This document shows positions 1 through 64,000 of a stretch of DNA of 64,000 bases, piece after piece. The position numbers and the translations under genes are program-made. The stretch's first letter is position 1. The number at the start of each line of letters is the position of its first letter. The DNA is from a bacterium (GTDB lineage: Bacteria > UBA10199 > 2-02-FULL-50-16 > JAJFLM01): contig CBDCFN010000016.1 of assembly GCA_965216315.1 (NCBI GenBank), forward strand, positions 1,632,001-1,696,000. Direction: 5' to 3'. The notes beneath the pieces are model-generated. The model was not told the DNA's origin and made no database searches. It was given only the letters and a program-made list of their open reading frames with translations.

Positions 1-41
1 ATGGAATACAGGCTCATCCCTCACCCCGATCTTTGTTGAGC

Positions 42-70
42 TAAGGGGGAGAAACGTTCTCTCCCCCTTA
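42..70. repeat. Inverted repeat hairpin downstream of the giant carboxylase (possible terminator or intergenic repeat)
   Basis: TAAGGGGGAGA-N7-TCTCCCCCTTA, perfect 11-bp stem, no clear U-tract. Confidence 0.4.
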
Positions 71-120
71 ACCACCCTCCTCGCCTTGTGACCACTCCAA
101 CCCCAGAGCGGCCGAAAAAA

Positions 121-3100
121 CTATTTGCGCTCCGGCGGTCTCGAGGCCCTGTCCAGTTCGACCGTTCCGCTTGTAATGACCTCAATCTTACCTTTGGCCT
201 CCAGCAACAGCGAACCATCAGGAGACACATCACGTACAATCCCGGAGGCCGTAATCTCGTCACCATTCATTATATGAACCCGCTTATCTTTTAAATAAGA
301 GCGTCCGCGGACATAGCTTACAATATCCGGCCACCCACCTTCGTTAAGGCGTTGCATTTCGCTTTCTAAGGCTTCCAGGAGACGTTTCAAGACCATTGCT
401 TGATCCCAACTCTTGCCGGTATCAATGGCAAGCGAGGTCGCAGGTTTACCGATACCACTAAGATCTTCAACGGTCGCATTCGTATTCAGGCCAATTCCGA
501 CCACGAAGGCTCCGTCACCGTGCTGTTCAATCAAAATTCCCGCCAGTTTAGCATCGCGCAGATAAATATCGTTAGGCCACTTGATAGTCGGTTGTGAATC
601 CGAAATAGCTCCAACCGCCCTAGCAACGGCGGCAGCCGTAGCAAAGGTCATCTTAGGTATCACATTTTTTTCGACGGACGGCCTTATCGCGACGGACATG
701 TAAATACCGGCTCCTTTGCGCGAAACCCAAGTATTACCCGTACGTCCCCGCCCGGCCTTTTGTTGATCAGCAATAACAACCGTCCCTAACATGACATTCT
801 GATCCAATAACGCCTTCGCAACATCATTGGTTGATCCCACCGATTCGAAAGCAAAAATGCTACGCCCGATCCGACCTGCAGCAATACCCAAATCAAGCGA
901 CCGAAACCCCTCACCAAGAGTTTTGATAGCGTCAATATCAATACTATCCGCATCTTTCACTGGTCTAGGGGACTCTACCAGAGGCTTATCAACCGCAACC
1001 GCTCTCGGGACAGGTCTCTCCGGACTTTCGCTGCGGGGCGTGTCTTGACGTCTAGTCAAAATGAAGGGGCCGAGCCCCATGCTTTTGACGGCCTTCTCCC
1101 ACTGCTCAACTCCGGCATCCCCCATCGCGGCAAACGTTGTAAATGAATTTAGCCAAACATCGATCTGCGCGTCAACCTGAGCCCGATAGACTTCGCGCCC
1201 TTCATTTAAATTGCGGATATACCAGGGGCGGATTTGATTCGCCGGCACAACTTCATGAATGGCCCCAACGGCCACAGCCTTATCGACAGTGTGGATCCCG
1301 TCATATTCAAGTCGGAAACTTTCTTCCACCTCATCACGGGCCGCGCGTCTAATCTTTTCAATATCTTGAGGAGATGTTACTTTTTGCAGTCGTAACTGCC
1401 AAGACGAATCCGTCTTTAGTAATTCCTCGGCAGCCGCATTAATTTTGCGGGGGAAAATCAACTTTGTAGCGATGTTGCCTCCGATCACGGAAGCAAATGT
1501 ATTATCAACCGCTCCAACCGTAGCGTTGTCATTGATCACCCGCGAAAAGACAACATAAGCGCCACCATGGTAACGTGTCGTCACCAAGAAAGCGAGCTTG
1601 CCTTTATAATTCCGAACCGCCTCCTCAATTGCCGTGCCCCATTCCAATTGATTATTCATCAGTGATTCGGGACTACCATCAAAACCCGAGAGATTAGCGA
1701 CGACAACCAAATCGGTACGGCCACTCGCCGCGTTAATTGCACGCGCAACTTTTTTAGATCCTTCCGGAAACAGCGTCGATCCACTCCAACTATCAGGATA
1801 CCCTGGTGGAATCTCACCCTCACGTGGGAGGCTCTGCGCATCAATACCGATCATCGTCGTGGGGATACCTCCAATCGCCGTTTCTTCGACGCGAATCAGA
1901 TCAGCCCCGCCTTTTTTCCAGAGATGCCAGCGCTGTAACACAGGAGCATCCTGATCGCGGATTGATGCCATTACGGCAGCCACTGGAAACGGCTTCTTTT
2001 TTTCCTTATCCGCGAGGATCTCGCCAATGTCATAGACAGTTATCGTGGGAATGCTCGCCAGTTCCTCTAGCCTATTCAAGATCTTTCCCATCTCAGTCGC
2101 GTCTGCAGAACTAATGCCTTCATCAGACTCCGCTTGAAGTTCCAAGGCCTCCAGCGCCTTCTCTAATTGTTCTTTCTCTGCCGCTCTTGCCGCCTGTTCT
2201 GCCAGCACCTCTTCCGCTGATTTATCCGTTAAGGCCGGATCGACATAACGGTACTTCGTTACATCCCGACCATGGTGGTCGGATGTTTCCCATTGATCAA
2301 CAAGTATCTGACCCGGTGCATGCCAGGTCAAATCATGATGTTGCCAAAGCAGGCGCCTGCCCTCCGAGATCGTCTCAACGTAAAATTGGGTTTCACCAAT
2401 CGGTCCTGTCACCCGTTCCGCCCCGGCGAGACCAAGATTATCTTCGGCACCGACAGATCCCGAAATCATCTGGGCACGATTCCCGGTCAGGGCTGTATAG
2501 GAATTAGCGGCCTTAATCAGGACACCACGGCGGGTCATCTCCATCGTCGCGTTGGCATCCCAATAAGACTGGGCCCCGATGTTGCCTCCATCAACGAGGA
2601 TATTTACGACCCCGCCCGCATCACAAAACTCACCAAGACGTCTCATGACGAGAGCTGTCCAGTCCAGATTCTCAACACCCTTATCCATCGAAATACCGGC
2701 ACCACTTGAGGTGGCTTTCCAATCGATCTCAAGTCCGTGTTTTTCAGCATAATCAATGGCGGCAATGATGCGCGCACATTCAGGCTCTTGAAGCGGACAG
2801 AGTCCATAAGTCGCGTCATTGACTATTTGCATGATACGAATCCCCTCGGGATGTCGCTGTGTCGGCCGTTTCAATTCACCAAAAACGACCTTACCGGTGT
2901 TATTCCCCCGTTCCCGATTGACCTCAATGAGATCGTACGTGGCTCGATGTTCTCCGGTCTGCTCATCCTTAATCAAACGCGGGTTTTCAATATCCAGTTC
3001 ATGAAATTCTCCGCGCCCGTAGCCTTCATCGGCTGTCAGGTCTTGAACATATTGATAGGCCTCAACCAACCCAAGGCCCTCATTGCGCGCGACGCGCATT

Positions 3101-6100
3101 TTATAGGCACTACGCGGTTTGACGTAACCCTCTGGTTTACCCAAGGGCTTGACCGCTTTCATCTTCAGTCCTGTACCGCCGGGATTGCGAATCCGAAATA
3201 GCATATCTTGAAAAGGTTGATCTTCGGACGGTCGCCACCGCATCAAGCGCACGTTCGTTTCTTCGATCTGCATGCCGCGGATGCGCGGCGCAAGCCGCGC
3301 AATTGCACGCTTCATCTGGTCCGGAGTGGCCGTCACTTCGGCCCGTATCAACATATGGATGCGGTGTGCCGCCCAACCCTCTTGAGACTCGGACCGAATC
3401 GAGTGAATTGCCTGTCCAAAGGCCAAATCAATTTCGGGATAGCGCAGCGTTCCATTCCCATCACTTTGGGGGGACAAATGGCGGACAATCGAATAGGCAA
3501 AGAGCCGACGATCGGGTTTTTTCTTCTTCCCCGATGGATCTTTTTCAGTCAACTTAAAGAGGTGATTCCATTCCCACGGTGTCTGCGAGCGTTCCACCTC
3601 CCAATGTCGCCGCAATCGCCAGAGCTCTAATTGAGCCGCCCGATAGGGGTGAATCCCTCTAAAGAGTACGTCTTCAACAAACATCCCCTGGCGTTCCAAG
3701 TCAGGTCGATACGTCAGATAGAACGTTCCCGCTTCACCCATGACAAAGGTCAACGTAATCCGCTTAATTTGGCGATTGGGATCGACAAAGCCAATCAGCG
3801 AAGGAATACGCTCTGCAAGCCGCTCAATATCTCTCATGTCGCCGGTCAATTCCGGAATAATAAGCTCCAGCGTATTGTCGACCGTCTCCTGGGCACCCAG
3901 ATCGGTCGCTCCACGGTGAAAATCTTCCAGGCTCTTGATCCCCCGCTTGATTAAGTTTTTGATTCCATTCTGTCCCAAGGGATCACGGCCGGCAGAGAGA
4001 CCAACCACCGCACGCCTGACCCCGGATTCCTGATCCTTAAAAATCCCGAAAGAATAAAGATCCTGTTCTTTCACATTCAAAGTATGCGCTTCGATGTTGT
4101 GACGATCGCCATAGAGCCGCTGAAAACGGATCGCCGCGGCGATTTCGGCTGCCTCCGCATCATTTCCAAGGATGTGATCGATAATTCCTAAAATCGTAGC
4201 ATCTGCCAGCGACGAAACTTCCTTAATCACTCCCCGCCGTTCAGCGGAGCCCGCCCGGAATCCTTTGGCTTTTTTGATAAGCTCAGCAACTCGTTGGTCG
4301 GCATCGTCACGACTGACCTTGCCTAACTCCGATTCGTTGAGTGTAAAAAGGAGCCCTTGAGCGGCATGCGTCAGCTTTACGACATCACGGTCGAGATGAT
4401 TGAATTTTTCTAATGTCGCCACGAGTTTGCCTTGAGGCCCTCTCAAGGCACCCGCGTCCCACAAGGACTGCAACCAATCGAATACCCGCAGCATTAACAT
4501 CTGGCGAATTTTCGTTTCTTCGCGGGCGATCCGCATTCTGACTAAGGCACGGTCAAGGCCTTCCGAGGGTTCATCGATGGAACTCACGCCGTGGTGGCTC
4601 AAGGCCTGAGACAAAATGGCTCCAAAAGCAGGATCGGAGACCTGACGCGTTTGAATAAAATCATCAAATTGATCGAATAATGAGCGCTTCTCAACGCTTC
4701 CCCTTAAGGCATGGCGCTGAAACAACATCTCAACGTCAATGAAGGCATCGAGAATCTTAACCGCTTCTTCAGCGATGAGTTCATCTCCAACGTCTTGATT
4801 GACCGCATGTCCTAAAGCGTCGAAAATTCCCTGGGCATAGGGGCTTAATTCATCTTGCCGCTCGAAACCCTTAGGAACGGAGGTATAGAGTCGCTGCAAC
4901 GGATCATAGTTGAGACTGGCATCGCGCAATAAAGCCGTCATCTCCCGGTAGCTTTCAGGAAAGTTGCCTACAATGTTTACGATGCCTGCCGCAAAATCTT
5001 CTGTTCCCGGAGCTACGTGAAAGAGTTGCTGCACTTCCGTCTCTCCCGTCGGCCTGAATTCAAGCTGAGGGGCCTCAGGAGGAGGACGATCATCCGGTTC
5101 CTTGATGCGGACGAGTAATTTGCCTTGGAGCACGGCAGCATTTTCAGAAACCAAGTATTCTTCGAGTATGCCGGGGACCTGCGCCTTCAGCGGTTGTTCG
5201 ATCTTCATAACCTCTAGAACGGCAATAACATCACCCACGTTGACAACATCACCCGGCTTTTTCTCATACCGAAGTACGGTTCCATTTTGGGTCGCGCGCA
5301 CTTCTCCGACAGGAGGATTATCGACAGTAAACGCGACTCCATTGACAGAAATTGGATAAGCGCCTTGTTTCTCCGATCCAATGATGGGAACGCGCTTGCC
5401 ATCAATCGTCATGTTAAACTCGGAACCGCTGGGCCCCTTCGTCTCCAAGTCAACTGTGTAGTCGCGACCATTAATACTCACTAAATAGTCGCCTGACCTT
5501 TCACTGACAGAAAGCCTATATTCGCGGCCAAACAGGGCAAATACAAATTCCGCTTCTTTGCGGGGCGGCAACTTCGGCAGACGTCCCTTGCGCAAGGTCG
5601 CAAGCACACCATTATCATATGCACTGCGCTGTTTACGGTAGGCGAGAATCGCCGCAGCCACGAGTGCTTCATGAGAGTACTGTTTGACTTCCCAAGGCTT
5701 GCGCATCGGCATGTAGTGGTCCTGGAGCCATTTATTTGAATAGGCAATGTCACCAAATACCTGATGTCCCATCACCTCGATGGCAAAGCCACGCATCGTG
5801 CGCACGCCGTCAACGGCGAGATCCGTCAAGCCACGCATGGTGACCGCGCGCGCTGAATTGCGGTCGCGACCTTTTCCGATCAATTTAAGGAGCGTCGGAT
5901 CATATCCCGCGGTAATGACATCTCCCTGACGTACCGCGACGTCGGCACGTATGCCTTTGCCCGTGGGCGGCCGAAACAATTTAAGGGTTCCACTGGTTGC
6001 GGCAAACTCCTCATCGGCATCCTGGGCATAGATGCGCACCTCAAAGGCCGTTCCTCTGGGTTCCGGAGTCGATTTCACGGACAAACGATAGCCTTCCGCA

Positions 6101-7887
6101 ACCCGAATCTGTTCTTTCACCATATCAACGCCGGTAACTTCTTCGGTAATCGTGTGTTCGACTTGGAGGCGGGCATTGATCTCCATCGGATAAAAGTCCA
6201 TCCCGTCATAGAGACCTTCAAAGGTCGCAGCCCCGATGTAATCCGCTTCATGGAGCACGCGGACCGCATGTTGATGCATGCCTTGACGTTGACCGTTAGG
6301 AATATTCGGCGCCGGCGCCTCTTCGATGATCTTCTTGTTCTTCCATTGAATGGAACAGTCACGATCACCGACGGCAACACAATTGCCATGTTGATCTCGA
6401 ATCAGCTGAATCTCAACATGCCGCGGTGCAATGAGTTTGTTGACATAAACCGAGGCATCATCGTCATTGTCGATGGCTTTACGTTGGATATATTCGAAGG
6501 CCTGCATGAACTCGCGACGATCATAAAGAAAGACGATATGTTCATGTGGATTGTCGCTGGCTTTTAGCTGCTCTTCCGATAAATGGGACAGCACCAGCGG
6601 ATAACCTAGTTCATTCGCAACCGCCTCACCCTGTGACTGTGTCGCCACTTTATGCCACGGCTCATCCGACGGTCTCGGCAAGATAGCCTTTTCGATAAAG
6701 ACGGTGGGATTACCAAAGGCACGCAGTGCTCCCGCCTGTGCCTTTGAAAAGGCATCTCTCAACTCCGCTTCGTTGTGCACAAAGTAGATTCCTTCACCAC
6801 CGCCTCCCGCTGTGGCCTTAATCACGACAGGATATCCCAACCGCTCTGCAACCTGAATTGCCTGCTCAAGCGTATCCGCCTCACCCCAGGTTAATTGATC
6901 CGGATCGGCCAGCCGTTTGAAACCAATCTTATCACCAACTAATTCCATCGCCGACTTGCGAGGGCCGAGAAAGCGAGAGCCAAGCTCAGTCACCAACGCC
7001 GAAAGCTCCGGATTCTCCGAGGCAAAGCCCCAACCGGGCCACACTCCGATGTCGTTAGCCGAAAGCCCTTCCGCCTCCGCTTGTCTAATCACCTGCTCCA
7101 AGGCTTCGCGCAGGATGACATCAACATCGTTGTAGGCAAGGAGCTTCTTGGTCTTATCGGGATCATCATCCGTCGGATCCGGCACATCGCGACTATCCGG
7201 CACAAGTATCGCTTGATCCGCGTCGACCACAAACGGAGCCCCGGCATCCGCCTGCGTATACATGACGATCACTTCGATTTTTTCACCGCGTTCACGTTCC
7301 AACTCACGAACCGCGGTAATCAGACGCGAAGCCGCCTCACCCCGATTGGGTACAAAGATCTTCCGTAAATGACTTACCTCCGGCTCAACCGTTTCACCCG
7401 GGTCCGCATTCAACTGAACCGCCGCTATGACATTAAGTGGAGCCGGCTCGCCCACAACTGCCGACGTGCCAGCCATTGCAGACGTATCGACGACTGTATG
7501 ACTCCCGGCAAGGGCTTCCGGAGACAAAGCCGCCCTCATTTCCATTAACTTCTCTTCAATGAGCTGTTGAAGTAGGGGTGATTGATCGGATGCCTTCCCT
7601 TCTGTCGCCAGTTCATGCCCATGGTCGAGTACTTCTATCGCTCGAGCGCGAATGACAGCCGCATCAGTTTCTGGATGGAGCTGATCCGCTGTCAGCGAAG
7701 TCAACGGTTGAAGATGGCCGCGGAATGTATCTAAGCCGCGTTGCAAATAAGGATCATCTTGCAGAAGCGTTTGTGTCGACTGAATGTTGTTGAGTATTTG
7801 CGGCTCTTGAAGAACACCGGAGGCCGCTAAGATTCCGGTAGAAGTGAGCGACAATGAGGAGGTCGCTCCGATGGTAAATAGACCCAT
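121..7887 (-). CDS. Single-chain acyl/acetyl-CoA carboxylase (BC-BCCP-central-CT) with about 170-aa N-terminal extension and C-terminal biotin-protein ligase (BirA-like) domain
   Basis: BC motifs NRGE, PGWGFASEN, IKATAGGGGEG, MEINARLQVEH; biotinyl motif EVMK; CT motifs SSGAGISMD, ANLSGFDGSPES, RYHGGAYVVF; BPL motifs STND, QKAGRGRTG, KWPNDI, KLAGILIE. Confidence 0.9.
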   Translation of the reverse strand: MGLFTIGATSSLSLTSTGILAASGVLQEPQILNNIQSTQTLLQDDPYLQRGLDTFRGHLQPLTSLTADQLHPETDAAVIRARAIEVLDHGHELATEGKASDQSPLLQQLIEEKLMEMRAALSPEALAGSHTVVDTSAMAGTSAVVGEPAPLNVIAAVQLNADPGETVEPEVSHLRKIFVPNRGEAASRLITAVRELERERGEKIEVIVMYTQADAGAPFVVDADQAILVPDSRDVPDPTDDDPDKTKKLLAYNDVDVILREALEQVIRQAEAEGLSANDIGVWPGWGFASENPELSALVTELGSRFLGPRKSAMELVGDKIGFKRLADPDQLTWGEADTLEQAIQVAERLGYPVVIKATAGGGGEGIYFVHNEAELRDAFSKAQAGALRAFGNPTVFIEKAILPRPSDEPWHKVATQSQGEAVANELGYPLVLSHLSEEQLKASDNPHEHIVFLYDRREFMQAFEYIQRKAIDNDDDASVYVNKLIAPRHVEIQLIRDQHGNCVAVGDRDCSIQWKNKKIIEEAPAPNIPNGQRQGMHQHAVRVLHEADYIGAATFEGLYDGMDFYPMEINARLQVEHTITEEVTGVDMVKEQIRVAEGYRLSVKSTPEPRGTAFEVRIYAQDADEEFAATSGTLKLFRPPTGKGIRADVAVRQGDVITAGYDPTLLKLIGKGRDRNSARAVTMRGLTDLAVDGVRTMRGFAIEVMGHQVFGDIAYSNKWLQDHYMPMRKPWEVKQYSHEALVAAAILAYRKQRSAYDNGVLATLRKGRLPKLPPRKEAEFVFALFGREYRLSVSERSGDYLVSINGRDYTVDLETKGPSGSEFNMTIDGKRVPIIGSEKQGAYPISVNGVAFTVDNPPVGEVRATQNGTVLRYEKKPGDVVNVGDVIAVLEVMKIEQPLKAQVPGILEEYLVSENAAVLQGKLLVRIKEPDDRPPPEAPQLEFRPTGETEVQQLFHVAPGTEDFAAGIVNIVGNFPESYREMTALLRDASLNYDPLQRLYTSVPKGFERQDELSPYAQGIFDALGHAVNQDVGDELIAEEAVKILDAFIDVEMLFQRHALRGSVEKRSLFDQFDDFIQTRQVSDPAFGAILSQALSHHGVSSIDEPSEGLDRALVRMRIAREETKIRQMLMLRVFDWLQSLWDAGALRGPQGKLVATLEKFNHLDRDVVKLTHAAQGLLFTLNESELGKVSRDDADQRVAELIKKAKGFRAGSAERRGVIKEVSSLADATILGIIDHILGNDAEAAEIAAAIRFQRLYGDRHNIEAHTLNVKEQDLYSFGIFKDQESGVRRAVVGLSAGRDPLGQNGIKNLIKRGIKSLEDFHRGATDLGAQETVDNTLELIIPELTGDMRDIERLAERIPSLIGFVDPNRQIKRITLTFVMGEAGTFYLTYRPDLERQGMFVEDVLFRGIHPYRAAQLELWRLRRHWEVERSQTPWEWNHLFKLTEKDPSGKKKKPDRRLFAYSIVRHLSPQSDGNGTLRYPEIDLAFGQAIHSIRSESQEGWAAHRIHMLIRAEVTATPDQMKRAIARLAPRIRGMQIEETNVRLMRWRPSEDQPFQDMLFRIRNPGGTGLKMKAVKPLGKPEGYVKPRSAYKMRVARNEGLGLVEAYQYVQDLTADEGYGRGEFHELDIENPRLIKDEQTGEHRATYDLIEVNRERGNNTGKVVFGELKRPTQRHPEGIRIMQIVNDATYGLCPLQEPECARIIAAIDYAEKHGLEIDWKATSSGAGISMDKGVENLDWTALVMRRLGEFCDAGGVVNILVDGGNIGAQSYWDANATMEMTRRGVLIKAANSYTALTGNRAQMISGSVGAEDNLGLAGAERVTGPIGETQFYVETISEGRRLLWQHHDLTWHAPGQILVDQWETSDHHGRDVTKYRYVDPALTDKSAEEVLAEQAARAAEKEQLEKALEALELQAESDEGISSADATEMGKILNRLEELASIPTITVYDIGEILADKEKKKPFPVAAVMASIRDQDAPVLQRWHLWKKGGADLIRVEETAIGGIPTTMIGIDAQSLPREGEIPPGYPDSWSGSTLFPEGSKKVARAINAASGRTDLVVVANLSGFDGSPESLMNNQLEWGTAIEEAVRNYKGKLAFLVTTRYHGGAYVVFSRVINDNATVGAVDNTFASVIGGNIATKLIFPRKINAAAEELLKTDSSWQLRLQKVTSPQDIEKIRRAARDEVEESFRLEYDGIHTVDKAVAVGAIHEVVPANQIRPWYIRNLNEGREVYRAQVDAQIDVWLNSFTTFAAMGDAGVEQWEKAVKSMGLGPFILTRRQDTPRSESPERPVPRAVAVDKPLVESPRPVKDADSIDIDAIKTLGEGFRSLDLGIAAGRIGRSIFAFESVGSTNDVAKALLDQNVMLGTVVIADQQKAGRGRTGNTWVSRKGAGIYMSVAIRPSVEKNVIPKMTFATAAAVARAVGAISDSQPTIKWPNDIYLRDAKLAGILIEQHGDGAFVVGIGLNTNATVEDLSGIGKPATSLAIDTGKSWDQAMVLKRLLEALESEMQRLNEGGWPDIVSYVRGRSYLKDKRVHIMNGDEITASGIVRDVSPDGSLLLEAKGKIEVITSGTVELDRASRPPERK

Positions 7888-7956
7888 GCCTGAAAACCCC
7901 AGACCTTTCGAATGTAACGATCCTCCCCATGAGGAGGCCCTCGACGCAGTTCTTTG

Positions 7957-7981
7957 TTCGGACTCAAGGGGTAAAAGTTGC
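7957..7981 (-). promoter_or_regulatory. Sigma-28-like promoter, copy 1 (giant carboxylase)
   Basis: Minus strand GCAAC-TTTTACCCCTTGAGT-CCGAA (CAAC-N15-CCGAW), about 70 nt upstream of ATG 7887. Confidence 0.7.
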
Positions 7982-8019
7982 TAATTTTTTCGAAATCGAA
8001 ACGGCGAAGATAGTAAGTT

Positions 8020-8032
8020 TAACTAATTGATA
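8020..8032 (-). promoter_or_regulatory. IHF-consensus site
   Basis: TATCAATTAGTTA matches WATCARNNNNTTR exactly. Confidence 0.5.
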
Positions 8033-8049
8033 TAATTAAATTTATGCTG

Positions 8050-9882
8050 CTATTCGGTCACGATGTTGTCGAGGCGGTCGAGGGCCTTGATGACAACCTC
8101 CCGCAAGATCGCATTGTGGGCCTTATAGGGGGCCCGCGGGACGCTCCGCAAGAACACGATGCGGGCGGGTGCCAATCCCTTGACCCCGGGCCCGGCAACA
8201 TTTTCCATATGTCTGAGCAGCTCAACCTCGGTATACCGAGCCCCCCGGGCGAGCACAACGGCAGCGACAACCATTTCTCCCAGTTTCTTGTCCGGGATTC
8301 CAACGACGTGACAATCCTGAATTCCCGACATCCCACGCATATGATTTTCAATCGTCCGTGGAAAGACGGCCTGGCCATTGGTCACGATCTTTTCGATCGA
8401 GCGCCCAAGTACCGTAAGGAAGCCGTCCTCATCCAACTTACCGAAGTCATCGCCCTCACGGAATCGCCCATCGGTCAGTGCGTTCTTGACGTAGATCGTC
8501 CCGACTTGACCCGGACCCAGGATCGTACCGCCCTGGTCGCGAATCTGAATCTCAACTCCCGGTGCGGGGCGCCCCACGGTCTCTTTATGGGCGAGTAATT
8601 GATCCGGTCTAAGGACGGTTACCAAACCAAATTCCGTCGTCGCATAATTTTCCCAGATGATGGGCCCGAACACGCCGACAGCAAGCTCCTTCAATGAAGG
8701 ATGAAACGGAGCCGCTCCGACGTAAATGGCCCGCAACGAATCAAGTTTATAATCGTGGTGAGAATCGGCAACAAACATACACAAGCTTTTCAACCAATGC
8801 GGCGAGGTCCAAAAGTTGGTGAGTTGATGGTTATCAATCAAATCTAAAGTCGCTTCCGGATCAAAGGCGAGGCTCGGGGTTTCATCGAGCATCACCATTG
8901 CCCCGCGATTGAGATGTCCCTTCGCCCAGGAGTGCGCACCGCCATGATAGAGTTGGCCCACAACGAGGTTTTTGTCTCTTTCAGTAATTTGAAACAGGCG
9001 GTTCGCCTTGCGTCCGACGTTCGCATCGCGCTTAACACGGACTAGCTTGGGCTCACCGGTCGTTCCCGAACTCATCATCACGGGACCCGGATACTCAGGC
9101 GCAACCATATCCGCACTCGCGGCTGGCGGTCGTTTAAATTCTTTAATGATACTTCGGTAGTGAAGAACGTTCGGATACTTGTTATCAATGTCGACCACAA
9201 TCGTTCCCATCGCCTCAAGCAAGGGAAGATAGAGTTCGATATGCAGTAAACTTTCATGATCGAGAAACAACACGCGATACGGCTGAGCCCGTAGTTTCTC
9301 CATGATCTGATCGCGTGATAGATAAGAATGAAAATTGGTGTACGCCACACCGGCACGCTTGGCTCCAATATTGATCGAGAAATGTTCAACGCGATTCCGA
9401 CTGAAGAAGATGGCGACTTGTTGATCATCCGAGTCACGACAACCCGCAATGAAGCGACCGAGGATATCCGCATGGGCGTCCAACGTCCCATAGGTTAACC
9501 CTTCCGTGCCTTGTCGCACTGCCACACGCTGTCCCCAACTAAAGGCATTTTGCGCAATCGGATCGGTTCGATTGATCGGACCCGGCGTCATCCGACTCGT
9601 CAGGTCGCTCAATACACCACGAATTTGCTCGCGGGTCGGTATGCTGAGCAGCGTCGGCAACGTATAACTCCCTAAAAAGGGATGGACTATCTGGGACTCG
9701 TGACCGCGCCAGTAGAGATCCTGGACGTCTTCCCAGATTTCTCCGTCGGTGAGCTGATCATCCGAGTGCATGTGCCGTTCGATTTGCGCAAGCTCCTCCG
9801 TAAAGGCCGCGACGTTGAAAGTCCCGCGGCTGGCACAGAGCATAGGGGCAACCATGAGCTGGGTCGCCAAATTGGATGACAT
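8050..9882 (-). CDS. AMP-binding (ANL superfamily) acyl-CoA synthetase-like protein with N-terminal extension
   Basis: MSSGTTGEPK P-loop, YATTEFG, GIPDKKLGE; start moved to ATG 9882 because the promoter motif overlaps the 9915 start. Confidence 0.8.
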   Translation of the reverse strand: MSSNLATQLMVAPMLCASRGTFNVAAFTEELAQIERHMHSDDQLTDGEIWEDVQDLYWRGHESQIVHPFLGSYTLPTLLSIPTREQIRGVLSDLTSRMTPGPINRTDPIAQNAFSWGQRVAVRQGTEGLTYGTLDAHADILGRFIAGCRDSDDQQVAIFFSRNRVEHFSINIGAKRAGVAYTNFHSYLSRDQIMEKLRAQPYRVLFLDHESLLHIELYLPLLEAMGTIVVDIDNKYPNVLHYRSIIKEFKRPPAASADMVAPEYPGPVMMSSGTTGEPKLVRVKRDANVGRKANRLFQITERDKNLVVGQLYHGGAHSWAKGHLNRGAMVMLDETPSLAFDPEATLDLIDNHQLTNFWTSPHWLKSLCMFVADSHHDYKLDSLRAIYVGAAPFHPSLKELAVGVFGPIIWENYATTEFGLVTVLRPDQLLAHKETVGRPAPGVEIQIRDQGGTILGPGQVGTIYVKNALTDGRFREGDDFGKLDEDGFLTVLGRSIEKIVTNGQAVFPRTIENHMRGMSGIQDCHVVGIPDKKLGEMVVAAVVLARGARYTEVELLRHMENVAGPGVKGLAPARIVFLRSVPRAPYKAHNAILREVVIKALDRLDNIVTE

Positions 9883-9906
9883 GAGACCTGTAAACACAGT
9901 GGGCTC

Positions 9907-9931
9907 ATCGCACATTTTCGGAAAAAGTTGT
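9907..9931 (-). promoter_or_regulatory. Sigma-28-like promoter, copy 2
   Basis: Minus strand ACAAC-TTTTTCCGAAAATGT-GCGAT (one mismatch in the -10 element). Confidence 0.55.
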
Positions 9932-10032
9932 TTATTTCTTAGGGGTTATCTTCGAATCCTTGCGAAAGAATCGCCGGTTGAGGCTTCGCGATAGATCTGC
10001 TAAGGACTCGATTCACATAAGGAGCTAAGTTC

Positions 10033-10413
10033 ATGAAAAAGATATTCATTCTCGGTGCCGGCCTCATTCTCGCGACCGGCCTCTCTGCTTGCCAGAAATC
10101 AACGGATCCAGCCAAATCAGAGCCGACTTCCACCCTAGAATCAACGAGTTCGGGAGACAAAATCTCCGGCGAGGCCTTCAGCGGTGATTATGTCACGGTC
10201 CTGTGCCGCAAATACAAAGAATGTGGCATCAATGCCTTTAAAACGGATAAGGATTGTCACAATCGTATCAAGGCGGTTCTCGACAAGGATGCCAAATGGC
10301 AAGAGCTCAACTTGGACAAGTCAGCGCTAGCCACGTGCTTAAAGGACTTTAAGGACTTCTCGTGCGACAATTTTAAGGCAGGCAAGGCCCCGGATAGCTG
10401 TCAAAAGCTCTAG
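10033..10413 (+). CDS. Cys-rich lipoprotein of unknown function
   Basis: SD AAGGAG, lipobox LSAC, six Cys in the C-terminal domain. Confidence 0.75.
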   Translation: MKKIFILGAGLILATGLSACQKSTDPAKSEPTSTLESTSSGDKISGEAFSGDYVTVLCRKYKECGINAFKTDKDCHNRIKAVLDKDAKWQELNLDKSALATCLKDFKDFSCDNFKAGKAPDSCQKL

Positions 10414-10495
10414 GATATTGTTTTTCCTTGCGTATTTTGGGGTTAACTCGATATAAGGCCCCCGCCTTTTTCATTAATTTATAAGGAGATCTTCA

Positions 10496-12502
10496 ATGGA
10501 AGCGTGGATTCAATGGGCACCTATAATCGGTGTCATCGGGTTGGTGACGGCAGGACTACTCTACGTAGGACTCAAACGTCACTCGGTAGGAACAGAACGA
10601 ATGGAAGAACTGGCGGAGCAGATTCATAAAGGCGCCATGGTCTTTCTCAAACGAGAGTACATGATCTTGGTGTTCTTTATTATACTCGTCGGGCTGCTCT
10701 TGGGCTTTTATATATCGCGGAACACAGGATTCGCCTTCTTAGCGGGCGCCATCTCCTCAATGCTGGCCGGTTTTATCGGCATGAAAGCCGCCACGCGAGC
10801 CAATGTCAGGACGACCGCCGCAGCCAACCAGGACGGGACAGCCTCCGCCCTCAACGTGGCTTTCTTTGGCGGTTCGGTCATGGGACTCTCAGTTGCCGCT
10901 CTGGGCCTGATTGGATTAGGCGTCTCTTTTTACTTGTACCGACTTGGTTATATCCAGGCCGCCGAAATCAATGGTTTTGCCATGGGCGCCTCTTCAATCG
11001 CCCTCTTCGCCCGCGTCGGTGGCGGGATTTATACCAAAGCCGCTGATGTCGGTGCCGACCTCGTCGGTAAGGTTGAAGCCGGCATCCCCGAAGATGATCC
11101 ACGCAACCCGGCTACCATTGCCGATAACGTCGGTGATAATGTCGGCGATATCGCCGGCATGGGCGCAGATATCTTTGAATCTTACGTCGGCTCGGTTATT
11201 GCAGCGATTGCCATTGCCTCTACCGGCGCCGCCTACGCATCATTAAAACTGGCCTATATGACCTTCCCCTTAGCCCTCGTCATGATCGGCTTGGTCGCTT
11301 CGATCATCGGTGTCCTCTCTATGAAGGTTCTTCGAGGATTGGGACCGGAAGCTGCGATCCGCTATGTGCCCTTAGCGCCACTCATAGGTTTCCTAGTTGG
11401 TGCTTACTTCCTCGCGGACGCGTTGGGGATTCCTCAGGGAACGGTCGTCGCCGTTGTCTCCGGTTCCGTTGCGGGAGCGTTGATCGGTCTCGTCACTGAG
11501 TACTACACCTCGGCAAAACCGATTCGTGACATCGCTGCGGCCTCTCAAACAGGTCCGGCCACGACCATCATTTCCGGAATTGGCGTAGGCATGAAGAGTT
11601 GCGTGCTCCCGATTTTGATAATCTGTATTGCGATTTACTTAGGTTACACCTACGCGGGCCTCTACGGAATTGCCATTTCGGCTGTGGGCATGTTGGCCAC
11701 AGTTGGTGTCACGATGTCAGTCGATGCTTACGGTCCAATTGCTGATAATGCAGGTGGTATTTCAGAAATGGCCGAGCTTGGCCCCGAAACACGTAAAATT
11801 ACGGACGGTCTTGACGCTCTCGGCAACACGACTGCTGCCATCGGTAAAGGCTTTGCCATTGGCTCTGCGGCACTGACCGCCTTGGCCCTGTTCTCTGCCT
11901 ACGCTTCAGCCGTTGGACTGAGCACTTCGGGAATTAACATCATGGACCCGCGCGTCGTCATCGGCCTCATGGTCGGCGGTGTTCTGCCCTTCTTGATTGC
12001 CGCGCTGACCATGGATTCAGTCGGTAAAGCCGCCTATGCAATGGTTGAAGAAGTCCGGCGCCAGTTCAAAGAGATCAAAGGACTCATGGAAGGAAAGGCC
12101 AAACCCGACACGGAACGTTGTGTCGACATTTCCACCAGTGCCGCACTGAAGGAAATGATTCTCCCTGGCATCAGCGCAATCCTCGGACCTATCTTGGTCG
12201 GTGTCCTCCTCGGCAAAGAAGCCGTTGGGGGCTTACTCGCCGGCGCAACGGTTACCGGTGTATTGCTTGCCCTGTTCATGGCGAATTCAGGCGGTGCCTG
12301 GGATAATGCCAAGAAGTACATCGAAGGCGGTGCTCATGGCGGTAAAGGATCCGATCCGCATAAAGCCGCCGTCGTTGGTGACACCGTCGGTGATCCTTTT
12401 AAGGATACCAGCGGACCTTCAATGAATATCCTGATCAAGTTGATGAGTGTTGTCAGTCTCGTGTTGGCACCACTCTTTGCAACCCTGACACCGTTGCTGT
12501 AA
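10496..12502 (+). CDS. hppA: Membrane-bound cation-translocating pyrophosphatase, K+-dependent type
   Basis: [35 protein letters not shown] (Ala variant marks K+-dependent enzymes), [14 protein letters not shown]. Confidence 0.95.
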
Positions 12503-12509
12503 TTTTATT

Positions 12510-12537
12510 GTAGGGGCGACCGGCCGGTCGCCCCTAC
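12510..12537. repeat. GTAG-type REP-like perfect palindrome between convergent genes
   Basis: GTAGGGGCGACCGGCCGGTCGCCCCTAC, 28-bp perfect palindrome overlapping the stop of the permease gene. Confidence 0.7.
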
Positions 12538-13835
12538 TTCCGTTTACGGTGAAAACTGTACAAAACAACCCCAACCGCCAACAAGCCTGCCGCTCTTAGA
12601 TAAGCCCCGGTCGAAAACTGCGCAGCCATATAGAGCGTGATAACGGTGCCAAGAATGGGAACCGGCAAGGGTACCTTAAAGAATGATCTGGCCGGGTTGT
12701 CCGGGTAGACCTTTTTAACTTTTACGGCAATCAGCGACACATTCACCAGACAAAATGCCAACAAGATAATGACATTCGTTGACTCGGCAAGAACCTTTAA
12801 AAACCCAGTGAGTGCAAAAGCCATGGCGAGCAGACCCGCAACCAACACCCCCGTCGTTGGTGTTTGGCGACGCGCATGAACGCGGCCAAAGCCATCGGGA
12901 ATCCAACCCGAACGCGCCATCCCGTACAAGATACGCGAACACATAATCATATTAAAGAGTGCGCTGTTAAAGACCGCAAACAGGGCAATGCCACTGAGCC
13001 ACTTGGTGGAGAAAAACGGTAGGAGTCGTTCAGCCACGATCGCGAGCGGCACCTCCGATCTCGCTAACTCAATAGGCGAAGCCACTGAAACAACCGTCAA
13101 TCCGACACCAATATAAACAATAGTTGAAATGATCACCGCTAAGATAATGGCACGAGGAATCGTTCGTTCAGGTTGAATGACCTCTTCGGCAACGTTACAA
13201 ATATCCTCAAACCCTATATACGCATAGAAGGCCAAGGCCGCCCCGGTAACAATGAGGCCGCTCGGATTGCCATGCAAAGTGCCAGTACTGGTGTCAAAGT
13301 AATCAACACTTCCCCACTTGGGGAGGGCATAGATTACAAGGACGATCAAGGCCCCTACCGAAACTACCGTGCAAAGAACATTCACCCAGGTCGCTTCTCG
13401 AATGCCGCGGTGATTCAATCCCGTAATAAGCGATAAGAAAATCAGAATAATCGACCAACGTGGGAGATCGATAAATTGCGCGAAGTACCCTGCAAAGCCA
13501 TGACTTAAGGCTGCTGTCGATGCAATGCCACTGGCGAGGATTAAGAAGCCAACGATAAACGAAAGGGTCCCACTCTTAAAGGCGCGATTTGCGTAAACCG
13601 CCTCCCCTGCCGATTTCGGATAGCGACTCGCCAGTTCCGCGTAGGAAAGGCCGGTTGGCAACGCCGCACAGGCCGAGGCCACGAAAACAATCCACACCGC
13701 ATTACCGGCGACCCCTGCAATCTTACCAACCAACACGTAAATGCCCGCACCGATGATAACACCGACTCCGTATAATGTAAGGGTTGTCGTCTTCAGATGA
13801 CGCCGCAGGCTTGGGGCTTGTATCTCCCGACTCAT
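12534..13835 (-). CDS. APC-family amino acid permease
   Basis: GVIIGAGIY, SYAELASRYP, FYAYIGFE, about 12 hydrophobic segments. Confidence 0.9.
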   Translation of the reverse strand: MSREIQAPSLRRHLKTTTLTLYGVGVIIGAGIYVLVGKIAGVAGNAVWIVFVASACAALPTGLSYAELASRYPKSAGEAVYANRAFKSGTLSFIVGFLILASGIASTAALSHGFAGYFAQFIDLPRWSIILIFLSLITGLNHRGIREATWVNVLCTVVSVGALIVLVIYALPKWGSVDYFDTSTGTLHGNPSGLIVTGAALAFYAYIGFEDICNVAEEVIQPERTIPRAIILAVIISTIVYIGVGLTVVSVASPIELARSEVPLAIVAERLLPFFSTKWLSGIALFAVFNSALFNMIMCSRILYGMARSGWIPDGFGRVHARRQTPTTGVLVAGLLAMAFALTGFLKVLAESTNVIILLAFCLVNVSLIAVKVKKVYPDNPARSFFKVPLPVPILGTVITLYMAAQFSTGAYLRAAGLLAVGVVLYSFHRKRK

Positions 13836-13865
13836 TGCGCTAGACCCTATCTCAGGAGGAAAGCA

Positions 13866-14288
13866 ATGTCGATTGAACAAATTACCCCTACGATTGCTAA
13901 AGAAATGCTCGATAAAGATGCGGACACCATCTACTTAGACGTCCGTTCCATCCCTGAATTTACTCAAGGTCACGCTGAAGGAGCCATTAATATCCCTCTC
14001 CTCCACCTCAATGAACAAAGTGGCACGATGGAGCCCAACCAAGACTTCGCCAAGGTCGCCCAGGCCGTTCTTCCTCCGGAAAAAACTTACGTCGTTGGTT
14101 GCAAAATGGGAGGCCGCTCCCAAAAGGCCTGCGAACTGCTCACTATGCTGGGTTACCAGAATCTATTCAACATCGATGGCGGATTTGTCGGCAATGATCA
14201 TCAGCCCGGTTGGCAAGCCGAGGGGCTTCCAACCAGCACCGATAACGGCGAGGGCGTCAGTTACGAATCCTTAGCTGCTAAGGCATAA
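13866..14288 (+). CDS. Rhodanese-like domain protein
   Basis: YLDVRS..EF..GH..GAINIP, CKMGGRS active loop, SD AGGAGG. Confidence 0.9.
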   Translation: MSIEQITPTIAKEMLDKDADTIYLDVRSIPEFTQGHAEGAINIPLLHLNEQSGTMEPNQDFAKVAQAVLPPEKTYVVGCKMGGRSQKACELLTMLGYQNLFNIDGGFVGNDHQPGWQAEGLPTSTDNGEGVSYESLAAKA

Positions 14289-14350
14289 GGAGGAAAACTA
14301 GACTCTCGCCTTGACAGGCCTTCTTGGTTTATAATACAGCGCCTAAGCTT

Positions 14351-14647
14351 ATGAGAACACTTCGTCGCCATCGATGGATCGCAGCACTGAGCGTCGCCAG
14401 TCTTTTGTGCTTGAGCCTTATCACGGGCTTCCATCATCATGATCATGACGACACCTCCGCCCATGAGGCCACTCAAGACTGTACGGTCTGCCTCGCAGCA
14501 TCTCAGTTAAGCACGGATACAAAAGTCGGCACGCTCCGTATTGAAACAGCGCCCCCTCATTTCTACTATCTCGTTACAAGTCACAACCATGCGGTAAGCC
14601 GTCTTCAACAAAGTCCCTTTAATTCCCGCGCTCCTCCTCACGCCTAA
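14351..14647 (+). CDS. DUF2946/CutF/CruR-like leader protein (signal/TM segment, His cluster, CxxC, C-terminal RAPP)
   Basis: HHHDHDD, CTVC, ends NSRAPPHA; first gene of a metal uptake operon. Confidence 0.75.
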   Translation: MRTLRRHRWIAALSVASLLCLSLITGFHHHDHDDTSAHEATQDCTVCLAASQLSTDTKVGTLRIETAPPHFYYLVTSHNHAVSRLQQSPFNSRAPPHA

Positions 14648-14739
14648 GTTCACTCACAACTTAGGTTAATCAAACAATCATTCAAGCAATGGGTTTTGCC
14701 CGTATTCAACTGCGCACGCACCCATTTGAGGAGCTTCAT

Positions 14740-15510
14740 ATGTTTAAGCATTTTTTACGTCTCTTATTTATTGCCACTTGTACTTGTACTTGCGCGGCAA
14801 TGATGTCCTGTGCCTCAGGCCAGGGCGGCACGGGAAACACCACTAACAATACGAGCACAGGTACGGCAGCACTTTCTCTACAGTTAGAAGAAGGCGCCAC
14901 CGGCCTCAGCCAGAACAACTACCAACTAGATTTCACGACCTTCGCGTTGGCTTTCTCCAAGATCACTCTCGGGGATCAGGAGGTTACAGAGAGCTTCACC
15001 GCCGATTTCTTCGACGAAGAAATCACCGACGTCATCGAGATGGAAGACGTCCCGACCGGCGAATATAATACGGCAACGCTTACCTTGGGCACCGCCAGTG
15101 GGCTCAGCGGCGCGGCCGCGCTCGTGGCCCACAATCTTCAGGCGGCCACTGTGGGAAGCGATGTCACCTCCAGCTTAAATGGCTTATCGGTACTGATCAT
15201 CGCGGATGCCCAAAACGGTGCGGACACTTGTACGCTGCGAGTAGAACTCGTCAGCGATGCGACGATTACTGTCGGTAATGATGCTGCCGCTGATATTGAT
15301 GTTGGCGCCAACGAAGAAACCGAAGTCCTTGTCGCCGTCGACCCGGATGCCATTTTCGGAACCATCACAGTCCCCGCCACTTGCTCAGGTGATGCGACGG
15401 TGACTATTTCGGCTACTGAAAATGCAGCCCTGGGAACGACACTACTGAGCAACCTCAAAACGGCCTTTGAACTTGAAAGTACAGATGGCCATTCCCACTC
15501 ACACGATTAA
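14740..15510 (+). CDS. Lipoprotein with C-terminal His motif, putative metal-binding
   Basis: SD GAGGAG, signal peptide ending in Cys (MMSC), C-terminus DGHSHSHD. Confidence 0.65.
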   Translation: MFKHFLRLLFIATCTCTCAAMMSCASGQGGTGNTTNNTSTGTAALSLQLEEGATGLSQNNYQLDFTTFALAFSKITLGDQEVTESFTADFFDEEITDVIEMEDVPTGEYNTATLTLGTASGLSGAAALVAHNLQAATVGSDVTSSLNGLSVLIIADAQNGADTCTLRVELVSDATITVGNDAAADIDVGANEETEVLVAVDPDAIFGTITVPATCSGDATVTISATENAALGTTLLSNLKTAFELESTDGHSHSHD

Positions 15511-15525
15511 ACGAGGAGGCTCAAG

Positions 15526-16680
15526 ATGAAACGACTCTGCGCAATTTTCGTCATCGGGGGGCTCCTTTGGAGCCCCTCCATCACCGCAAAGGCCTCCGAC
15601 TCGCTCGATGCCGAGATTCAACAAATCGAGCAAGGCTTAAGTTCCCGGCCCGGCAGCGGAACGACACGCTATCTCGGCCCGGTTGCCTATAATACGCCTG
15701 CAACCGGCCTCTATAAATTGCTTCCCGACATTAGCTTGATCGGAACTTTTGCAGGCGCCTACTTCACACAAGACCCGACGGGCGAAACCGGACATGATCC
15801 GGGACGGACGGGTTTTACGCTTCAAGAGATCGAAGTGGCGTTTCAGTCCTACATCGATCCCTACTTTCGAGCGGATATCTTTCTAGCGTTCACCGAGTTC
15901 GGCGTGGAACTCGAGGAAGGTTTTGCAACCACACTAGGACTCGTCAAAGGCCTGCAAATTCGCGCCGGAAAAATGTTGTTGCCCTTTGGGCGTCAGAATC
16001 CGAAGCACCTAGAAATGTGGAGTTTCGCCGACAATATGTTGGCTAACAAACTCCTCTTGGGGGCTGAAGGCCTGGCAGAAATCGGTATGGAAATCGCTTA
16101 TACGTTTCCGATTCCGTTTTTCCTCCAATTACAAGGAAGCTTCACCAATGGAGACAACGAAACAAGTTTTGGCGGCAACCGGAAAGAAGACTTCCTCTAT
16201 CAGGGCCGTGTCTCCAGCAGCTTTGATCTTAACGAAGACCTAACTTTACTCATCGGTGGCTCTACGGCCTTCGGATTTAACGACACCGGTCCGGGAAACC
16301 GTACGAATCTCTTTGGTGGCGACCTTTACCTGAAATGGAAACCCTCGGCCTCTAAGGCGGTCTCCTGGCAGAGCGAGTATATCTACCGCAAAATGGAATT
16401 CCCCGGTGTTACGCGCACCGACGGTGGCCTCTATTCTTTCGTGGATGTGCAATTCGCCAAACGTTGGCATGCCGGTGTTCGACTCGATCAGATGGGATTC
16501 CCGGCGGGACAATTTCAGCGTCGCACTCGGGTCACGCCGGCCTTGACCTTCAACCCATCGGAGTTCTCTCGAATCCGGGTCCAATACGAATGGGATAAAG
16601 AACGCTTTCAGTCGAGCGAACATGCCGCTATCGTGCAGTTACAATTCAGCATGGGCCCCCACGGGGCTCATCCGTTTTAA
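15526..16680 (+). CDS. Outer-membrane beta-barrel associated with Zn/Mn ABC uptake operons
   Basis: Signal peptide, LQEIEVAFQSYIDPYFRAD, amphipathic strands, C-terminus GPHGAHPF. Confidence 0.7.
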   Translation: MKRLCAIFVIGGLLWSPSITAKASDSLDAEIQQIEQGLSSRPGSGTTRYLGPVAYNTPATGLYKLLPDISLIGTFAGAYFTQDPTGETGHDPGRTGFTLQEIEVAFQSYIDPYFRADIFLAFTEFGVELEEGFATTLGLVKGLQIRAGKMLLPFGRQNPKHLEMWSFADNMLANKLLLGAEGLAEIGMEIAYTFPIPFFLQLQGSFTNGDNETSFGGNRKEDFLYQGRVSSSFDLNEDLTLLIGGSTAFGFNDTGPGNRTNLFGGDLYLKWKPSASKAVSWQSEYIYRKMEFPGVTRTDGGLYSFVDVQFAKRWHAGVRLDQMGFPAGQFQRRTRVTPALTFNPSEFSRIRVQYEWDKERFQSSEHAAIVQLQFSMGPHGAHPF

Positions 16681-16691
16681 AGGAGCTGACC

Positions 16692-17585
16692 ATGAAAAAA
16701 TTATTACCCCTCTTACTATTGTGTTTTGTTACTACGGCGCAGGCCGCCGACCGGGTCAAAGTCGTCACGACCTTACCGGTCTTCGCCTCAATTGCTCAAG
16801 AAATCGGTGGTGAGCGTATTGACATTGACTCGTTGGCGCCGCCCAACAAAGATCCGCATTTTCTTGATGCCAAACCTTCCTACGTCGTCAAACTAAATCG
16901 CGCCGACGTCTTGATAGAAGGCGGAATGGGTCTCGAAAACGGTTGGCTCCCTCCCATACTTATGCAGGCCCGTAATGCCAAGGTCATGCCAGGCCGGGCC
17001 GGCTACGTGAATCTCGCGACCGGAATAGCACCACTTGAAATTCCCACGGCCGCCGGACGCGCCTTAGGAGATGTTCATCCGGCTGGAAATCCTCATACCT
17101 GGTTGGATCCCCGCAATATCAAGATCATGGCCGTCAACATCCAGAAACATTTGATTGAAGTTGATCCTGCGGGACGGGCTCACTATCAAGCCAATCTCCG
17201 CGCCTTTCTACAACGTCTCAACGACAAGATCAGCGATTGGGAAAAGCGTGGCCGCCAACTCAAAGGAGTCGCCGTACTCACTTATCATAAGAGTTTGAGC
17301 TATTTTTCGAAGTGGATCGGCATTACAATTGTCGATACCATCGAACCACGCCCAGGTATTCCACCGAGTTCGCGACGCGCCGACAAACTCCTACAAAAAA
17401 TCCCGTCTTGGCAGATCAAAGCGGTTATCGCCGAGCCCTTTTACCCAAAAAAACTCCCGCGCTATATCGCGGAAAAAGGCGGCATCCCGCTTTTAATTGT
17501 TGAGACCGATACCGGGGACCAAGGGATTCACAACTACTTTGACTTGATGGATCGCTTGATCGATCAACTCATCCAGGTCCTGTAA
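16692..17585 (+). CDS. Metal ABC transporter substrate-binding protein (ZnuA/TroA family)
   Basis: DPH, GNPHTWLDP, TYH metal-ligand motifs; signal peptide. Confidence 0.9.
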   Translation: MKKLLPLLLLCFVTTAQAADRVKVVTTLPVFASIAQEIGGERIDIDSLAPPNKDPHFLDAKPSYVVKLNRADVLIEGGMGLENGWLPPILMQARNAKVMPGRAGYVNLATGIAPLEIPTAAGRALGDVHPAGNPHTWLDPRNIKIMAVNIQKHLIEVDPAGRAHYQANLRAFLQRLNDKISDWEKRGRQLKGVAVLTYHKSLSYFSKWIGITIVDTIEPRPGIPPSSRRADKLLQKIPSWQIKAVIAEPFYPKKLPRYIAEKGGIPLLIVETDTGDQGIHNYFDLMDRLIDQLIQVL

Positions 17586-18290
17586 ATGAGTCAGACCATA
17601 CTGGAATTGAAAAACTTTCGAGTCGGTTACGGCAACCAAGCGGTCACACCACCGATCGATCTGCAGCTTCCCGCCGGAATTCGTTGTGGTATTATTGGTC
17701 CTAACGGTTGTGGTAAAAGTACCCTGCTGCGCACCTTACTCGGTCTGATGCCGCCAGTCACCGGATCACTGCACTGGCACCGAACCGTTCGCTTTGGCTA
17801 CGTCCCGCAACAAAGCCGCATTGATCCGCTTTTTCCTTTAACGGTCGATGACTACCTCAAAATGGGACAGATGGGCCCACCGAACCTCCAAGCGTCGATT
17901 AACGAGCTGGAGCAAATCACGCAAGCTTTAGAAATGGCTCCTCTGAAAACGCGACTTGTCCGCGATCTCTCTGGCGGCGAGCGTCAACGGGTCTTACTGG
18001 CTCGTGCACTGGAACAAAACCCTGAGGTCCTCGCCTTTGATGAAGCCTGGAGTTCACTCGACATCGTTTTCAAAGCAAAGATCCAAGCTTTGCTGGAAAA
18101 CTTGCGACCCACTGGCTCTTTTACCGTATTTCTCGTCGAGCACGATCTCCACCGCATCGCTCCGTTAACAGATTGGCTCATCCTCATCGGTTCCGAACAA
18201 GTCGTCTGCGGACCCAAACAAGAGATTCTGACTCAAGATAAACTTCGTGCTGCCTTTGGCCACGAACTGCCAGGGGAGGCTTCCAAATGA
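17586..18290 (+). CDS. Metal ABC transporter ATPase (ZnuC-like)
   Basis: GPNGCGKST, LSGGERQRV, FDE, EHD. Confidence 0.9.
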   Translation: MSQTILELKNFRVGYGNQAVTPPIDLQLPAGIRCGIIGPNGCGKSTLLRTLLGLMPPVTGSLHWHRTVRFGYVPQQSRIDPLFPLTVDDYLKMGQMGPPNLQASINELEQITQALEMAPLKTRLVRDLSGGERQRVLLARALEQNPEVLAFDEAWSSLDIVFKAKIQALLENLRPTGSFTVFLVEHDLHRIAPLTDWLILIGSEQVVCGPKQEILTQDKLRAAFGHELPGEASK

Positions 18291-19225
18291 ATCTGCCTCG
18301 GCTTGGCTACTATGTCTTATTCACCTTAGTCATGCTCACGGCAGCGACGGCCTGGCAATGGTCTGACGCCATTCGCTTCGCCCAAGTGCCTCAGTTGTGG
18401 TGGGAACCTATCGCAGCGGGAATCTTGACCGGCTGGCTCAGCGCGCTCTTGGGGGCCTACTTGGTCCTGAATCGGGTCGCCTTTCTCGGCCTCGCCGTCT
18501 CCCAAGGCGCTGGCCTCGGGATTTTCTTAGTGTTCTTAATTGGGGGTTGGCTCGGCTGGGCGGTCGAACCGACGCTTTGGCCAGTCCTCGGTGGTATTGT
18601 CCTCGCCACCGGTACGGCTGGCCTCTTCGCTTGGTTGCGCGGACGCCCCCATATCTCAGAAGAGGCGATCACCGGTCTACTATACGTGGTCGCCGCCGGA
18701 CTCACGATCATGATCGGAGATCGTCTCAGTCACGGTCATCACGAGATTGATGACTTTCTACTCGGAAATGCCGTTGCCGTGTTGCGCCGTGATCTCATCA
18801 CAATTGCCACGGTCACAATAACCTTGAGTGGGATCCACTTCGCTGCAAAAAAATATTTTATTTATTGCTCGGCTGACGAAGAGTTCATGCGGAGTCGGGG
18901 AATCCCGACCCGCCGTTGGCTTGGATTACTGTTCGTGACACTAACCATTGGCATCACCTTTGCCGTCAAAACCTTAGGGCTCCTGCCAGTCTTCGCCTTA
19001 CTGCTCATCCCGGCCTTTATTGGACTGAAAGGGGCACGGAATATGTTGGACGCCTTTAGTGTCGCCCTCTTTATCGGCGCAGTCTGCCCGCCATTGGGCT
19101 ATTATTTTTCGTTCTTATTCGCTTTTCCAACCGGGGCCACAATTATCTTTGTGAGTGGACTTTATTTGCTGTTCAGCTGCTTGAAGTTTAGGCCCGTCTT
19201 CGCCCAAGCAGTTAGAGAGAGATGA
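18287..19225 (+). CDS. Metal ABC transporter permease (ZnuB-like)
   Basis: ABC-3 permease pattern, PTGATII, multiple TM segments, ATGA overlap with the ATPase gene. Confidence 0.85.
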   Translation: MNLPRLGYYVLFTLVMLTAATAWQWSDAIRFAQVPQLWWEPIAAGILTGWLSALLGAYLVLNRVAFLGLAVSQGAGLGIFLVFLIGGWLGWAVEPTLWPVLGGIVLATGTAGLFAWLRGRPHISEEAITGLLYVVAAGLTIMIGDRLSHGHHEIDDFLLGNAVAVLRRDLITIATVTITLSGIHFAAKKYFIYCSADEEFMRSRGIPTRRWLGLLFVTLTIGITFAVKTLGLLPVFALLLIPAFIGLKGARNMLDAFSVALFIGAVCPPLGYYFSFLFAFPTGATIIFVSGLYLLFSCLKFRPVFAQAVRER

Positions 19226-19502
19226 CAAACGGAGGTACACGCGGTGCAAAATCGAGTAGTGGTTGGCGGGGAGTAAGAGATTCTGTTTCCGGAACGTCGG
19301 AATCAATTGACTCCAATGAAATCGGAATGGTGCTCGGCTCAACCGCGTCGAATGTATTGAGGTCCTGACCGGCATGACAAACCGAACAAGGAACTTCTTT
19401 GGCAGCCGCATGCGCTTCATGCGCATGGAAAACTAAAACGAGCTGACTGCACAATACCGCAGCAGCAACGAATATAGCCCATTTTTTACTAACCTTACCC
19501 AT
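19212..19502 (-). CDS. Second DUF2946-like protein (TM segment, HAHEAH, CxxCH, C-terminal RVPP)
   Basis: MGKVSKKW-hydrophobic-HAHEAH..CSVCH..APRVPPF; same layout as 14351..14647. Confidence 0.6.
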   Translation of the reverse strand: MGKVSKKWAIFVAAAVLCSQLVLVFHAHEAHAAAKEVPCSVCHAGQDLNTFDAVEPSTIPISLESIDSDVPETESLTPRQPLLDFAPRVPPFVISL

Positions 19503-19536
19503 TGGAGCGGGCTTATTCTCTAGAAAAGGAAAGAAG

Positions 19537-20028
19537 TCAAGCGTCGTCTTTGGCTTCTTCGGCAGGTGCCTCTTCTTTTGGCTTTTCTTGGGGCTCTTCT
19601 TTCGCAGCTTCAGCGGGATTTTCTTCGGCTTTCTCTTCCGCAGGCGCCTCTTCCGGCTTGGCCTCCTCCTTGGGAGCTGCTTCGGCCTTTGCCTCTTCCG
19701 CGGGGGTTTCCTCTGCCGGCGCTTCAACTGCAGGAGCCGCCTCTTCCGCTGGCTTCTCGGGCTCCGGTTCCTTGACCTTAATCTTGCCCGCAGCAACCAG
19801 CTTGGCCTTCAATTTTTTGAGTTTCGGAGACAGCTTCTTTTCTTCACGATCGGTAAGAAACTTTGTAATCCCGCCCGCCTCGTCCAAAGCCTTGAGCCCT
19901 GCCACTGAAATTTGCAGGCGAACCGTCTTTTTCAGCTCAGGCACCTCAATCTTGCGTCTGAGCAGATCCGGACGCTTCTGGCCCTCAGGTGTCTGGTCCT
20001 TTTTGAGTGTAATTTCACAAAGATTCAT
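19537..20028 (-). CDS. Divergent ribosomal protein bL28-like protein with Glu/Ala/Pro-rich tail
   Basis: CEIT..K, RLQISVAGLKALDEAGGITKFL..LSPKLKKLK match long-type L28; the GNNVSH..TKRRF loop is absent. Confidence 0.65.
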   Translation of the reverse strand: MNLCEITLKKDQTPEGQKRPDLLRRKIEVPELKKTVRLQISVAGLKALDEAGGITKFLTDREEKKLSPKLKKLKAKLVAAGKIKVKEPEPEKPAEEAAPAVEAPAEETPAEEAKAEAAPKEEAKPEEAPAEEKAEENPAEAAKEEPQEKPKEEAPAEEAKDDA

Positions 20029-20082
20029 GGCGCTATCACTTAATATCTATGCCTACTCGACGCAACTAAAAAATAGCCTGCA

Positions 20083-20682
20083 TTAAAACGAGCTTCCAGG
20101 CTGACTGAGGAATTCTTCCTCAGCAGGGGTTGTTTCGCGACCAAGGATCTTGTTGCGATGGGGAAAACGGCCATAGCTCTCGATAATCTCAAAATGGCGC
20201 ACGGCGAATTCATAGGCACTTTCCAAGGCCTGATGGATCTCAGGTAACTCTGCAGATTCATCGGACAAACGTCGATAGGTCTCAACGGAGCGCTGCTGCA
20301 TGATCAAGCTCTCAGAATGCATCATCGGCATGTAAAAAAACCATCTCTCGACCATGTTTAATTGATCTGCAAAACCTTGTTCCTGACCGGAAACAGAGGT
20401 CGCTAATGCGAGTTCATCATAAAAAAACATGCTTTGCGTATCCCGATAGATATTCCGGGAAAACTGGTCGGTTAGGATGATAAAGGCCAAACAACTCTTC
20501 GCGGCATTTTTCCAACTATCCAACTGGCCACTCGCGGCCGCGGCGAGATCATCCTCAAATGATATCTTAATTTGAAGATCTAACTCTGGATCCTTCGTCC
20601 ACCACATCTTGACGTTCTTGAGCGGTTGCTGTTCATCCGTACCAAACCAAAAATCAAGAATCTCTTGAGAACGGCTCATCAC
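20083..20682 (-). CDS. DUF924 family protein
   Basis: EILDFWF, DQFSRNIYR, FFYMPMMHSE, GRFPHRN..LGR. Confidence 0.9.
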   Translation of the reverse strand: MMSRSQEILDFWFGTDEQQPLKNVKMWWTKDPELDLQIKISFEDDLAAAASGQLDSWKNAAKSCLAFIILTDQFSRNIYRDTQSMFFYDELALATSVSGQEQGFADQLNMVERWFFYMPMMHSESLIMQQRSVETYRRLSDESAELPEIHQALESAYEFAVRHFEIIESYGRFPHRNKILGRETTPAEEEFLSQPGSSF

Positions 20683-20689
20683 AGCCTCA

Positions 20690-21097
20690 CTAAGGAAGTT
20701 TCCAATTGGCTAAAGATCCATCATATTCTAATAATGGGCCATCTTCTTCATTTGTATAATTAGCCTCGATCATCACTTCGCCCTCAACTTCTTCTTGAGG
20801 AACTCTCAAGGCAATTCTCTCCACATGAATCGATTGCGTATCGCTCCTAAAGCGCAAATTAACTTGTTCCGGACGTATCGGCGACAGCATAATCACACCC
20901 ATGTGTTGCTTATTCGAATTAAACTCGACTGTCGCATACCGCCGGTCTTGGCCAGTCACATGAACATCCACAGTCAAACCGTAACCCAGGATTGTCTTAT
21001 ATGTCTTGACCGGCCGGGCTCCCAATTCACTAACGTACGTGAACGCCAGCATCAAAGTGGTCACCAACACCAGATTAAATCGATACGCCTTATTCAT
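20690..21097 (-). CDS. Hypothetical exported protein
   Basis: N-terminal hydrophobic signal, beta-rich mature part. Confidence 0.6.
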   Translation of the reverse strand: MNKAYRFNLVLVTTLMLAFTYVSELGARPVKTYKTILGYGLTVDVHVTGQDRRYATVEFNSNKQHMGVIMLSPIRPEQVNLRFRSDTQSIHVERIALRVPQEEVEGEVMIEANYTNEEDGPLLEYDGSLANWKLP

Positions 21098-21214
21098 TGA
21101 TTGCTTTCGTATCACAATCGCGACATGAATTCCACATCCGTCCCATAATGAGACTTAGTCGTCTCATTCTTAGACGCTTCACGCGCTATCATTAAGTAAA
21201 TAAAGCATTTTTTC

Positions 21215-21231
21215 TTGGTCTCCAATTTGCA
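21215..21231 (+). promoter_or_regulatory. Possible sigma-54 (-24/-12) promoter
   Basis: TTGGTCTCCAATTTGCA: GG-N10-GC with TTGC, 12 nt before ATG 21244. Confidence 0.3.
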
Positions 21232-21243
21232 TTACTTCATTAT

Positions 21244-22215
21244 ATGAAGTTAATAGGCACCTGCAGCCTTGCCCTCCTCATATCAATCCTCGCGTGCCTT
21301 GACCCGAGAGCGGCCTTTGAGACTTCTCGTAACACCGGCAATCCATTACAAGCGACAAACTCACTCAAAATCATCGCACTCGATGTCGGTCAGGGAGATG
21401 CAACCTTAGTCCTGGGGCCCGACGGTCGGGTCGGCCTTATCGATGCCGGCCCCCCCGGCGCAGGCCTGACCAAGATTCTCCCCGTGCTTCGCTCTATGGG
21501 CATTGATTCACTGACCTGGGTGCTTATTTCACACTATGATGCCGACCATCTAGGCGGCCTTCTCGAAGTCTTGCGCGGCGAAGATCAAGCCTGGGATACT
21601 GATGACGATATCCACTTGTTTGACTCCGTTTGGGACCGCGGTGGAAACAAGCTGGAAAGCACACCCTGGTTTGAAGAGTATGCGCGCGAATTAGGAATGG
21701 CTGATTATCGCCGCACAATATCCGTCGGGCATACGTTTGAGCTCGGCCATGGGGCCCAGGCAAAAGTCATCCTGGTTAAGGGGCGATACAACGATGGGAC
21801 CTTAATCCATTTGAATGCCGACGAAGAAAATGAATCGTCTCTGGCGGTCCTGATCGAATATGATAACTTTCGTTATTTAAGCGCTGGAGACTTATCGGGT
21901 GGAGGATTCAGCGGTACTAACGAAACCAAAGACCTAGAAACAAAACTCGCGCAATTAACCGGCGCTGTCGATATCGTACACCTCAATCATCATGGAAGTC
22001 GAACGAGCAGTAATGAAAATTTTCTCGACCGACTTCAACCTGATGCCGCTATCGCAAGCGTCGGCGTCGATAATGACCATAACCACCCGCACCCAGAAAT
22101 CATTGAACGGCTCAATGAACGCAATATCAACCTCTTTCGCACGGATACGGGTACTATCACGATTAGCAGCGACGGTGAATCGTATTCAATTCAGTCATTT
22201 TCCTCTTCAAATTAG
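21244..22215 (+). CDS. ComEC/Rec2-type metallo-beta-lactamase-fold lipoprotein
   Basis: Lipobox ILAC, LDVGQGDA, SHYDADHLGG, NESS, HHGSRTSS, HPHPE. Confidence 0.85.
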   Translation: MKLIGTCSLALLISILACLDPRAAFETSRNTGNPLQATNSLKIIALDVGQGDATLVLGPDGRVGLIDAGPPGAGLTKILPVLRSMGIDSLTWVLISHYDADHLGGLLEVLRGEDQAWDTDDDIHLFDSVWDRGGNKLESTPWFEEYARELGMADYRRTISVGHTFELGHGAQAKVILVKGRYNDGTLIHLNADEENESSLAVLIEYDNFRYLSAGDLSGGGFSGTNETKDLETKLAQLTGAVDIVHLNHHGSRTSSNENFLDRLQPDAAIASVGVDNDHNHPHPEIIERLNERNINLFRTDTGTITISSDGESYSIQSFSSSN

Positions 22216-22259
22216 CCTCGAAACCTGTATAAACACTCTTCAATGAATGGGGCTCAATC

Positions 22260-23261
22260 GTGACCGATACCTTTGGAAAGATAAATAACCTCTGCCTCGT
22301 CGTCCTGGCTGGAGTCGCAATAACGGTCGGCCTGATTTTCACTCGAAGCATACTTGTTCCCTTTGTTATCTCGATATTTATCTACGCCCTGCTTTCGCCA
22401 GCGCTGCATTGGCAACAAAACACGCTCCGCTTACCGCGTGTTCTCGCTATTTTATTAACCGCCTTTCTATTTCTTCTGTTCGCTACGATCATCTTCTATC
22501 TCGTCTCTTCATCCCTCAACAGCTTCATGATGAGTGCGGATGTCTATCGAGATAAAATTATAGCCTTCATCCAAGAGCTAGGCGGATTTGCCAGCAAGTG
22601 GGGCATTAAACTAGACAGTAAAGCGATCCAAGGCGCTATCGATAAAATTCCCGTGCTTACGATGGCCCAAAATATTACCGGCAGTGCCGTCTCTCTTGTC
22701 GGCAACACAATGCTGGTAATCGTCTTCGTCCTCTTTATGATCACTGGAGATGGAACACAACGTCAGCAGAACCAGTTAATGGTGGAAATTCAAGGCAAGG
22801 TGTCTCGCTATGTCGCCACAAAATTTCTCGTCTCGCTCGCGACAGGCATCCTCGTCGGAGCGGTGCTCGGCGGATTCGGCGTCGAGTTGACCTTGATGTT
22901 TGCGGTCTTAACGGTCTTATTTAATTTCATTCCTAACATCGGCTCTGTCATGGCAACGTTACTCCCCCTACCCGTCTTACTCCTTCAGTTTGGCCTTGGC
23001 TGGCAAACACCTGTCGTTATTAGTCTTCTCGCCATCATTCAGTTCAGCATAGGCAATATTCTCGAACCCAAAGTCATGGGGGAAAGCCTGGATCTGCATC
23101 CCGTTGCTATCCTCCTCTTCCTGATGTTTTGGGGTCTTGTCTGGGGCCTAGCGGGGATGTTTTTGGCTGTTCCAATTACGGCAATTCTAAAAATTATCAT
23201 GAGTCGCATTCAAACGACCAAACCGGTCGCCGAATTGCTAGCGGGCCGGCTTCCGGCCTAG
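22260..23261 (+). CDS. AI-2E family transporter
   Basis: FNFIPNIG, LEPKVMGESLDLHP, WGLAGMFLAVP. Confidence 0.9.
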   Translation: MTDTFGKINNLCLVVLAGVAITVGLIFTRSILVPFVISIFIYALLSPALHWQQNTLRLPRVLAILLTAFLFLLFATIIFYLVSSSLNSFMMSADVYRDKIIAFIQELGGFASKWGIKLDSKAIQGAIDKIPVLTMAQNITGSAVSLVGNTMLVIVFVLFMITGDGTQRQQNQLMVEIQGKVSRYVATKFLVSLATGILVGAVLGGFGVELTLMFAVLTVLFNFIPNIGSVMATLLPLPVLLLQFGLGWQTPVVISLLAIIQFSIGNILEPKVMGESLDLHPVAILLFLMFWGLVWGLAGMFLAVPITAILKIIMSRIQTTKPVAELLAGRLPA

Positions 23262-23273
23262 GAGGCATCAACT

Positions 23274-25070
23274 CTAACCGAGTAAATCACCGGATGAAAA
23301 CTCGAAATCCGCTTCTGGAATATAAAGCGTAAACACACTTCCCTCATCAAGCGCACTTTCCACGGTAATGAATCCCTTCGATTCATTCACGATACTTTGA
23401 ACAATAGCGAGACCAAAACCGCGACGATTTTCTTCGAGAGTCGGATCATTGTGGCTGGATACTCTGAACTCGAAGATATTGAGCAGCTTATCCTGCTCAA
23501 TTCCATGGCCGGTGTCACTAAAGTCTATCCGGACATACCGCCCCGCCCTAATATTGTGTCTGTTAAGCCGATGCTTAGGCATATTTCGCATCGCCTCGCG
23601 GTCAAGTTCAAGGCTCTGCACGCTTATTTCCAAGTATCGCTCACTTGACTCCCTCATCGCATCAATCGCATTCTGAACCAGAGCTCTTATCGCCTCTCTA
23701 AAACGACTCGGATCGACTTCGACCATCGGAGCCGGTGAGTTAACCTTGACCTTCATCTGCACACGATCATCCGTGAGCAAATCTTGCAGCGCCTCTTCAG
23801 AAATCAATTCAGCAACCTGAAAGCGATAAGCGTCACCCGCGCCGCTACTCATGCTACGCAGGCTTTCTATTTTACGAGCGGTCTCTTCAACGGTTTCTTG
23901 AGGGAGAAGCAACTGTGGAATCAGCATATCAATGATGGCTATGAGCAGTGCTTTTGCCGTCGTTGCCCTTTCCATGCGCTCTTGAGGTGCTGCTTGGGCA
24001 AACCGTGCAATTCTCTGGGCTGCCGCATTGAGCGCCACAGCAAGCTCGTCTTCACCAACTTTTATCACTAAATCTCGAAGCATTTGGAGCAAACGCCGCG
24101 GTTTTTGGACCTGCATAGAAATTTTCTGGTTTGAATTCTGGACATCATGGGCAATTCCCGCGGCGACCTCTCCAAGTATTTGCAAGACGCGCCACCTCGC
24201 GCTCCGCTTCTTCTCTTTTAATTTGTTCAGTCAAATCATCGTATGACCGACGCATGGCTGCCATCGCTTTTTTGCTTTTACTCCGGTCAATACAAAAATA
24301 GATCCCGAAATTATTGCCTGTTATCATGCGCGCGTAGAGATCCACCGAAACATAAGAACCATCACTCTCTAAGCAACCGTATATCGTTCACGTAAACTCC
24401 AGATGTCATGATATCACTGAGCACGGATCCCAAAGCGACCTAAGTCCTCGGGGTGAATATTTTTCATAAAATCTCTGTCGGTTAGCTCTGCCTCCGTGAA
24501 GCCTGAGATCCGTTCGTTAGCTTGGTTGCACATCATCAGGCCGACACCCTCGGGCCCAATGACAAAGGCACCCGCCGCGACACTCAGGCTTTCAATCATA
24601 GCGCGAAGTGGCAATACGATCTCATCATGGGTCTCAACTTCAATGATTTCAGGTTCGACCGGCAATTGGTTGACGTCGACGCGTATCATCGAAGGCTGAG
24701 AGGGCCGCCGTTTAAAGCTTCGACTCGTCGGCGGCGTTGTGGAATGCAGTGGACTCACACCCTGTCCAATCAAATCCGTTAATTCTTGGAATTTGGTGTA
24801 ATCAAAGTTGTCTGCAAGGGTCGACGCGGCCGCCCCAAGGGCCATAAAAACTCTTTGCCTTAATTCCGGAGTTTCCTCCGTCTGAGCCGCACTGGCTAAG
24901 GCCGGCGCCAGAATCTGAACCGGTTCGGCCAACAAGACGGCACTGCTCAAACGATCCCAATTGTTTCGCAAACCCTCTGTCGCCTGGCTAATCGATTGCC
25001 CCGCCTGCAACCCCGTCGTGGCTTGGAGCAGATTACTGACCAGTAAATTGTATGTCGAAATGTGAGACAC
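23274..25070 (-). pseudogene. PAS-domain sensor histidine kinase with N-terminal extension, interrupted by three +1 frameshifts
   Basis: PAS (CNQANERISGFT..IHPEDL), H-box AAGIAHDVQN, N-box NAIDAM, DTGHGI, GFGLAIV; breaks near 24433, 24367 and 24186. Confidence 0.75.
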
Positions 25071-25099
25071 CGCTATTTACCCTGACCCTTGCGGATCTC

Positions 25100-25124
25100 A
25101 TCGGAGCAAGCTCGAAAATGTTGT
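25100..25124 (-). promoter_or_regulatory. Sigma-28-like promoter, copy 3
   Basis: Minus strand ACAAC-ATTTTCGAGCTTGCT-CCGAT, about 30 nt upstream of GTG 25070. Confidence 0.65.
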
Positions 25125-25316
25125 GGGGTATTTTTGCCTATTTTTTCAGCTACTTAAGAGAGATATCTCGACTCGCAGGCCCACTTTCGCTCCTGCCCCC
25201 AGCTGATTAAAATCATTATATTTTTTAGACTTATCCACAGATCGTTCTCAAATTAATCTGCAACAAAAACGGTTAAATATTTGTCCTTTGATTCAGATAG
25301 CGCTAGTCAGGGGCCC

Positions 25317-26366
25317 ATGTTAGCCCCACCGCGCATTAACGGACTTGCAACGGCCGCCCCCGCAACAAAAGTTCCGCAGCCAGATGCGAAAGCGTATTTC
25401 ACCGAACTTTTTCGGAAGGGACTTGCGGACGTCGACCGCCTGAGTTCCGTCTTCGACAACGGCCGCGTCGATAACCGTTACATTGCAGAATCGTTAGAAT
25501 GGATGGGAAGTCAGCACAGCTTTGAAGAAAAGAATCGGCTCGTCATTGATCACTCGGTCGAAGTGGCCGCTGAAGCCGCCGAGAAGGCCTTTGCTGATGC
25601 CGGTATCCATGCCAAGGATATCGAAGCCTTAGTGGTCGTTTCATCCTCGTCAGTCGCCACACCGAGTCTTGATGCCTTACTAATCGAACGATTGGGTCTT
25701 TCGCGGCATACGGTGCGTCAACCGATGTTCGGGTTAGGCTGTGCTGGCGGCGTTGCCGGCATTTCTCATGCGGCGGATCTGGCACGCAGCATGCCGGGAC
25801 GCAATGTCCTCTTCATCGCCGTAGAAATGAACACCCTCACCTTTCAATGCAACGACATGTCGAAGACCAACTTTATCAGTTCGAGTCTCTTTGGCGATGG
25901 GGCTGCTGCCGTCGTGCTTAATACCTGGGGAGACGGTCCCAAATTTATCGGTCGCCACAATACTTTACTGCCAAAATCCGAATGGGTCATGGGCTGGGAG
26001 GTCATCGAAACAGGCCTCAAGGTCCGCATCTCTACCGATATTCCTTCGGTCGTCGATATCCAACTGCCACAGCTCTTTGAAGATGCCTGTGATCGCTGGG
26101 GCGTGTCCCGACAACAAATCCGTCACTTTATCTTGCATCCTGGCGGCGCCAGAGTACTGGATGCCTATGTTAACACCCTGGACCTCAGTGAAGAAAATCT
26201 TAAACATTCGAGTGACGTGCTTCGGGAATTTGGCAACATGTCGAGCCCAACCGTCTTATTTGTACTCGATCGATTCCTAAGAGAACCTCCTGAAGCTGGT
26301 GAGTATGGTATCTTGCTGGGCTTTGGCCCCGGCTTCAGCGCTGATCAAGCCCTCCTCCAATGGTAA
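25317..26366 (+). CDS. Type III polyketide synthase (SrsA/BpsA-like)
   Basis: Catalytic triad motifs GLGCAGG, HPGG, GNMSSPT; LFGDGAAA; GFGPG. Confidence 0.92.
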   Translation: MLAPPRINGLATAAPATKVPQPDAKAYFTELFRKGLADVDRLSSVFDNGRVDNRYIAESLEWMGSQHSFEEKNRLVIDHSVEVAAEAAEKAFADAGIHAKDIEALVVVSSSSVATPSLDALLIERLGLSRHTVRQPMFGLGCAGGVAGISHAADLARSMPGRNVLFIAVEMNTLTFQCNDMSKTNFISSSLFGDGAAAVVLNTWGDGPKFIGRHNTLLPKSEWVMGWEVIETGLKVRISTDIPSVVDIQLPQLFEDACDRWGVSRQQIRHFILHPGGARVLDAYVNTLDLSEENLKHSSDVLREFGNMSSPTVLFVLDRFLREPPEAGEYGILLGFGPGFSADQALLQW

Positions 26367-26875
26367 GCCTATTCTTTTGGATCTTCATTGCCGTTGTTAC
26401 GGTACAACGCTTATTTGAATTATGGTTGGCCCAACGAAATCAGAAAATTGCCCTCGCCGCAGGTGGAGTGGAACACGGTACCAGTCACTACCCTCTTATC
26501 GTCGCCCTTCATGCCCTCTGGCTGGTGGCCTGGATCATTGAAAGCTTGGCTCGCGGACCCTATCTCAATAGTTACTGGATTATTTTTCTCGTCTTAGTAA
26601 TGCTTGCACAAGCTCTGCGTTATTGGGCGATCAGCTCGCTTGGGAGCGCCTGGAATACCCGCATCATCGTCATCCCTGACGGCGAACGGGTCAAACGAGG
26701 CCCCTATCACTTTGTTTCACACCCTAATTACGTCGCCGTCACCATTGAACTCGTCTGCCTCCCGATGATCTTTGGGGCCTGGATCACAGCCATCGTAGCG
26801 ACTATCATTAATGCCATTGTCCTGCTTGGAATTCGTATTCCTGCGGAAAATCGCGCGCTAAAAAGTCTTCAATAA
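26360..26875 (+). CDS. ICMT-family methyltransferase (SrsB/BpsB-like)
   Basis: QRLFEL, LRYWAI..LG..WNTRI, GPY..HPNY; overlaps the PKS stop. Confidence 0.9.
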   Translation: MVSLFFWIFIAVVTVQRLFELWLAQRNQKIALAAGGVEHGTSHYPLIVALHALWLVAWIIESLARGPYLNSYWIIFLVLVMLAQALRYWAISSLGSAWNTRIIVIPDGERVKRGPYHFVSHPNYVAVTIELVCLPMIFGAWITAIVATIINAIVLLGIRIPAENRALKSLQ

Positions 26876-26913
26876 AAAAAGGCCGGATTTTCTTTACAGA
26901 AAACCCGGCCTTT
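26874..26913. terminator. Intrinsic terminator, bidirectional, stronger on the minus strand
   Basis: A-run then GGCCGGATTTTC-TTTACA-GAAAACCCGGCC then TTT. Confidence 0.7.
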
Positions 26914-26985
26914 GGGAGACGGCTGAAAGGCGCAAAGCCTTCTGCCGACCTATTGGTCACTTGCCTGGTGTGTGTCTTTATTGTC
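26874..26985 (-). ncRNA. Candidate small RNA
   Basis: Minus-strand terminator with no upstream minus-strand gene, two further hairpins, possible TTGAAT-N16-TAACAT promoter. Confidence 0.35.
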
Positions 26986-27121
26986 GAAGCATGTTATAAA
27001 TTGTTCCGCACTATTCAAGTCAGTCCGCCAAAATCTGTTTACTTGAGTTAACAATCATCGCTATAAACAACGCTAAAGAGACTATTCTAACCCTGCGTAT
27101 TTAAGAGTGTTTTTCACTGAT

Positions 27122-27149
27122 TGAACCGAATGTCCTCTCAGAGCGTCTA
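27122..27149 (+). promoter_or_regulatory. ECF sigma-type promoter
   Basis: TGAACC-N16-CGTCTA upstream of the Spy-ECF-anti-sigma operon. Confidence 0.6.
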
Positions 27150-27203
27150 AATTAATGTCTGAAATGCTAAACTAACGAGCAAAGTATTTTATAAGGAGGG
27201 CTC

Positions 27204-27626
27204 ATGAGACACGTAACCCCCGGCATATTAATGGCCGTCTGCTTAAGCTTAATGATCGGATCTACAGCGTTGGGCCATAAAGATGGCGACGGTGACCGCA
27301 AGTCAAGGTGGACGGAAAAACTGGATCTGACGGAGGCGCAGCAAGCCGAGTTGGATAAGATTAAAGAAAGTCATGGCACTAAGATGAAGGAAAAGCGTAA
27401 GGCCATGAAAGAAGCCAAACGAAAACTCGGCGAGGCGCTTAAGACTGATGCGTCGGAAGACATGCTTTGGGCCCAGTTTAAACAGCTTCAGCAACTGAAG
27501 AGCGACTTTGGCACAGCGCGTTTCGAAAAGATCCTGGCAATCCGTAAGATCTTAACACCGGAACAACGTGCCAAATTCAATGCGATGAAACGACATCATC
27601 GTCGGCACAAGAAACACAAGGATTAA
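27204..27626 (+). CDS. Spy/CpxP-family periplasmic protein
   Basis: Signal peptide, LDLTEAQ and ILTPEQ (LTxxQ) motifs. Confidence 0.85.
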   Translation: MRHVTPGILMAVCLSLMIGSTALGHKDGDGDRKSRWTEKLDLTEAQQAELDKIKESHGTKMKEKRKAMKEAKRKLGEALKTDASEDMLWAQFKQLQQLKSDFGTARFEKILAIRKILTPEQRAKFNAMKRHHRRHKKHKD

Positions 27627-28144
27627 TGACTGAAGCCAAAGCAGTCTATCTGACGACGGATCATGCTGGAGACGGATTGACGGCCCTTTATCAGGAATAC
27701 CAGGGCCTCGTCCGCCAGCTGATCTTTAATATCTGCGGCGCCGAGCATTTGGATGACCTGGTTCAAGAAGCGTGGCTGCGGGCGTGGAAAGGTCTGCCTA
27801 AATTCCGGCAACAAGCCAGCCACAAAACGTGGATCTATCGCATTGCAGTCAATACCGCCCTTGATCATTGCCGACGGCTCAAACCAGCACTCGAGTTGTT
27901 TGAGGAGCCGGCTATGAACGAAGGAACGGAGCAACGGGTAGCCAACCAGGAGCTGGTACAAAGAGCCCTACAAAAACTATCACCCGAGCATCGGAGCGTC
28001 ATGGTCTTGTCGTGCTACGAAGACCTCTCGGTTCGTGAGATCGCAGCAGTGACTGAATCAGCCGAGGGAACGGTTAAATCGCGCCTCCATTATGCACGTC
28101 AGCAATTAAAGAAATTTTTGAGCGATAATGGAGCTAACTTATGA
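27626..28144 (+). CDS. ECF RNA polymerase sigma factor
   Basis: DDLVQEAW, TWIYRIAVN, EIA..GTVKSRLHYAR. Confidence 0.92.
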   Translation: MTEAKAVYLTTDHAGDGLTALYQEYQGLVRQLIFNICGAEHLDDLVQEAWLRAWKGLPKFRQQASHKTWIYRIAVNTALDHCRRLKPALELFEEPAMNEGTEQRVANQELVQRALQKLSPEHRSVMVLSCYEDLSVREIAAVTESAEGTVKSRLHYARQQLKKFLSDNGANL

Positions 28145-28482
28145 ATAAGCCACATGACGTAGAGCATAAAGTGGATCAGTTCTTACGGGCTAACCGGCCG
28201 CTAGCGCCGCGTGCACCCCTTGATGAACTGGAACAGATTCACAATGCCATTACAAAAAATACCGAGCCACGGTGGTGGCATTTTGCCATTCCGAGTCTCG
28301 TCGCGGCGAGTCTTGCCCTAATGCTAATTGTCCCAGCATCGCAGCAGGATGTTAAAACTCCGTATGGAAATAATCTTGATACGTTCCTCGCAGAGACGGT
28401 CGGAAGCTTCTACGGGACCGATGAACAAGATGAGGCGAATCTGACTATCGGTGGTGATTGGCTCGACCTGACGGACGACTAA
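28141..28482 (+). CDS. Putative single-TM anti-sigma factor
   Basis: Overlaps the ECF gene stop, one central TM segment. Confidence 0.6.
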   Translation: MNKPHDVEHKVDQFLRANRPLAPRAPLDELEQIHNAITKNTEPRWWHFAIPSLVAASLALMLIVPASQQDVKTPYGNNLDTFLAETVGSFYGTDEQDEANLTIGGDWLDLTDD

Positions 28483-28527
28483 GCAACTTGACGATTCGGT
28501 CGCTTTAAGCCTAAATCCGGAGCGTCT

Positions 28528-29235
28528 ATGTGGAAATACCTACTTATACCCTGTGCCGCCTTAGTGGTCGGCTGTGGTTTTGGAGACATCACGGCCAATA
28601 CGATCACCGGCACGGCGGGTGATGACACCCTCCAAGGCAATTTCTCGCAAAATGAGATGCTCGGCCTTGATGGCGACGATGTGATGCGTGGTGGTGGCGG
28701 CGATGACACCTTGCACGGTGGCGCCGGCAACGATCAGCTTTTTGGCGATATCGATAATGACACGCTGAATGGCGGTCCTGGAAATGATCAACTCTTTGGT
28801 GGTACGGGCAATGACATCCTCGATGGGGGTAACGGCAACGACAGCCTTTTCGGTGAGCAAGGCGACGACACGCTCACGTATACAACGGATGTCGTCGAGT
28901 TAGATGGTGGAAGTGGAACGGATGCGCTCGTTCCCGATGATATTGACTCACTCGATCTCGGCACGCTGACAAACACCGTCTCGAATATCGAAATGGTGGA
29001 TCTTCGTGATAGTGCGGGCGATGTCACCGTCACACTTGAGGCGAGTGATCTCGAGACTCTCTCCAATGATGCTGATAAATTTTTGATTCGCGGCGATGCC
29101 GATGATGCTGTCATGGCCACGGGTTTTTCTCTTGATGTCAACAACATCAAGGAAGCCGGAATTTCATACAACCGTTACCTCTCTATCGACAGCAGTATTG
29201 AACTTCTCATTGAACAGGGCATTCAAATCCTCTGA
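28528..29235 (+). CDS. Lipoprotein with RTX-type Ca2+-binding nonapeptide repeats
   Basis: Lipobox VVGC, tandem GGxGxDxLx repeats. Confidence 0.8.
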
Positions 29236-29244
29236 GACAACCGC

Positions 29245-29682
29245 ATGAAAACCGTCATTCAACGTGTCAGTCGCGCCGCCGTCACTGTCGATGGCAAAAA
29301 AGTCGCTAGTATCGAGACGGGCCTCCTCGCCCTCGTCGGCTTTCACCGCGATGATCAAGAAAAGACCTGCGAAAAATTCCTTGATAAATTGCTCCGCCTG
29401 CGCGTCTTTGAAGACGAAAGTGATAAAATTAATCTCTCGGTACGTGATGTCGGCGGCAGCGTCCTGTTAGTCCCGCAGTTCACGCTCTATGGCGATACCA
29501 ACAAAGGCAATCGCCCTTCTTTCGTAGCAGCTGCCTCTCCAGAACGCGGCCAAGAACTCTTTGCCAGCCTCACGGCTCTCAGTAAAGCCGTCGACGTGCC
29601 GATTCAAACCGGTGTCTTTCAAGCGAGCATGGACGTGGAACTCGTCAATCAAGGGCCGGTAACCATTATAATGGAGATATAA
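29245..29682 (+). CDS. dtd: D-aminoacyl-tRNA deacylase
   Basis: MKTVIQRV, PQFTL, GNRPSF, NQGPVT. Confidence 0.95.
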   Translation: MKTVIQRVSRAAVTVDGKKVASIETGLLALVGFHRDDQEKTCEKFLDKLLRLRVFEDESDKINLSVRDVGGSVLLVPQFTLYGDTNKGNRPSFVAAASPERGQELFASLTALSKAVDVPIQTGVFQASMDVELVNQGPVTIIMEI

Positions 29683-29683
29683 A

Positions 29684-30127
29684 CTAAGCAGACAACGGCT
29701 GAACGACCGACAAAGTCACCGTGCTCTTCGCGACCAAGGTCTTGGGGCTGGGCTCAATCCGATACACTTCTGACTCACAGACGGTCACCGACTTGCCGGG
29801 TTTCAGCACGTCGCTCCGACAAAAGAGCCTCTCGCCGCGTGCCGGTCGCAACAGATTGATTTTGAACTCAAGTGTCAGCACAATTTGATCCGGCGTAACG
29901 AGAGTGCCGGCAGCGGCCCCGGCCGTATGGTCGGCCATCGCTGCGAGCACCGCGGCATGCACGACTTCATCCTGTTGCAAATGCTGGGCGCGGAGAGCTA
30001 ATTCCGATTCACACCAACCGGGTCCGACATCCACTAACTGCGCCCCCAACTCATTCATGAAGGCGGCCTTGCTAAATATCTCTCGAACACGTTGCTGATA
30101 TTGAGGATCTCTCGGTTCCATGGCCAC
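29684..30127 (-). CDS. PaaI-family thioesterase
   Basis: VHAAVLAAMAD, TLEFKINLLRPA hot-dog fold motifs. Confidence 0.85.
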   Translation of the reverse strand: MAMEPRDPQYQQRVREIFSKAAFMNELGAQLVDVGPGWCESELALRAQHLQQDEVVHAAVLAAMADHTAGAAAGTLVTPDQIVLTLEFKINLLRPARGERLFCRSDVLKPGKSVTVCESEVYRIEPSPKTLVAKSTVTLSVVQPLSA

Positions 30128-30139
30128 TCACCCTAATAG

Positions 30140-31192
30140 CTAAGACCCAATCCGGTCAAGAACCATGCGCGCCAACGCCGGCGCGGCCGTTAGCCCCGGT
30201 GATTCAATTCCTAACAGATGAATCCAGGCTCCCTCTTGCTTGACGACAAAATCATGGACCGCCTCGTCATTATAAAACAACTTGGGACGATTACCAGCAT
30301 AGGCCGGCTGCAGCGGTCGACTTTGCAAGTCAGGTAGATAATAATCGACCGCCTGCTCAAACACTTCCGCATCGGAGTTATGCTTGTAATCTAATTTTTC
30401 ATCGATAAAAAAAGCATTGGGCCCTATCAGGGTTTGCCCATCAAGCGTCGGTGTTAGGTGCACCCCCAGCCCCGGCGCATCTTTATAGGGGAGATGATAG
30501 ATGGGCCGACAGATCAGGTTTTTATTCATAATATAATAATCACCGCGACACGGGCGCACCTCGTAGCCTTCTACGCCAGCCATGGCCGCAACTCTATCCG
30601 CAAACAAACCGGCACAATTAACGGCAAGCTCAAACTCCATCTCACCCCGGCTTGTCTTGACTTTTTGTTCGTGGATTTCTTCGACTTGGCAAGCTGTCAA
30701 AACCTGAACCCCATTATTCTCGGTATACACAGCAAGCGCCTTCACATAAGCCGCCGCATCGACCAAGCCGGTGGAGGGCACCTCAATCGCCGGGAGGGCT
30801 CGTAACTGCGGTTGCAGGTCCTTGACTTGCGTGGGCGATAAGAGGCGTGGCGTCGGGATGGGAAGTCCGAGAATCTTCTCAAAAGACGGTTCCAGTTCCG
30901 CTTCTTGTCCCGCTTCAGGCACGAGCCACTTACCGCAGGCGCGGTGTTTCAGTTTAAGCCGCTCGAGCCATTCATAGGTGAGGCGATTCCCTTCGATGCT
31001 ACTTTGTTCCTTGAGACTGTCCGACGGATAGAAAATGCCCGCGTGGATGACACCGCTGTTGCGCCCACTCGTCTGCTCCCCGAGTGTCGCATCCCGTTCT
31101 AATACAAAAACGTCGTAGCCCTGCTCATTGAGGACATGGGCAACATGAAGACCGACAATACCGGCTCCAACGACGATAACTGTCTTAGGCAC
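30140..31192 (-). CDS. FAD-dependent oxidoreductase (L-2-hydroxyglutarate oxidase-like)
   Basis: GAGIVG, TSGRNSGVIHAG, GLGVHLT, IESPGLT. Confidence 0.85.
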   Translation of the reverse strand: MPKTVIVVGAGIVGLHVAHVLNEQGYDVFVLERDATLGEQTSGRNSGVIHAGIFYPSDSLKEQSSIEGNRLTYEWLERLKLKHRACGKWLVPEAGQEAELEPSFEKILGLPIPTPRLLSPTQVKDLQPQLRALPAIEVPSTGLVDAAAYVKALAVYTENNGVQVLTACQVEEIHEQKVKTSRGEMEFELAVNCAGLFADRVAAMAGVEGYEVRPCRGDYYIMNKNLICRPIYHLPYKDAPGLGVHLTPTLDGQTLIGPNAFFIDEKLDYKHNSDAEVFEQAVDYYLPDLQSRPLQPAYAGNRPKLFYNDEAVHDFVVKQEGAWIHLLGIESPGLTAAPALARMVLDRIGS

Positions 31193-31194
31193 GC

Positions 31195-31581
31195 CTACCA
31201 GTGCCAAACATGATCATACTGCTCGACAAACTTTGCCAATTGGGAACGCGTAATCGCCTCCGCTTCGCCGATCATGTTCTCGCTGGCAATGCCCCGTTCT
31301 TCCACATCCTCGCGAACATAAAAAACGGGAACTCCCTTGCCGACGAGCTTCTTAAGGTCCTCGTCTAACTTCGGGGGATGCGGAATTCCACCCTTTCCGA
31401 ACTGGAGACTTTCAGCTTGCTGACCCATGACCGTATAGTTGACCGCATTTCCGGTCAGCAGCACGGTAAGGTCCGCACCGGCGCCTTTGCAAGCAGCGGT
31501 AAACCACAGTGTCGTATCATCCTGTTCTTCCAATGTGCCTCGATAGGCCGAATCGACTATGCATAAGATTTTTTTCGCCAT
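31195..31581 (-). CDS. DsrE/DsrF-like protein
   Basis: SAYRGTLEEQDD, LLTGNAV, EDVEERGI, C-terminal VWHW. Confidence 0.7.
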   Translation of the reverse strand: MAKKILCIVDSAYRGTLEEQDDTTLWFTAACKGAGADLTVLLTGNAVNYTVMGQQAESLQFGKGGIPHPPKLDEDLKKLVGKGVPVFYVREDVEERGIASENMIGEAEAITRSQLAKFVEQYDHVWHW

Positions 31582-31588
31582 AACATCC

Positions 31589-31993
31589 TCACCTCGTTGG
31601 GATTACGACCGTGTTGTCACTCGCATCAACAAACTTGATGAAATCCGCCGGCCCTCCTCGCGTGGGACCCTCAACCCATTCACCAACGCCGCGTTCATCG
31701 ACGCAAAGTCCACAATTGACCCAGTTAAGCGTCTGCCCCTCTCGAACCATCTCAAAGAGCCCCGAAACCATATCTTTAGGCAACGGATGCTCTTCTTCCT
31801 CGACGGAAGTTCCCTTGACTGCATTCGGATGCGCTTGTTGCTTCTCAAATGACAGATTAACCGCCCCTTCATAAGCAAATACGTTTACGTTGTGTCCTTG
31901 ACGAAGCGCTGATTCAATCATCCGAAAGGCCGTGGTCGAATTAGCTGATTCGTAGGGGGGATCCATTAATAATAATGTTAACGTTTTACTCAT
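31589..31993 (-). CDS. DsrE/TusD-like sulfur relay protein
   Basis: DPPYES, VFAYEGAV, NCGLCVDERG. Confidence 0.75.
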   Translation of the reverse strand: MSKTLTLLLMDPPYESANSTTAFRMIESALRQGHNVNVFAYEGAVNLSFEKQQAHPNAVKGTSVEEEEHPLPKDMVSGLFEMVREGQTLNWVNCGLCVDERGVGEWVEGPTRGGPADFIKFVDASDNTVVIPTR

Positions 31994-32002
31994 AATAGAC
32001 TC

Positions 32003-32335
32003 CTAATGCCACACAACCTTCGGACTTTCATTGACTATCGAATCAATGAGCTGGTCCATCGTTGCAATATTAATTCCCGAACTCAGTTCACTCTCGGTGA
32101 TACCGCGTTCGCCCAATGAGTAATCATCAACTAAGACTTTGATCTTCGGATTATTGAGCAAATCCGTAAACCCCTGCGCTTTGGCTCCTGAGCGTGTTGC
32201 CAAGGCACCGTTTTGCGTGAGAAAAACCGTAACGTCATTGCCCTCTGTACTTAAGTCATTGGCCAATGCGTACATTTGACTCACATCAGGCGATTCAAAT
32301 GGATCTCGCGATTCTATGATGAGATATTGTGACAT
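32003..32335 (-). CDS. DsrE/DsrH-like protein
   Basis: ESRDPFES, FLTQNGAL, SLGERGI. Confidence 0.7.
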   Translation of the reverse strand: MSQYLIIESRDPFESPDVSQMYALANDLSTEGNDVTVFLTQNGALATRSGAKAQGFTDLLNNPKIKVLVDDYSLGERGITESELSSGINIATMDQLIDSIVNESPKVVWH

Positions 32336-32397
32336 GTGACTCCTCCTTACCTGGCGGGACGGTACTGCCCGGCCCCTTAGCTGTCAAGGAGAGTCAC
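32336..32397 (-). promoter_or_regulatory. Sigma-70-type promoter nested in an inverted repeat that can pair with the SD
   Basis: TTGACA-N17-TACCGT; GTGACTCTCCTT is complementary (one bulge) to AAGGAGGAGTCAC immediately before the ATG. Confidence 0.55.
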
Positions 32398-32406
32398 GTT
32401 GCGTAA

Positions 32407-33003
32407 TTAGTTGGCCGGCGCCGAGGATCGATATTGCTGGCTTCCCCGCTTGTAAGAAAGGTGCACGGCCTGTGCCTTGCGCGAACCCGGCCATTTCTTG
32501 CGCGGTGGAAAATAAACAACACCAGCGACCTTGAGTCCCGCTGGAAATACTTGGTTGCGCATAATATTATCGATAATCAAACTACGGCTCTGGCTGTCAG
32601 CGACGGCGCCTCCTGCCGTCCCGGCAATCGCGCTCGCCCCAAAGACTCCAAGCGCCGCATAACCGAGGCTTTTCTTCCCACTAATCGCACCGCCCAGACC
32701 TAAACCGGCTCCCACAATCGAACCTAGAACGGCGGCTGTCTTAGCCCGATTATGCAACTGCGTCCGCACTTCATGAGGAGTCAGTGATTGAATGGAATAC
32801 CCGTCGGCATTTTCCAAAAAAACTTGGCAACACTTAAACTTCAGATCGCGCGTCCCCATGTTTTGGATTGCCATCGTTACTTCGGTCCAGCCGCTCTTAT
32901 GTTTGACCTTAACAACATCCACGCCTAATTCAGGGGCACGTGCCCAAGCCGTCTGAGTCATGATCAGTGCCGCCGCCATCAAAAATGTCATCAGTGTTTT
33001 CAT
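32407..33003 (-). CDS. Exported protein with glycine-zipper-like segment
   Basis: Signal peptide ending AWA, GSIVGAGLGLGG..GASAIAGTAGG. Confidence 0.7.
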   Translation of the reverse strand: MKTLMTFLMAAALIMTQTAWARAPELGVDVVKVKHKSGWTEVTMAIQNMGTRDLKFKCCQVFLENADGYSIQSLTPHEVRTQLHNRAKTAAVLGSIVGAGLGLGGAISGKKSLGYAALGVFGASAIAGTAGGAVADSQSRSLIIDNIMRNQVFPAGLKVAGVVYFPPRKKWPGSRKAQAVHLSYKRGSQQYRSSAPAN

Positions 33004-33165
33004 ACCAACCTCCCTAACCTGTTCATTCTATAAAATAAAGCCCTCAATGAAAACAATTGCCTCAACTGTCTGATATCCCTAATAAAATTAATAGTTTTTC
33101 TATAATTCTCGTTAGCGTTAGAAACCTTATAGTCGCCTTTGCATCCTATTGGGTGGAGCTTGGCA

Positions 33166-33672
33166 ATGAAATGGTATCTTTACATCCTCGCCTGGTTATT
33201 AACCTTTAATAATGAAATGGGTGCGCTCATGGCTGAAGAAAAAGACTGGAAATCACTCCCGGAGTCCTACTGGCGTGAACACTTGTCCCCCCAGGAATAT
33301 CACGTCCTTCGGGAGTCAGGAACGGAAAGGGCTTTCTCAGGGAAATTCGTCAACCACAAAGCCAACGGGGAATATACGTGCGCGGCTTGTGGTGCCGCAC
33401 TCTTTGCTTCGGACACGAAATTCGAGTCAGGCACCGGCTGGCCGAGCTTCACCGACGTCATTGCAAGTTCACGCATTACAACACACGAAGATCGCAAGTT
33501 CTTCATGAAACGAACTGAATTACGTTGCGCCCGCTGCGGGTCCCACTTAGGTCATGTCTTTGATGACGGACCCGCCCCAACGGGACTTCGTTACTGTATC
33601 AATTCAGTCGCACTCGACTTCGTCCCCACAACCAAGGCTTCTGATGATAAAAAATCAAGCCGAAAGAAATAG
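33166..33672 (+). CDS. msrB: Peptide-methionine (R)-S-oxide reductase
   Basis: GTERAF, CAAC, SGTGWPSF, HLGHVFDDGP, RYCINS. Confidence 0.95.
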   Translation: MKWYLYILAWLLTFNNEMGALMAEEKDWKSLPESYWREHLSPQEYHVLRESGTERAFSGKFVNHKANGEYTCAACGAALFASDTKFESGTGWPSFTDVIASSRITTHEDRKFFMKRTELRCARCGSHLGHVFDDGPAPTGLRYCINSVALDFVPTTKASDDKKSSRKK

Positions 33673-33680
33673 GAGAAAAC

Positions 33681-34310
33681 ATGAAACTCTACTATCACCC
33701 CATCAGCTCATATGCGCAAAAAGCCCTCATGGCTCTTTATGAAAAAAATATTTCTTTTACACCGGAGCTTGTAAACCTAATGGACGAAGCAGACCGTAAG
33801 AAGTACCGCGAACTGTACCCCTTAGGAAAAGTCCCCCTTCTCACCTTGGACGACGGTTACATGATTCCGGAATCAACCATTATTATTGAATATCTTGAAA
33901 CGCACTATGACAATGAGCCACGATTAATCCCTGAAGATCCCGACGGAGCGCGCCAAGTGCGCTTCAAAGACCGTATGATTGACCTCTATCTGAATGAGTC
34001 GGTTAATGCCTTGATCTTTCAGTCCTGGAAGCCCGAAGAAAAACAAGACCAAGAACTCATTAAAAAAAGTCATTTCCGCATCAACGTGATGTACAAATTT
34101 CTCAATGAAGTTATCGATGAAGAGGGGTGGATCCATGGTAAGGACTTTACTCTGGCCGACTGTGCAGCGGCACCGGTCCTTTTTTATGCTAAAAAGTTCT
34201 CTCCATTTGATGAGCACTCTAAAATCAAGGCTTACGCAGAACGGCTTCATGCTCGAGATTCGTATCAGCGCATACTAAAGGATGCAGGGCCATACCTTGA
34301 AAAAATGTAG
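33681..34310 (+). CDS. Glutathione S-transferase family protein
   Basis: PLGKVPLL, ESTIIIEYL, FTLADCA. Confidence 0.9.
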   Translation: MKLYYHPISSYAQKALMALYEKNISFTPELVNLMDEADRKKYRELYPLGKVPLLTLDDGYMIPESTIIIEYLETHYDNEPRLIPEDPDGARQVRFKDRMIDLYLNESVNALIFQSWKPEEKQDQELIKKSHFRINVMYKFLNEVIDEEGWIHGKDFTLADCAAAPVLFYAKKFSPFDEHSKIKAYAERLHARDSYQRILKDAGPYLEKM

Positions 34311-34358
34311 CCTCGCGATCCTCTTGCGAAAACTTGTAAGCAATTTCAGTTAAAGAAC

Positions 34359-34383
34359 AAAACTTTTTAACTGATTGGCAGAT
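34359..34383 (+). promoter_or_regulatory. Sigma-28-like promoter, copy 4
   Basis: AAAAC-TTTTTAACTGATTGG-CAGAT(AA), 11 nt before ATG 34395. Confidence 0.5.
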
Positions 34384-34394
34384 AACATAGGCTC

Positions 34395-35603
34395 ATGAGT
34401 GCATTCTACGGCCTGACATCAGCTGCAAATCCTTTGCTCGCTTCAGCAACTACGCAAGTAGTAGTCATGAACCAATACGATCGTAATGTCGTTCTCTCAG
34501 AGGCGAGTCGATCGGGCTGTACGGATGTATTGTTGCTAACGAAACCGCGTACGCGTGTTTCGCTGCTGGACCCCGAGCGTAATGCGCGTGGCTTCCGCAT
34601 CTTTTACCCGGATTGGGGTTCGATGGGTTATACGTCAACCTTGGCTGAGGCGAGAGATATCGATCCGATCAGTACGTCAGACCCTAAAAGAGCGTTTGTC
34701 CAACTCGCTATTTCAGCCCGTCATGGTAAATTGCCCCAAGGCAATCTCATTCCCATACCCTATGGCAGTGTCATGCAGATCGGAGCACTATCCGTGGCCA
34801 CTCTCTTGTCTGACCGACTCCGCTCTTCACGAATCAACTATATTCCACCCTGGATCCGTGACGTGGATATTCTGCTGCTTAGCGGAACTCTGACTCACCC
34901 TGAAGCTTTGAGTGATTTTATCAAAAAACAGCGAGGGCCAGGACCTCTGTTATCATTTTATCCCCGCAATCAAGACTATACGGCCGACCGCAAGGAGTGG
35001 AATACCTGGCCGTCGCACATGATAGGTCTCGGACCAAGCACTCAGTATCACGCCCTCGCCAGCTATCAAACAAAACCGCAGCATCCCGGGAAGCCATTAA
35101 AAGATCGCCTCGACTTTTCCATTCACTCATCACCTATGCGTGATCCGTCAAAGTGGGCTAATACAACCAAGACACACAAAAAAGAACACGAAATCGTCAA
35201 TAAAGAAAAACGCTTTCAACTGACGCTAACGGTTCGCTATAAACGTGAAATAAGTGACCGATTAATGAATTTTTTCTCAATCGACACTGATACATCCGTT
35301 GCACGGGCGCGGGCTGATTATGCCTCCAATCAAACAGGACGCCTGGTTGCAAAATACTTGGCTTTTCTTGAAAGAAATCCCGGCCATAGCCAAACCGAAA
35401 GGAGTGCGTATTTAGAAGGTCTCTACGATGACATGCACTCATCAGCCAGAGCCGTCTGGCAAAGTCCGGCAGCTACGCACGACACAGAAATTCTTCGAAC
35501 TGTTGATCGGAAGCAGTTTCCACGTGACTGGGTCCAGGCTTTTGCACTCTATCTCGAATTATGGTTCTATGAAAATACCAACCACGCCGGTCCCTACCGC
35601 TAA
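34395..35603 (+). CDS. Hypothetical protein (no family recognised)
   Basis: 402-aa ORF filling the intergenic space. Confidence 0.65.
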   Translation: MSAFYGLTSAANPLLASATTQVVVMNQYDRNVVLSEASRSGCTDVLLLTKPRTRVSLLDPERNARGFRIFYPDWGSMGYTSTLAEARDIDPISTSDPKRAFVQLAISARHGKLPQGNLIPIPYGSVMQIGALSVATLLSDRLRSSRINYIPPWIRDVDILLLSGTLTHPEALSDFIKKQRGPGPLLSFYPRNQDYTADRKEWNTWPSHMIGLGPSTQYHALASYQTKPQHPGKPLKDRLDFSIHSSPMRDPSKWANTTKTHKKEHEIVNKEKRFQLTLTVRYKREISDRLMNFFSIDTDTSVARARADYASNQTGRLVAKYLAFLERNPGHSQTERSAYLEGLYDDMHSSARAVWQSPAATHDTEILRTVDRKQFPRDWVQAFALYLELWFYENTNHAGPYR

Positions 35604-35648
35604 TTCTCTCTAGTCTTTTCTAAAGAGACGCGCTACATAGCGCCAAGC

Positions 35649-36848
35649 ATGGCCCCTATCCGACTCGTTATAAAACGCATGACTCACGAACCCTTTCGGC
35701 TCTTTTTTCCTTTAGGCGTTCTAGCTGCTCTCATTGCCGCTCTTTACTGGCCCGGGCTTACCTACCAAATGGGCTTCACACGTTACCCCTCACAATTTCA
35801 TATTCTCATGATGATCTTTGGATTCATGTGGGCCTTTATCATCGGTTTCCTGACAACCGCGGTCCCGCAATTGACTCAAACGAAAGATCTTGCCGCTTAC
35901 GAATTATCCCTTCTGTTGGCTCTCTATCTCAGTGCCATTATCGGGCTTTTTCTTCAGGCCTATCTCTTCACTCAAGCCAGTTTTTTTGTCACGCTACTCT
36001 ATCTGATTATGACTTTAGCTAGACGCTTCGCTACTCGCCAACGCAATGTACCACCGACATTTATTTATCTGCCGTTTGGGCTATTATCCGCGCTGATTGC
36101 AACAGCCATTACTATTGGACAAGGATTGGAGTTGATTCCCTATACTGACGAACTGACACGATTGGCACGCAACTTACTCTATCAAGGTATGATCCTTTTT
36201 CTGCTAATCGGCATCGGCGGTTTTCTGATCCGCTCCATTCTCGGCTGGGCCCCCGCGCTCCCCGAAAAGGAATCCGATCAATTACCCCACATCTCACCAA
36301 CGGCTTTGGCTAAAAATATTCATTTAGGCGCGGCTTTGGCCGTGTTTGCCAGCTTCTTGCTGGAAGGCGTTGATCTCACCTATGCACAAGCCCTGCGCGC
36401 CGTTGTCGTTACGCTCATCCTTATCGCGCAAGTCAAGATCCATCGCATCCCGATCAGTGGTAAATTGACGAGTACAACGCTACTCATCGCCCTCTGGCTA
36501 TTACTCTTAGGACTGTGGGGTCAGGTCTTTGCCTCACCTCAATACTCGATTGCATTTCGTCATTTCTGCTTTATCGGCGGTTTTGCCTTGAGCGTCTTTG
36601 CCGTCGCCACGCGCGTGATTTTCAGCCACTGCGGCTATTCCGAACTATTGCAAAAGCGCTATGCACCATTCTCAATCGCGGTCACGATCATGGGCATCGG
36701 CCTTGTAACACGGTTTTCCGCCACATTGGTACCGAGCACTTTTTTCACTCATCTTTCCTATTCAAGCTTTATCTGGTGTCTGGGGGTTCTTATCTGGAGC
36801 AGTGCTATCCTGACTAAATCAGTTCAATCGACCCTTTCCCGTTCTTAA
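35649..36848 (+). CDS. nnrS: NnrS family protein
   Basis: EPFRLFFPLG, H..MMIFGF..GFLTTAVP, VATRVIFSHCG. Confidence 0.85.
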   Translation: MAPIRLVIKRMTHEPFRLFFPLGVLAALIAALYWPGLTYQMGFTRYPSQFHILMMIFGFMWAFIIGFLTTAVPQLTQTKDLAAYELSLLLALYLSAIIGLFLQAYLFTQASFFVTLLYLIMTLARRFATRQRNVPPTFIYLPFGLLSALIATAITIGQGLELIPYTDELTRLARNLLYQGMILFLLIGIGGFLIRSILGWAPALPEKESDQLPHISPTALAKNIHLGAALAVFASFLLEGVDLTYAQALRAVVVTLILIAQVKIHRIPISGKLTSTTLLIALWLLLLGLWGQVFASPQYSIAFRHFCFIGGFALSVFAVATRVIFSHCGYSELLQKRYAPFSIAVTIMGIGLVTRFSATLVPSTFFTHLSYSSFIWCLGVLIWSSAILTKSVQSTLSRS

Positions 36849-36880
36849 GATAGCACTGAGCTCTCTGAAACATCGACTTT

Positions 36881-37336
36881 TTAGAGCACTGAAAATGTTC
36901 GTGCCATGATCGATAAAGGACCCATAAACATGATTTGGGGTATCGCTAGGAGAATAATACCAAGCTTCACATTTTCTTCGACATCAACCACACCGACTAG
37001 CACCCTATTTGAATTCGTACACTGTGGAGGGATTTCATAGGTGACTATCTGAACCGGTCGACCACCCGCTCGATTCTTTTCCCATGAAGTCACCGGAATC
37101 AGTTGATTGCCGCGACCACAAATTTTTTGATAATAGATATGCCCGCTAGTATCGACGGTCACGACATGGGAATTGCCATAAGCATCCTTGCCACGAGCCT
37201 CCAAGCGCCCATCGCTATGCCCCTGTTCAGCGGAGCAAAATTGCAGCGCACTGTTGACCGTATCCTGTAGCTTTGAGCTGATTGTCGTATTGTTGCCCAA
37301 ACGAGCCGCGAGTTGCGGACAAGAATTTGCACCCAT
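36881..37336 (-). CDS. Hypothetical protein with C-terminal hydrophobic segment
   Basis: SD AAGGAGG, 151 aa. Confidence 0.65.
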   Translation of the reverse strand: MGANSCPQLAARLGNNTTISSKLQDTVNSALQFCSAEQGHSDGRLEARGKDAYGNSHVVTVDTSGHIYYQKICGRGNQLIPVTSWEKNRAGGRPVQIVTYEIPPQCTNSNRVLVGVVDVEENVKLGIILLAIPQIMFMGPLSIMARTFSVL

Positions 37337-37370
37337 GAGAGCACCTCCTTAATCAACGCAACACTGATTT

Positions 37371-37395
37371 TTCGGCCGGGCCACTGAAAAGTTGC
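37371..37395 (-). promoter_or_regulatory. Sigma-28-like promoter, copy 5
   Basis: Minus strand GCAAC-TTTTCAGTGGCCCGG-CCGAA. Confidence 0.7.
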
Positions 37396-37427
37396 GAAAA
37401 TTCGCAAATTTTCGAAAAAATATGACA

Positions 37428-37440
37428 TAAGCTACTGATT
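37428..37440 (-). promoter_or_regulatory. IHF-consensus site between divergent promoters
   Basis: AATCAGTAGCTTA matches WATCARNNNNTTR. Confidence 0.5.
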
Positions 37441-37458
37441 TGATTGGATTTTCTACAA

Positions 37459-37483
37459 GCAACCTTTGCGAGCTCACACCGAT
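37459..37483 (+). promoter_or_regulatory. Sigma-28-like promoter, copy 6
   Basis: GCAAC-CTTTGCGAGCTCACA-CCGAT. Confidence 0.7.
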
Positions 37484-37491
37484 GAATGGAC

Positions 37492-38421
37492 ATGCTCGCG
37501 ATGCAGGTTTTGAATCTAGGGGTAAGTGGGGTCCTGACGGCCTACAGCGGACAAGCCCCGCACCGGCAAGCCATTCCTCAACCGAATCCGTCTGCAGGGC
37601 GCCCCCTTCACCATTTTCGAGCGATGTGTCGCTTTGAACCCGCACAGCCCTACCTTAACACACTGCGAACACAAAATTTCGCTCCAAAGGTTTTCAGACT
37701 TGAAGGTCGGGAGGAATCCTATGTGCTCCATCAATGGCCCCTGACCGCCATTCGGTCAATAGAACGTTTCGCCAACGATCCGGAGCTTATTGGCGACCGA
37801 GCTGTATTTGTCGGGCATTCAGCCGGGGGCTTTCCCCTCTATATACTTGCCTGCATTGCCAAAGGAGCCCGCCTCGAAGATATTCGCAATGCACTCCCGC
37901 CGATCGACGCGATCAACGCACTCGATGCGATTTCTCCGTCGCAATATGCAACACTTGCGAAGTCACTGAGTACGGCCCTCTTCATCAGCATAGGAACTCC
38001 TTATAATGGCATCCATTTGACCGACTGGTTTCGTCCTCTACATGACCGAGTCGTTGCAGCTTTTGATCCCTTGCTAATAAATAGTTTGCGCAAAGATTTT
38101 GTCGATACCGTATATCGCCGTATCGGCCTCCGCCCGGAGCAAGTTATCCACGGACAGATGATCAGTAATGCGGCGCCCATCAAATTAAGTCGAAATCCGC
38201 GCACTCTTCCAATCGAAATCATCATGCAAGGCGGTATGCGTGCTGTTGCGCTTATTACTGAATACAAAATATATGATGGCATTGCCCCGTGGGCCGCGGT
38301 CTACGTCAGCGGGATTCCCGAACATGAGATCGTCCAGTTCGATCATCTGCGCCTCGTCGAAACAGCAAAACCTGCTGAACATCTGATGGGATTGATCGAC
38401 CGCAGTGACAGCCACCGCTGA
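37492..38421 (+). CDS. Alpha/beta hydrolase (lipase/esterase-like), paralogue A
   Basis: FVGHSAGG nucleophile elbow, SIGTPYNG, DGIAP, HL; start aligned with paralogue B. Confidence 0.75.
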   Translation: MLAMQVLNLGVSGVLTAYSGQAPHRQAIPQPNPSAGRPLHHFRAMCRFEPAQPYLNTLRTQNFAPKVFRLEGREESYVLHQWPLTAIRSIERFANDPELIGDRAVFVGHSAGGFPLYILACIAKGARLEDIRNALPPIDAINALDAISPSQYATLAKSLSTALFISIGTPYNGIHLTDWFRPLHDRVVAAFDPLLINSLRKDFVDTVYRRIGLRPEQVIHGQMISNAAPIKLSRNPRTLPIEIIMQGGMRAVALITEYKIYDGIAPWAAVYVSGIPEHEIVQFDHLRLVETAKPAEHLMGLIDRSDSHR

Positions 38422-38467
38422 TTTTTTTCACTTTCCTTCCAGCAAAATAATTCGCTACTTAACCTCC

Positions 38468-39217
38468 ATGAATTCCGGCATAACTTTTGGAATGACTTTC
38501 GGCTATCTCACGACGGTCGCACTGATCGCGGCAGCAGGCCTGACTTCGGCGCTATCCGCCGTGATCGGCATGGGCGGCGGCATGATCCTCCTCGCTATCA
38601 TGCTGCTATTCATGCCGGTTGAGGTCGCGATTCCCATTCACGCCGCCGTTCAACTCATCAGTAATGGCACGCGCACCTTTGTCTATTTAAAGCACGTGCA
38701 GTGGAAGGTCTGGGCGCTTTTTTGCGGACCCGCTGTCATCGGCATCTTGATGGGAAAAGAGATTTTTCTCGCATTAGACCGCGATTGGTTACGGATCGGA
38801 ATGGCCCTGTTCATCCTGATCACGACCTATCTCCCTAAATCGAAGAAAGGAAATCCCTGGCCCTTGTGGCCCTTTGCCATCGCCGGGGCGATCGCTGGGA
38901 CCCTCGGGATGTTGGTTGGCGCGACAGGACCTATAATCGCCCCCTTTTTTCTCCATGCCCAATTATTAAAAGAGAAGCTAATCGCAACCAAGGCCGTGTG
39001 TCAGACGACCATCCACATCCTTAAAATCGTCGCCTTCGGAACGATGGGCTTTGCATTCGGCGAGTTGAGCTGGCTGATCGTAGTACTCGGAGTGGCTGTT
39101 ATAGTCGGTACGTTTCTGGGAAAGAAATTTTTGCAACGTATCTCCGAACAAACCTTTGTCTATCTGGTTAAGGCGGTCCTCACCGTCATAGCCGTCAAGC
39201 TCATCGTCTATCCCTGA
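38468..39217 (+). CDS. TauE/SafE family membrane transporter
   Basis: GMGGGMILL, GATGP, GTFLGKK, about 8 TM segments. Confidence 0.85.
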   Translation: MNSGITFGMTFGYLTTVALIAAAGLTSALSAVIGMGGGMILLAIMLLFMPVEVAIPIHAAVQLISNGTRTFVYLKHVQWKVWALFCGPAVIGILMGKEIFLALDRDWLRIGMALFILITTYLPKSKKGNPWPLWPFAIAGAIAGTLGMLVGATGPIIAPFFLHAQLLKEKLIATKAVCQTTIHILKIVAFGTMGFAFGELSWLIVVLGVAVIVGTFLGKKFLQRISEQTFVYLVKAVLTVIAVKLIVYP

Positions 39218-39238
39218 TCAGCCTCGCCCGCTTAACAC

Positions 39239-39263
39239 ACAACCTTCTCGCGGTCTCACCGAT
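39239..39263 (+). promoter_or_regulatory. Sigma-28-like promoter, copy 7
   Basis: ACAAC-CTTCTCGCGGTCTCA-CCGAT, 9 nt before ATG 39273. Confidence 0.7.
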
Positions 39264-39272
39264 AGGAACGGC

Positions 39273-40214
39273 ATGCTGGTGGCGCATATGCTCAATCTGG
39301 GCGTAAGGGGGCTCTTTGGGCTCTATTCCGCTCGCGCGGCCCATCGTCAGGCAGCGCCACTCGCGGATCCGATTGATGGGCGCTCCCTCCATCACTTTCG
39401 GGCCATGTGCCATCTGGAACCGGCTGAACCCTATCTCAATACTCTTCGATCGAATGGCTTCACGCCCCATGTCTTTCGGCTGGAAGGGAAAGAAGAAAAG
39501 TTCGTCCTCGATCAATGGCCCCTGACCAGTGTGCGCGCCATCGAGCGCTTTGCAAAGAACCCTGAATTAATCGGGGAAAATCCCATCTTTGTCGGTCATT
39601 CCGTCGGTGGTTTTACGGCTTATCTCTTGGGATGCATCGCGCAAGGAGTTGCGCTTGCAGATATTCACAGAGCGATTCCGGAGATCAGTGCCCTCTCCGC
39701 CTTGGGCGGAATCAGCGCTGATCAATACCGTGATCTGCAAGCGGCTCTCAGTACAGCCCTCTTTTTCAGTATTGGCACGCCCCACAATGGAATCTACCTC
39801 AGACGCTTCTTTCGCCCCTTTCATGACAAGATTATCGCACGCATTGATCCTCTTTTCATCAATGGCCTGCGCAGAGAACTCGTCCAAAGCGTTTATGAAC
39901 AAACCGGCCTAAAACCTGAGGCGGTAATGCATGGCCAAATGCTCAGCAAGACCTCCAGCTGGAATCTAAGCTGGAAACCGTGGGCATTCCCCTTTGAGTT
40001 CATGATGCAGCTGAATCTGCGCCTCTTTGCGCGTATTGCCGATTGCTCGGTCTACGACGGCGTGGCCCCCTGGTATTCCATCTACGTCGAAGACATTCCC
40101 GAACACGAAATTGTCGAACTCAACCACCTACGCATGGTGGAAACGCCGGAAGGCGGACAGCACCTCGTCAATCTCATTCAGAGAGCTGAAGTCAGTAGGA
40201 GTCCCTCCTCATAA
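39273..40214 (+). CDS. Alpha/beta hydrolase (lipase/esterase-like), paralogue B
   Basis: FVGHSVGG, SIGTPHNG, DGVAP, HL; colinear with 37492..38421. Confidence 0.75.
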   Translation: MLVAHMLNLGVRGLFGLYSARAAHRQAAPLADPIDGRSLHHFRAMCHLEPAEPYLNTLRSNGFTPHVFRLEGKEEKFVLDQWPLTSVRAIERFAKNPELIGENPIFVGHSVGGFTAYLLGCIAQGVALADIHRAIPEISALSALGGISADQYRDLQAALSTALFFSIGTPHNGIYLRRFFRPFHDKIIARIDPLFINGLRRELVQSVYEQTGLKPEAVMHGQMLSKTSSWNLSWKPWAFPFEFMMQLNLRLFARIADCSVYDGVAPWYSIYVEDIPEHEIVELNHLRMVETPEGGQHLVNLIQRAEVSRSPSS

Positions 40215-40253
40215 ACTCAGTTCGGACGACATGTCCGCAAACTATCGTATTCA

Positions 40254-40333
40254 TATTTATAAATTATATTGAATTTATAAATAGCCGCTGAAATTAATTT
40301 ATAAAATTAATCAATAATTTCAATTATTTATAA
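40254..40333. repeat. AT-rich block with a 12-bp inverted repeat and four ATTTATAA copies
   Basis: TATTTATAAATT-N6-AATTTATAAATA; ATTTATAA at 40255, 40273, 40297, 40326. Confidence 0.55.
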
Positions 40334-40396
40334 TTTTTTTATCAATGATAATCTATACTTCTGTATACATATTATTATACATTTTAGAATTTATTC

Positions 40397-40422
40397 GAAA
40401 CTTCCCGCAAGCGACCACCGAT
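40397..40422 (+). promoter_or_regulatory. Sigma-28-like promoter, copy 8
   Basis: GAAAC-N16-CCGAT(AA), spacer one base longer than the others. Confidence 0.5.
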
Positions 40423-40473
40423 AACTCCTATCGAACGCAAAAAACATTAACTGCACTTACAAGGAGGCCTATC

Positions 40474-40713
40474 ATGGCAAACCCAATTAATGGAAACAGT
40501 GGAAGCATAGCTGTAAAAATCGACGCGGCAAAAGCCGTTCAAAAAGTCCTTCAATGCAAGGACGGAGAGAGCCAGCTCTCACCCGTGTTTAATCAGACCT
40601 GCAAAGACATGGATAAAGTCCTTGAAAATCTGACGAAACCTCGGCCGAAGTCTCTAACCTTCAATCGCTTAGGCGGCCGATTTAGTCTTCGTTCGCGTTA
40701 CAAAGCACAATAA
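40474..40713 (+). CDS. Small hypothetical protein (79 aa)
   Basis: Strong SD AAGGAGG before ATG 40474, followed by a terminator. Confidence 0.65.
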   Translation: MANPINGNSGSIAVKIDAAKAVQKVLQCKDGESQLSPVFNQTCKDMDKVLENLTKPRPKSLTFNRLGGRFSLRSRYKAQ

Positions 40714-40772
40714 ACATCTTTAATACTTCAAAGATTGATTCCTTGAAGTGCACATAGGATGTACTGCATAGG

Positions 40773-40807
40773 TGGCCCCAGCCTCATGGTTGGGGCCATT
40801 TCTTTTT
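40773..40807 (+). terminator. Intrinsic terminator
   Basis: TGGCCCCAGCC-TCAT-GGTTGGGGCCA then TTTCTTTTT. Confidence 0.7.
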
Positions 40808-41042
40808 ATAAATCAGTGTGCGATCCGTCACAGTAAGGGGGATTATTGGTATGCTTACAACCGCACCAGGCGACTTTCTTTCCCTCTTCGAGCTTGATAA
40901 CGGTTGGTTTAAAGTCCGTCCCTTTATGTGAGCCATCACAAAAAGGTTGTGTCGCCGATCGCCCACAGGAGCACCAGGCATAATTTCCCGGCTCCATTTC
41001 CAGTACGTATGGACACTTTTGTGCGATTTTTGCCTCAGCCAT
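40806..41042 (-). CDS. CDGSH iron-sulfur domain protein (two motifs)
   Basis: WCSCGRS..PFCDGSH and WCGCKHT..PYCDGSH. Confidence 0.9.
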   Translation of the reverse strand: MAEAKIAQKCPYVLEMEPGNYAWCSCGRSATQPFCDGSHKGTDFKPTVIKLEEGKKVAWCGCKHTNNPPYCDGSHTDL

Positions 41043-41071
41043 TCGTTCCCTCCTCACTTTATTGATCTAAA

Positions 41072-42604
41072 TTAATCCTGCCGATCTAACCCTGCAAATT
41101 GAATCCCGGTCAGTTCGGCCACAGGTTTTTTCCATGTCGCAATATCATCCTGGTTGAATTGATCGAGATGATTATGGCCACAGGCACGCGCCATGACCTG
41201 CATTAGCTCCACCGAGGCGTTGAGAAAACGAGCCAAGCGTTCCGCCCCTTTATCTACCTTGAGACGCGCCCGTAATTCGGGCTTTTGTGTCGCCACACCA
41301 CTCGGACAATTATTGGTATGACACATGCGCGCGGCGATACATCCAATGGCTTGAATTCCCGAATTTGCTATGGCAATGCCATCGGCCCCGAGACAAAGGG
41401 CTTTAATAAAGTCGGCAGGAACGCGAAGCCCCCCCGTGATAATCAACGTTACATCCGAAATTTTATTCTTCTCTAAATAGCGACGTGCTCGAGCAAGGGC
41501 GGGGATCGTCGGGACAGAGATATGATCACGAAACAACAACGGAGCTGCCCCCGTTCCACCCCCACGTCCATCTAAAATAATATAGTCGGCACTCGCTTCA
41601 AGAGCGAAGGCAATGTCATCCTCAATATGGTTTGCCGAAAGCTTAAAACCGATCGGAATACCGCCGCTGACCTCGCGTACCCGATCTGCAAATTTCTTAA
41701 AATCAGCTGGCGTATGCAGGTCCTTAAACGTCGCCGGAGAGACTGCGGGCTCTCCTTCCGGCAGCTTGCGAACTTGAGCGATTTTACCAACTACCTTATT
41801 GCCCGGCAAATGTCCCCCTGTCCCCGTCTTCGCTCCCTGTCCGCCTTTAAAATGGAAGGCTTGCACCTTAGTAAGTAATTCCTCTTCATATCCAAACTGA
41901 GCCGAGGCCAGTTCATAGAGATAGCGCTGATTCGCTTGTTGCTCTTCCGGCAACATGCCCCCTTCACCGGAGCAGATCCCCGTACCCGCCAGTTCGGCCC
42001 CGCGAGCAAGTGCCGTTTTGGCCTCTTCTGAAAGCGCTCCAAAGCTCATATCCGAAATGAACAGGGGAAGTTTCAGGACCAAAGGCTTCTTAGCCCGCGG
42101 TCCAATGACAAGTTCAGTCCCTACAGTCACATTATCCAGTAGAGGCTGCGTCGCCAGTTGTCCCGGCAACAATTGAATATCATCCCATTGAGGAAGAAAA
42201 GTCCGTGGCACCCCCATTGCTCCGATCTCTCCATGATACCCCGTCTTTTCAAGCCCGTTGCGGGCCAGTTCATGGATAAACTCAACCGTCGGCTCTTCCG
42301 GAGTCGCCCGGGCCGCTAGATGATCGCCTGATGATTCAGGGCTGGGACCCGCATCCGCCTTAAGTGTCGCATGCGTGCCATCGCAGTAAGGCGCATTAGC
42401 GGTGTGCTTGCACTGACAGAGGGCTACTTTATCGGATTTTTCAGCCGTGAACTTTTGCGGTGTAAAGGAGGTCCCCCGATGGGAACCATCACAAAAAGGT
42501 TGCGATTGGGAACGGCCACAACGACACCAATAATAATCTTTGCCCGCTTCTAGCTCAACCATGATCGGCTTACGCGCGGCGACTACCGGTAGATCTTCAT
42601 CCAT
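41072..42604 (-). CDS. FMN-binding glutamate synthase-related protein with N-terminal CDGSH domains
   Basis: Two CDGSH motifs, MSFGALS, GQGAKTGTGGHLPG, DGRGGGTGAAP, CxxxxxCxxxxC. Confidence 0.9.
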   Translation of the reverse strand: MDEDLPVVAARKPIMVELEAGKDYYWCRCGRSQSQPFCDGSHRGTSFTPQKFTAEKSDKVALCQCKHTANAPYCDGTHATLKADAGPSPESSGDHLAARATPEEPTVEFIHELARNGLEKTGYHGEIGAMGVPRTFLPQWDDIQLLPGQLATQPLLDNVTVGTELVIGPRAKKPLVLKLPLFISDMSFGALSEEAKTALARGAELAGTGICSGEGGMLPEEQQANQRYLYELASAQFGYEEELLTKVQAFHFKGGQGAKTGTGGHLPGNKVVGKIAQVRKLPEGEPAVSPATFKDLHTPADFKKFADRVREVSGGIPIGFKLSANHIEDDIAFALEASADYIILDGRGGGTGAAPLLFRDHISVPTIPALARARRYLEKNKISDVTLIITGGLRVPADFIKALCLGADGIAIANSGIQAIGCIAARMCHTNNCPSGVATQKPELRARLKVDKGAERLARFLNASVELMQVMARACGHNHLDQFNQDDIATWKKPVAELTGIQFAGLDRQD

Positions 42605-42633
42605 TGTCTACAGCTCCTCCCCATCAATTTAGT

Positions 42634-43329
42634 TCAGATCAAGTCAAATAGCAGAAATTCGGCCTCTTGTCTCGCTTCAATCGAGATGAATTGCTCCTCT
42701 GACACCGCGAGTCCGTCACCTGCACCCAAAGCCAATCCATTGACCTCAATCGCTCCCGTAATCATCTGCAACCATCCATGGCGACATTCCTCAAGCTCGT
42801 AGGAACAGCTCTGATCGCGTTGCATAACCGATGCAAAAAGTTTTACATCTTGGTGAATTCTAATTGAATCAGCCTCTCCCGACCCTGACACAATAAGTCT
42901 CAGCTGATTTAACTTGTCCTCTCGAGTGAAAGATTTTTGATCATAACGAGGAGCAAGGGCCTTAGCATTCGGTAGGATCCAAATTTGTAATAAATGCGTT
43001 TCTGCTTGCGAATCATTCATCTCACTGTGAACAACGCCAGACCCTGCACTCATGTATTGAACATCACCTGAATGGATCGTCGACCCATTACCCATATTAT
43101 CCCGATGAGACAGTGCCCCGGTAATGACATAGGTAATAATTTCCATATCAAGATGCGGATGCTGTCCAAACCCACGCTGCGGACTTATTCTGTCCTCATT
43201 GATAACTCGCAATGTATGGAAACCCATATTTTGAGGATCATAGTAATCTGCAAAAGAAAAAGAATAGGCTGTCTTCAACCAACCATAATCAAAAATACCC
43301 CTATCCTCCGCCTTTCTAACCGTGAGCAT
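42634..43329 (-). CDS. Pirin family protein (YhhW-like)
   Basis: LRVINED, HPHLDMEI, MSAGSGVVHSE, LLQIWI. Confidence 0.92.
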   Translation of the reverse strand: MLTVRKAEDRGIFDYGWLKTAYSFSFADYYDPQNMGFHTLRVINEDRISPQRGFGQHPHLDMEIITYVITGALSHRDNMGNGSTIHSGDVQYMSAGSGVVHSEMNDSQAETHLLQIWILPNAKALAPRYDQKSFTREDKLNQLRLIVSGSGEADSIRIHQDVKLFASVMQRDQSCSYELEECRHGWLQMITGAIEVNGLALGAGDGLAVSEEQFISIEARQEAEFLLFDLI

Positions 43330-43460
43330 TCGCTATCCCCCTTCGGCTCCTATGAGTTCGGGATAGTACTCCTTTCTCATACTCATGCAATAGTCTCGTA
43401 GTTTTGGGTCCTGCATTAATTCCCCTTGGACATTTTTAAAAACCTGGGCATATTAAATTA

Positions 43461-43859
43461 ATGAATCATCCAGTCGTTCTCTTTGACGGTGTTTGCAATT
43501 TCTGTAACGCCAGTGTCAATTTCATCATCAAGAGAGATCCTAAGCACCTCTTTCGCTTCGCCGCCTTGCAATCGGACGCAGGCATAAAACTCTTAACCCA
43601 GCTTGGACTCTCAACAACTTCAATAGATACTATCGTCTTAGTTATCGGTGACCAATATTACACCAGATCATCGGCCGCCTTGCGGATCGCTCGACGCCTC
43701 TCCGGGCTGTGGCCCCTTCTCTTTGGATTTATTATCGTACCTGCCTTCATTCGCGATGCCCTCTACAACTTGATCGCGCGCCACAGATACAATTGGTTTG
43801 GCAAACAGGATACTTGTATGGTTCCCACCCCTGAAGTCAGGTCACGGTTTTTAGACTAA
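43461..43859 (+). CDS. DCC1-like thiol-disulfide oxidoreductase (YuxK family)
   Basis: FDGVCNFC, FAALQS, RYNWFG. Confidence 0.9.
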   Translation: MNHPVVLFDGVCNFCNASVNFIIKRDPKHLFRFAALQSDAGIKLLTQLGLSTTSIDTIVLVIGDQYYTRSSAALRIARRLSGLWPLLFGFIIVPAFIRDALYNLIARHRYNWFGKQDTCMVPTPEVRSRFLD

Positions 43860-44114
43860 CCCATACTTGAGTCCTAATAAAATAAGGTACCCTATCGTTA
43901 CAACAACAGGAATAATCGTATATCCAATAATATGTATCTTATTGGTTCGAATTTCTTCAGCGGGAATTTTAGAAAATATCTTCTTGCCGAAATTAGGATT
44001 CATCCGTCCATAGATACTCAGCACGGAATATACCAACAAACCGATTCCGACCAAAACCTGACCCCAAAGTGGCATTTGGTCGACGAGACCCTGCAGCTGT
44101 CTTAAGGTTTTCAT
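43851..44114 (-). CDS. Small membrane protein
   Basis: Two hydrophobic segments. Confidence 0.55.
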   Translation of the reverse strand: MKTLRQLQGLVDQMPLWGQVLVGIGLLVYSVLSIYGRMNPNFGKKIFSKIPAEEIRTNKIHIIGYTIIPVVVTIGYLILLGLKYGLV

Positions 44115-44141
44115 CTCACTCGCATTATATAGACGAAACGA

Positions 44142-44354
44142 CTATCCGGTCGCTTCTGGTCGACTCTGCGCAGTGGAACCACCCGACACGGCCCAGATAA
44201 TACCGCCTACAACAATCATAGCCCCACGAATCACCCAACCTACGGTAGGACCCCAGTTTTCAATCCACATTAAGAGTTTAAATTCATAGTTGAAAAAATG
44301 GAGAGCGATCGAACCGACCCCCATGATGACGAGAAAAGAACCAATGCTTCGCAT
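44142..44354 (-). CDS. Small membrane protein
   Basis: SD GGAGG, two TM segments, LLMWIENWG. Confidence 0.65.
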   Translation of the reverse strand: MRSIGSFLVIMGVGSIALHFFNYEFKLLMWIENWGPTVGWVIRGAMIVVGGIIWAVSGGSTAQSRPEATG

Positions 44355-44472
44355 AGTAGCCTCCCTATGCCTATTCCAGACCTTAATCAGTGCAACAAGT
44401 CAAGATGATAGCCTGAACGGAAATTCATCATCTCATTTAACATATTAAGATTATTAAAAAAATTGAGTCGGA

Positions 44473-45450
44473 CTAGGTTGAACCCTCGAGTTTCGGCGCG
44501 GGCCTCCGATGCGGCTCTTCAAGATTAATCTCCGGACCAAGGGGAACAATCCCCGTTGGATTGATTGAGAGGTGACTCCGATAATAGTGAGATTTGATAT
44601 GCTGTAAATTGCACGTCTCTTTGACTCCCGGCACTTGATAAATAGCCTTTAAATAATCATAAAGATTAGGATAGTCGCTGATACGTCTTAGATTGCATTT
44701 AAAGTGACTATAATAGACAGGATCAAAACGAAACAAGGTTGTAAAGAGTCTGATATCCGCTTCGGTCAAGCGGTCACCACATAAATAGTTCTGTTCTTCA
44801 AGAGTCGCCTCAAGCTTATCCAATGTCTCAAATAAACTACGCACACCTTCCTCGTAGGCCTCTTGAGTCGTCGCAAAACCGGCACGATAGACCCCATTGT
44901 TGACGTACTCATAAACGTCATCATTGATGGAATCAATCTGCTCACGAAGCGTCTCCGGATAAAAATCAATCTTTGACCCAGCCGTTTCGTTAAAAGCAGT
45001 ATTGAGGATGCGGATAATCTCAGCCGACTCATTATTAACAATGGTATGACGCTGCTTATCCCAAAGCACAGGTACGGTAACGCGCCCTGTATAATCTGCT
45101 TGCGCCTTCAAATAAATCTCATAGAGAAATTCGCATCCATTAACTGTATCCGGAATGCCGCCGTCTTCCGAATGAAAGCTCCAGCCGTTTTCGCTCATCA
45201 ATGAATTGACAACCGACACCGATATGGTCTCTTCCAGGCCCTTCAACTTGCGCACAATCAAGGTGCGGTGCGCCCACGGGCATGCTAACGAAACATACAA
45301 ATGGTATCGACCTGGCTCTGCTGGAAACTTGGATGAGGGAACGGGGGAAATAGAATCTCTAAATTGGGTGGGTTCGCGAACAAATCGGCCTTTGGTCGAC
45401 TTAGTATCATACCATGCGTTCGTCCACTGCCCGCCGACAAGCATTCCCAC
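44473..45450 (-). CDS. yqjG: Glutathionyl-hydroquinone reductase (GST Xi class)
   Basis: YVSLACPWAHR, TVPVLWD, NNGVYRAGFA, HYYRSH. Confidence 0.92.
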   Translation of the reverse strand: MGMLVGGQWTNAWYDTKSTKGRFVREPTQFRDSISPVPSSKFPAEPGRYHLYVSLACPWAHRTLIVRKLKGLEETISVSVVNSLMSENGWSFHSEDGGIPDTVNGCEFLYEIYLKAQADYTGRVTVPVLWDKQRHTIVNNESAEIIRILNTAFNETAGSKIDFYPETLREQIDSINDDVYEYVNNGVYRAGFATTQEAYEEGVRSLFETLDKLEATLEEQNYLCGDRLTEADIRLFTTLFRFDPVYYSHFKCNLRRISDYPNLYDYLKAIYQVPGVKETCNLQHIKSHYYRSHLSINPTGIVPLGPEINLEEPHRRPAPKLEGST

Positions 45451-45455
45451 GACAA

Positions 45456-47084
45456 CTACGCCGCGATGAGTCCGGCATGAAATTGCTGTTCCAACAATTT
45501 CCCTTCCGCCGTATTCGTAAATTGCTTAAAGTTGTCGATGAATTTCCTTGCCAGTAGATTCAAGGTGCGATCATACTCCTCTTTATCAGCCCACGTGTTC
45601 CGTGGATTAAGCACTTTTGAATCGACACCTTCGATAGCTGTGGGGATTTGCAGATTAAAGGTGGGAAAAACCTCATACTCTGCATTTGCAAGTGAACCGT
45701 CGAGTATACTGTCAATAATTTTGCGGGTGCCCTTTAAGTCGAGACGCTGACCTACACCATATTGACCGCCCGTCCACCCCGTATTCACCAGGTAAGCCTC
45801 CGCTCCATGCTCCTCTAGCTTCTTGCCAAGTATTTCTGCATAACGCGTTGGATGTTGAAGTAAGAACGGATGCCCAAAACAGGCAGAAAAAGTTGCTACC
45901 GGCTCCTTAATCCCCAGCTCGGTTCCGGCGACCTTAGCTGTATACCCGCTAAGAAACTGGTACATCGCCTGCGCTTTGGATAATTTGGAAACAGGAGGCA
46001 AGACGCCATAGGCATCACAGGTCAGAAAAATAACCCGCTTTGGATGAGTTCCCTTTGAAACCGGCTTCACAATATTTTCAATGTGATAGATAGGATAAGA
46101 TACGCGCGTGTTCTGAGTCTTGGCGCTCGATTCAAAGTCCACACGACCAGATTCATCAACCACGACATTCTCTAATAAAGCATTACGCTTGATGGCGTCA
46201 TATATATCGGGTTCTTTATCGCGCGAAAGGTCGATCGTTTTAGCGTAACAACCCCCTTCAAGATTGAAAACCCCCTCGTTATCCCAGCCATGCTCATCAT
46301 CACCAATAAGCTTACGCTTAGGATCCGTCGACAGCGTCGTTTTTCCCGTACCTGACAGGCCGAAAAAGAGCGCCGTATCCCCATCGGCCCCCATATTGGC
46401 CGAACAATGGAACGAACCAATGCCTTTAAGCGGCAGAAAATAGTTCATGATCGAGAAGATGCCTTTTTTGATTTCGCCGCCGTACCATGTCCCACCAATA
46501 ACCGTCGTTCTCTCTTCGAGATTAAAGGCGACATAATTTTCGGAATTGAGACCATAATCTTTAAAATCTTTGCAGGTGGTCTTACAGGCGTTCAAAATAG
46601 TCCAATCAGGCTTAAAGCAAGCCAGTTCTTCATCAGAGGGGCGAATGAACATATTTTTAAAGAAATGGGCCATCCAAGCAACCTCTGTCACCAGCCTCAC
46701 TGACAAACGCGTATCCGGATCAGCGCCACAATATCCGTCCATCACGTACAACTGTTTCCCAGATAATTGCTTAACGGATATCTCTTTGAGATGAGCCCAG
46801 GTTTTGAGATTGATCGGCTTATTATCGGAACCGTCCTTCGCCCACCAAACCTTGTCTTTGTTGGTCTCACTTTTGACTATGTATTTATCACGTGGGGAAC
46901 GTCCCGTGAACTTCCCCGTATCCACCGCAACAGCCCCTAACTCGGTTACAACCCCTCGATCATACCCAGTCAGTGAGGGATCGATCTCTTTTTCAAAAAG
47001 TTCTTCGTAAGAGCAATTATGATCGATATGGGTACAGTCCTGTATCCCCAATTGGGCCAGGTCATTTGTCGAAAAAGTAGTCAT
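45456..47084 (-). CDS. pckA: Phosphoenolpyruvate carboxykinase (ATP)
   Basis: [38 protein letters not shown]. Confidence 0.97.
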
Positions 47085-47324
47085 CTCGCCTTCCAACCTC
47101 CCTCACCGTGAGAATTGATATTCAGCCTCTTAAACCCTCGCCTGACATACTGATTTCATCAGGTCAAGAAAGTTTGCGGAAGCGAGCCTCCCCCTAAACA
47201 TTAGCTATGTAACTATCTGTTTTATATAAAGAATATCATGCATCCCCGCGAAAGCAAGATTCAATTTTCCTTCAAAGCCCTGATTTGATATGCAGAGATT
47301 CGCTATTTATGAAAGGAGCGCCCG

Positions 47325-47948
47325 ATGAAACCGATCTATGCTAAAGCCTGGATGCTATTAATCCCCTTACTTCTCGCCTTTTCGCCTTGCGATTCGCTAA
47401 CCGGCAAGGACAGCCCCAAAGAGGAACCAAAAGAAAGTGCCGTCAAAGATACGACACCAAAGCCATCGATCGCGCTAGCTAAAAATAGCTTTACTCCAGG
47501 AGAATCGGTTACCGTTCAGTATGTTGCCTTACCTTCTTATGCTGAAAACGCCTGGATCGGTATTATCCCTTCGAACGTCAGTCACGGCAGTGAGAGCCAG
47601 AACGATCAGCATGATATAAGTTACCAGTATTTAAAAAAGAGCACTTCGGGAAGTATGACCTTCCGCGCTCCTAATCAACCTGGAACTTATGATTTCCGCA
47701 TGCACGATACGGACAACAACGGAATCGAGGTCGCTTCCGTAACTTTTACCGTTGAAGGAGATCCAGCAGCACCTCAGCCTACAGGCTTTGTCGTCGGCGA
47801 CGCGGTCATGGTCGAATGGAAGGGTCGTTGGTGGCCAGCACGAGTCATTAGTCTCCGCAATGGTACTACCCCATACAAGATTCATTATGATGGCTACAGC
47901 AATTCATGGGACGAATGGATTGGCGATGCGCGCATACGCAAACGCTAG
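47325..47948 (+). CDS. Exported protein with beta-sandwich-like domain and C-terminal Agenet/Tudor-like domain
   Basis: Signal peptide; VEWKGRWWPARV..YKIHYDGYSNSWDEW. Confidence 0.7.
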   Translation: MKPIYAKAWMLLIPLLLAFSPCDSLTGKDSPKEEPKESAVKDTTPKPSIALAKNSFTPGESVTVQYVALPSYAENAWIGIIPSNVSHGSESQNDQHDISYQYLKKSTSGSMTFRAPNQPGTYDFRMHDTDNNGIEVASVTFTVEGDPAAPQPTGFVVGDAVMVEWKGRWWPARVISLRNGTTPYKIHYDGYSNSWDEWIGDARIRKR

Positions 47949-48665
47949 CTATTCAATTTGAATACCGATTTCTTTGAGTTCATTTTTTATCAGCGCATCC
48001 CAGCCTCGGTTCGACTTAGGATTTGCGGGGCTGGGATGACTGATATAGGAAATAGTCCCTGAAAAATCAGTCAAGGCCTCTTGAGCACGCTTCTCTGCAT
48101 AGCGCCCTACCCCAATGAGGTATTTCGGCTGGAGGATATCTACGGTTTGAACCAGGGCCTGTCCGCAGATCTCACTGATTTGTCGCTGTTGTACTTTAGG
48201 CAAGACTTCCGGCGTCAGATTGCGCCCGGTGTCGTGCAAAAACAGCAAAGGACAATAGTTGATCACCAAAAACCGCTTAAAAAAGGCATCTGGCGTTTCA
48301 AACTGCTCACGTGCCCATCCCCAAAGCCGCTTTCCACTGACTTCGCTGCGCTTGCAGGCAAAGCCATCCACCGGCTTTTTGGGATGAAGCCGGGACGGCT
48401 GTCCCACCGGAGCTTCTACCTGCAGCCAATCGCGCACGAAACTCACTTCACCAAAAGGAATGCCCGTTTGCGCCATCCCCCAAGGGCCGGGATTCATCCC
48501 GAGCAACAAGGCCTCCTTAGGGCCTTGCGCATACTTATTGAGATAGAGGTTCCAAGGCTCGCGCGCATACTCCAGCGGGTTATACACATAGGCCACGGGA
48601 TCTGAAAATTTCAGGGAATGCAGACGCTCTTGGAGTTGGTCGAAAATGGCTGTAAGCTGTGACAT
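47949..48665 (-). CDS. SMUG1-type uracil-DNA glycosylase
   Basis: GMNPGPWGMAQTGIPFG, SEVSGKRLW, NYCPL, HPSPANP. Confidence 0.92.
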   Translation of the reverse strand: MSQLTAIFDQLQERLHSLKFSDPVAYVYNPLEYAREPWNLYLNKYAQGPKEALLLGMNPGPWGMAQTGIPFGEVSFVRDWLQVEAPVGQPSRLHPKKPVDGFACKRSEVSGKRLWGWAREQFETPDAFFKRFLVINYCPLLFLHDTGRNLTPEVLPKVQQRQISEICGQALVQTVDILQPKYLIGVGRYAEKRAQEALTDFSGTISYISHPSPANPKSNRGWDALIKNELKEIGIQIE

Positions 48666-48670
48666 AGTGA

Positions 48671-49069
48671 CTATTTCAAAATGATCATCATATTTCCTTC
48701 GCGACGAGAACTCATGGCTGCAAATTTTTTGCGCAGCCATTTTTTAAAAACCGTTCTCGTGGCGGGAATCAACAAAATAAAACCAAACGCATCGGTTAAA
48801 AGTCCCGGCGTAATCAAGACAATGCCAGCAGCGAAAATGAGGAGACCGTCAACCATCTGTTCAGCCGGCATTTCACCCTGTTGTAAGCGCTCTGAAATAT
48901 TCAACCAGACCTTTAATCCCTGCCATCGCGCTAAAGCAGCTCCCGTTATCCCCGTAACGAGGACAATCAACAACGTATCCACTAAACCAATTTCTGTGCC
49001 CAGCTTGATGAGGATGATGATCTCAAGAAATGGTACCGCTACAAACAGGAATGCCAATTTCAAAAACAT
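48671..49069 (-). CDS. fxsA: FxsA family protein
   Basis: PFLEI, LITPGLLTDAFG. Confidence 0.9.
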   Translation of the reverse strand: MFLKLAFLFVAVPFLEIIILIKLGTEIGLVDTLLIVLVTGITGAALARWQGLKVWLNISERLQQGEMPAEQMVDGLLIFAAGIVLITPGLLTDAFGFILLIPATRTVFKKWLRKKFAAMSSRREGNMMIILK

Positions 49070-49116
49070 GAATTCAACTTAAACCCTTTAAAGGAGATGT
49101 CAATGCAGTGAGTCGA

Positions 49117-50376
49117 TTACCGCCCCAGAAATGCAACCAATTCATTCTTGGTCAGCAAAAAATCGCGTCGTATCTCTGAATATCGCCTTTTTTGATCTAA
49201 AATCCGTTGCGAAGCGCTCAGAACGTCGGGAGAATTTTTGGTGCCAAGTTCATATTCTTGCCTCGTCAGCTCAAGATATTTTTTCGTTTGCTGCACATTC
49301 GACTGAACCCCATGGACAAGATCGTGCCGCAAAGTTAGTATATGCTTTAGCTTGCGAAATTGCGCCTCAAGCTCACGTTTCTTTTGCTCTGATTGCAGCT
49401 TAACTCCTTTTGCCCGAAACTTAAGAGATTTAGCTTCTCGACTCGACTGCAGGCCATCAAAGAGGTTCATACTCAGTTGCGCACCTGCAACATATTCATC
49501 GCGCTCTTCAATCGCGGTCCGTTCGCGCTCTCGAAATGGATACAGGTTGTAATTTCCATAGATGTCGACCGATGGGGTCCACCATAGATTCGCCTTCTTC
49601 TTGGCAAGATCCAACGCTTCAGACTGCCGCCTTAAAAGTTGGACTTCATAATGCGCATCCGGGTCAAAATCCGCATTAAATAAATCATCTGTATGCTTGT
49701 GAGCCAAACTTCCCTTCAATTTAATTTCTTGATCTAACGGCATCCCCAAAACAGATTGTAAGAGCTCTAAAGTATGTTCATGATCTTCTTTAACGATCGC
49801 CAACTCCTGCCTCAGACGACCTTGATAAATAGCAAAATCCAATTTATCCGTTTCAGTCGTCAGCCCGGCATCGATACGCTTCTGAACCAACTCAATATTC
49901 TGACGATTATTAGCGAGCGCGTTCCGATAATGCCCTGCTATATCTTTTAGGAATAATGCCTTAACAAATAAATTGCGGGCACGTCGTAATTCGCTCAGAT
50001 AGTATTTTTGGGCCTGTGTATCCTTGACGCTCAGTTCTTTCTTGCGCCTCTTTTCCTCTAAATAATCTCGCCCACCTTCCAACAGGTTAATGTTCCCTTC
50101 AACGCCAGCAACTGGCTGGGTCATACGGTCTCGATCGAGCGTTCGAAAGGTTTCTCCACCACCGTGGGCCTTCACTTTAGGCAAAAAAGACCGTGGCAAA
50201 TGTCCTGTCCTCGCCTTGGCGCCCGCAGCAAATGCGTGCGAACCCTGAACAGCCAGATTCTGCTGTTGTACGAGCCGTGGCAAATCATCGAAAGAAATCG
50301 ACTCCGCCCACGCGATGTTTACAAGAGTCAAATTCAGCACGAAGCCCCAAACTATCAGAGAATAACGCGTTCTCAT
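49117..50376 (-). CDS. TolC family outer membrane protein
   Basis: Signal peptide, two OEP-like halves (AGLTTETD, YELGTKNSPDVL). Confidence 0.85.
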   Translation of the reverse strand: MRTRYSLIVWGFVLNLTLVNIAWAESISFDDLPRLVQQQNLAVQGSHAFAAGAKARTGHLPRSFLPKVKAHGGGETFRTLDRDRMTQPVAGVEGNINLLEGGRDYLEEKRRKKELSVKDTQAQKYYLSELRRARNLFVKALFLKDIAGHYRNALANNRQNIELVQKRIDAGLTTETDKLDFAIYQGRLRQELAIVKEDHEHTLELLQSVLGMPLDQEIKLKGSLAHKHTDDLFNADFDPDAHYEVQLLRRQSEALDLAKKKANLWWTPSVDIYGNYNLYPFRERERTAIEERDEYVAGAQLSMNLFDGLQSSREAKSLKFRAKGVKLQSEQKKRELEAQFRKLKHILTLRHDLVHGVQSNVQQTKKYLELTRQEYELGTKNSPDVLSASQRILDQKRRYSEIRRDFLLTKNELVAFLGR

Positions 50377-50390
50377 CACTGTTTCTCCCG

Positions 50391-50855
50391 TCAATCAAGG
50401 TTTTCAAACAAAACCAAGAGCTCTTTACCTTTTTCTTTAAATGTTATTTCTATATTAAACGGCTTACGTGACGGCTTGGGTGCGACACCACGAAAATTCT
50501 TTTTTTCTGCAGTCAAAGCAAAGGGCATTTTAGTCAGCGCCTCCCCCTTTTTTTTGACAATGAGCTTGGCGGTGGCCTTCGCTTCAAACTTGTTAATCGG
50601 TAGCGGTTTCATATGATTATCGTATAAATAGATCCGAACTGTGCGATCCGTGGCGCGAACCAGTTCCGCTTTATAGACAGGATCCGAGTGATCATGGTGA
50701 TCATGTTTATGAGCTGACTTCTCGCTTACCGCAGCAAGAATACCACCATACTTTCCTATAAGCTTCGACTGTTCACCATGGTGTCCTTCATGACTCAGCG
50801 CCGGCATGCTCACCATAAGACTCAACACGGTACTTAGATAAATAAACCTTTTCAT
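50391..50855 (-). CDS. Exported His-rich protein in the RND operon
   Basis: Signal peptide, HEGHH, GKYGG, HKHDHHDH. Confidence 0.75.
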   Translation of the reverse strand: MKRFIYLSTVLSLMVSMPALSHEGHHGEQSKLIGKYGGILAAVSEKSAHKHDHHDHSDPVYKAELVRATDRTVRIYLYDNHMKPLPINKFEAKATAKLIVKKKGEALTKMPFALTAEKKNFRGVAPKPSRKPFNIEITFKEKGKELLVLFENLD

Positions 50856-53800
50856 ATCTCCTCCTCCTGCGTGGATTGTGAAATTATTCGTGCGACCGAT
50901 TTACGACCAAAACGATAAAAGAGCGTTGGCGTCACGAGTATATCCAATAAGGTAGACGACAACAGGCCACCGACGATAACAACAGCCACAGGATAAAGGA
51001 TTTCTTTACCCGGTTCTCCTTTAGAAAACAAAATAGGCGTTAACGCCAGGATAGCAGTAAATGCGGTCATGAATACGGGAATAAGGCGTTCAAGTGTCCC
51101 CCGAATGACCATATTCAAATCAAAGGCCTCCCCTTCTTCTTGGACCAAATGAATATAATGACTGATCATCATGATGCCATTGCGGCTGGCAATACCGCAG
51201 AGCGTGATAAAAGCTATCAGGGTCGCCAATGAAAATACGCGTTCGGTGAGAAAAATAGCAATGATGCTCCCAATAAGGGCCAGAGGCACGTTCGCAATGA
51301 TTTGCAAGGTAAGTGGAACCGACCGGAAATGGAAATAGAGCACTAAGATAATCCCTAATAACGACAATGCCCCCAAAAAGAGAATCCGTTTGGAGGCCGC
51401 TCGTTGGCTTGCATATTGCCCCCCGTACTTAATAAAATAACCCGTCGGCAGTATCACTTCTTCCTGAATTTTAGCGCGAATATCCGCTACCAAACGTCCC
51501 AAATCGCGACCTTCCGAATTAGCCGAGATCGCCAAGCGTCGCAGCATATTTTCCCGATTGATCATATTGGGGCCACTGCCTTGATAGACGCTGGCCACAT
51601 CTTCAACATACACAGGAACACCATTGGGCAAAAAGCGGACTATGGCCTGCTGAATTTTAGACGGATCGGCACGCGATTGTTCATCAAAACGCATGAACAA
51701 CTCAAAATATTGTTGGTTTTCCAAGACCTGTCCCACAACACGACCATTCAAGGCCGCCTCTAGCTCTTCCGCTAACTTCCCGGTTGGAATACCACTCTTA
51801 CCGGCCGCTTGACGATCAATAGCGATTTTGAGCTGTGGCACTAAGACAAGCGGTTCCATTTGGATATCTACGAGATCTGGAACTGGCTGAATCGCATCGA
51901 CAATCTCTCCGCCAAGACGTCGCAGCTCACTGAGATCAGGGCCGAATAGCTTAATCGCAATTTGTGCCCGAATCCCGGACAATAAGTGATCGAGACGGTG
52001 AGAAATGGGCTGACCAATGTTAATCGTAATTTCCGAAGAAGTCGCCGCAATTTTTTGGCGTAATTCTTTCAAGACAATCGAGCGGTCTCTCCCCTCTTCA
52101 TGAAAATCAACATCGATTTCGTTCCAATAGACACCCTCAGCATGCTCGTCCATCTCTGCACGCCCGGTACGTCGCGTCGTCGATTTCACTTCAGGGATTT
52201 TCAAAATCGCTTTTTCTGCAAGATTGCCTAGTTCATTCGAGGCATCAAGAGAAATTCCCGGAGTTGCCGCCACACCAATAGTTGCCGTCCCTTCATTAAA
52301 TTTAGGGAGAAAATCCTGCCCCATGAAAGGCACAACACAAAGCACGGCCAAAAGCATGAATCCACACGATGCCATAATCAACTTGGGATGCCGGACCGCA
52401 TAACGGACTAACGTTTCAGCGCGTTTTTTTATAACTTGCACCAACTGAGAGTCCTTCGACTGTTGAATCACCTTGGAATGAGGCAAGAGGTAATAGCAAA
52501 GTACCGGTGATAGCGTCAGTGAGATGACAAGCGATGCGAGCAATGAAACGATATAGGCAATCCCTAACGGCACAAAAAGACGCCCTTCCATCCCACTCAA
52601 TGCAAAAAGCGGAATAAAGACAAGAATGACGATCAGCGTTGCAAAAACGATAGAATTACGCACCTCCGAGGATGCCGCATAGATAACGCGCAGCACTGGT
52701 TTGGGCTGCTGAGACTGGCTGTTTTCACGGAGACGGCGAAACACATTCTCCACGTTGACAATCGCATCGTCGACAACCTCTCCGATTGCAATGGCGAGAC
52801 CTCCGAGGGTCATTGTATTAATACTCAGGCCGAGAAACTTAAAAACAATACCGGTAATGACGAATGAAAGCGGAATAGCGCAAAGAGTAATGAATGTGGT
52901 ACGAGTATTGAACAAGAACAGAAAAAGTACCAATGCCACCATAATGGCACCGTGCAGGAGGGCTTCTTCCACATTCATGATAGCTCGATCAATAAAATGT
53001 GCTTGCTTAAAAAGGTCACTTCGAATAATCAGCCCGTCCGGCAGTGTCTTTTGAATATCTTGCAATTCCTGATCGATATGAAGACTCAGCTTGATCGTAT
53101 CTGTGCCCGGCTGTTTCTTAATCGTCATCACAACGGCTGGCGCTGCATTAATACTTCCGTCACCCCGTTTAATTTTGGCACCGAACTTGACTCGAGCAAT
53201 GTCTTTGACAAACACCGGCTTACCCAAATGCATAGCAACAAAGGAATTTTCGATCTCATCGAGGCTCTCGACGCGCCCGAGTGGACGGATTAAATATTCC
53301 TGAGTCTCAATATCAATAAAACCGCCGGTGGTATTGAGACTAATCTCTGACAAGGCGTGTTCGAGCTCTTCTAATGAGATGCCAAAATATTGTAGTTTTT
53401 GACTGGATACCAAGATTTGGTACTGCTTGACCTCTCCCCCAATCACGACAACTTGACTGATCCCGGAAATGGCCAGCAAGCGGGGACGAATGACCCAGTC
53501 GGCAATCGTGCGCAGCTCCATCGGCGACACATCGGTTTTTGGGCTCGTTAATCCGACAAATTGTATCTCACCCATTAACGACGTAATGGGCGCCATCGTT
53601 GGCTGCATACCTTCTGGCAATTGCCCCTGGAGGAGTTGGAGTCGTTCGGTTAATAATTGGCGGTTGCGATAAATATCAGTAGCCCACTCAAACTCAACAA
53701 CAACGATCGAAATCCCAATCCCGCTGTTAGAACGAACCCGAACAACACCCGGCACACCATTCATCACGGATTCGATCGGTATCGTGACCAAGGTTTCAAC

Positions 53801-53980
53801 CTCTTCCGGAGCGAGACCATGAGACTCGGTCAGAATCGTCACCGTCGGCCGGTTAAGATCGGGAAAAACATCGACCGGCAGCCGTGAAATCGTCCAACTA
53901 CCATAGCTAAAAGTAGCAATGGCCAAGACTAGAATGGCCAAGCGATGCTTGAGCGCATAGCGTATAACCGCATTTATCAT
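50852..53980 (-). CDS. Heavy-metal efflux RND permease (CusA/CzcA family)
   Basis: LPVDVFPDL, GLAPEEVE, AIGEVVDDAIV, GIASRNGI, RLIPVFMTA. Confidence 0.93.
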   Translation of the reverse strand: MINAVIRYALKHRLAILVLAIATFSYGSWTISRLPVDVFPDLNRPTVTILTESHGLAPEEVETLVTIPIESVMNGVPGVVRVRSNSGIGISIVVVEFEWATDIYRNRQLLTERLQLLQGQLPEGMQPTMAPITSLMGEIQFVGLTSPKTDVSPMELRTIADWVIRPRLLAISGISQVVVIGGEVKQYQILVSSQKLQYFGISLEELEHALSEISLNTTGGFIDIETQEYLIRPLGRVESLDEIENSFVAMHLGKPVFVKDIARVKFGAKIKRGDGSINAAPAVVMTIKKQPGTDTIKLSLHIDQELQDIQKTLPDGLIIRSDLFKQAHFIDRAIMNVEEALLHGAIMVALVLFLFLFNTRTTFITLCAIPLSFVITGIVFKFLGLSINTMTLGGLAIAIGEVVDDAIVNVENVFRRLRENSQSQQPKPVLRVIYAASSEVRNSIVFATLIVILVFIPLFALSGMEGRLFVPLGIAYIVSLLASLVISLTLSPVLCYYLLPHSKVIQQSKDSQLVQVIKKRAETLVRYAVRHPKLIMASCGFMLLAVLCVVPFMGQDFLPKFNEGTATIGVAATPGISLDASNELGNLAEKAILKIPEVKSTTRRTGRAEMDEHAEGVYWNEIDVDFHEEGRDRSIVLKELRQKIAATSSEITINIGQPISHRLDHLLSGIRAQIAIKLFGPDLSELRRLGGEIVDAIQPVPDLVDIQMEPLVLVPQLKIAIDRQAAGKSGIPTGKLAEELEAALNGRVVGQVLENQQYFELFMRFDEQSRADPSKIQQAIVRFLPNGVPVYVEDVASVYQGSGPNMINRENMLRRLAISANSEGRDLGRLVADIRAKIQEEVILPTGYFIKYGGQYASQRAASKRILFLGALSLLGIILVLYFHFRSVPLTLQIIANVPLALIGSIIAIFLTERVFSLATLIAFITLCGIASRNGIMMISHYIHLVQEEGEAFDLNMVIRGTLERLIPVFMTAFTAILALTPILFSKGEPGKEILYPVAVVIVGGLLSSTLLDILVTPTLFYRFGRKSVARIISQSTQEEEI

Positions 53981-54021
53981 ATATCACCTAAACTGAGATT
54001 TACCGGGAAAACAAAGACTAC

Positions 54022-54306
54022 TTAGGCTGAAAAAATAGGTGGGCGGAAAATGGAAGCAGGAATCATCCTAAGGATGATATTGAGCGAAGCATCTGAAATA
54101 TAGCGGACTTCATCGGAGGTCGTAAGCCCTTGCGCGCTTTCCTTTTGAGGAGCCAAATTATGAGAGGCACAGCATTGGATGCCGCAATGATGCTCCTGCT
54201 GTGGACCCTCAGCATCATGCTCTGCATGGAGCTCTAAAGCGGCGAAAAGAAACCCCAGGACAATCAATATCCCGAAGAACTTGGCCTGTCGGCGAAAACG
54301 CTTCAT
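54022..54306 (-). CDS. Putative metal-responsive leader protein (TM segment, His/Cys cluster, C-terminal IFRPP)
   Basis: HAEHD..EHHCGIQCC..SIFRPPI, ends about 41 nt upstream of the RND gene. Confidence 0.65.
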   Translation of the reverse strand: MKRFRRQAKFFGILIVLGFLFAALELHAEHDAEGPQQEHHCGIQCCASHNLAPQKESAQGLTTSDEVRYISDASLNIILRMIPASIFRPPIFSA

Positions 54307-54413
54307 TAAGTAAATATTCAAGGGAGGCGCCTAAAATAGCAAGGGCTTAATCGAATAGTTCAATTATTCATTTATATTTCAATATATTATGCCGCATACC
54401 TCAATAAAAAGGT

Positions 54414-54917
54414 TTAAGGTAAAGCTCGGCCCATATGCAGCAAAAACTGTGCCTTACCCCAGGGATCTTTACGCGCCTCCTGCGCAAAGATTGCAAAACC
54501 TAGCCGTTTATAGAATTGGAGCGCTGCTTCGTTGGACTCAAAGCAGGATAGCTTGATCTCCCCGATCTGATACAGTTCCACGGCCTTTGCGACCATTGCT
54601 TCGACCAGAGCCTTCCCCCGTCCCCGGCCACGATATGAGGGGTGGATAATAAGATTACCAATCCAGGCTTCTTGGCCGGGCACAACATCATAAAGATTGG
54701 CAAAACCGATCACCTGACCGTCAACTTCCATGATCGTATTGCCTTCACGATTACGAAATTCCTCCGCTAAACAGTCTCGGGTTAACGTTGGCGCTAACTT
54801 GGGTGCAAAAAAGAAAATTTCTCGCTCATTTTGAGGGAGCTGACAAATAGACTCTAGGTCACTTTGACTTAATTCACGAATCTTCACGTCGAAATCCAAG
54901 GCATTGTACTTGACCAA
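54414..54917 (-). CDS. GNAT family acetyltransferase
   Basis: HPSYRGRGRG, NEAALQFYKRLGF. Confidence 0.85.
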   Translation of the reverse strand: MVKYNALDFDVKIRELSQSDLESICQLPQNEREIFFFAPKLAPTLTRDCLAEEFRNREGNTIMEVDGQVIGFANLYDVVPGQEAWIGNLIIHPSYRGRGRGKALVEAMVAKAVELYQIGEIKLSCFESNEAALQFYKRLGFAIFAQEARKDPWGKAQFLLHMGRALP

Positions 54918-54972
54918 TCTGCATCCGTCTCAATATACGCATCTAACATACCCTAAAAAAGGAGATTGATCT

Positions 54973-55389
54973 ATGCTCAAGGAATTTAAGGAATTTGCAA
55001 TGCGAGGCAACGTCGTCGACATGGCCGTCGGCATCGTTGTCGGTGGGGCCTTTGGTAAAATTGTCGCCTCGTTTGTCAAAGATATTATCATGCCGCCGAT
55101 TGGTCAGTTTCTGGGCGGTGCGAGGTTCTCAGCTCTCTTCATTAACTTGTCCGAGACGCCGTACGCCACGTTAAAAGAAGCACAAGCCGCTGGCGCCGCC
55201 ACGATCAATTACGGTGCGTTTATCATGACAATTGTTGATTTCATCATCATCGCCTTTGCGATCTTCATCGTCGTCAAGGGCATGAATAGCCTTAAGAGAA
55301 AGGCTGGAGAGGCCCCGGAGGCACTACCGGAACCTTCCAACGAAGAGAAACTGTTAGGCGAGATTCGTGACTTACTGCAAAAAAAATAG
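54973..55389 (+). CDS. mscL: Large-conductance mechanosensitive channel
   Basis: [29 protein letters not shown]. Confidence 0.97.
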
Positions 55390-55412
55390 AATCATGCAAC
55401 TCGCATTTGGGG

Positions 55413-56192
55413 TCACGATGAAGATTTAATCTTAATTTGCGCTCGCTGGGCTAAGTGCTGAAAGGCTTCCGTGTAGAGCAATGGCTCTTCAATTCCGAAC
55501 GGAAACTGCTTGGTCATCCAAGTGCTTCCATCACTAAACGTCACCTTATAATACGGCCGCTCCATTAACTTGCCCTGACGGTTCAGATAGTATTGATGAA
55601 AGGAGATTTCTTTGACCGTATCTAGCGCATAGATCCTTGGCTCACCTTTCATGAACTTATAGATGCTGACACCTTTAGCATGTAAATGAACCGCATTTTG
55701 GCTGATGTAAGTCAGGAAAAAAACCGCCACAATAATGATAAAAGAATAGAGCCCGATAAAGACTTTTTTAACATTCATCCGACTACGTCGCGATGATTCT
55801 TCTGCAAAAAGCGACGCTTTTTCCTCCCCTAAAAAAGCGTTCATCAGAAAAACACTCAACATTCCCCCTATCCCGAGCGCGGCAAAACCAATCCCCAGGT
55901 ACCAACTCCACGGATCCGGCACAATCAGTGTCTCACCAACCGTCAAAGAGGCCTGCTTCCAGCGGAGCCACCAACTATAACCTTGATAGAGCAGACTCCC
56001 CACCAAGAAGAGACAGGCGACAAATACCAGGCCAAAACCAAGCTGTGCCTTTTGGTACTCAGATTCACTTAAGGGCTGTTGAGTGGGTTTCTGTTGCGTC
56101 GAGCGCCGCGGAAAGTATTTACGCAGCAGCGCAAACGACAGCCACATCAAAAGAGCCCCGAGGGCTGTACTGATCCAACTTATGTAATCCAT
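55413..56192 (-). CDS. Hypothetical membrane protein (about 4 TM)
   Basis: Hydrophobic segments; start set at MDYISW. Confidence 0.65.
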   Translation of the reverse strand: MDYISWISTALGALLMWLSFALLRKYFPRRSTQQKPTQQPLSESEYQKAQLGFGLVFVACLFLVGSLLYQGYSWWLRWKQASLTVGETLIVPDPWSWYLGIGFAALGIGGMLSVFLMNAFLGEEKASLFAEESSRRSRMNVKKVFIGLYSFIIIVAVFFLTYISQNAVHLHAKGVSIYKFMKGEPRIYALDTVKEISFHQYYLNRQGKLMERPYYKVTFSDGSTWMTKQFPFGIEEPLLYTEAFQHLAQRAQIKIKSSS

Positions 56193-56385
56193 AATAAATC
56201 CTGGTTGCGGCCACCCTACTCCTTCTCCACTGAATTTCAATAACTCTTTGACCCCACAGAATTTCTCTGAATAAGATCGCTTATATCTTAATGTCGAAGG
56301 TAGCACATTAGATTCGTTTACAAAAAAGTCAGAACCTAAATACAATTTGGTAATCCCTTATAGTGTTTGGGAAAAGTAAATCAAG

Positions 56386-57057
56386 CTATGAAGAAACGCA
56401 TCCGCATTGACCCATAATGCAATTACTAAAATAAATAGAATCTAGCTTTCCCTTCTTATTAAAGAAGAACGCAACATTGATGGCCTGAAATTCGCCCTTC
56501 TTAGGGTCCTGATAGCAGTCTTTTTCTTTACGGCGATCTCGCTCAATGACATAAATCATTTTCACCTCGTTTTGAAAGGTCGCATTGCCGAGCATTTTTT
56601 CAATATCGTGCGGTGTCGATTTTCCGAGTTGCAATTCCGGATACCGCGTTGAGAGCGGAGTGAAGTCTGCCTTTGAAAATACTTTTTCATACTTAATCGG
56701 TAATAAGTAGGGGCCTGCACAGGCATCCATTCGTTCGGGATCCCCGGTGAGCTTATAGATAAAGCCTTCCGTCTCCGAATCCTTACGCGTCAACTCGTAG
56801 ATTTTACCGTCCACTTTAAAGCAAAAACTTCTGTAATCAGCAAACTGAATTGTAGCCAGCTTAGGCTCTTTCATACGCTTGCTAAGCGTCTTATCGATAG
56901 CGGGTCCAAACTTACGTAGTTCCAGGCTGAGCAGCTTGGGAGTGATTCCAAAGAGATCAAAGCTCAGGATTTTAGGCGCAGCGAACGCTGGACTGACATG
57001 CCCTAAAAAAACCACGCAGCAAAATAGGCTTAGCAAACTATATCGATTAATCATCAT
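56386..57057 (-). CDS. Hypothetical exported protein
   Basis: Signal peptide ending AFA, Cys-containing C-terminus. Confidence 0.65.
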   Translation of the reverse strand: MMINRYSLLSLFCCVVFLGHVSPAFAAPKILSFDLFGITPKLLSLELRKFGPAIDKTLSKRMKEPKLATIQFADYRSFCFKVDGKIYELTRKDSETEGFIYKLTGDPERMDACAGPYLLPIKYEKVFSKADFTPLSTRYPELQLGKSTPHDIEKMLGNATFQNEVKMIYVIERDRRKEKDCYQDPKKGEFQAINVAFFFNKKGKLDSIYFSNCIMGQCGCVSS

Positions 57058-57072
57058 GACTCCATAGTTTAT

Positions 57073-58056
57073 TTAGCGACTCCACTCCAAAATTTGCTCA
57101 TAAACCTGCTGATGACGTGCCAGCCCCAAATGTGAGAGACCGTTAAAAGTCTTGTAATGCTCCATCAAAAAAGGAATGGACCGGGATTCTGCAAAACTCT
57201 GACCCGTGACACTTCTCGAAGGCACCACACCGTCGCCAAAATAACGCTTAAAGATATTGTCCGCTTCCTTCGCGAGCTGGGCGGCAATAACATAATAGTC
57301 GACCCCTGCCAGCAAGGGAACATGATGACGATTATCTCTAAGCAGCGCATCGGCATCTTCGTCCTGCCAATCCTCATCCAGAATATAGCCAAAACGCAGG
57401 TCCTTAATCCCGGCACTGCGCTTGTTGGCAATCGCGGCAATACCTTTGGTATAAAGATTGGGGACGGTTTGTAGTATCTTCGACGTTAGATTACCGAGCT
57501 TTTCGTAGTCCGTGCCTAGATGGGGCGATCCCAAGAGAAAGACCTTTTTGACTCGTTTGACCCAAGCAGCCTGTTCTTTTTGACCATAATGACAGGCACT
57601 CCGCACGACGAGTCCACCCATGCTATGCCCGATAAAAATAATTTCTCGAACAGGCGATGAGGGTTCCTCGCAAAGCTCACAGAGCAACTCCGAAAGATTC
57701 TGCCCATTCGTGGAGATATGGAGACCTGAATTATATCTTAAATAGAGCGGACTATAACCCAGCTCTTTTTGGAGCAACGAACCATAGTTTCGGTCCGGAT
57801 CATCCGGAAAGTTCCAGGTATCCTCCGAATCACACAGGCCATGCACCAAGATACAGGCCTTGCCATCCTGAATTTCACCAATGAGACTCATCTCGATCGC
57901 AAGTGGGCTGCCTTTTAAAGCAAGTGAGTCCCCGATCACGCCATTGAGTGCCGAGATATAACGGTGCTTATTCTCGGGTACGGTCTGTAACGTCCCCCAT
58001 GACGCCCGCGCACCCTCCTCAATGATCTTGAATAAACTATTAAGATTTCCGCCCAT
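57073..58056 (-). CDS. PGAP1-like alpha/beta hydrolase
   Basis: LVHGL, YNSGLHIS, GHSMGGLV, LGSPHLG, GDGVVP. Confidence 0.85.
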   Translation of the reverse strand: MGGNLNSLFKIIEEGARASWGTLQTVPENKHRYISALNGVIGDSLALKGSPLAIEMSLIGEIQDGKACILVHGLCDSEDTWNFPDDPDRNYGSLLQKELGYSPLYLRYNSGLHISTNGQNLSELLCELCEEPSSPVREIIFIGHSMGGLVVRSACHYGQKEQAAWVKRVKKVFLLGSPHLGTDYEKLGNLTSKILQTVPNLYTKGIAAIANKRSAGIKDLRFGYILDEDWQDEDADALLRDNRHHVPLLAGVDYYVIAAQLAKEADNIFKRYFGDGVVPSRSVTGQSFAESRSIPFLMEHYKTFNGLSHLGLARHQQVYEQILEWSR

Positions 58057-58073
58057 AACCCTAGCAGGCCCGC

Positions 58074-58982
58074 CTATCGGGTATTTGTCAAGGCCATCCC
58101 CTCAATCGCGGCTTCCTTGCCCTGCCAGATCTCATTCAACCAACGCTGATACTGCTCGCGAGCACCCGGATCATTGATATAGTCTTGCTGGGCGAGTTCC
58201 ATTGGAAAGGGGAGCGGCTTGATAGAAACCGTAATCTTGCGGATTTTTCCGGCCATCAAATCCCAAAAACTCACCGTTTCAGGATCATAGAAAAGAGTGA
58301 CATCCAAGAGAACTTTGAGATTTTCTTTCATCTCGGTAAGCGCCATTGCAACCCCTCCAACACGCGGCTTTAAGAGATATTGAAACGGAGGCTCTTGCTT
58401 GCGATGTTTTTCTATCGAAAACCGTGTCCCCTCCGGAAAGGCAATGATACACACGGGGTATCGGTTAAACTTCTGACAGGAGCGCCCTATCCTCGCTAGA
58501 TCCTGACCCATTAATTCCGGTTTCTCCACCAATTGCTGACGCGTGTAACGGTCTAAAAATGGGTAGTCCAAAGCCTCCCAGCAATAGCCCATAATCGGAA
58601 CCTTTCTGAGCTGCTGTTTTAAAAAATATTTAATGAAGGGAGATTTACGATGCAGACAATGAAAAAGCACAAAGATATCTACCCAAGAACGATGATTGGA
58701 AAGGACAAAGACCCACTCACTCCTGTCGGGAATAGCCTCGCTCCCACGAACGTCCCATTCAATTTTCTGGGTCATAAAAAGGATAAAATCGTTAACATAG
58801 TGCCAGCAGTTCACGATTTGATCCAGCCATCTCGAATATAGGGCGTGTCGCTTGGGATCTTTGGTCCAGCGCTTCAGGAGAGAAACGACATAAAAGGGAA
58901 AGCACGCGGTTGCAATAATGTTCAGAATAATAAGAAATAGTGACAACGGCCCCAATAGAAATGACGGTAAGAAATGCAGCAT
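58074..58982 (-). CDS. yihG: PlsC-family acyltransferase (YihG-like)
   Basis: NHRSWVD, FPEGTRF, LLKPRVGG. Confidence 0.85.
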   Translation of the reverse strand: MLHFLPSFLLGPLSLFLIILNIIATACFPFYVVSLLKRWTKDPKRHALYSRWLDQIVNCWHYVNDFILFMTQKIEWDVRGSEAIPDRSEWVFVLSNHRSWVDIFVLFHCLHRKSPFIKYFLKQQLRKVPIMGYCWEALDYPFLDRYTRQQLVEKPELMGQDLARIGRSCQKFNRYPVCIIAFPEGTRFSIEKHRKQEPPFQYLLKPRVGGVAMALTEMKENLKVLLDVTLFYDPETVSFWDLMAGKIRKITVSIKPLPFPMELAQQDYINDPGAREQYQRWLNEIWQGKEAAIEGMALTNTR

Positions 58983-59005
58983 AGATGGATAAATTACTCA
59001 CTTCA

Positions 59006-60136
59006 CTACTTTATAAGTGAGCAACCTCCGCTGGACCCACTATTAGTCGCACAATCAGCCGCACAGGAGGCCTCCGTCTCTCCGACTTCACAAGAACCAT
59101 TGCCACAGACAGTCTCGCTGCCAGCACAATCCTCGACGCAAGATGACACCGTTTCGTCATCATCACAGACATCATCGCCACAAACAGAACCGCTAGACGT
59201 CACGCAATCAGCGGGACAGGTCGCAGAGGTTTCCGGGTCCACACAAATATTGTTACCACATATTTCACCGCTTCCACCGCAGTCTTCTGCGCAGGAAGTT
59301 ACCGTCTCGTCTCCCTCACACACATCATTGCCACAAACCGATCCGACAGAGCAATCTTGGGGGCAATTCGAAGCATTCTCACCGCTGTTGCAAAAGCCAT
59401 TGCCGCACAGCCCGCCTCCTCCGCCGCCACCCCCACCGCAATCATCAGGACAGTTCGAGCTATTCTCGCCCGGCTCACAATCCCCATTGCCGCATACAGC
59501 CGGACAATCGGCAGGGCAGGTCGCATTCGTCTCTCCACAATCGCAGGAAGCATTTCCACAGGCGACCGTTCCAACCAGCGTCGACGTGCCTGCATTATTG
59601 GTGACACTGACTTCATCACAATCCAAGTCGACGAAACTATCATCGTCATTCCGACTCAATGACTGAATGGCTTCATGATTTCCGCCCGTCCAGCCACTGA
59701 CCTGTGAACTCTCAACAGTATCGACTTCACAAGGAGTGCCGCCACCACAATTGGGAGTTCCTGCCGCAATATAAAAAGCAATGTTAACATTGGCATCAAA
59801 ATTAGCGCACTCTGAATTACCAAAACTAAGATCTCCAGCAACGCTGGCAAAAGATTCAAAGCCGGAGCTCGCGGCTAATATCTTGTCGCCATCATTGTGA
59901 TTACCACTATTAAGCGTCGAGGCGAAAGACCCGAAAGCAACCAAAGTAGAGCTATCTTTGCGGATTTCATCTGCAGCGTCGAATTGATCTTGATTGTTAC
60001 TAAATATCTCCATCTCAACCGCACACTCGGTATTACTGAGCTTCACTATGCGACTGATAAAAACGTCGTGATGAACGGCAAACGCAGTCTGAGGGCAAGA
60101 TAAGCACCCTATCAAAACTATTAATAATTTTTTCAT
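59006..60136 (-). CDS. Secreted protein with seven Cys-rich CGN/D repeats and C-terminal GGCSLIK
   Basis: Signal peptide, repeats of the form CGNxxCxxxExxxxCxxDC. Confidence 0.8.
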   Translation of the reverse strand: MKKLLIVLIGCLSCPQTAFAVHHDVFISRIVKLSNTECAVEMEIFSNNQDQFDAADEIRKDSSTLVAFGSFASTLNSGNHNDGDKILAASSGFESFASVAGDLSFGNSECANFDANVNIAFYIAAGTPNCGGGTPCEVDTVESSQVSGWTGGNHEAIQSLSRNDDDSFVDLDCDEVSVTNNAGTSTLVGTVACGNASCDCGETNATCPADCPAVCGNGDCEPGENSSNCPDDCGGGGGGGGGLCGNGFCNSGENASNCPQDCSVGSVCGNDVCEGDETVTSCAEDCGGSGEICGNNICVDPETSATCPADCVTSSGSVCGDDVCDDDETVSSCVEDCAGSETVCGNGSCEVGETEASCAADCATNSGSSGGCSLIK

Positions 60137-60248
60137 GTGCTCCCTCCTACATGGCTTCACACAATCATAACCTGGACTCTACGTAAAGGATAATGAGTTA
60201 TCACGTAAAAGTTGACTTCACTTGAGTCCTGAGCCTTATGATCCTACA

Positions 60249-60797
60249 ATGTTTCGCACACTCATGGTGATTTTGTGGTGCGTTCTACTCTTCACGTCAA
60301 AAGTCTGGAGCCAAGAGGCGCTCGTTCCTCGCGGAACTCATGTCTTAACTCCAGCCCTTTCCGTCTCTCGCTCCCTCGGGCCGAACGACGGATGGGTCCC
60401 CGGCTTTAACTTTTCTTATGCCTACTTTCTAAAGGATTGGCTCCAAGCCGAAGGCGGAATTCAGTTCGAATACGGTTTCACGGATAATCAATTCTATGCC
60501 GGCAGCGCCTTGGGAGGCATCTCCTTCTTTTACAACCGTGGCTCGTGGGTCCTTCCCTTTGGCGGTTTTCGCATGGGCCTCGGCGCGTTACGCGAAAATG
60601 ACAGTTCGGGAGGAGTACAGAACCGAATGACCGTGACATTAGCACCCAAAGTCGGCGTGCTCTTTCGTGTCTCTAAGCTGATCGGAATTTACACCCATGT
60701 CGAATACCAACGTGTCTTTGTCATCGGCGACGAAAGGCAAGGCTACGAGGACCTCAACCTGCTGCGGATACCCGTCGGCGTTTCTTTTATGTTCTGA
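60249..60797 (+). CDS. Small outer-membrane beta-barrel protein
   Basis: Signal peptide, amphipathic strands, terminal Phe. Confidence 0.7.
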   Translation: MFRTLMVILWCVLLFTSKVWSQEALVPRGTHVLTPALSVSRSLGPNDGWVPGFNFSYAYFLKDWLQAEGGIQFEYGFTDNQFYAGSALGGISFFYNRGSWVLPFGGFRMGLGALRENDSSGGVQNRMTVTLAPKVGVLFRVSKLIGIYTHVEYQRVFVIGDERQGYEDLNLLRIPVGVSFMF

Positions 60798-60858
60798 ATC
60801 AAGTCCCATACCGCAATCAGTTGCTCCATCAGAGAATATATGCTTTCATAACGGTTCA

Positions 60859-61680
60859 ATGAATAACGAACGCCCTCCTTCACTCCGACCCTGGCAGGCC
60901 AAACTGCATACCGTCATCTTCGAGGCCGACACACAAAGTGGCAAGATCTTTGACGTCATCTTGATCGTCAGCATCGTCGGTAGCGTGTTGGCGGTGATGC
61001 TGGACAGTGTAGGGGCCATTCGCTTGCGTTATGGGGACATGTTCTATTGGTTGGAATGGGCCTTCACCATTCTTTTTACCATCGAATATCTGTTTCGCCT
61101 TATCTGTGTCGGTCGACCGACGCGTTATGCCCTGAGCTTCTTTGGGATCATCGACCTGCTGGCAATCCTACCGACCTATTTAAGTCTGATGGTGACTGGG
61201 ACCCACTTTCTCGTCGTGATACGGGTCCTAAGGGTCTTGCGAGTCTTTCGCGTCTTGAAACTCGTGCAATATGTGAGCGAAGCAAGAGTTCTCGCACTTG
61301 CATTACGCCAGAGCCGACGCAAGATCTTTATCTTTGTCTTTACGGTACTGACCCTGGTCGTCGTTCTTGGTTCCTTTATGTACGTCATCGAAGGGCAGGC
61401 CAGCGGCTTTACGAGCATACCTCGAGGAATCTATTGGGCCATTGTTACGATGACCACGGTTGGCTATGGCGACATCTCACCGACGACGGTGCTGGGCCAA
61501 ACCTTGGCTTCCGTTGTCATGCTTATCGGTTATAGCATTATTGCCGTCCCGACGGGTATCGTCACGGCCGCCATGACCCAAGCCTCCAAAGAAATCTCGA
61601 CCCAAGCCTGCCCTCAGTGCAGCGCCGAAGGCCATGATCCGGACGCGGAACATTGCAAATTCTGCGGAGCTGCGCTTTAA
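60859..61680 (+). CDS. Voltage-gated potassium channel (ion transport family)
   Basis: S4 RVLRVLRVFRVLK, filter TTVGYGD, C-terminal CxxC..CxxC. Confidence 0.92.
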   Translation: MNNERPPSLRPWQAKLHTVIFEADTQSGKIFDVILIVSIVGSVLAVMLDSVGAIRLRYGDMFYWLEWAFTILFTIEYLFRLICVGRPTRYALSFFGIIDLLAILPTYLSLMVTGTHFLVVIRVLRVLRVFRVLKLVQYVSEARVLALALRQSRRKIFIFVFTVLTLVVVLGSFMYVIEGQASGFTSIPRGIYWAIVTMTTVGYGDISPTTVLGQTLASVVMLIGYSIIAVPTGIVTAAMTQASKEISTQACPQCSAEGHDPDAEHCKFCGAAL

Positions 61681-61705
61681 TTATACAAATTTAGGAGACA
61701 CTATC

Positions 61706-61954
61706 ATGATTCATATTCTATTCCTTGTCGGCTTGTTGATTGGTGGCTCATCGGTAAGCGGTGTAATCCATGCCGCGGATACGGACACGGTCAATCCCCA
61801 GATAACGGATGCCGTCACCCAAACCGATACTAAGACAGAGACCGAAAAAAAGGAGCCGACCATGGTGAACGGACAAGTTACGGACGCAGTTGAAAGCGAG
61901 AAGAAAGGCGATGAAAAGAGATCAGAGACCGCCGATGAAAAAGCCAAGAACTAA
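61706..61954 (+). CDS. Small secreted protein with two RebB-like N-terminal motifs
   Basis: SD AGGAG, signal peptide, TVNPQITDAVTQT and MVNGQVTDAV. Confidence 0.65.
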   Translation: MIHILFLVGLLIGGSSVSGVIHAADTDTVNPQITDAVTQTDTKTETEKKEPTMVNGQVTDAVESEKKGDEKRSETADEKAKN

Positions 61955-61957
61955 CTC

Positions 61958-62317
61958 TTATCTGCACCCTCGCCGACGGAACCAACACGCAACAGCGGCT
62001 CCCAAGAGAGTCAAAACTGAATACATCGCCGCCATCAGTATGCCCACGGCATACAGATCCACGCCGGCACTATTTTGAACAAAACGGAGAATCGAAATGG
62101 CAAGAAATTGCCCCAAGAAAACTCCGATTGCACTGAGAAATGGTTGTTGGCCTATCGCCCCACAAATCAAGCCGGCCCCAAACAACCAGCTGAGGTAATA
62201 GAGCATGTCCTCATCCCAGGGCTCTGGATGACCCGTAAGCATCGGCAGCATGACCCAGACAAGGCCCCCGAAGGCCACACTAACAACGAATATCATGATT
62301 CTCTTGGTGTCAGACAT
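61958..62317 (-). CDS. Hypothetical membrane protein
   Basis: Four hydrophobic segments, EPWD motif. Confidence 0.7.
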   Translation of the reverse strand: MSDTKRIMIFVVSVAFGGLVWVMLPMLTGHPEPWDEDMLYYLSWLFGAGLICGAIGQQPFLSAIGVFLGQFLAISILRFVQNSAGVDLYAVGILMAAMYSVLTLLGAAVACWFRRRGCR

Positions 62318-62359
62318 AGGGACTCTACAGGCACCGCATGATATACTAATAATGTTACT

Positions 62360-62674
62360 ATGTCCCGAATACTCTCATTGTTATCAATGACTCCCCTTCT
62401 GTTTCTGCCGGCGTCGGCAGCTGCGATTGATTTGAGTAACACTTCGAAGCATAATGTCCGCGTCAAGATCACCGGTGAATTCGATCGGACCTGTTACACG
62501 AGCACTCTCGCCCCAGGTCAGACCACTTTCTTTGCCGCCACTCAGCCCGCCTGTCAGAAGGATCTCAAGATTGACTATCAGTATGAAGACGGCGATAAGC
62601 CGCGTCCTTGCACTAAAGCTGCCAAGTCAGGCGATCGTGTGAGTTTTGATGGGAGTGCGTGCGAGGGATGTTGA
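62360..62674 (+). CDS. Small secreted Cys-containing protein
   Basis: Signal peptide ending AAA, five Cys. Confidence 0.65.
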   Translation: MSRILSLLSMTPLLFLPASAAAIDLSNTSKHNVRVKITGEFDRTCYTSTLAPGQTTFFAATQPACQKDLKIDYQYEDGDKPRPCTKAAKSGDRVSFDGSACEGC

Positions 62675-62689
62675 ATTGCTGAGACGCCT

Positions 62690-63000
62690 TTATGGATCCG
62701 TAAGCGCTTCGAGATACGGGAGCAAGCCGGCTAGTGTCGCAAGACTCGGGTCGATCTGATGCCGGCTGTTTCTATCCAACAGCACGGCCGACATGCCCGC
62801 CGCACGCGCGCCATGAAAATCGGAAAAACGACTATCCCCGACCATGAGTATCTCGTCTAATGAGAGACCCAGACGCGTGGCTGCCTCGATAAAAATCTCC
62901 GTCTTCGGCTTGGTAAAACCAGCTTCCCAGGAAAACACTGTAGCATCGAAATACGCATCAAGCCCTAAACGCGTAACGGGCTCCGTATACGGCTCCGAGT
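62690..63000 (-). pseudogene. 5'-truncated HAD-family hydrolase
   Basis: KP..EIF, MVGDS..SD..GA motifs present; N-terminal DxD motif missing, frame closed by an upstream stop. Confidence 0.65.
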
Positions 63001-63063
63001 GAAGAGATTGAAATCATTCGGTTTCTAATGATAAACTCGATGTTTTAACTCATGGAGGTATCG

Positions 63064-63600
63064 ATGAATTTATTCAAATCACTTTCTCTGGGCGCGTTCT
63101 TGCTCACCGTGCTCGTTCTCGCAACCCGGCCGGTGCACGCCGGCGAATGCCCATCTGCAACAACAGTCACGAAACTTCCGACGATCGAGAAACACGGGCC
63201 GTTTGACCCTAAATCCGTAACGAACGCTTCCGCGACTTACACTGATAAGGGTTTGGTCGTCTTCTTAAGTAACGCAACGGTTGACGCTAAGAAGTCGGCA
63301 AGCCGGCTGCCCCTGCCCCCGGTCACCGGAAAAGGCAACATCGCCGTCGCCCTCACTTTCCAAAACAAAGAAAAAATCATTGCGGGCACGTACGCCCCCA
63401 ACCGCTTTGGCAAGCCGATGAATTTGCGAAACTCCCTGTTCTTTGGATTTGCCGCAGGCGGCATGATGGGCTCGTTCAGCGCTAACGCGGGACAGGCCCA
63501 AATCACCGAACTCAGCGACGGCAAGGTTTGCGGGACCGTTGATATTCAAGGCACCGACGGCGCGGTGACTGGGAAGTTTACGGCAGGCATTGTTAAATAG
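63064..63600 (+). CDS. Hypothetical exported protein
   Basis: SD GGAGG, signal peptide ending VHA. Confidence 0.7.
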   Translation: MNLFKSLSLGAFLLTVLVLATRPVHAGECPSATTVTKLPTIEKHGPFDPKSVTNASATYTDKGLVVFLSNATVDAKKSASRLPLPPVTGKGNIAVALTFQNKEKIIAGTYAPNRFGKPMNLRNSLFFGFAAGGMMGSFSANAGQAQITELSDGKVCGTVDIQGTDGAVTGKFTAGIVK

Positions 63601-63678
63601 TTCTTATTTGCGCCTAGAATAGCTTAGGTGTAATATACGCATTTGGATGATGTGTCAGTGAAGGAGAAAGAGGAAAAA

Positions 63679-63963
63679 ATGAAGAAAATCATTACCATGG
63701 TATTAGTATTGGGTTTTATTGTGAGTAGCGCAGTGACCTATGGTCAAGTTTGTCGGAATATCTTACACGTGATCGGACCCATTTGGCCCGACATTGAAGG
63801 GTGCGAAGCTTTTGCTACCATGCTCGATCCTGTCTGCGAGAAAGGTTGCACGGATCCAAACCCAAGCAGACAGACTGTCGAATGCGAGGCCCAGTCTGAT
63901 GGCACCTATCGAGCTGTCATGACAATTAATGCGGGACCACCAAGCAAGCCCGATCCGCTCTAA
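63679..63963 (+). CDS. Small secreted Cys-rich protein
   Basis: SD-like GAGG, signal peptide, five Cys. Confidence 0.6.
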   Translation: MKKIITMVLVLGFIVSSAVTYGQVCRNILHVIGPIWPDIEGCEAFATMLDPVCEKGCTDPNPSRQTVECEAQSDGTYRAVMTINAGPPSKPDPL

Positions 63964-64000
63964 AGGCCTACGGTCACAACAACGCTGTCGCGAAAAATTG

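Follow-up and report, generated by a model that had tools for sequence, protein, structure and literature searches.

A bacterial single-chain acyl-CoA carboxylase joined to a class-I biotin protein ligase, a candidate self-priming enzyme

We describe a protein of 285 kDa from an uncultured bacterium, P0001, in which the domains of a eukaryote-style single-chain acyl-CoA carboxylase (ACC) and those of a class-I biotin protein ligase (BPL) lie on one polypeptide. In our reading, P0001 is probably a cytoplasmic carboxylase that primes itself by means of its C-terminal ligase, which is carried on a flexible tether. To our knowledge, all biotin enzymes described to date are loaded by a separate ligase. 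The gene lies on the minus strand, as do all features given below, of a 64,000-nt stretch of DNA (the window; contig CBDCFN010000016.1 of assembly GCA_965216315.1), and coordinates are those of the window.

Architecture of the carboxylase-ligase gene

The gene (121..7887; stop codon at 121-123) is a single open reading frame of 2588 aa that begins with ATG and translates with 0 internal stops, as an earlier note on this DNA had claimed. Matches to Pfam and NCBIfam families, the Pfam ones all above curated cut-offs, yield the following order: N-terminal extension, biotin carboxylase (BC), biotinyl domain (BCCP) with Lys895, ACC central region, carboxyltransferase (CT), disordered linker, and class-I BPL. 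These matches bear out the note's assignment of BC, biotinyl, central, CT, and BirA domains, and when we located the EVMK lysine and four ligase motifs (GSTND, GRGR, KWPND, and KLAGIL), its position for the lysine and its placing of the motifs in the BirA domain proved correct.

The same order of carboxylase domains (BC-BCCP-ACC_central-CT) is found in bacterial single-chain ACCs of ~1860 aa, which are named "carboxyl transferase domain-containing protein" in Acidobacteriota, Polyangia, Woeseiaceae, and Chlamydiota MAGs and branch as sister to the fused clade (SH-aLRT 99). These non-fused relatives align only to residues 174-2254 of P0001, at 29-41% identity; relative to them, P0001 is therefore extended by ~170 aa at its N terminus and by ~335 aa at its C terminus. 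PF03099 is present in 0 of the 116 listed, and they lack both inserts of P0001, the one in BC and the one in CT, as well as its N-terminal extension. Yeast ACC, a eukaryotic enzyme (PDB 5CSK; 5csk_A, E 2e-54), resembles P0001 in combining BC, BCCP, a central region, and CT in a single chain, but the ligase of eukaryotic ACC is separate, whereas that of P0001 lies within the chain. Excerpts of one account of the eukaryotic enzymes attribute their biotinylation to a separate holocarboxylase synthetase and describe the ligase as an independent protein (PMC3199775).

BC (residues 171-730; 5698..7377) consists of an N domain, an ATP-grasp domain, and a C domain, after which a BT-like part starts. 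Its Pfam matches are Biotin_carb_N at residues 174-314 (66.9 bits), CPSase_L_D2/ATP-grasp at about 320-603 (204 bits, in two stretches), and Biotin_carb_C at residues 616-722 (79.5 bits), and the region matches biotin carboxylases in the PDB at E 1e-64 to 3e-79. It contains KIIEEAP and NARLQVEH, which we take to be BC catalytic motifs. The grasp also contains an unusual insert of 84 aa (residues 403-486; 6430..6681). In alignment A1 this insert is present only in P0001 and its close relative P0002 (92% identity), with 0-6 aligned residues in the fused relatives P0003, P0004, and P0005, and by eye it resembles an incomplete tandem duplicate of the grasp segment just before it, minus the glycine loop.

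The biotinyl domain (residues 856-930; 5098..5322) matches Biotin_lipoyl at residues 861-928 (44.1 bits), and its acceptor, Lys895, is the lysine of the EVMK motif (5203-5205). M894 and K895 are invariant in A1, and the MK acceptor motif is found in the BCCPs of 6/6 fused proteins. The ACC-type central region that follows (residues 931-1620; 3028..5097) is non-catalytic; it aligns along its whole length to the ~1860-aa ACCs and matches ACC_central (PF08326) at residues 1371-1569 with 41.9 bits (cut-off 23.2), across profile positions 497-693 of 726.

In the CT (residues 1621-2254; 1126..3027), Pfam matches the C half alone in P0001 (Carboxyl_trans, PF01039, residues 1963-2171, 45.7 bits). The same family covers both halves in P0003 and P0123, and the N half of P0001 can be aligned both to fused relatives and to non-fused ACCs. 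CT is the best-conserved part among the fused relatives (CT_N 59-64% and CT_C 51-62% identity), and that of P0001 is 40-47% identical to the CT ends of non-fused ACCs. A coiled, A/E-rich insert of 73 aa (residues 1881-1953; 2029-2247) is specific to P0001 and P0002. Judged by its sequence, P0001 possesses a BC, a Met-Lys biotinyl domain, an ACC central region, and a CT of two halves. It is most likely an acetyl-CoA carboxylase, for which the context offers AMP-binding synthetase and thiolase neighbours and a genome in which no AccA-type CT was found.

The ligase (residues 2336-2588; 124..882), which is of the monofunctional class, comprises a catalytic domain and an SH3-like BPL_C domain. Nearly the whole TIGR00121 (birA_ligase) model (positions 2-234 of 235) aligns to residues 2344-2578, scoring 168.7 bits (cut-off 83.1; 174.9 bits in a genome-wide search), BPL_LplA_LipB matches residues 2348-2462 (68.2 bits), and BPL_C matches residues 2535-2578 (23.3 bits, cut-off 21). 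Pfam and NCBIfam reported no HTH family ahead of the ligase, in agreement with the earlier note. By sequence search, the domain matches PDB entries 2EAY and 1WNL at E 1e-28 to 2e-26. By Foldseek, its predicted model matches Pyrococcus horikoshii BPL with TM 0.91-0.93 and an rmsd of ~2 A, and the matches include 2EJF and 2EJG, which are BPL-BCCP complexes.

We located GSTND (823-837), GRGR (736-753), KWPND (568-582), KLAGIL (532-549), and a further ligase motif (484-498) in the domain; the STN, the GRGR loop, Lys2436 as the KWPND lysine, and GIGxN are all found, with the GRGR loop departing from the E. coli form past its fourth residue. The motifs scanned are presumably the biotin- and ATP-binding, activity-defining motifs of BirA. 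A scan of five motif patterns found GRGR, KWPND, and KxAG(I/L) in 6/6 fused ligases, and ST(N/M/Q) and GIGxN in 5/6, P0123 carrying variants of these two. Model match, motifs, and predicted fold together indicate that P0001 carries a full class-I BPL lacking an N-terminal winged helix. In its motifs, full-length match, and lack of a DNA-binding domain, it resembles the class-I BPLs of Aquifex aeolicus (2EAY) and P. horikoshii (1WNL, 2EJF, and 2EJG), but those are free proteins of 230-270 aa, whereas the ligase of P0001 forms the C-terminal end of the very protein that it presumably modifies.

Between CT and ligase lies a linker (residues 2255-2335; 883..1125) made up of a conserved short helix region and then a P/D/R/S-rich tether. 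It is the least conserved segment of the protein, at 22-33% identity in distant relatives and 78% in P0002. In the AlphaFold2 model of residues 1990-2588 (pTM 0.49), pLDDT falls below 50 at model residues 294-325, corresponding to protein residues 2283-2314, and is around 90 in the ligase. The ligase is predicted to be a folded domain without a fixed position, on a disordered tether.

Proposed self-priming and other roles for the ligase

Self-biotinylation by P0001 is likely because all catalytic motifs are kept, and it would be the most economical reading of a complete ligase on a disordered tether. The tethered ligase would make biotinyl-5'-AMP and transfer biotin to Lys895 of the swinging BCCP, either on the same chain or on the partner chain of an oligomer, and the enzyme would in this way prime itself once made, independently of the cell's free ligase. 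Once loaded, it would act as any ACC does: using ATP and bicarbonate, BC would carboxylate the biotin, and the carboxyl group would travel on BCCP to CT, which would load it on acyl-CoA. We infer the ligase activity, its cis or intra-oligomer target, and the substrate of P0001 alike.

We give a small chance to a different reading, in which an active ligase works chiefly on other targets, such as the cell's other BCCPs, or has a sensing or regulatory part, for instance in gating the carboxylase by biotin supply. The fusion would then couple ligase dose to the carboxylase and would not prime its own chain. The P0001 genome holds at least two other BC/BCCP systems, and BPLs modify heterologous BCCPs, according to excerpts of PMC3199775. 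Dual-role BirA fusions, with an HTH repressor or a pantothenate kinase, also exist among NCBIfam models. In genome G031, the only free ligase is encoded directly behind the fused gene, an arrangement that links ligase supply to the operon. However, a free ligase for general duty is already present: 3/3 genomes with a fused ligase keep a free-standing one as well (in the P0001 genome, G000, at C16:185383-186102), which leaves no need for the fused copy to stand in for it. The flexible C-terminal tether beside CT would, in the model, also place the ligase near its own BCCP. Finally, within the phylum the fused ligase occurs on two carboxylase lineages and on nothing else; many giant carboxylases of the same phylum are without one.

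P0001 can be compared with known fusions of ligases and other carrier-modifying enzymes. In natural BirA fusions to a winged-helix repressor or to a type III pantothenate kinase (PRK13325), the ligase core is likewise joined to another function, but the partner is a regulator or an unrelated enzyme, whereas in P0001 it is the biotin acceptor itself. Engineered BirA systems (AviTag co-expression, BioID/TurboID), as excerpted descriptions present them, use tethering of the ligase to force local biotinylation, by human design; the BirA variants used in proximity labelling are promiscuous mutants, whereas the ligase of P0001 keeps the GRGR loop. The closest analogy is the fungal fatty acid synthase, whose alpha chain bears a C-terminal phosphopantetheinyl transferase (PPT) that, according to excerpts of PMC6972935, acts on the synthase's own ACP as the complex assembles. 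It too is a carrier-modifying enzyme built into its megaenzyme, but it differs from the P0001 ligase in cofactor, enzyme family, and carrier fold, and the likeness is one of design, not homology.

Genome context and cellular location

The neighbours of P0001 encode an acyl-CoA synthetase, a thiolase, a glycerol-3-phosphate acyltransferase, and an H+-pyrophosphatase. A related-locus search with the last of these drew matches from many phyla and gave no taxonomic placement. Immediately upstream, across a 162-nt gap, lies the gene for a 621-aa AMP-binding enzyme of the acyl/acetyl-CoA synthetase type (8050..9915; Pfam AMP-binding 134.6 bits, AMP-binding_C 35.5 bits), and an AMP-binding gene adjoins the fused carboxylase gene of genome G001 too. 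A promoter and terminator scan of the locus gave counts not above those of shuffled sequences (7 vs 8.3 and 13 vs 10.8), with no sites in the two intergenic gaps. Elsewhere, the genome encodes biotin synthase (bioB) and three PCC-beta-type carboxyltransferases with BC and BCCP partners, so P0001 need not be the sole source of malonyl-CoA; a genome search found no AccA-type transferase.

The downstream gene starts within the window (1..17) and has its remainder before it (ORF L109, 4042-10017 in a numbering other than that of the window). Its 1991-aa product, P0272, is a paralog that has an ACC central region and CT, is without BC and BCCP, and shares the N-terminal leader of P0001. Pfam and NCBIfam return no match for P0272. 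A comparison by hhalign with a profile of fused ACCs aligns its residues 688-1607 to P0001 from 1052 to at least ~1735 (probability 97.2%, E 3e-11), it matches the CT region of other giant carboxylases, and its Atlas lead is ACC_central+CT (score 0.86). In the leader, the first ~86 residues of P0001 match the P0272 N terminus at 28% identity over 86 aa (BLASTP, E 2e-4 to 4e-6). It is conceivable, though we think it unlikely, that the two proteins form one two-chain machine in which the shared leader docks both chains and a single self-biotinylated BCCP serves two CT sites. If so, this would be one enzyme with two acyl-CoA specificities, and the built-in ligase would guarantee constant loading of the shared carrier.

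The leader forms part of the L/A/T/S-rich N-terminal extension (residues 1-170; 7378..7887), which the earlier note had taken as consistent with activity outside the producer's own cytoplasm. On such a reading, P0001 would work in a host or prey cell, reached by export or injection, and would bring its own ligase since none there would recognise it, with the extension as a targeting signal. It is true that the ~170 aa are added relative to the non-fused family, and that a self-priming enzyme would in principle function in a foreign cytoplasm, but we consider export very improbable. P0001 has no K/R in residues 2-10, no basic n-region, and no hydrophobic core, as assessed by hydropathy and composition, a test of sequence alone whose reach stops short of type III/IV/VI signals; nor does it have a transmembrane segment: Kyte-Doolittle means over 19 residues reach no more than 1.25 anywhere in the protein. 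The extension is 93% identical in P0002 but is not conserved in the distant fused relatives (16-19%), and the sole detectable relative of the leader is the neighbouring CT-type paralog P0272. Comparable N-terminal extensions are common on the phylum's giant non-fused carboxylases, one of which is encoded beside a type-I fatty acid synthase gene. The genes next to P0001, putative operon partners and conserved neighbours alike, belong to core lipid metabolism, and no secretion-system gene was seen in the window.

We also looked for a leader common to the phylum's giant carboxylases. A profile of three leaders, searched against 21 other N termini, gave a best E of 0.013, and in pairwise comparison P0001 and P0272 alone were related. 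A shared "M-x-x-F/Y-T/S-I" N-terminal signal on these enzymes was rejected as lacking statistical support. The architecture that the earlier note singled out is real, conserved, and very rare, but its placement of the activity outside the cytoplasm is not supported, in view of the missing signal peptide and membrane segment, the lipid-metabolism neighbours, the bioB gene, and the separate BPL kept in every genome with the fusion. We infer that P0001 is cytoplasmic.

Descent, reality, and rarity of the fusion

The fusion is kept in P0003, P0004, P0005, and P0123, which come from separate assemblies and are 41-48% identical to P0001. With P0001, they form one clade in the tree of carboxylase bodies (SH-aLRT 100) and in the BPL tree (91/88). 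A sixth fused protein, P0122 of genome G001, bears its C-terminal BPL on a different carboxylase lineage. A single clade for all six carboxylase bodies is rejected at p-AU 3.9e-6, which is a weaker test than one fixed beforehand, the group having been named after the tree was seen; the BPL tree does not separate one fusion from two (p-AU 0.415). The ligase of P0001 is 38-42% identical to those of its fused relatives and the central region 38-39%, a similar pace of change that, with the 92% identity of the ligase in the close relative, fits purifying selection. In G031, the last 17 nt of the fused gene are shared with the free BPL gene, whose product is a weak sister of the fused BPL clade in the BPL tree (68/73); this arrangement makes an origin by gene fusion plausible.

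One relative is split. P0002, 93% identical to P0001, breaks off at the ligase's first strand; the remainder is a separate 228-aa ORF, P0124, that is 92% identical to P0001 (209/228) and shows no further damage. The last residues of P0002 are a +1-frame reading of the window's own codons at the break; therefore, a single-base indel separates the split and fused states. Such a split points to an error in sequencing, or to something that happened very recently, rather than to decay of the fused form, and if the break is real, the tether would be dispensable.

A read check over the linker had been proposed earlier, and Logan contigs cross it without a stop or frameshift. Over the BPL, the linker, and the end of CT, contigs from two samples of one study show 0 differences from the window and no indel (X1 spans 121-2600, X2 spans 214-2600, and a piece of X4 covers 792-1283), although the assembly may itself derive from these runs, which would then not be fully independent. 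The idea of an assembly artefact, in which a frameshift or stop was overlooked, or of a ligase copy that was fused not long ago and is now decaying, for which the split relative and its one-base difference might speak, deserves very little credence, since Logan contigs from both samples match the window across 121-2600, four distant relatives hold a single frame through the junction, every ligase motif is intact, and the split ligase is otherwise undamaged. The fusion is real.

Among 93 species genomes of the phylum, 3/71 BPL matches lie in giant frames. Of 1.84 billion representatives searched, one among the best 150 spanned both CT and BPL; word-indexed searches with the ligase region among long proteins returned at least two and at least one proteins, and these missed known fused members. 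A related-locus search of genome contigs found no relatives of P0001 and P0003, and with A1 as the query, BC-domain patterns returned 80 loci, mostly ordinary accC genes or operons. Our full-text literature search found no description of a natural carboxylase-ligase fusion, and together with the rarity counts it agrees with the earlier statement that no characterised carboxylase with a fused ligase is known. The carboxylase-BPL fusion is a very rare natural design.

The presence of the same addition on two carboxylase lineages in one small phylum suggests a selective reason for it. If P0001 does load itself, it would be to biotin what the fungal fatty acid synthase, which pantetheinylates itself, is to its own cofactor: a natural megaenzyme that brings its loading enzyme along. 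P0001 offers a system for asking how a ligase finds BCCP inside a megaenzyme, whether loading proceeds in cis or across a dimer, and whether tethering makes loading more efficient when biotin or ligase is scarce. A self-biotinylating ACC could also be used in hosts or cell-free systems without ligase matching, which would be of use in malonyl-CoA engineering. Eukaryote-like giant carboxylases are numerous in the phylum, which also has at least one gene for a fatty acid synthase of fungal type, and these enzymes bear on how type-I lipid synthesis enzymes arose.

A carboxylase and its ligase in one reading frame

The minus strand of the window holds, at 121–7887, a single open reading frame of 2588 codons that starts with ATG and whose translation contains no internal stops. 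All Pfam matches in its product, P0001, exceed curated cut-offs: Biotin_carb_N (residues 174–314), the ATP-grasp of biotin carboxylase (BC; residues ~320–603, in two stretches), Biotin_carb_C (616–722), a biotinyl domain (BCCP; 861–928), ACC_central (1371–1569), Carboxyl_trans (1963–2171), BPL_LplA_LipB (2348–2462) and BPL_C (2535–2578). The NCBIfam model birA_ligase (TIGR00121) matches residues 2344–2578 over model positions 2–234 of 235, scoring 168.7 bits (cut-off 83.1). These matches confirm the single-frame carboxylase–ligase proposed in an earlier note: P0001 is a single-chain carboxylase of the acetyl-CoA carboxylase (ACC) type, and its last 250 residues belong to the class-I biotin protein ligases (BPLs). 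The motif positions given there were also correct, with the acceptor lysine of EVMK being Lys895 (window 5203–5205) and GSTND, GRGR, KWPND and KLAGIL lying, together with GIGLN, within window 484–837, and the ligase indeed lacks a helix-turn-helix (HTH), as Pfam and NCBIfam searches found no DNA-binding domain ahead of it.

Non-fused relatives of ~1860 aa align only with residues 174–2254. Compared with these, P0001 bears an N-terminal extension (residues 1–170), an 84-aa insert in the ATP-grasp (residues 403–486; window 6430–6681, minus strand), a 73-aa insert in the carboxyltransferase (CT; residues 1881–1953) and the linker plus ligase (residues 2255–2588). The ATP-grasp insert, found only in P0001 and a 93%-identical relative, looks as if the segment before it had been partly duplicated in tandem, without the glycine-rich loop.

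Reality, rarity and possible origin of the fusion

Independently built Logan contigs from four runs, representing two samples of one study, cover window positions 121–2600, 214–2600 and 792–1283 without a single difference or indel; no stop or frameshift was seen across the linker. These runs are possibly the source of the assembly itself, and conservation is therefore the stronger argument that the fusion is real. In a word-indexed search, three of the best 120 of 2794 relatives carry a ligase domain, at 41–45% identity (P0003, 2361 aa; P0004, 2381 aa; P0005, 2460 aa). An exhaustive phmmer search with residues 1990–2588 against 1.84 billion cluster representatives gave 46,718 hits, and only one of the top 150 spans both the carboxyltransferase end and the ligase: P0123 (2381 aa), encoded in genome G031 of the window's phylum and matching query positions 1–588 of 599. 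P0001 and these four proteins form one clade in the carboxylase-body tree (support 100, with or without the ligase columns) and again in the ligase-domain tree (91/88). In the former, the sister group consists of the widespread bacterial single-chain ACCs of ~1860 aa (support 99).

The 93%-identical relative calls for caution, being split into P0002, which stops at the ligase's first strand, and P0124 (228 aa), which holds the remainder. Read in the +1 frame, the window's S-T-N-D codons give the final residues and stop of P0002, so that a single base separates the fused and split states; P0124 starts at the TTG of the Leu that follows S-T-N-D. The split reflects either a sequencing error or a true fission.

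The rarity of the architecture, anticipated in the earlier note, was borne out by this lone spanning phmmer hit and by a survey of the phylum, represented in our collection by 93 species genomes of a single class. A ligase family model gave 71 matches in 68 of these genomes, of which giant frames hold three, in agreement with a protein query: those of G000, the window's genome (2619 codons between stops), G031 (2386 codons) and G001 (2458 codons). Many giant carboxylases of the phylum do without a ligase, which also calls for caution. Full-text literature searches found no paper on a natural carboxylase–ligase fusion, and PMC3199775 treats the biotin ligase as a stand-alone protein known in four forms, of which none is joined to a carboxylase.

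The survey showed further features of the phylum. It encodes many giant eukaryote-like carboxylases of 2053–3816 aa, for example on G062:C44 and at G011:C31 (3017–11392). Behind one in G062 lies a gene whose product has domains of the fungal-type fatty acid synthase beta chain (FAS_N, SAT and Fas1 helical; 455 bits), the pair occupying 2759–10429 and 10457–15154, and the 2791-aa protein of G011 has a full-length ACC_central match (325.8 bits) and a BT domain. A BPL match is absent from 25 of the 93 genomes (13 of the 63 high-quality ones), including the whole of families f3 (0/6) and f13 (0/4); ligase-less families mostly lack carboxylase matches as well in a 41-genome search and may be biotin-free lineages.

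The fused protein of G001, P0122 (2456 aa), is ~25–34% identical to P0001, has no Pfam match to ACC_central and groups in the carboxylase-body tree with a 2161-aa carboxylase of G010 that carries no ligase. A tree constrained to keep the bodies of all six fused proteins together lowers the log-likelihood by 190 and is rejected (p-AU 3.9e-6), in a test whose group was chosen after the tree was seen and in which the P0122 branch is long; the ligase tree is compatible with one fusion or two (p-AU 0.415). Either two fusions occurred or one linker–ligase module was transferred between paralogs, and either way the ligase is carried by two carboxylase lineages.

A further reason for caution is that all three genomes bearing a fused ligase encode a free one too: at C16:185383–186102 in G000 (194 bits), on contig C110 in G001, and directly behind the fused gene in G031. 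That of G000 is 33% identical to the fused domain and groups with its counterpart in the family mate G002 (100/98), which argues that the fused domain is old rather than newly copied from the housekeeping gene. The G031 gene (257 aa; G031:C15, 14609–15382, plus strand) shares 17 nt with the end of the fused gene, placing two ligase domains in tandem, and is the sole other ligase found in that genome. In the ligase-domain tree its product stands, weakly supported and with a long branch, as sister to the fused-ligase clade (68/73), and it has only 30% identity to the adjoining fused domain. The fusion could plausibly have begun from such an arrangement, with a ligase gene behind a carboxylase gene. 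In G010 the free ligase (G010:C77, 1480–2535, minus strand) has 351 aa; ~130 unassigned residues precede its catalytic domain, and a search at E 1e-5 reported no HTH family in it.

Genomic setting and the neighbouring giant protein

Upstream of the P0001 gene, on the same strand, lie an AMP-binding acyl-CoA synthetase (window 8050–9915) and an H+-pyrophosphatase; downstream are the 1991-aa P0272, a thiolase and a glycerol-3-phosphate acyltransferase. Comparison of window 1–12502 with loci on G001:C390 and G002:C7 showed the order pyrophosphatase, giant carboxylase, thiolase to be kept in all three family genomes. The carboxylases at this locus belong to three different lineages, only two with a ligase, in what looks like replacement in place. 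A thiolase is also found near the carboxylases of G031 and G010. G000 encodes bioB (388.9 bits) and three PCC-beta-type transferases; neither BioY nor an AccA-type transferase was found in this genome.

Seventeen kilobases from the carboxylase, at window 25281–26875 (plus strand), are a type III polyketide synthase of the chalcone/stilbene synthase family and, after it, an ICMT-family methyltransferase, a pair that is a likely consumer of malonyl-CoA and may be related to phenolic-lipid pairs. A 207-aa protein encoded at 47325–47948 (plus strand) has a C-terminal Tudor-knot (chromodomain-type) match (32.5 bits), a domain uncommon in bacteria.

The earlier note linked the N-terminal extension to activity outside the cell's own cytoplasm. 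The extension has neither a basic start nor a hydrophobic stretch and no segment of P0001 reaches membrane-like hydropathy, leaving an extracellular or injected role unsupported by any recognizable export signal or membrane segment. Export is unlikely, save perhaps through a secretion system that uses no recognizable signal. With 93% conservation in the close relative the extension is probably translated, but conservation falls to 16–19% among the distant fused proteins. Within the genome, only the N-terminus of P0272 is detectably related to it.

The P0272 gene (G000:C16:1626045–1632017, minus strand; 4042–10017 of locus L109) occupies window positions 1–17 and continues before them. Its product has no Pfam or NCBIfam match; it matches a fused-carboxylase profile (probability 97.2%, E 3e-11) over 728 columns, comprising the central region plus the N-terminal half of the carboxyltransferase. 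Residues 1270–1620 match the same region in the phylum's other giant carboxylases, an ortholog in G077 (38% identity) has a Pfam Carboxyl_trans match, and a protein atlas gave an agreeing lead (score 0.86), to be read as a lead only. Judged by these matches, P0272 is a remote carboxylase paralog comprising only a central region and carboxyltransferase. Since it is without BC and BCCP and its first ~86 residues are common with P0001, the two could conceivably form a two-chain machine in which one self-biotinylated BCCP serves two CT sites, though we consider this improbable.

Condition of the ligase and probable self-biotinylation

A pattern scan found GRGR, KWPND and KxAG(I/L) in all six fused ligases, and ST(N/M/Q) and GIGxN in five, with variants in P0123; presumably these motifs have the functions assigned to them in BirA work. 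The Met-Lys acceptor is kept in all six BCCPs. In the distant fused relatives the ligase is 38–42% identical to that of P0001, similar to the central region (38–39%); for the close relative the figure is 92% (209/228 residues). The linker is the least conserved segment (22–33%). An AlphaFold2 model of residues 1990–2588, built from a 16-row alignment (mean pLDDT 80, pTM 0.49), is confident for the ligase domain (pLDDT ~90) and falls below pLDDT 50 at model residues 294–325, that is, protein residues 2283–2314. A Foldseek search matched the ligase to Pyrococcus horikoshii BPL (TM 0.91–0.93, rmsd ~2 Å), with entries including the ligase–BCCP complexes 2EJF and 2EJG; the best solved relatives by sequence are the monofunctional ligases 2EAY and 1WNL. 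Taken together, motifs, conservation, predicted structure and variable linker point to a ligase that is folded, probably active and flexibly tethered. The tether would hold it beside the carboxyltransferase, the site visited by the swinging BCCP.

P0001 likely biotinylates itself. Such a design would have a parallel in fungal fatty acid synthase, in which, according to PMC6972935, a phosphopantetheinyl transferase domain modifies the synthase's own ACP.

Follow-up and report, generated by a model that had tools for sequence, protein, structure and literature searches.

An uncharged N-terminal tag associated with a sigma-28-like promoter: plausible cargo of a type III export apparatus

Eight genes of the window, which is the whole 64,000-nucleotide stretch of DNA analysed here, raise the question of whether an uncultured bacterium exports enzymes through a type III apparatus by means of a common N-terminal leader, as a sequence-only reading had proposed. 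All eight quoted N-termini were found in the sequence at their places. The observation of an uncharged N-terminal tag is confirmed far beyond chance, and the eight proteins are members of a genome-wide class. The tag and its regulon are real and unusual. A role of the tagged proteins as type III cargo is plausible, and is put forward tentatively.

Genes of the locus

The features of the locus are collected in Table 1. The ACC-BirA protein carries all four parts of the eukaryote-type single-chain acetyl-CoA carboxylase on one chain (Pfam), and the Atlas clusters closest to it consist of single-chain carboxylases 1842–2041 aa long. Beyond the eukaryote-type enzyme it has an N-terminal tag and a BirA fused to its C-terminus. 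The uncharged tag comprises residues 1 to about 27, and the extension ahead of the BC domain is 173 residues long (Pfam). The orthologue in a genome of the same family (G002) has kept both a promoter and a tag-type N-terminus. Extra residues ahead of the catalytic folds, noticed from the sequence alone, are evident from Pfam: the BC N domain begins at residue 174, the AMP-binding domain at residue 122 of the long synthetase ORF, and the PAS domain at residue ~180. The tag-type N-terminus quoted for the synthetase begins at an internal Met (window position 9882); the ATG of the long ORF further upstream (9915) lies within the promoter-like site. The presumed signalling kinase proved to be a pseudogene, interrupted by stops and by three or more frame changes between positions 24185 and 24414.

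Table 1. Features of the locus, with positions in the window
Feature	Position	Strand	Details
ACC-BirA giant	121..7887	-	2588 aa, single chain; BC, BCCP, ACC_central, CT, BirA (Pfam, translation)
Sigma-28-like promoter of ACC-BirA gene	7954..7982	-	PWM 20.8; start codon 67 nt downstream
Acyl-CoA synthetase	8050..9882 (long ORF 8050..9915)	-	AMP-binding + AMP-binding_C (Pfam)
Weak promoter-like site of synthetase	9904..9932	-	PWM 12.8; ~22 nt upstream of internal Met
PAS/histidine-kinase pseudogene	23274..25070	-	Tag-type N-terminus (GTG start) and PAS in 24414..25070; HATPase_c in 23274..24185
Sigma-28-like promoter of kinase pseudogene	25097..25125	-	PWM 25.9
Weak promoter-like site of 402-aa gene	34358..34386	+	PWM 12.9
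402-aa protein	34395..35603	+	No Pfam family; tag with LLAS motif
151-aa protein	36881..37336	-	Strong promoter and Shine-Dalgarno site upstream
Sigma-28-like promoter of 151-aa gene	37368..37396	-	PWM 28.9; divergent from promoter 37458..37486
Sigma-28-like promoter of first hydrolase gene	37458..37486	+	PWM 30.6
Alpha/beta-hydrolase paralogue 1	37492..38421 (also listed 37486..38421)	+	GHSxGG elbow; invariant Ser, Asp, His
Sigma-28-like promoter of second hydrolase gene	39238..39266	+	PWM 27.4
Alpha/beta-hydrolase paralogue 2	39273..40214	+	55% identical to paralogue 1
Variant promoter of 79-aa gene	40397..40424	+	GAAACTTC, 12-nt spacer, ACCGATAA; read directly
79-aa product	40474..40713	+	13 uncharged N-terminal residues; AAGGAGG ahead; inside ORF 40345..40713

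The 402-aa gene and both hydrolase genes are leaderless, with start codons 8, 6 and 7 nt past the -10 box, respectively. The database gene call for hydrolase paralogue 1 begins three codons further downstream. For the 402-aa protein the sole Atlas lead is a weak one, to hypothetical proteins of fungi. The description of the N-termini as charge-poor held for the class but not for the 151-aa protein, which is in the regulon but is not tag-type because three charged residues fall in positions 2–25. Likewise, the idea of a shared sigma-28-type promoter stood overall; the sites of the synthetase and 402-aa genes are weak, and the 79-aa gene has the short-spacer variant, which the ungapped PWM misses.

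Promoter and tag across the genome

Genome-wide, about 104 PWM sites scoring at least 16 match the promoter, GCAACTTT-N11-RCCGATAA, versus about 7 expected. Strict matches number 28, against none in shuffles and one for the reversed pattern, and the consensus is (C/A)GCAAC(T/C)TT(T/C)-N10-(A/G)CCGA(T/A)(A/G)A. The sigma-28 consensus is TAAA-N15-GCCGATAA. The spacing and the -10 box RCCGATAA agree with it, whereas the -35 box is GCAACTTT where sigma-28 has TAAAGTTT. The genome encodes five sigma-70-family factors: one RpoD-like, RpoH, two of ECF size, of which the one scanned matches ECF models, and one FliA/WhiG-like. The gene for the last is the only one of its kind in the genome and lies within the type III secretion cluster; its best family is TIGR02479, at 133 bits, below the cut-off of 189.6. 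It is most likely this cluster-encoded factor that reads the promoter. The apparatus operons (339–360.5 kb) contain no promoter site scoring at least 16, and the two genes directly after sctT have sites of 18.7 and 19.2, the first of these genes being tag-type.

Residues 2–25 hold no more than one charged residue in 48 of 91 promoter-linked genes versus 238 of 2336 others (OR 9.8, p=1e-22), in a gene set from a crude ORF call that leaves the control N-termini imprecise. The first charged residue has a median position of 28 in the tag-type proteins and 4 in other genes, and K or R within residues 2–8 occurs in 2 of 48 compared with 66%. A tag-like motif score of at least 14 was reached by 76 of 12812 candidate N-terminal starts versus 2 of 8903 internal ATGs. 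The tag is about 20–30 residues long, looks uncleaved, and is rich in Ala, Leu, Ser and Thr (in residues 2–25, A 15.7%, L 16.2%, S 14.1%, T 8.9%; D+E+K+R 1.4%). A loose xSSLLASxS motif is common to many tags, and the tag is followed by a linker of 20–170 residues and then an ordinary enzyme fold. The leaders had been said to lack Sec and Tat signals, and this is so: in addition to the scarcity of K/R, only 2 of 48 contain RR. The tag is not transmembrane either, since just 3 of 48, two lipoproteins among them, reach a KD19 of 1.6. As judged from alignment, the tag is translated and conserved; a MAG homologue, 45% identical, aligns from residue 1 with the tag included.

Half of the tag-type genes (24/48) are leaderless, beginning 0–12 nt past the -10 box (23 of them at 6–12 nt), and 22 of these 24 start with ATG. 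The other 24 have leaders of 14–90 nt, and a Shine-Dalgarno site precedes 12 of the 23 tag-type genes with a gap of at least 15 nt. Leaderless starts also occur in 12 of the 43 promoter-linked genes that are not tag-type. These 43 include ordinary Sec and lipoprotein precursors as well as cytoplasmic proteins, and the regulon is therefore a stage regulon and not an effector-only one.

The promoter and SctV are present in 31 of 31 genomes of the class, whereas a clear tag is confined to the same taxonomic family. Of 18 readable ORFs downstream of the promoter in same-family genomes, 11 are of tag type, the ACC orthologue among them. Elsewhere in the class the counts, from small samples, are 4/19 (G023), 0/5 (G003), 0/6 (G007) and 0/6 (G030). 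In these small samples, the apparatus and the tag do not co-vary across the class.

Export apparatus and related systems

The genome contains one type III export apparatus, with SctV, J, L, N, O, Q-like, R, S and T clustered and SctU elsewhere, which removes the objection that no such apparatus exists. SctV matches TIGR01399 at 806 bits, above the cut-off of 692, and the gate scores as SctV, not FlhA; its ~42% identity to Archangiaceae and Polyangiaceae records does not exceed its identity to flagellar FlhA. The cluster also holds a ruler-like protein, a small TPR protein and FliG-, FliM- and FliO-like genes, and none of its small proteins has the tag. The version of the proposal in which the proteins are flagellar substrates does not hold: the flagellum is missing, and neither flagellin nor a rod or hook domain, including Flg_bb_rod, was found in the 98% complete genome, nor any flagellar late gene in the regulon. 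Searches of the genome for FlgM and Flp pilin also found none. There was no T3SS_needle_F match, in a weak test that gave no true positive in control genomes. No dedicated secretin lies beside the type III cluster; the sole strong secretin of the genome sits in a type II operon, and a secretin-like orphan of 253 aa is present. With no needle and no dedicated secretin found, a route for delivery into another cell is not visible; judged from the gene content, neither is one across the outer membrane or past the inner membrane.

Parts of this arrangement are known from other systems. In P. syringae, the alternative sigma factor HrpL is encoded with the T3SS, its box precedes effector genes, effector N-termini are Ser-rich without acidic residues, and promoter and N-terminus jointly predict effectors. 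These export-signal rules pick out 21 of 91 promoter-linked genes here versus 109 of 2336 others. The likeness lies in a T3SS-encoded alternative sigma factor, a promoter box and Ser-rich N-termini without acidic residues. However, HrpL is an ECF factor with a different box, and P. syringae effectors are not known to be leaderless or to be central metabolic enzymes; here the sigma factor is FliA-like, half of the tag-type genes are leaderless, metabolic enzymes are included and many tags share a loose motif. To our knowledge, the P. syringae export signals have no shared sequence motif. In the flagellar class-3 hierarchy (sigma-28/FlgM), late substrates have sigma-28 promoters and uncleaved, uncharged N-terminal signals, and non-flagellar proteins can be exported through the flagellum, as in Campylobacter. 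Here too the sigma-28 promoters precede putative late substrates and not apparatus genes, but no filament, hook, rod or FlgM was found and the gate is that of SctV.

The available text on the Myxococcus xanthus T3SS* (mxan_2434-2464) describes a sorting platform and inner-membrane export apparatus without secretin, needle or translocon, in a predatory 'delta' lineage, with postulated effectors (PMC12075869). The same core parts are present here and the same parts missing, a likeness in parts and not an established orthology given the ~42% identity of SctV. Unlike the M. xanthus system, which by that account has a Kil/Tad partner, the present genome gave no Flp pilin; its cluster includes a FliA-like sigma factor as well as FliG-, FliM- and FliO-like genes, and a candidate cargo set is visible. 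As far as its available text goes, FliA of Bdellovibrio bacteriovorus uses the promoter TTAAG-N16-CCGATA and accounts for 92 of 140 attack-phase promoters, many of non-flagellar genes (PMC3627812). The same -10 box with similar spacing occurs at ~100 sites here, whereas the -35 box (GCAAC) differs. Bdellovibrio also has a flagellum, of which neither flagellin nor rod turned up in the present genome. The word 'leaderless' is absent from the available text of that paper (PMC3627812).

Export or an intracellular role

The set marked by promoter and tag, to which the eight proteins belong, comprises roughly 60–140 proteins. It looks like an effector repertoire, with two Ser/Thr kinases, two adenylate/guanylate cyclases, a DAG-kinase, an Exo_endo_phos protein, a GGDEF protein and an HExxH protein, and about 32 of 50 members have no Pfam family. 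It also contains a lipid-synthesis line: ACC-BirA, a FAS-I-like megasynthase (3856 aa), malic enzyme, acyl-CoA synthetase, DAG-kinase and hydrolases. Apart from the giant, the genome encodes a BirA on its own and a separate BC/BCCP/CT carboxylase, and the giant is thus not the only carboxylase or BirA of the cell. For each of the tagged proteins GDH, malic enzyme and RtcB, the genome also encodes an untagged paralogue (29–35% identity). No paralogue of the FAS-I-like protein and no FabF/FabB-type ketosynthase were found in the genome (best matches to the latter 28 and 24 bits). The tagged ACC and FAS-I-like enzyme may therefore be the cell's own housekeeping lipid line rather than effectors. 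Were both exported, the cell could make no fatty acids of its own and would have to scavenge lipids.

It is possible, though somewhat unlikely, that the regulon is stage-specific and that the tag sorts or controls proteins inside the cell, at a membrane, a pole or a compartment or by timed proteolysis, with no export. The available account of Bdellovibrio FliA provides a precedent in an attack-phase life-stage programme with many non-flagellar genes (PMC3627812), and such a programme accords with a regulon that includes cytoplasmic proteins and Sec and lipoprotein precursors beside the tagged ones. The tagged set is a coherent lipid line that the cell may itself need, having no FabF-type synthase elsewhere; the tag is limited to the family, unlike the class-wide SctV; and no outer-membrane conduit was found in the genome. 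However, the tag has too polar a composition to anchor a protein in a membrane, neither a compartment nor a tag receptor has been identified, and the untagged GDH, malic enzyme, RtcB and BirA paralogues fit a housekeeping copy beside a repurposed one.

Two readings deny the tag any such function. In a leaderless gene the 5' end of the mRNA also serves as the first codons, and the uncharged N-termini could be a side effect of this mode of translation, or of start codons wrongly chosen, with no function as a peptide. This is already disfavoured and improbable: the same tag is borne by the genes with leaders, many with a Shine-Dalgarno site, leaderless genes occur without the tag, and the close-set starts are nearly all ATG at a fixed spacing of 6–12 nt. 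Moreover, the tag aligns at the protein level in homologues at 45–55% identity, and a tag with a peptide motif recurs on non-homologous proteins. It is more improbable still that the tags are unusual Sec signal peptides on ordinarily exported or periplasmic proteins, even if the small residues (A-S-x) with which the motif frequently closes look like a signal-peptidase site. The positive n-region is missing, hydrophobicity is low (mean KD12 1.47 versus 2.02 in other uncharged N-termini), the true Sec and lipoprotein precursors of the regulon look different, and some cargo needs cytosolic cofactors, such as the biotin- and ATP-dependent 2588-aa enzyme and the 3856-aa megasynthase.

The bacterium marks a set of proteins twice, with a sigma-28-type promoter and with an N-terminal tag; in the type III cargo reading, this tag would serve as the export signal for a needle-less, flagellum-derived type III apparatus. 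An old flagellar logic would be retained: the sigma-28 promoter would stay reserved for late substrates, by now enzymes and signalling proteins, and apparatus genes would be transcribed from different promoters. Such proteins may finally reside outside the cell, and the organism may be a predator or symbiont. A more far-reaching version is doubtful: that this family ships about 100 pre-made tagged proteins to prey or host via the needle-less machine, including a complete fatty-acid line of self-biotinylating ACC-BirA, FAS-I-like megasynthase and NADPH-supplying malic enzyme. If this version were true, a bacterium without a FabF-type synthase would outsource lipid synthesis to the cytoplasm of its victim, and the tag and promoter together would for the first time make the cargo of a T3SS*-type system readable as a list.

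A promoter and an uncharged N-terminus in front of the same genes

The source genome (2.96 Mb, 98% complete) belongs to an uncultured lineage. Every one of the eight N-termini quoted in the sequence-only reading was located in the window, and the extra residues described before the catalytic folds are there, 173 before the first Pfam domain of the giant carboxylase (ACC-BirA) and about 110 in the acyl-CoA synthetase. The upstream regions of these genes have in common the consensus (C/A)GCAAC(T/C)TT(T/C)-N10-(A/G)CCGA(T/A)(A/G)A, whose -10 box and spacing are those of sigma-28 promoters. In the genome, 28 sites fit the strict form, versus none in shuffled sequences and one with the pattern reversed. 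A weight matrix trained on these 28 strict sites of the same genome gives 104 sites scoring at least 16, where about 7 are expected. Within the window, the synthetase and the 402-aa gene have the weaker sites.

Among 2427 genes from crude ORF-based calls, a promoter site precedes 91. No more than one charged residue in residues 2-25 (tag-type) was found in 48 of these 91 genes and in 238 of the 2336 others (odds ratio 9.8, p=1e-22), a contrast blurred by the crude calls from which the control N-termini were drawn. The median position of the first charged residue is 28, versus 4 in other genes. Ala, Leu, Ser and Thr are abundant in residues 2-25, and a Gibbs search revealed a loose core, [LMG]x[SA][SAT][LSA]L[AL][AS][GST][SA], at positions 8-24 in most tag-type proteins. 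A motif score of at least 14 was reached by 76 of 12812 N-terminal candidate starts versus 2 of 8903 internal ATGs, a control independent of the gene calls. A myristoylation-type MGxxxS/T start, judged by eye, is not a general feature of the tag. The genome contains 144 genes with tag-like N-termini: 49 lie behind a site scoring at least 16, 13 behind a site of 12-16, and many of the remainder directly behind a promoter-bearing gene, for example the 1991-aa gene downstream of the ACC-BirA gene.

Of the 48 tag-type genes, 24 have a start codon 0-12 nt downstream of the -10 box (6-12 nt in 23 of them), which is ATG in 22 of the 24. Leaders of the remaining 24 span 14-90 nt, and a Shine-Dalgarno site is present in 12 of the 23 tag-type genes with a gap of at least 15 nt. 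Leaderless starts are also found in 12 of the 43 promoter genes that lack the tag type. Since the tag is present both with and without a leader, and genes of the other type are leaderless as well, the tag does not arise as a by-product of leaderless initiation. Of five sequencing runs listed for this DNA, none was from RNA, and four DNA runs came from a single study.

The strongest promoter sites of the genome precede about ten genes in tandem. Several of them code for Cys-rich paralogues that share a conserved block, CDLYGASNL..GLCRANPGTAYG, at the N-terminus; these paralogues match no Pfam family and do not belong to the tag type.

Features of the source genome (G000). Plain positions use window numbering (the window is C16:1632001-1696000); C15 and C16 are contigs.
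Feature	Position	Strand	Promoter score	Remarks
ACC-BirA	121..7887	-	20.8	Single chain by Pfam: BC, BCCP, ACC_central, CT, BirA domain at end
ACC leader	7888..7953	-		67 nt; short inverted repeat CCTCC...GGAGG around an out-of-frame ATG
1991-aa gene	C16:1626042-1632017	-		End at window 1..17
Acyl-CoA synthetase	8050..9882	-	12.8	
Low-complexity ORFs	19212..20086			Overlapping on opposite strands
Kinase pseudogene	23274..25070	-	25.9	PAS/His-kinase
Type III polyketide-synthase-like ORF	25281..26875	+		361 aa; few-base overlap with a 171-aa membrane ORF
402-aa gene	34395..35603	+	12.9	
151-aa gene	36881..37336	-	28.9	
Hydrolase 1	37492..38421	+	30.6	
Hydrolase 2	39273..40214	+	27.4	
79-aa gene	40474..40713	+		Promoter variant, spacer 12 nt; AAGGAGG site in front of start 40474; product is the last quoted peptide
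253-aa orphan	C16:16617-17378			Weak Secretin_N and Secretin matches
Apparatus cluster	C16:339-360.5 kb			Around SctV: two FHA/YscD-type proteins, SctJ lipoprotein, FliG-like protein, SctL/FliH, SctN/FliI, YscO/FliJ, FliK/HpaP-like ruler, FliM-like, FliN-like, FliO, SctR, SctS, SctT, 147-aa TPR protein, 299-aa sigma factor
SctU	805 kb			Separate from cluster; outside the window
First gene after sctT	C16:360590-362743		18.7	Tag-type N-terminus, HExxH motif
Tandem array	C16:2163562-2187322		26-33.5	About ten genes
Megasynthase	C15:370001-381571		28.5	3856 aa, tag-type; ER-DH-MPT-KR

A type III apparatus with a sigma factor gene in its cluster

Type III export genes, which the sequence-only reading called for, are present in the genome as a cluster around SctV. 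The single FHIPEP gene scores 806 bits as SctV (cut-off 692) versus 698 bits as FlhA (cut-off 772), and the public records nearest to this SctV, 46-53% identical, come from MAGs that bear the labels Archangium, Chlamydiales or Deltaproteobacteria. A search of the 98% complete genome for flagellin (Flagellin_N) and rod/hook (Flg_bb_rod) domains found none. Flagellar export is thus ruled out by these absences and by a gate protein that scores as SctV, and the flagellar version of the earlier export claim falls with it. No needle protein was found, in a weak search that gave no positive in control genomes either, and the genome has no match to an FlgM-like anti-sigma factor or to Flp pilin. Two candidates for a dedicated T3SS secretin were rejected. 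The 974-aa secretin, the only strong one in the genome, sits in a GspE/F/pseudopilin type II operon, and the 253-aa secretin-like orphan, far shorter than usual secretins, lies among housekeeping genes.

The best family of the 299-aa sigma factor of the cluster, encoded at C16:350511-351410, is FliA/WhiG, at 133 bits and under the cut-off of 189.6. The genome encodes five sigma-70-family proteins, the others being RpoD-like, RpoH and two of ECF size; the ECF-sized gene in the window matches ECF models. The apparatus operons are without a strong promoter site, and sites with scores of 18.7 and 19.2 precede the two genes that immediately follow sctT. This split between the apparatus and the genes that follow it mirrors the flagellar class-2/class-3 order. 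In such a scheme, the cluster sigma factor would switch on the cargo of the apparatus. The first gene after sctT possibly encodes a zinc protease, judging from its motif.

Each of the 31 sampled genomes of the class encodes FHIPEP and shows the promoter pattern in excess. In two genomes of the same family, the pattern precedes 18 readable ORFs, of which 11 are tag-type, among them an ACC orthologue with about 159 residues before its BC domain. Beyond the family the promoter persists while the tag fades: in small samples, tag-type N-termini number 4 of 19 in one genome (G023) and 0 of 5, 0 of 6 and 0 of 6 in three others (G003, G007 and G030), which gave no sign of a class-wide tag.

Tagged proteins and their untagged counterparts

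A free-standing BirA (TIGR00121, 193 bits) and a separate carboxylase composed of accC-type BC, BCCP and carboxyltransferase are encoded elsewhere, and an additional methylcrotonyl-CoA-type set adjoins HMG-CoA lyase. The sequence-only reading was to be abandoned if the genome had no type III apparatus or if the giant enzyme was the only ACC and BirA of the cell; since the apparatus, a free-standing BirA and a separate carboxylase are all present, neither is the case. For GDH, malic enzyme and RtcB, the tagged form is accompanied by an untagged paralogue at 29-35% identity.

About 32 of the 50 regulon proteins scanned have no Pfam family. With four further proteins added, the repertoire includes a DAG-kinase, two cyclase-AAA16-TPR giants, GGDEF, LamG, malic enzyme, cysteine dioxygenase, RtcB, GDH and HAD domains, an Exo_endo_phos enzyme, a methyltransferase and two tag-type Ser/Thr kinases of ~980 aa. 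The domains of the megasynthase (NMO-like ER, MaoC dehydratase, acyltransferase, SDR) are arranged as in microbial type I fatty-acid synthases. No ketosynthase was found in this protein by Pfam, and a genome search for a FabF/FabB-type synthase gave no match above 28 bits. A peptide-pattern search for near relatives of the giant ACC confirmed none.

The signalling kinase of the earlier reading is encoded by a pseudogene whose frame is switched three times or more between 24185 and 24414; its strong promoter and intact tag are retained. The 311- and 313-aa proteins are alpha/beta-hydrolase paralogues with an invariant Ser-Asp-His set, and the family is very narrow, with three clusters in a search of 5.8 billion proteins. 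For the 402-aa protein, Atlas gave look-alikes among hypothetical proteins of fungi (0.95); recognition is low (766), and they serve as a lead only. The out-of-frame ATG in the ACC leader opens a 58-aa ORF, and the inverted repeat around it could form a regulatory hairpin. A separate tag-type N-terminus is that of the 1991-aa gene, which lies directly downstream of ACC-BirA on the same strand and matches a carboxyltransferase only weakly (E=0.0016). Possibly it is an ACC paralogue that has decayed or diverged and shares a transcript with ACC. The 361-aa and 171-aa ORFs, named by eye, look like the usual alkylresorcinol/pyrone-type gene pair. One of the low-complexity ORFs is Lys/Arg/Pro-rich, and the other, of 163 aa, has a Glu/Ala/Pro/Lys-rich tail.

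Possible roles of the tag

The best fit is that the tag serves as the export signal of a needle-less type III apparatus, a tentative reading to which we give somewhat less than an even chance. It is suggested by the link between promoter and tag, the sigma factor gene inside the cluster, the class-2/class-3-like promoter split, the effector-like repertoire and the spare housekeeping copies. Against it, no outer-membrane route is visible, tag and apparatus do not co-vary over the class, and the regulon also holds non-tagged members. Moreover, because no FabF-type synthase was found, the tagged ACC and fatty-acid synthase may be the cell's own lipid line, which also counts against export.

The main rival, which we consider rather unlikely, holds that this is a stage regulon like the one under FliA in Bdellovibrio, with a tag that would sort or control proteins inside the cell. 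The Bdellovibrio study (PMC3627812) gives TTAAG-N16-CCGATA for attack-phase promoters and describes large non-flagellar sigma-28 regulons. Two further explanations are disfavoured by the leader and start-distance data, the homologue alignment, and the charge and hydrophobicity of the leaders. That the uncharged N-termini arise as a translation artefact is improbable, half of the tag-type starts being close-set notwithstanding. Sec export of the tagged proteins is very improbable: as the sequence-only reading held, a Sec-type leader is lacking, with K/R in residues 2-8 of only 2 of the 48 tag-type genes, and hydrophobicity reaches a transmembrane level in only three of the 48, two of them lipoproteins.

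Effectors of Pseudomonas syringae have been predicted from a promoter box and N-terminal composition. Needle-less type III systems are known in predators with cargo that is postulated only, and the Myxococcus paper refers to it as 'potential T3SS effectors' (PMC12075869). The literature searched held no published account of this tag, this regulon or the secretion system of this lineage, and no sequence-defined tag on about 60-140 proteins, whether coupled to a sigma-28-type promoter and leaderless half the time, or carried by very large metabolic enzymes, an ACC-BirA fusion for example.

Promoter and peptide tag together provide a short, testable list of candidate cargo for a needle-less type III system, and the sigma factor that would drive the candidates is encoded within the apparatus cluster. 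Should the link to export prove wrong, there would remain a new N-terminal mark, defined by sequence and present on about 3-5% of the proteome. The leaderless half of the tag-type genes also lends itself well to the study of how leaderless transcripts from an alternative-sigma promoter are translated. If the link is true, it would supply a rule for finding cargo in related genomes, the flagellar class-2/class-3 logic would have outlived the loss of the flagellum, and metabolic megaenzymes would join the kinds of protein that a type III system handles.

Follow-up and report, generated by a model that had tools for sequence, protein, structure and literature searches.

Eight short two-box sites lie between positions 7955 and 40424 of the window, the whole stretch of 64,000 nucleotides that was analysed. 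Each of them faces a downstream open reading frame (ORF), with 3-70 nt between the T of its CCGAT element and the start codon. Going by the labels of its relatives, the host belongs to the UBA10199 or 'Deltaproteobacteria' MAG group, which is uncultured, and is not a Bdellovibrio. Its phylum is uncultured and mostly flagellum-less. The original prediction had named five exact copies of CAAC-N15-CCGAW and three near matches, all pointing toward starts, and every one of these was found as described. The exact copies are at 7957-7980, 25100-25123 and 37371-37394 on the minus strand and at 37460-37483 and 39240-39263 on the plus strand (positions 37459 and 39239, given originally for the last two, count one base preceding CAAC). 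On a matrix derived from the genome the eight sites score 17.5-25.3 bits, and the near matches among them 17.5-22.9 bits, with a spacer of 16 nt in one. The window contains seven matches to the exact pattern compared with a mean of 1.58 (sd 1.23) after shuffling, and none of 100 shuffles reached seven. The remaining two matches, at 13731(+) and 17633(+), are intragenic and score below 12 bits on the genome matrix; we read them as chance.

Four of the sites are on the minus strand. The exact site at 7955-7981 (GCAACTTTT-N10-TCCGAACA; 20.3 bits) is followed after 70 nt by the ATG of a gene for a 2588-aa carboxylase (121-7887, minus strand), in which the domains were found and which has a full-length orthologue in none of 30 relatives. 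The near match at 9930(-), within 9905-9931 (ACAACTTTT-N10-TGCGATGA), scores 22.9 bits with TGCGATGA as its -10 box and precedes an AMP-binding (acyl-CoA synthetase-like, Pfam) gene that ends at 8050. The first ATG of this ORF (9915) falls within the spacer, so the true start is probably the GTG at 9897, 10 nt past the T, or the ATG at 9882, 25 nt past it. The gene at 24414-25070 (minus strand), whose 218-aa product belongs to no Pfam family and has a weak PAS match, starts with a GTG 30 nt past the T of an exact site at 25098-25124 (ACAACATTT-N10-TCCGATGA; 24.1 bits). The highest score of the eight, 25.3 bits, belongs to the exact site at 37369-37395 (GCAACTTTT-N10-GCCGAAAA); the minus-strand gene that follows (36881-37336) has its ATG 35 nt on and encodes a Pfam-less protein of 151 aa.

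The other four sites are on the plus strand. The near match at 34360(+), within 34359-34385 (AAAACTTTT-N10-GCAGATAA), reads AAAAC...GCAGATAA and scores 17.5 bits. The ATG 12 nt on opens a gene (34395-35603, plus strand) for a 402-aa protein without a Pfam family, and an NnrS-family gene comes next. The exact site at 37459-37485 (GCAACCTTT-N10-ACCGATGA; 23.8 bits) has ATGs 3 and 9 nt past the T and serves the gene for a 311-aa alpha/beta-hydrolase paralogue that ends at 38421, overlapping a TauE exporter gene (38405-39217); this gene probably has a leaderless start at the ATG at 37492. Its product is a paralogue, with 55% identity, of the 313-aa alpha/beta-hydrolase-like protein encoded at 39273-40214 on the plus strand. 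That second hydrolase gene has its own exact site at 39239-39265 (ACAACCTTC-N10-ACCGATAG; 20.8 bits), its ATG lies exactly 10 nt past the T, which is the predicted +1, and the motif is found upstream of all five of its homologues in relatives. The last site, at 40397-40424 (GAAACTTCC-N11-ACCGATAA), has the 16-nt spacer: the near match at 40398(+) reads GAAAC-N16-CCGATAA and scores 19.2 bits when the spacer is allowed one base more. The 79-aa Pfam-less gene 52 nt on (40474-40713, plus strand) has a strong AAGGAGG ribosome site.

Distribution and geometry of the motif in the genome

A matrix seeded with the pattern of the original prediction converged, with core positions relaxed, on cGCAACTTTT-N10-GCCGATAA. 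At 16 bits or more this matrix found 236 sites in the genome, and 198 of these lie near ORF starts, meaning within -60 to +250 nt of the start of the longest ORF given by a purpose-made crude ORF caller; the reversed matrix found 11 and 1. The enrichment upstream of starts that was expected genome-wide is thus borne out. At the same cut-off, a spacer one base shorter gave 11 matches and 1 near starts, one base longer 48 and 33, and two bases longer 42 and 24. When spacing was tested across the whole 2.96-Mb genome, N15 gave 178 matches with 110 near ORF starts, and every other spacing in the range N9-N22 gave 56-108 with 5-26. The only strong peak is at N15, and N16 and N17 form a small tail. 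Base frequencies at the -10 box (238 sites) were G 0.53, C 0.54, C 0.95, G 0.98, A 0.99, T 0.72, A 0.66 and A 0.72. Of all 1024 5-mers tried at the -35 place, GCAAC had 56 matches with 46 near starts and ACAAC 31 with 23; the canonical TAAAG-N15-CCGAT had 10 with none near starts.

In Pseudomonas aeruginosa, sigma-28 promoters are described with a -35 element TCTAAAG at -36 to -30 and a -10 element GCCGATAA at -15 to -8, and the fliC promoter there has the same layout of a 5-mer, N15 and CCGAT, with +1 ten nt past the T (PMC12784957). The distance between boxes in our motif (5-mer at -34 to -30, 15 nt, CCGAT) is that of sigma-28 and the -10 element GCCGATAA is present, but the TAAA(G) -35 is absent, with GCAAC or ACAAC instead. 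The sigma-28 geometry with a variant -35 that had been proposed for the window therefore describes the genome-wide motif as well.

It is hardly credible that the boxes are bound by a transcription factor, or form a dispersed repeat, instead of being recognised by a sigma factor. In favour of this reading, two genes of the DUF4423 regulator family belong to the regulon. Against it, the site has no symmetry and always points toward genes, start codons stack at a single distance from it (mode 10 nt) and its downstream box is the sigma-28 -10 octamer. The spacer is fixed in length and free in sequence, and the motif is not a repeat element because the flanks of the sites are not conserved.

In 80 of 211 promoters the first in-frame start past the -10 box, with starts from the crude ORF caller, comes 8-13 nt after the T of CCGAT; the peak is sharp, with its mode at 10 nt (24 sites). 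ATG is the start codon in 70/80 of this class versus 89/131 elsewhere, and a Shine-Dalgarno-like word precedes 24/80 versus 70/113 leadered genes. This suggests that promoters of the 8-13 nt class produce leaderless mRNAs. The near-leaderless transcripts proposed for three of the window's sites gain statistical support from this accumulation of start codons at the predicted +1.

The regulon comprises about 250 promoters and about a tenth of all genes. Pfam-less proteins make up 118/176 of its genes versus 26/80 controls, in line with the predicted enrichment before orphan genes. By a crude heuristic, 19/211 regulon proteins have Sec signal peptides versus 523/2511, so that the regulon looks poor in them. 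No site above 11.5 bits was found within 150 nt upstream of any of 45 tRNA genes, and the best score upstream of 16S was -0.1 bits; the motif class is not the housekeeping promoter. The original prediction had seen no copy of the motif before the housekeeping genes inspected by eye; among the regulon's members, however, are housekeeping-type genes, including UvrA, RibBA, PanD, DEAD-box helicases and PFK.

Sigma factors and the type III secretion cluster

The genome encodes five sigma-70-family proteins: RpoD, an RpoH-like factor, two ECF (group 4) factors and a single FliA/WhiG-like factor of group 3. The -35 boxes of ECF promoters typically contain AAC, as in the ECF-type box 'GGAAC-TT', and ECF factors are usually autoregulated. 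GCAAC followed by a run of T resembles that box, and one of the two ECF genes is in the window (27626-28144). We nevertheless consider it very unlikely that an ECF factor reads the motif. At -10 the motif has the complete sigma-28 octamer GCCGATAA where an ECF promoter would have a CGT-type box, the geometry is identical to that of sigma-28, about 250 sites would be very large for an ECF regulon, and neither the window's ECF gene nor the ORF before it has a site of at least 12 bits upstream; the only match close to this gene (12.3 bits at 28103) lies downstream of it.

The sigma-28-like factor is a 275-aa protein encoded at G000 C16:350583-351407. Its best NCBIfam matches are FliA_WhiG, WhiG and FliA, ahead of SigB/F/G, and its closest solved structures are WhiG and FliA (E-values 4e-24 to 4e-21). 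Against TIGR02479 it scores 133.5 and 133.1 bits and does not reach the curated cut-off of 189.6. The helix of region 4.2 that reads the -35 box is SKSWTSR and not SESRVSQ; SKSW(T/V)SR is found in 44/44 orthologues, and residues K225, S226, W227, S229 and R230 are invariant in 40/40. The canonical helix (S/T)E(S/A)R(V/I)SQ is found in WhiG, in P. aeruginosa FliA and in the paralogues of three relatives. In P. aeruginosa sigma-28, helix residues S224 and Q228 are reported to read -35 bases, with Q228 reading -36/-35, and D66 and R97 to contact the -10 and extended -10 regions (PMC12784957). Alignment with solved relatives showed that the S224 equivalent is kept as S, the Q228 equivalent is changed to R, and the neighbouring canonical E and R are replaced by K and W; the residues mapped to D66 and R97 are kept as a near-invariant D77 and an invariant R108. 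The search for a FliA/WhiG paralogue with an altered region 4.2, which the original prediction had recommended, thus returned exactly one group-3 candidate, with an SKSW-type helix. A search with the FlgM family PF04316 gave no match at E <=0.1 in this 98.3% complete genome, which may have a divergent anti-sigma factor. There is no motif directly upstream of the sigma gene, the closest sites of high score being those at C16:333890, 360554 and 362889, so that we see no sign of autoregulation.

The sigma gene lies inside a type III secretion cluster that has neither secretin nor flagellin, in the order YscJ-like gene, two small genes, sigma, SctI-like gene, FliG-like gene, FliH/SctL, ATPase and onward. 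The genes present for the cluster or system are FlhA, FliP, FliQ, FliR, the ATPase, FliH/SctL, YscO, FliN and YscJ/D, together with weak FliG-, FliM-, FliO- and FliK-like matches, and the FlhB/SctU gene is 450 kb away. The two secretin matches are at 975 kb and 17 kb, outside the cluster. The genome search found no flagellin or rod genes. The motif had also been expected before flagellar late genes, an expectation that has no object in a genome without them.

Motif and factor in related genomes

The motif is enriched in all 61 sampled genomes of the phylum. The strict form GCAAC-N15-CCGATAA occurs in 61/61, with 2-66 copies each compared with 0-2 for the control. The sigma factor was found in 31/31 genomes, each of which also shows enrichment of the motif. 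Since every sampled genome has both, co-occurrence does not discriminate, and the link between sigma and motif is correlative. Promoter conservation at orthologues is partial: among 29 orthologues of an M23 peptidase, 8 have the motif at 14 bits or more and 19 have no upstream site of at least 8 bits, two of these 19 having less than 200 nt of upstream sequence.

Chlamydial sigma-28 is kept in a non-flagellated bacterium with a type III secretion system, where it serves a few non-flagellar genes from a canonical TAAAGTTT/GCCGATAA-type promoter. By analogy, this lineage could have a plain FliA whose promoter has drifted, the factor being that FliA, kept after loss of the flagellum, and no distinct paralogue. 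The top family and structure matches are indeed FliA/WhiG, automated pipelines label the orthologues 'FliA', and the -10 box and spacing are canonical. This is nevertheless very unlikely. Three flagellin-bearing relatives (G014, G022 and G029) carry an SKSW factor of 129-138 bits, under the 189.6 cut-off, beside a separate canonical FliA of 215-223 bits whose helix is [S/T]-E-[S/A]-R-[I/V]-S-Q. Three of the flagellin-family genes in these relatives are preceded by AAGTTT-N11/12-CCGT, and none by a GCAAC motif that reaches 12 bits. Among the query and its 150 nearest 50%-identity cluster representatives (n=151), the helix is (K/R)-x-W-x-x-R in 130 versus E-x-R-x-x-Q in 1, which argues that the SKSW type is a separate, large clade. 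The system resembles that of Chlamydia in having a sigma-28-family factor, predicted to serve non-flagellar genes, beside a type III secretion system in a non-flagellated bacterium, but differs in its -35 box and in a regulon of about a tenth of all genes.

Taken together, the eight sites most likely belong to one promoter class of about 250 in the genome that is read by its only sigma-28-family factor, a FliA paralogue encoded in the type III secretion cluster. The motif, its spacing, orientation and position relative to starts, its conservation in the phylum, the sigma inventory, the helix change, the FliA paralogy and the gene content were computed in silico; from them we infer sigma binding at the sites and the positions of transcription starts. 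The listed sequencing runs recorded as RNA include none with this DNA, and the genes may be co-expressed in a single life stage, as originally proposed. The core of the original prediction, a sigma-28-like alternative factor with a changed -35 for scattered genes, holds in silico on the strength of motif enrichment, a lone FliA/WhiG-like sigma and its altered helix, and this paralogue is probably the reader of the approximately 250 promoters.

Proposed mechanism and comparison with known systems

We propose that RNA polymerase carrying the SKSW-type factor would read sites of the form c-GCAAC-TTTT-N10-G-CCGATAA. Sigma domains 2 and 3 would recognise GCCGATAA, the -10 box of sigma-28 in unaltered form, and the region 4.2 helix, changed from (S/T)E(S/A)R(V/I)SQ to SKSW(T/A)SR, would read GCAAC instead of TAAAG at -34 to -30, with the spacing between boxes staying as in sigma-28. 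Transcription would begin about 10 nt past the T of CCGAT, and in over a third of the promoters the +1 base would be the A of ATG, yielding leaderless mRNAs. Judged from the sequences, the promoter/sigma pair is an altered-upstream-box variant of the flagellar-type (sigma-28) class. It shares with canonical sigma-28 (E. coli 6PMI; P. aeruginosa, PMC12784957) the -10 octamer, the box distance and the equivalents of D66, R97 and S224, and differs from it in having cGCAAC for TCTAAAG, R for Q228 and no FlgM match.

In Bdellovibrio bacteriovorus HD100, a sigma-28-type promoter with the -10 CCGATA is reported at 92 of 140 mapped attack-phase promoters, and the FliA regulon includes proteases, surface proteins and many genes of unknown function (Karunker et al. 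2013, PMC3627812). Both systems thus have a sigma-28-type promoter and a large, mostly non-flagellar programme. The Bdellovibrio -35 is TTAAG with N16 and its factor is the flagellar FliA of a flagellated cell (PMC3627812), whereas here the -35 is GCAAC and the factor is a sub-cut-off paralogue in a secretion cluster of a genome without flagellin or rod genes. In further contrast, Bdellovibrio expression was measured (PMC3627812) and the present regulon, which by the crude heuristic above looks poor in Sec signal peptides, is known from sequence alone. By gene content, the needle protein SctF apart, the cluster resembles the needle-less 'Myxo' T3SS* (Abby and Rocha 2012, PMC3459982; Herrou et al. 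2025, PMC12075869), with an export gate, ATPase, sorting platform and YscJ/YscD-like rings; the locus lacks a secretin, and flagellin and rod genes are absent. Unlike that system, described as being without FliG (PMC3459982; PMC12075869), it has the weak FliG-, FliM-, FliO- and FliK-like matches and a distant FlhB/SctU gene. The word 'sigma' does not occur in the main texts of these two papers, where neither a cluster-encoded sigma nor its promoter is discussed.

SKSW-helix factors form 118 clusters at E <=1e-30 in a 50%-identity library. A more speculative extension, which we regard as possible but doubtful, is that they are an unrecognised third branch of sigma-28 that was born as the dedicated regulator of a needle-less type III secretion system. 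On the model of FliA and FlgM, an inhibitor would keep them inactive until it was exported through this machine, and about 10% of the genome would be turned on once the machine was assembled or touched a target cell. The programme would consist of wall hydrolases, lipases, proteases, kinases and hundreds of lineage-specific proteins, mostly without Sec signals and many from leaderless mRNAs, and many of the proteins may be substrates of the machine. If this is true, a secretion-checkpoint 'attack programme' would exist across a whole uncultured phylum, and the SKSW factors would be a natural case of sigma paralogues insulated from one another by a re-coded -35 box.

The predicted GCAAC-type promoter class

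The original prediction was that a variant sigma-28-like promoter, with a pattern expected about once by chance, precedes a set of scattered genes. We found seven matches to CAAC-N15-CCGA(A/T) in the 64-kb window compared with 1.58 ± 1.23 in dinucleotide-preserving shuffles, and none of 100 shuffles reached seven. Five of these are exact sites of the original prediction: 7957(-), 25100(-), 37371(-), 37460(+) and 39240(+). The other two, 13731(+) and 17633(+), were set aside as promoters and are treated as chance occurrences because they are intragenic and score below 12 bits on the matrix derived from the whole genome. Three sites proposed as near matches proved to be real, at 9930(-) (22.9 bits), 34360(+) (17.5 bits) and 40398(+) (19.2 bits), the last having a 16-nt spacer and being scored on a matrix lengthened by one column. 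As had been claimed, all eight sites point toward the downstream ORF. Behind them lie genes for the giant carboxylase, for an AMP-binding enzyme, for two hydrolases that are paralogues of each other, and for four proteins with no Pfam family that are 218, 402, 151, and 79 aa long. A TauE exporter gene accompanies one of the two hydrolase genes. Further matrix matches at 819 (15.0 bits at N17), 1746 (14.8 bits), and 4158 (18.0 bits at N16), all on the forward strand and antisense within the carboxylase gene, may be either chance matches or antisense promoters.

We then examined the whole assembly (2.96 Mb in 16 contigs, 98.3% complete) using 2511 genes called with a crude ORF and codon-usage script. 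A spacer scan gave a single sharp peak at N15 with 178 matches, 110 of them near ORF starts (-60 to +250 nt), compared with 56-108 matches and 5-26 near starts for the other spacers from N9 to N22. With the core positions relaxed, the iterated matrix converged on c-G-C-A-A-C-T-T-T-T, ten free bases, and G-C-C-G-A-T-A-A. At a threshold of at least 16 bits this matrix found 236 sites, 198 of them near starts. The reversed matrix and a matrix with the spacer one shorter each found 11 sites with one near a start; lengthening the spacer by one or two gave 48 sites (33 near starts) and 42 sites (24 near starts). The expected enrichment upstream of starts is therefore seen genome-wide. From the matrix counts we estimate roughly 250 promoters of this predicted class, located before about one-tenth of the genes.

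In the open complex of Pseudomonas aeruginosa sigma-28, as described in PMC12784957, TCTAAAG occupies positions -36 to -30 and GCCGATAA occupies -15 to -8. The promoters found here have the same layout, with a 5-mer at -34 to -30, 15 bases, and CCGAT. The -10 box is that of the sigma-28 octamer, and GCAAC replaces TAAAG. The proposal of FliA geometry with a different -35 box is thus borne out, the octamer and spacing both being kept. When all 1024 5-mers were enumerated before N15-CCGAT, GCAAC had 56 matches (46 near starts) and ACAAC had 31 (23 near starts); the canonical TAAAG had ten, none near a start.

Since the T of CCGAT sits at -10, transcription is expected to start 10 nt past it. The first in-frame start codon past the -10 box lies 8-13 nt from this T in 80 of 211 sites, and the mode is exactly 10 nt (24 sites). 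ATG is the start codon in 70 of these 80 genes compared with 89 of the 131 others, and a Shine-Dalgarno-like word is found in 24 of the 80 compared with 70 of 113 genes with leaders of at least 20 nt. Three of the window's promoters had been thought to give nearly leaderless mRNAs. The promoter at 39240(+), with an ATG 10 nt past the T, has this layout. Those at 37460(+) (ATG at 9 nt) and 34360(+) (ATG at 12 nt) probably share it, and the one at 9930(-) (GTG at 10 nt) perhaps does as well.

The GCAAC-type motif is distinct from the housekeeping promoter. In the 150 nt upstream of each of 45 tRNA genes no site exceeds 11.5 bits, and the highest score upstream of the 16S gene is -0.1 bits. The motif had not been seen earlier before the housekeeping genes inspected by eye; the predicted regulon does include housekeeping-type genes, such as UvrA, RibBA, PanD, and PFK. 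An E. coli-type spacing test (TTGAC-N17-TA..AT) gave only weak signals in this genome and did not define a housekeeping consensus; TTGAC-like boxes could be seen by eye upstream of tRNA genes. In an analysis with the -10 box as the sole anchor, background swamped the signal. Three recurring G-rich elements of 50-60 nt were also observed directly upstream of groups of tRNA genes, one of them common to tRNA-His, Tyr, Val, Lys, Ala, and two Ser genes.

The candidate sigma factor and its type III secretion cluster

The genome encodes RpoD, an RpoH-like factor, two ECF factors (one at 27626-28144 in the window), sigma-54, and one FliA/WhiG-like factor (contig C16:350583-351407). The FliA/WhiG models are the best families for this last factor, and among solved structures its best matches are WhiG and FliA, yet it scores 133.5 bits on TIGR02479, below the curated 189.6. 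Its region 4.2 helix reads S-K-S-W-T-S-R compared with (S/T)-E-S-R-V-S-Q in WhiG and P. aeruginosa FliA. The search for a fliA/whiG paralogue with an altered region 4.2 thus yielded exactly one candidate, which we call the SKSW factor. All 44 orthologues from metagenome-assembled genomes (MAGs) carry the variant helix, and an alignment of 40 sequences shows no variation at K225, S226, W227, S229, or R230.

In P. aeruginosa, helix residues S224 and Q228 make base-specific contacts with the -35 box and their mutation impairs transcription, according to PMC12784957. We mapped residues between the two proteins with an offset of 5 taken from the alignment, which also fits D66, R97, and R101. By this mapping, S224 is kept and Q228 becomes R in the SKSW factor, and the residues that contact the -10 and extended -10 regions, D66 and R97, do not change. 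From this we infer that the altered helix fits an altered -35 box with an unchanged -10 box. An alternative sigma factor had been proposed to lie behind the eight sites; the class is most likely read by the SKSW-type sigma-28 paralogue.

The gene for this factor lies in a type III secretion cluster (C16:339170-362743; loci L056, L197, and L198). The cluster encodes FlhA, YscD-like FHA proteins, a YscJ-type lipoprotein, two small ORFs, the sigma factor, a 162-aa ORF with an inner-rod-like C-terminus, a weak FliG-like protein, FliH/SctL, an ATPase, YscO/FliJ, a FliK-like protein, FliM- and FliN-like proteins, and FliO, FliP, FliQ, and FliR. Flagellar-like matches (FliG_C, FliM, FliO, and FliK, all weak) are thus mixed with injectisome-like ones (YscJ, YscD-FHA, and YscO). 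FlhB/SctU is encoded far away at C16:805026. There is no secretin at the type III locus, and no match to the flagellin, rod, or FlgM families anywhere in the genome. Related MAG loci share the order YscJ, sigma, small ORF, FliG-like, with the FliG-like gene downstream of sigma in 41 of 44. An ORF of 158-196 aa follows the sigma gene directly in all 36 loci examined (here L056:10408-10896). Its product has no Pfam or NCBIfam match; the N-terminal part is variable and the conserved C-terminus resembles inner-rod (SctI-type) proteins by eye. Complex prediction for the sigma factor with this conserved 162-aa protein returned a score of 0.00 and "no answer", which is no evidence either way. The place of the gene in the secretion operon, together with the FliA-FlgM precedent, suggests by analogy that sigma activity could be coupled to the secretion machine. 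Immediately past FliR lie two Pfam-less genes of 717 and 491 aa, both preceded by a strong promoter of the motif class; homologues of the 717-aa gene were found in only two of 30 relatives.

Two sigma-28 paralogues and conservation among relatives

The SKSW factor is found in 30 of 30 relatives and flagellin in three (G014, G022, and G029). These three also encode a second, canonical FliA (215-223 bits) with the helix [S/T]-E-[S/A]-R-[I/V]-S-Q. None of their flagellin-family genes has a GCAAC motif of at least 12 bits, and three of these genes have AAGTTT-N11/12-CCGT upstream. Because a canonical FliA stands beside the SKSW factor and flagellin genes do not carry the motif, the predicted GCAAC-reading factor is not simply "the FliA" of the lineage. 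The expectation of enrichment before late flagellar genes was not upheld, since the genome has no flagellin or rod genes and the flagellin genes of relatives are without the motif. The flagellin-family genes at L179, L181, and L182 (loci from G022 and G014) combine a canonical AAGTTT -35 box with CCGT(C/T) in place of CCGAT at -10. This may be a second means of keeping the two paralogues apart, seen in three genes. In a sample of 151 sequences, comprising the query and the 150 best 50%-identity cluster representatives with identity down to 32%, the helix is (K/R)-x-W-x-x-R in 130 and E-x-R-x-x-Q in one; judged by these residues, the SKSW type is a large clade.

GCAAC-N15-CCGAT is enriched in 31 of 31 genomes from 17 families; in G014 there are 109 copies compared with nine for the backward-read control. 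The longer GCAAC-N15-CCGATAA is present in 61 of 61 genomes from 22 families, with 2-66 copies each compared with 0-2 for the control. Every genome has both the motif and the factor, so this survey shows breadth and is not a discriminating motif-factor correlation, and kin are not independent.

At orthologous genes the record is mixed. All five homologues of the hydrolase at 39273-40214 in relatives have a site upstream (four scoring 25.5, 23.9, 20.0, and 17.7 bits and one, with an N16 spacer, scoring 14.2 bits). Among 29 orthologues of an M23 peptidase, eight have a site of at least 14 bits, two have a weaker one, and 19 have none of at least 8 bits, although two of the 19 have less than 200 nt of upstream sequence available. 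This indicates that predicted regulon membership turns over, as is usual for regulons. The giant carboxylase has no full-length orthologue in 30 relatives, where the matches are only biotin carboxylases of about 500 aa.

Predicted regulon content and meaning

Outside the window and the sigma locus there are 203 distinct promoter-proximal genes, and we scanned the 176 with a site of at least 17.5 bits against Pfam. No family (E ≤1e-5) was found for 118 of these (63 of 101 plus 55 of 75), compared with 26 of 80 site-less control genes (Fisher's exact test, p = 3.5e-7). The controls were the first 80 of 148 random picks among the 339 genes that were eligible in these same loci and in the window; being neighbors of regulon genes, they make the contrast conservative. 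The predicted enrichment before orphan genes is thus clear. By a crude N-terminal heuristic, 19 of 211 regulon genes look Sec-exported compared with 523 of 2511 overall.

Among recognizable products are LamG lipoproteins and cell-wall enzymes (a phage-type lysozyme, two SLT transglycosylases, an M23 peptidase, and a LysM protein). An S8 protease, a patatin lipase, and an endonuclease/phosphatase are further enzymes of degradation. Signaling is represented by Ser/Thr and histidine kinases, two cyclase-STAND proteins, a GGDEF protein, and two DUF4423 regulators. The set also takes in ordinary genes, with glutamate dehydrogenase, DEAD-box helicases, and RtcB alongside UvrA, RibBA, PanD, and PFK. 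The densest patch, C16:2163562-2208403, has about 17 strong promoters within 45 kb, nearly one per gene; its proteins are 265-1288 aa long and almost all Pfam-less, the exceptions being one with FHA and two with thrombospondin-type repeats.

The window's carboxylase (121-7887, reverse strand) is a single chain of 2588 aa with biotin carboxylase, BCCP, ACC_central, and carboxyltransferase domains, and a biotin protein ligase domain (BPL_LplA_LipB and BPL_C) at the C-terminus. Its domains predict an acetyl-CoA carboxylase of the eukaryote-like type, joined in one chain to the enzyme that would biotinylate it. Divergent from the promoter at 25100(-) are genes for a type III polyketide synthase (chalcone synthase-like) and an ICMT-family methyltransferase (25281-26875, forward strand), and the carboxylase would be a source of malonyl-CoA in the same window. 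At 37486-40214 (forward strand) a TauE/SafE exporter gene lies between the two alpha/beta-hydrolase-like genes, which are 55% identical and each have their own motif promoter. In a 510-aa protein (40806-42604, reverse strand), a glutamate-synthase FMN domain is fused with two CDGSH iron-sulfur domains; the ORF that follows, of 83 aa, has its cysteines and histidines in a CDGSH-like spacing.

In Bdellovibrio bacteriovorus, TTAAG-N16-CCGATA is found in 92 of 140 attack-phase promoters, according to PMC3627812. The system described here would work like that FliA regulon and like chlamydial sigma-28. Several defining features set it apart from canonical FliA and its promoter, namely the -35 box, the curated score, the helix, flagellar targets, and FlgM. 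The literature searched, subscription papers and supplements aside, contained no account of a GCAAC-type sigma-28 promoter, nor of a sigma factor in a needle-less type III cluster; two papers on needle-less systems (PMC3459982 and PMC12075869) do not mention regulation. New here are a probable cognate factor, its identification as a paralogue with a re-coded helix, and the size of the predicted regulon.

For a candidate phylum without cultured members and with hardly any literature, these results supply a promoter code that can be read and a large predicted regulon. They also tie a sigma-28 paralogue to a needle-less type III system, whose role in Myxococcus predation is under active study. 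In the same genomes, canonical FliA with TAAAG and the SKSW factor with GCAAC, which differ by three residues in the helix and three bases in the promoter, would form a clean natural experiment on how sigma cross-talk is avoided. The list of about 250 predicted promoters marks which of the many orphan genes would be co-regulated, and from it one can begin to guess how these bacteria live.
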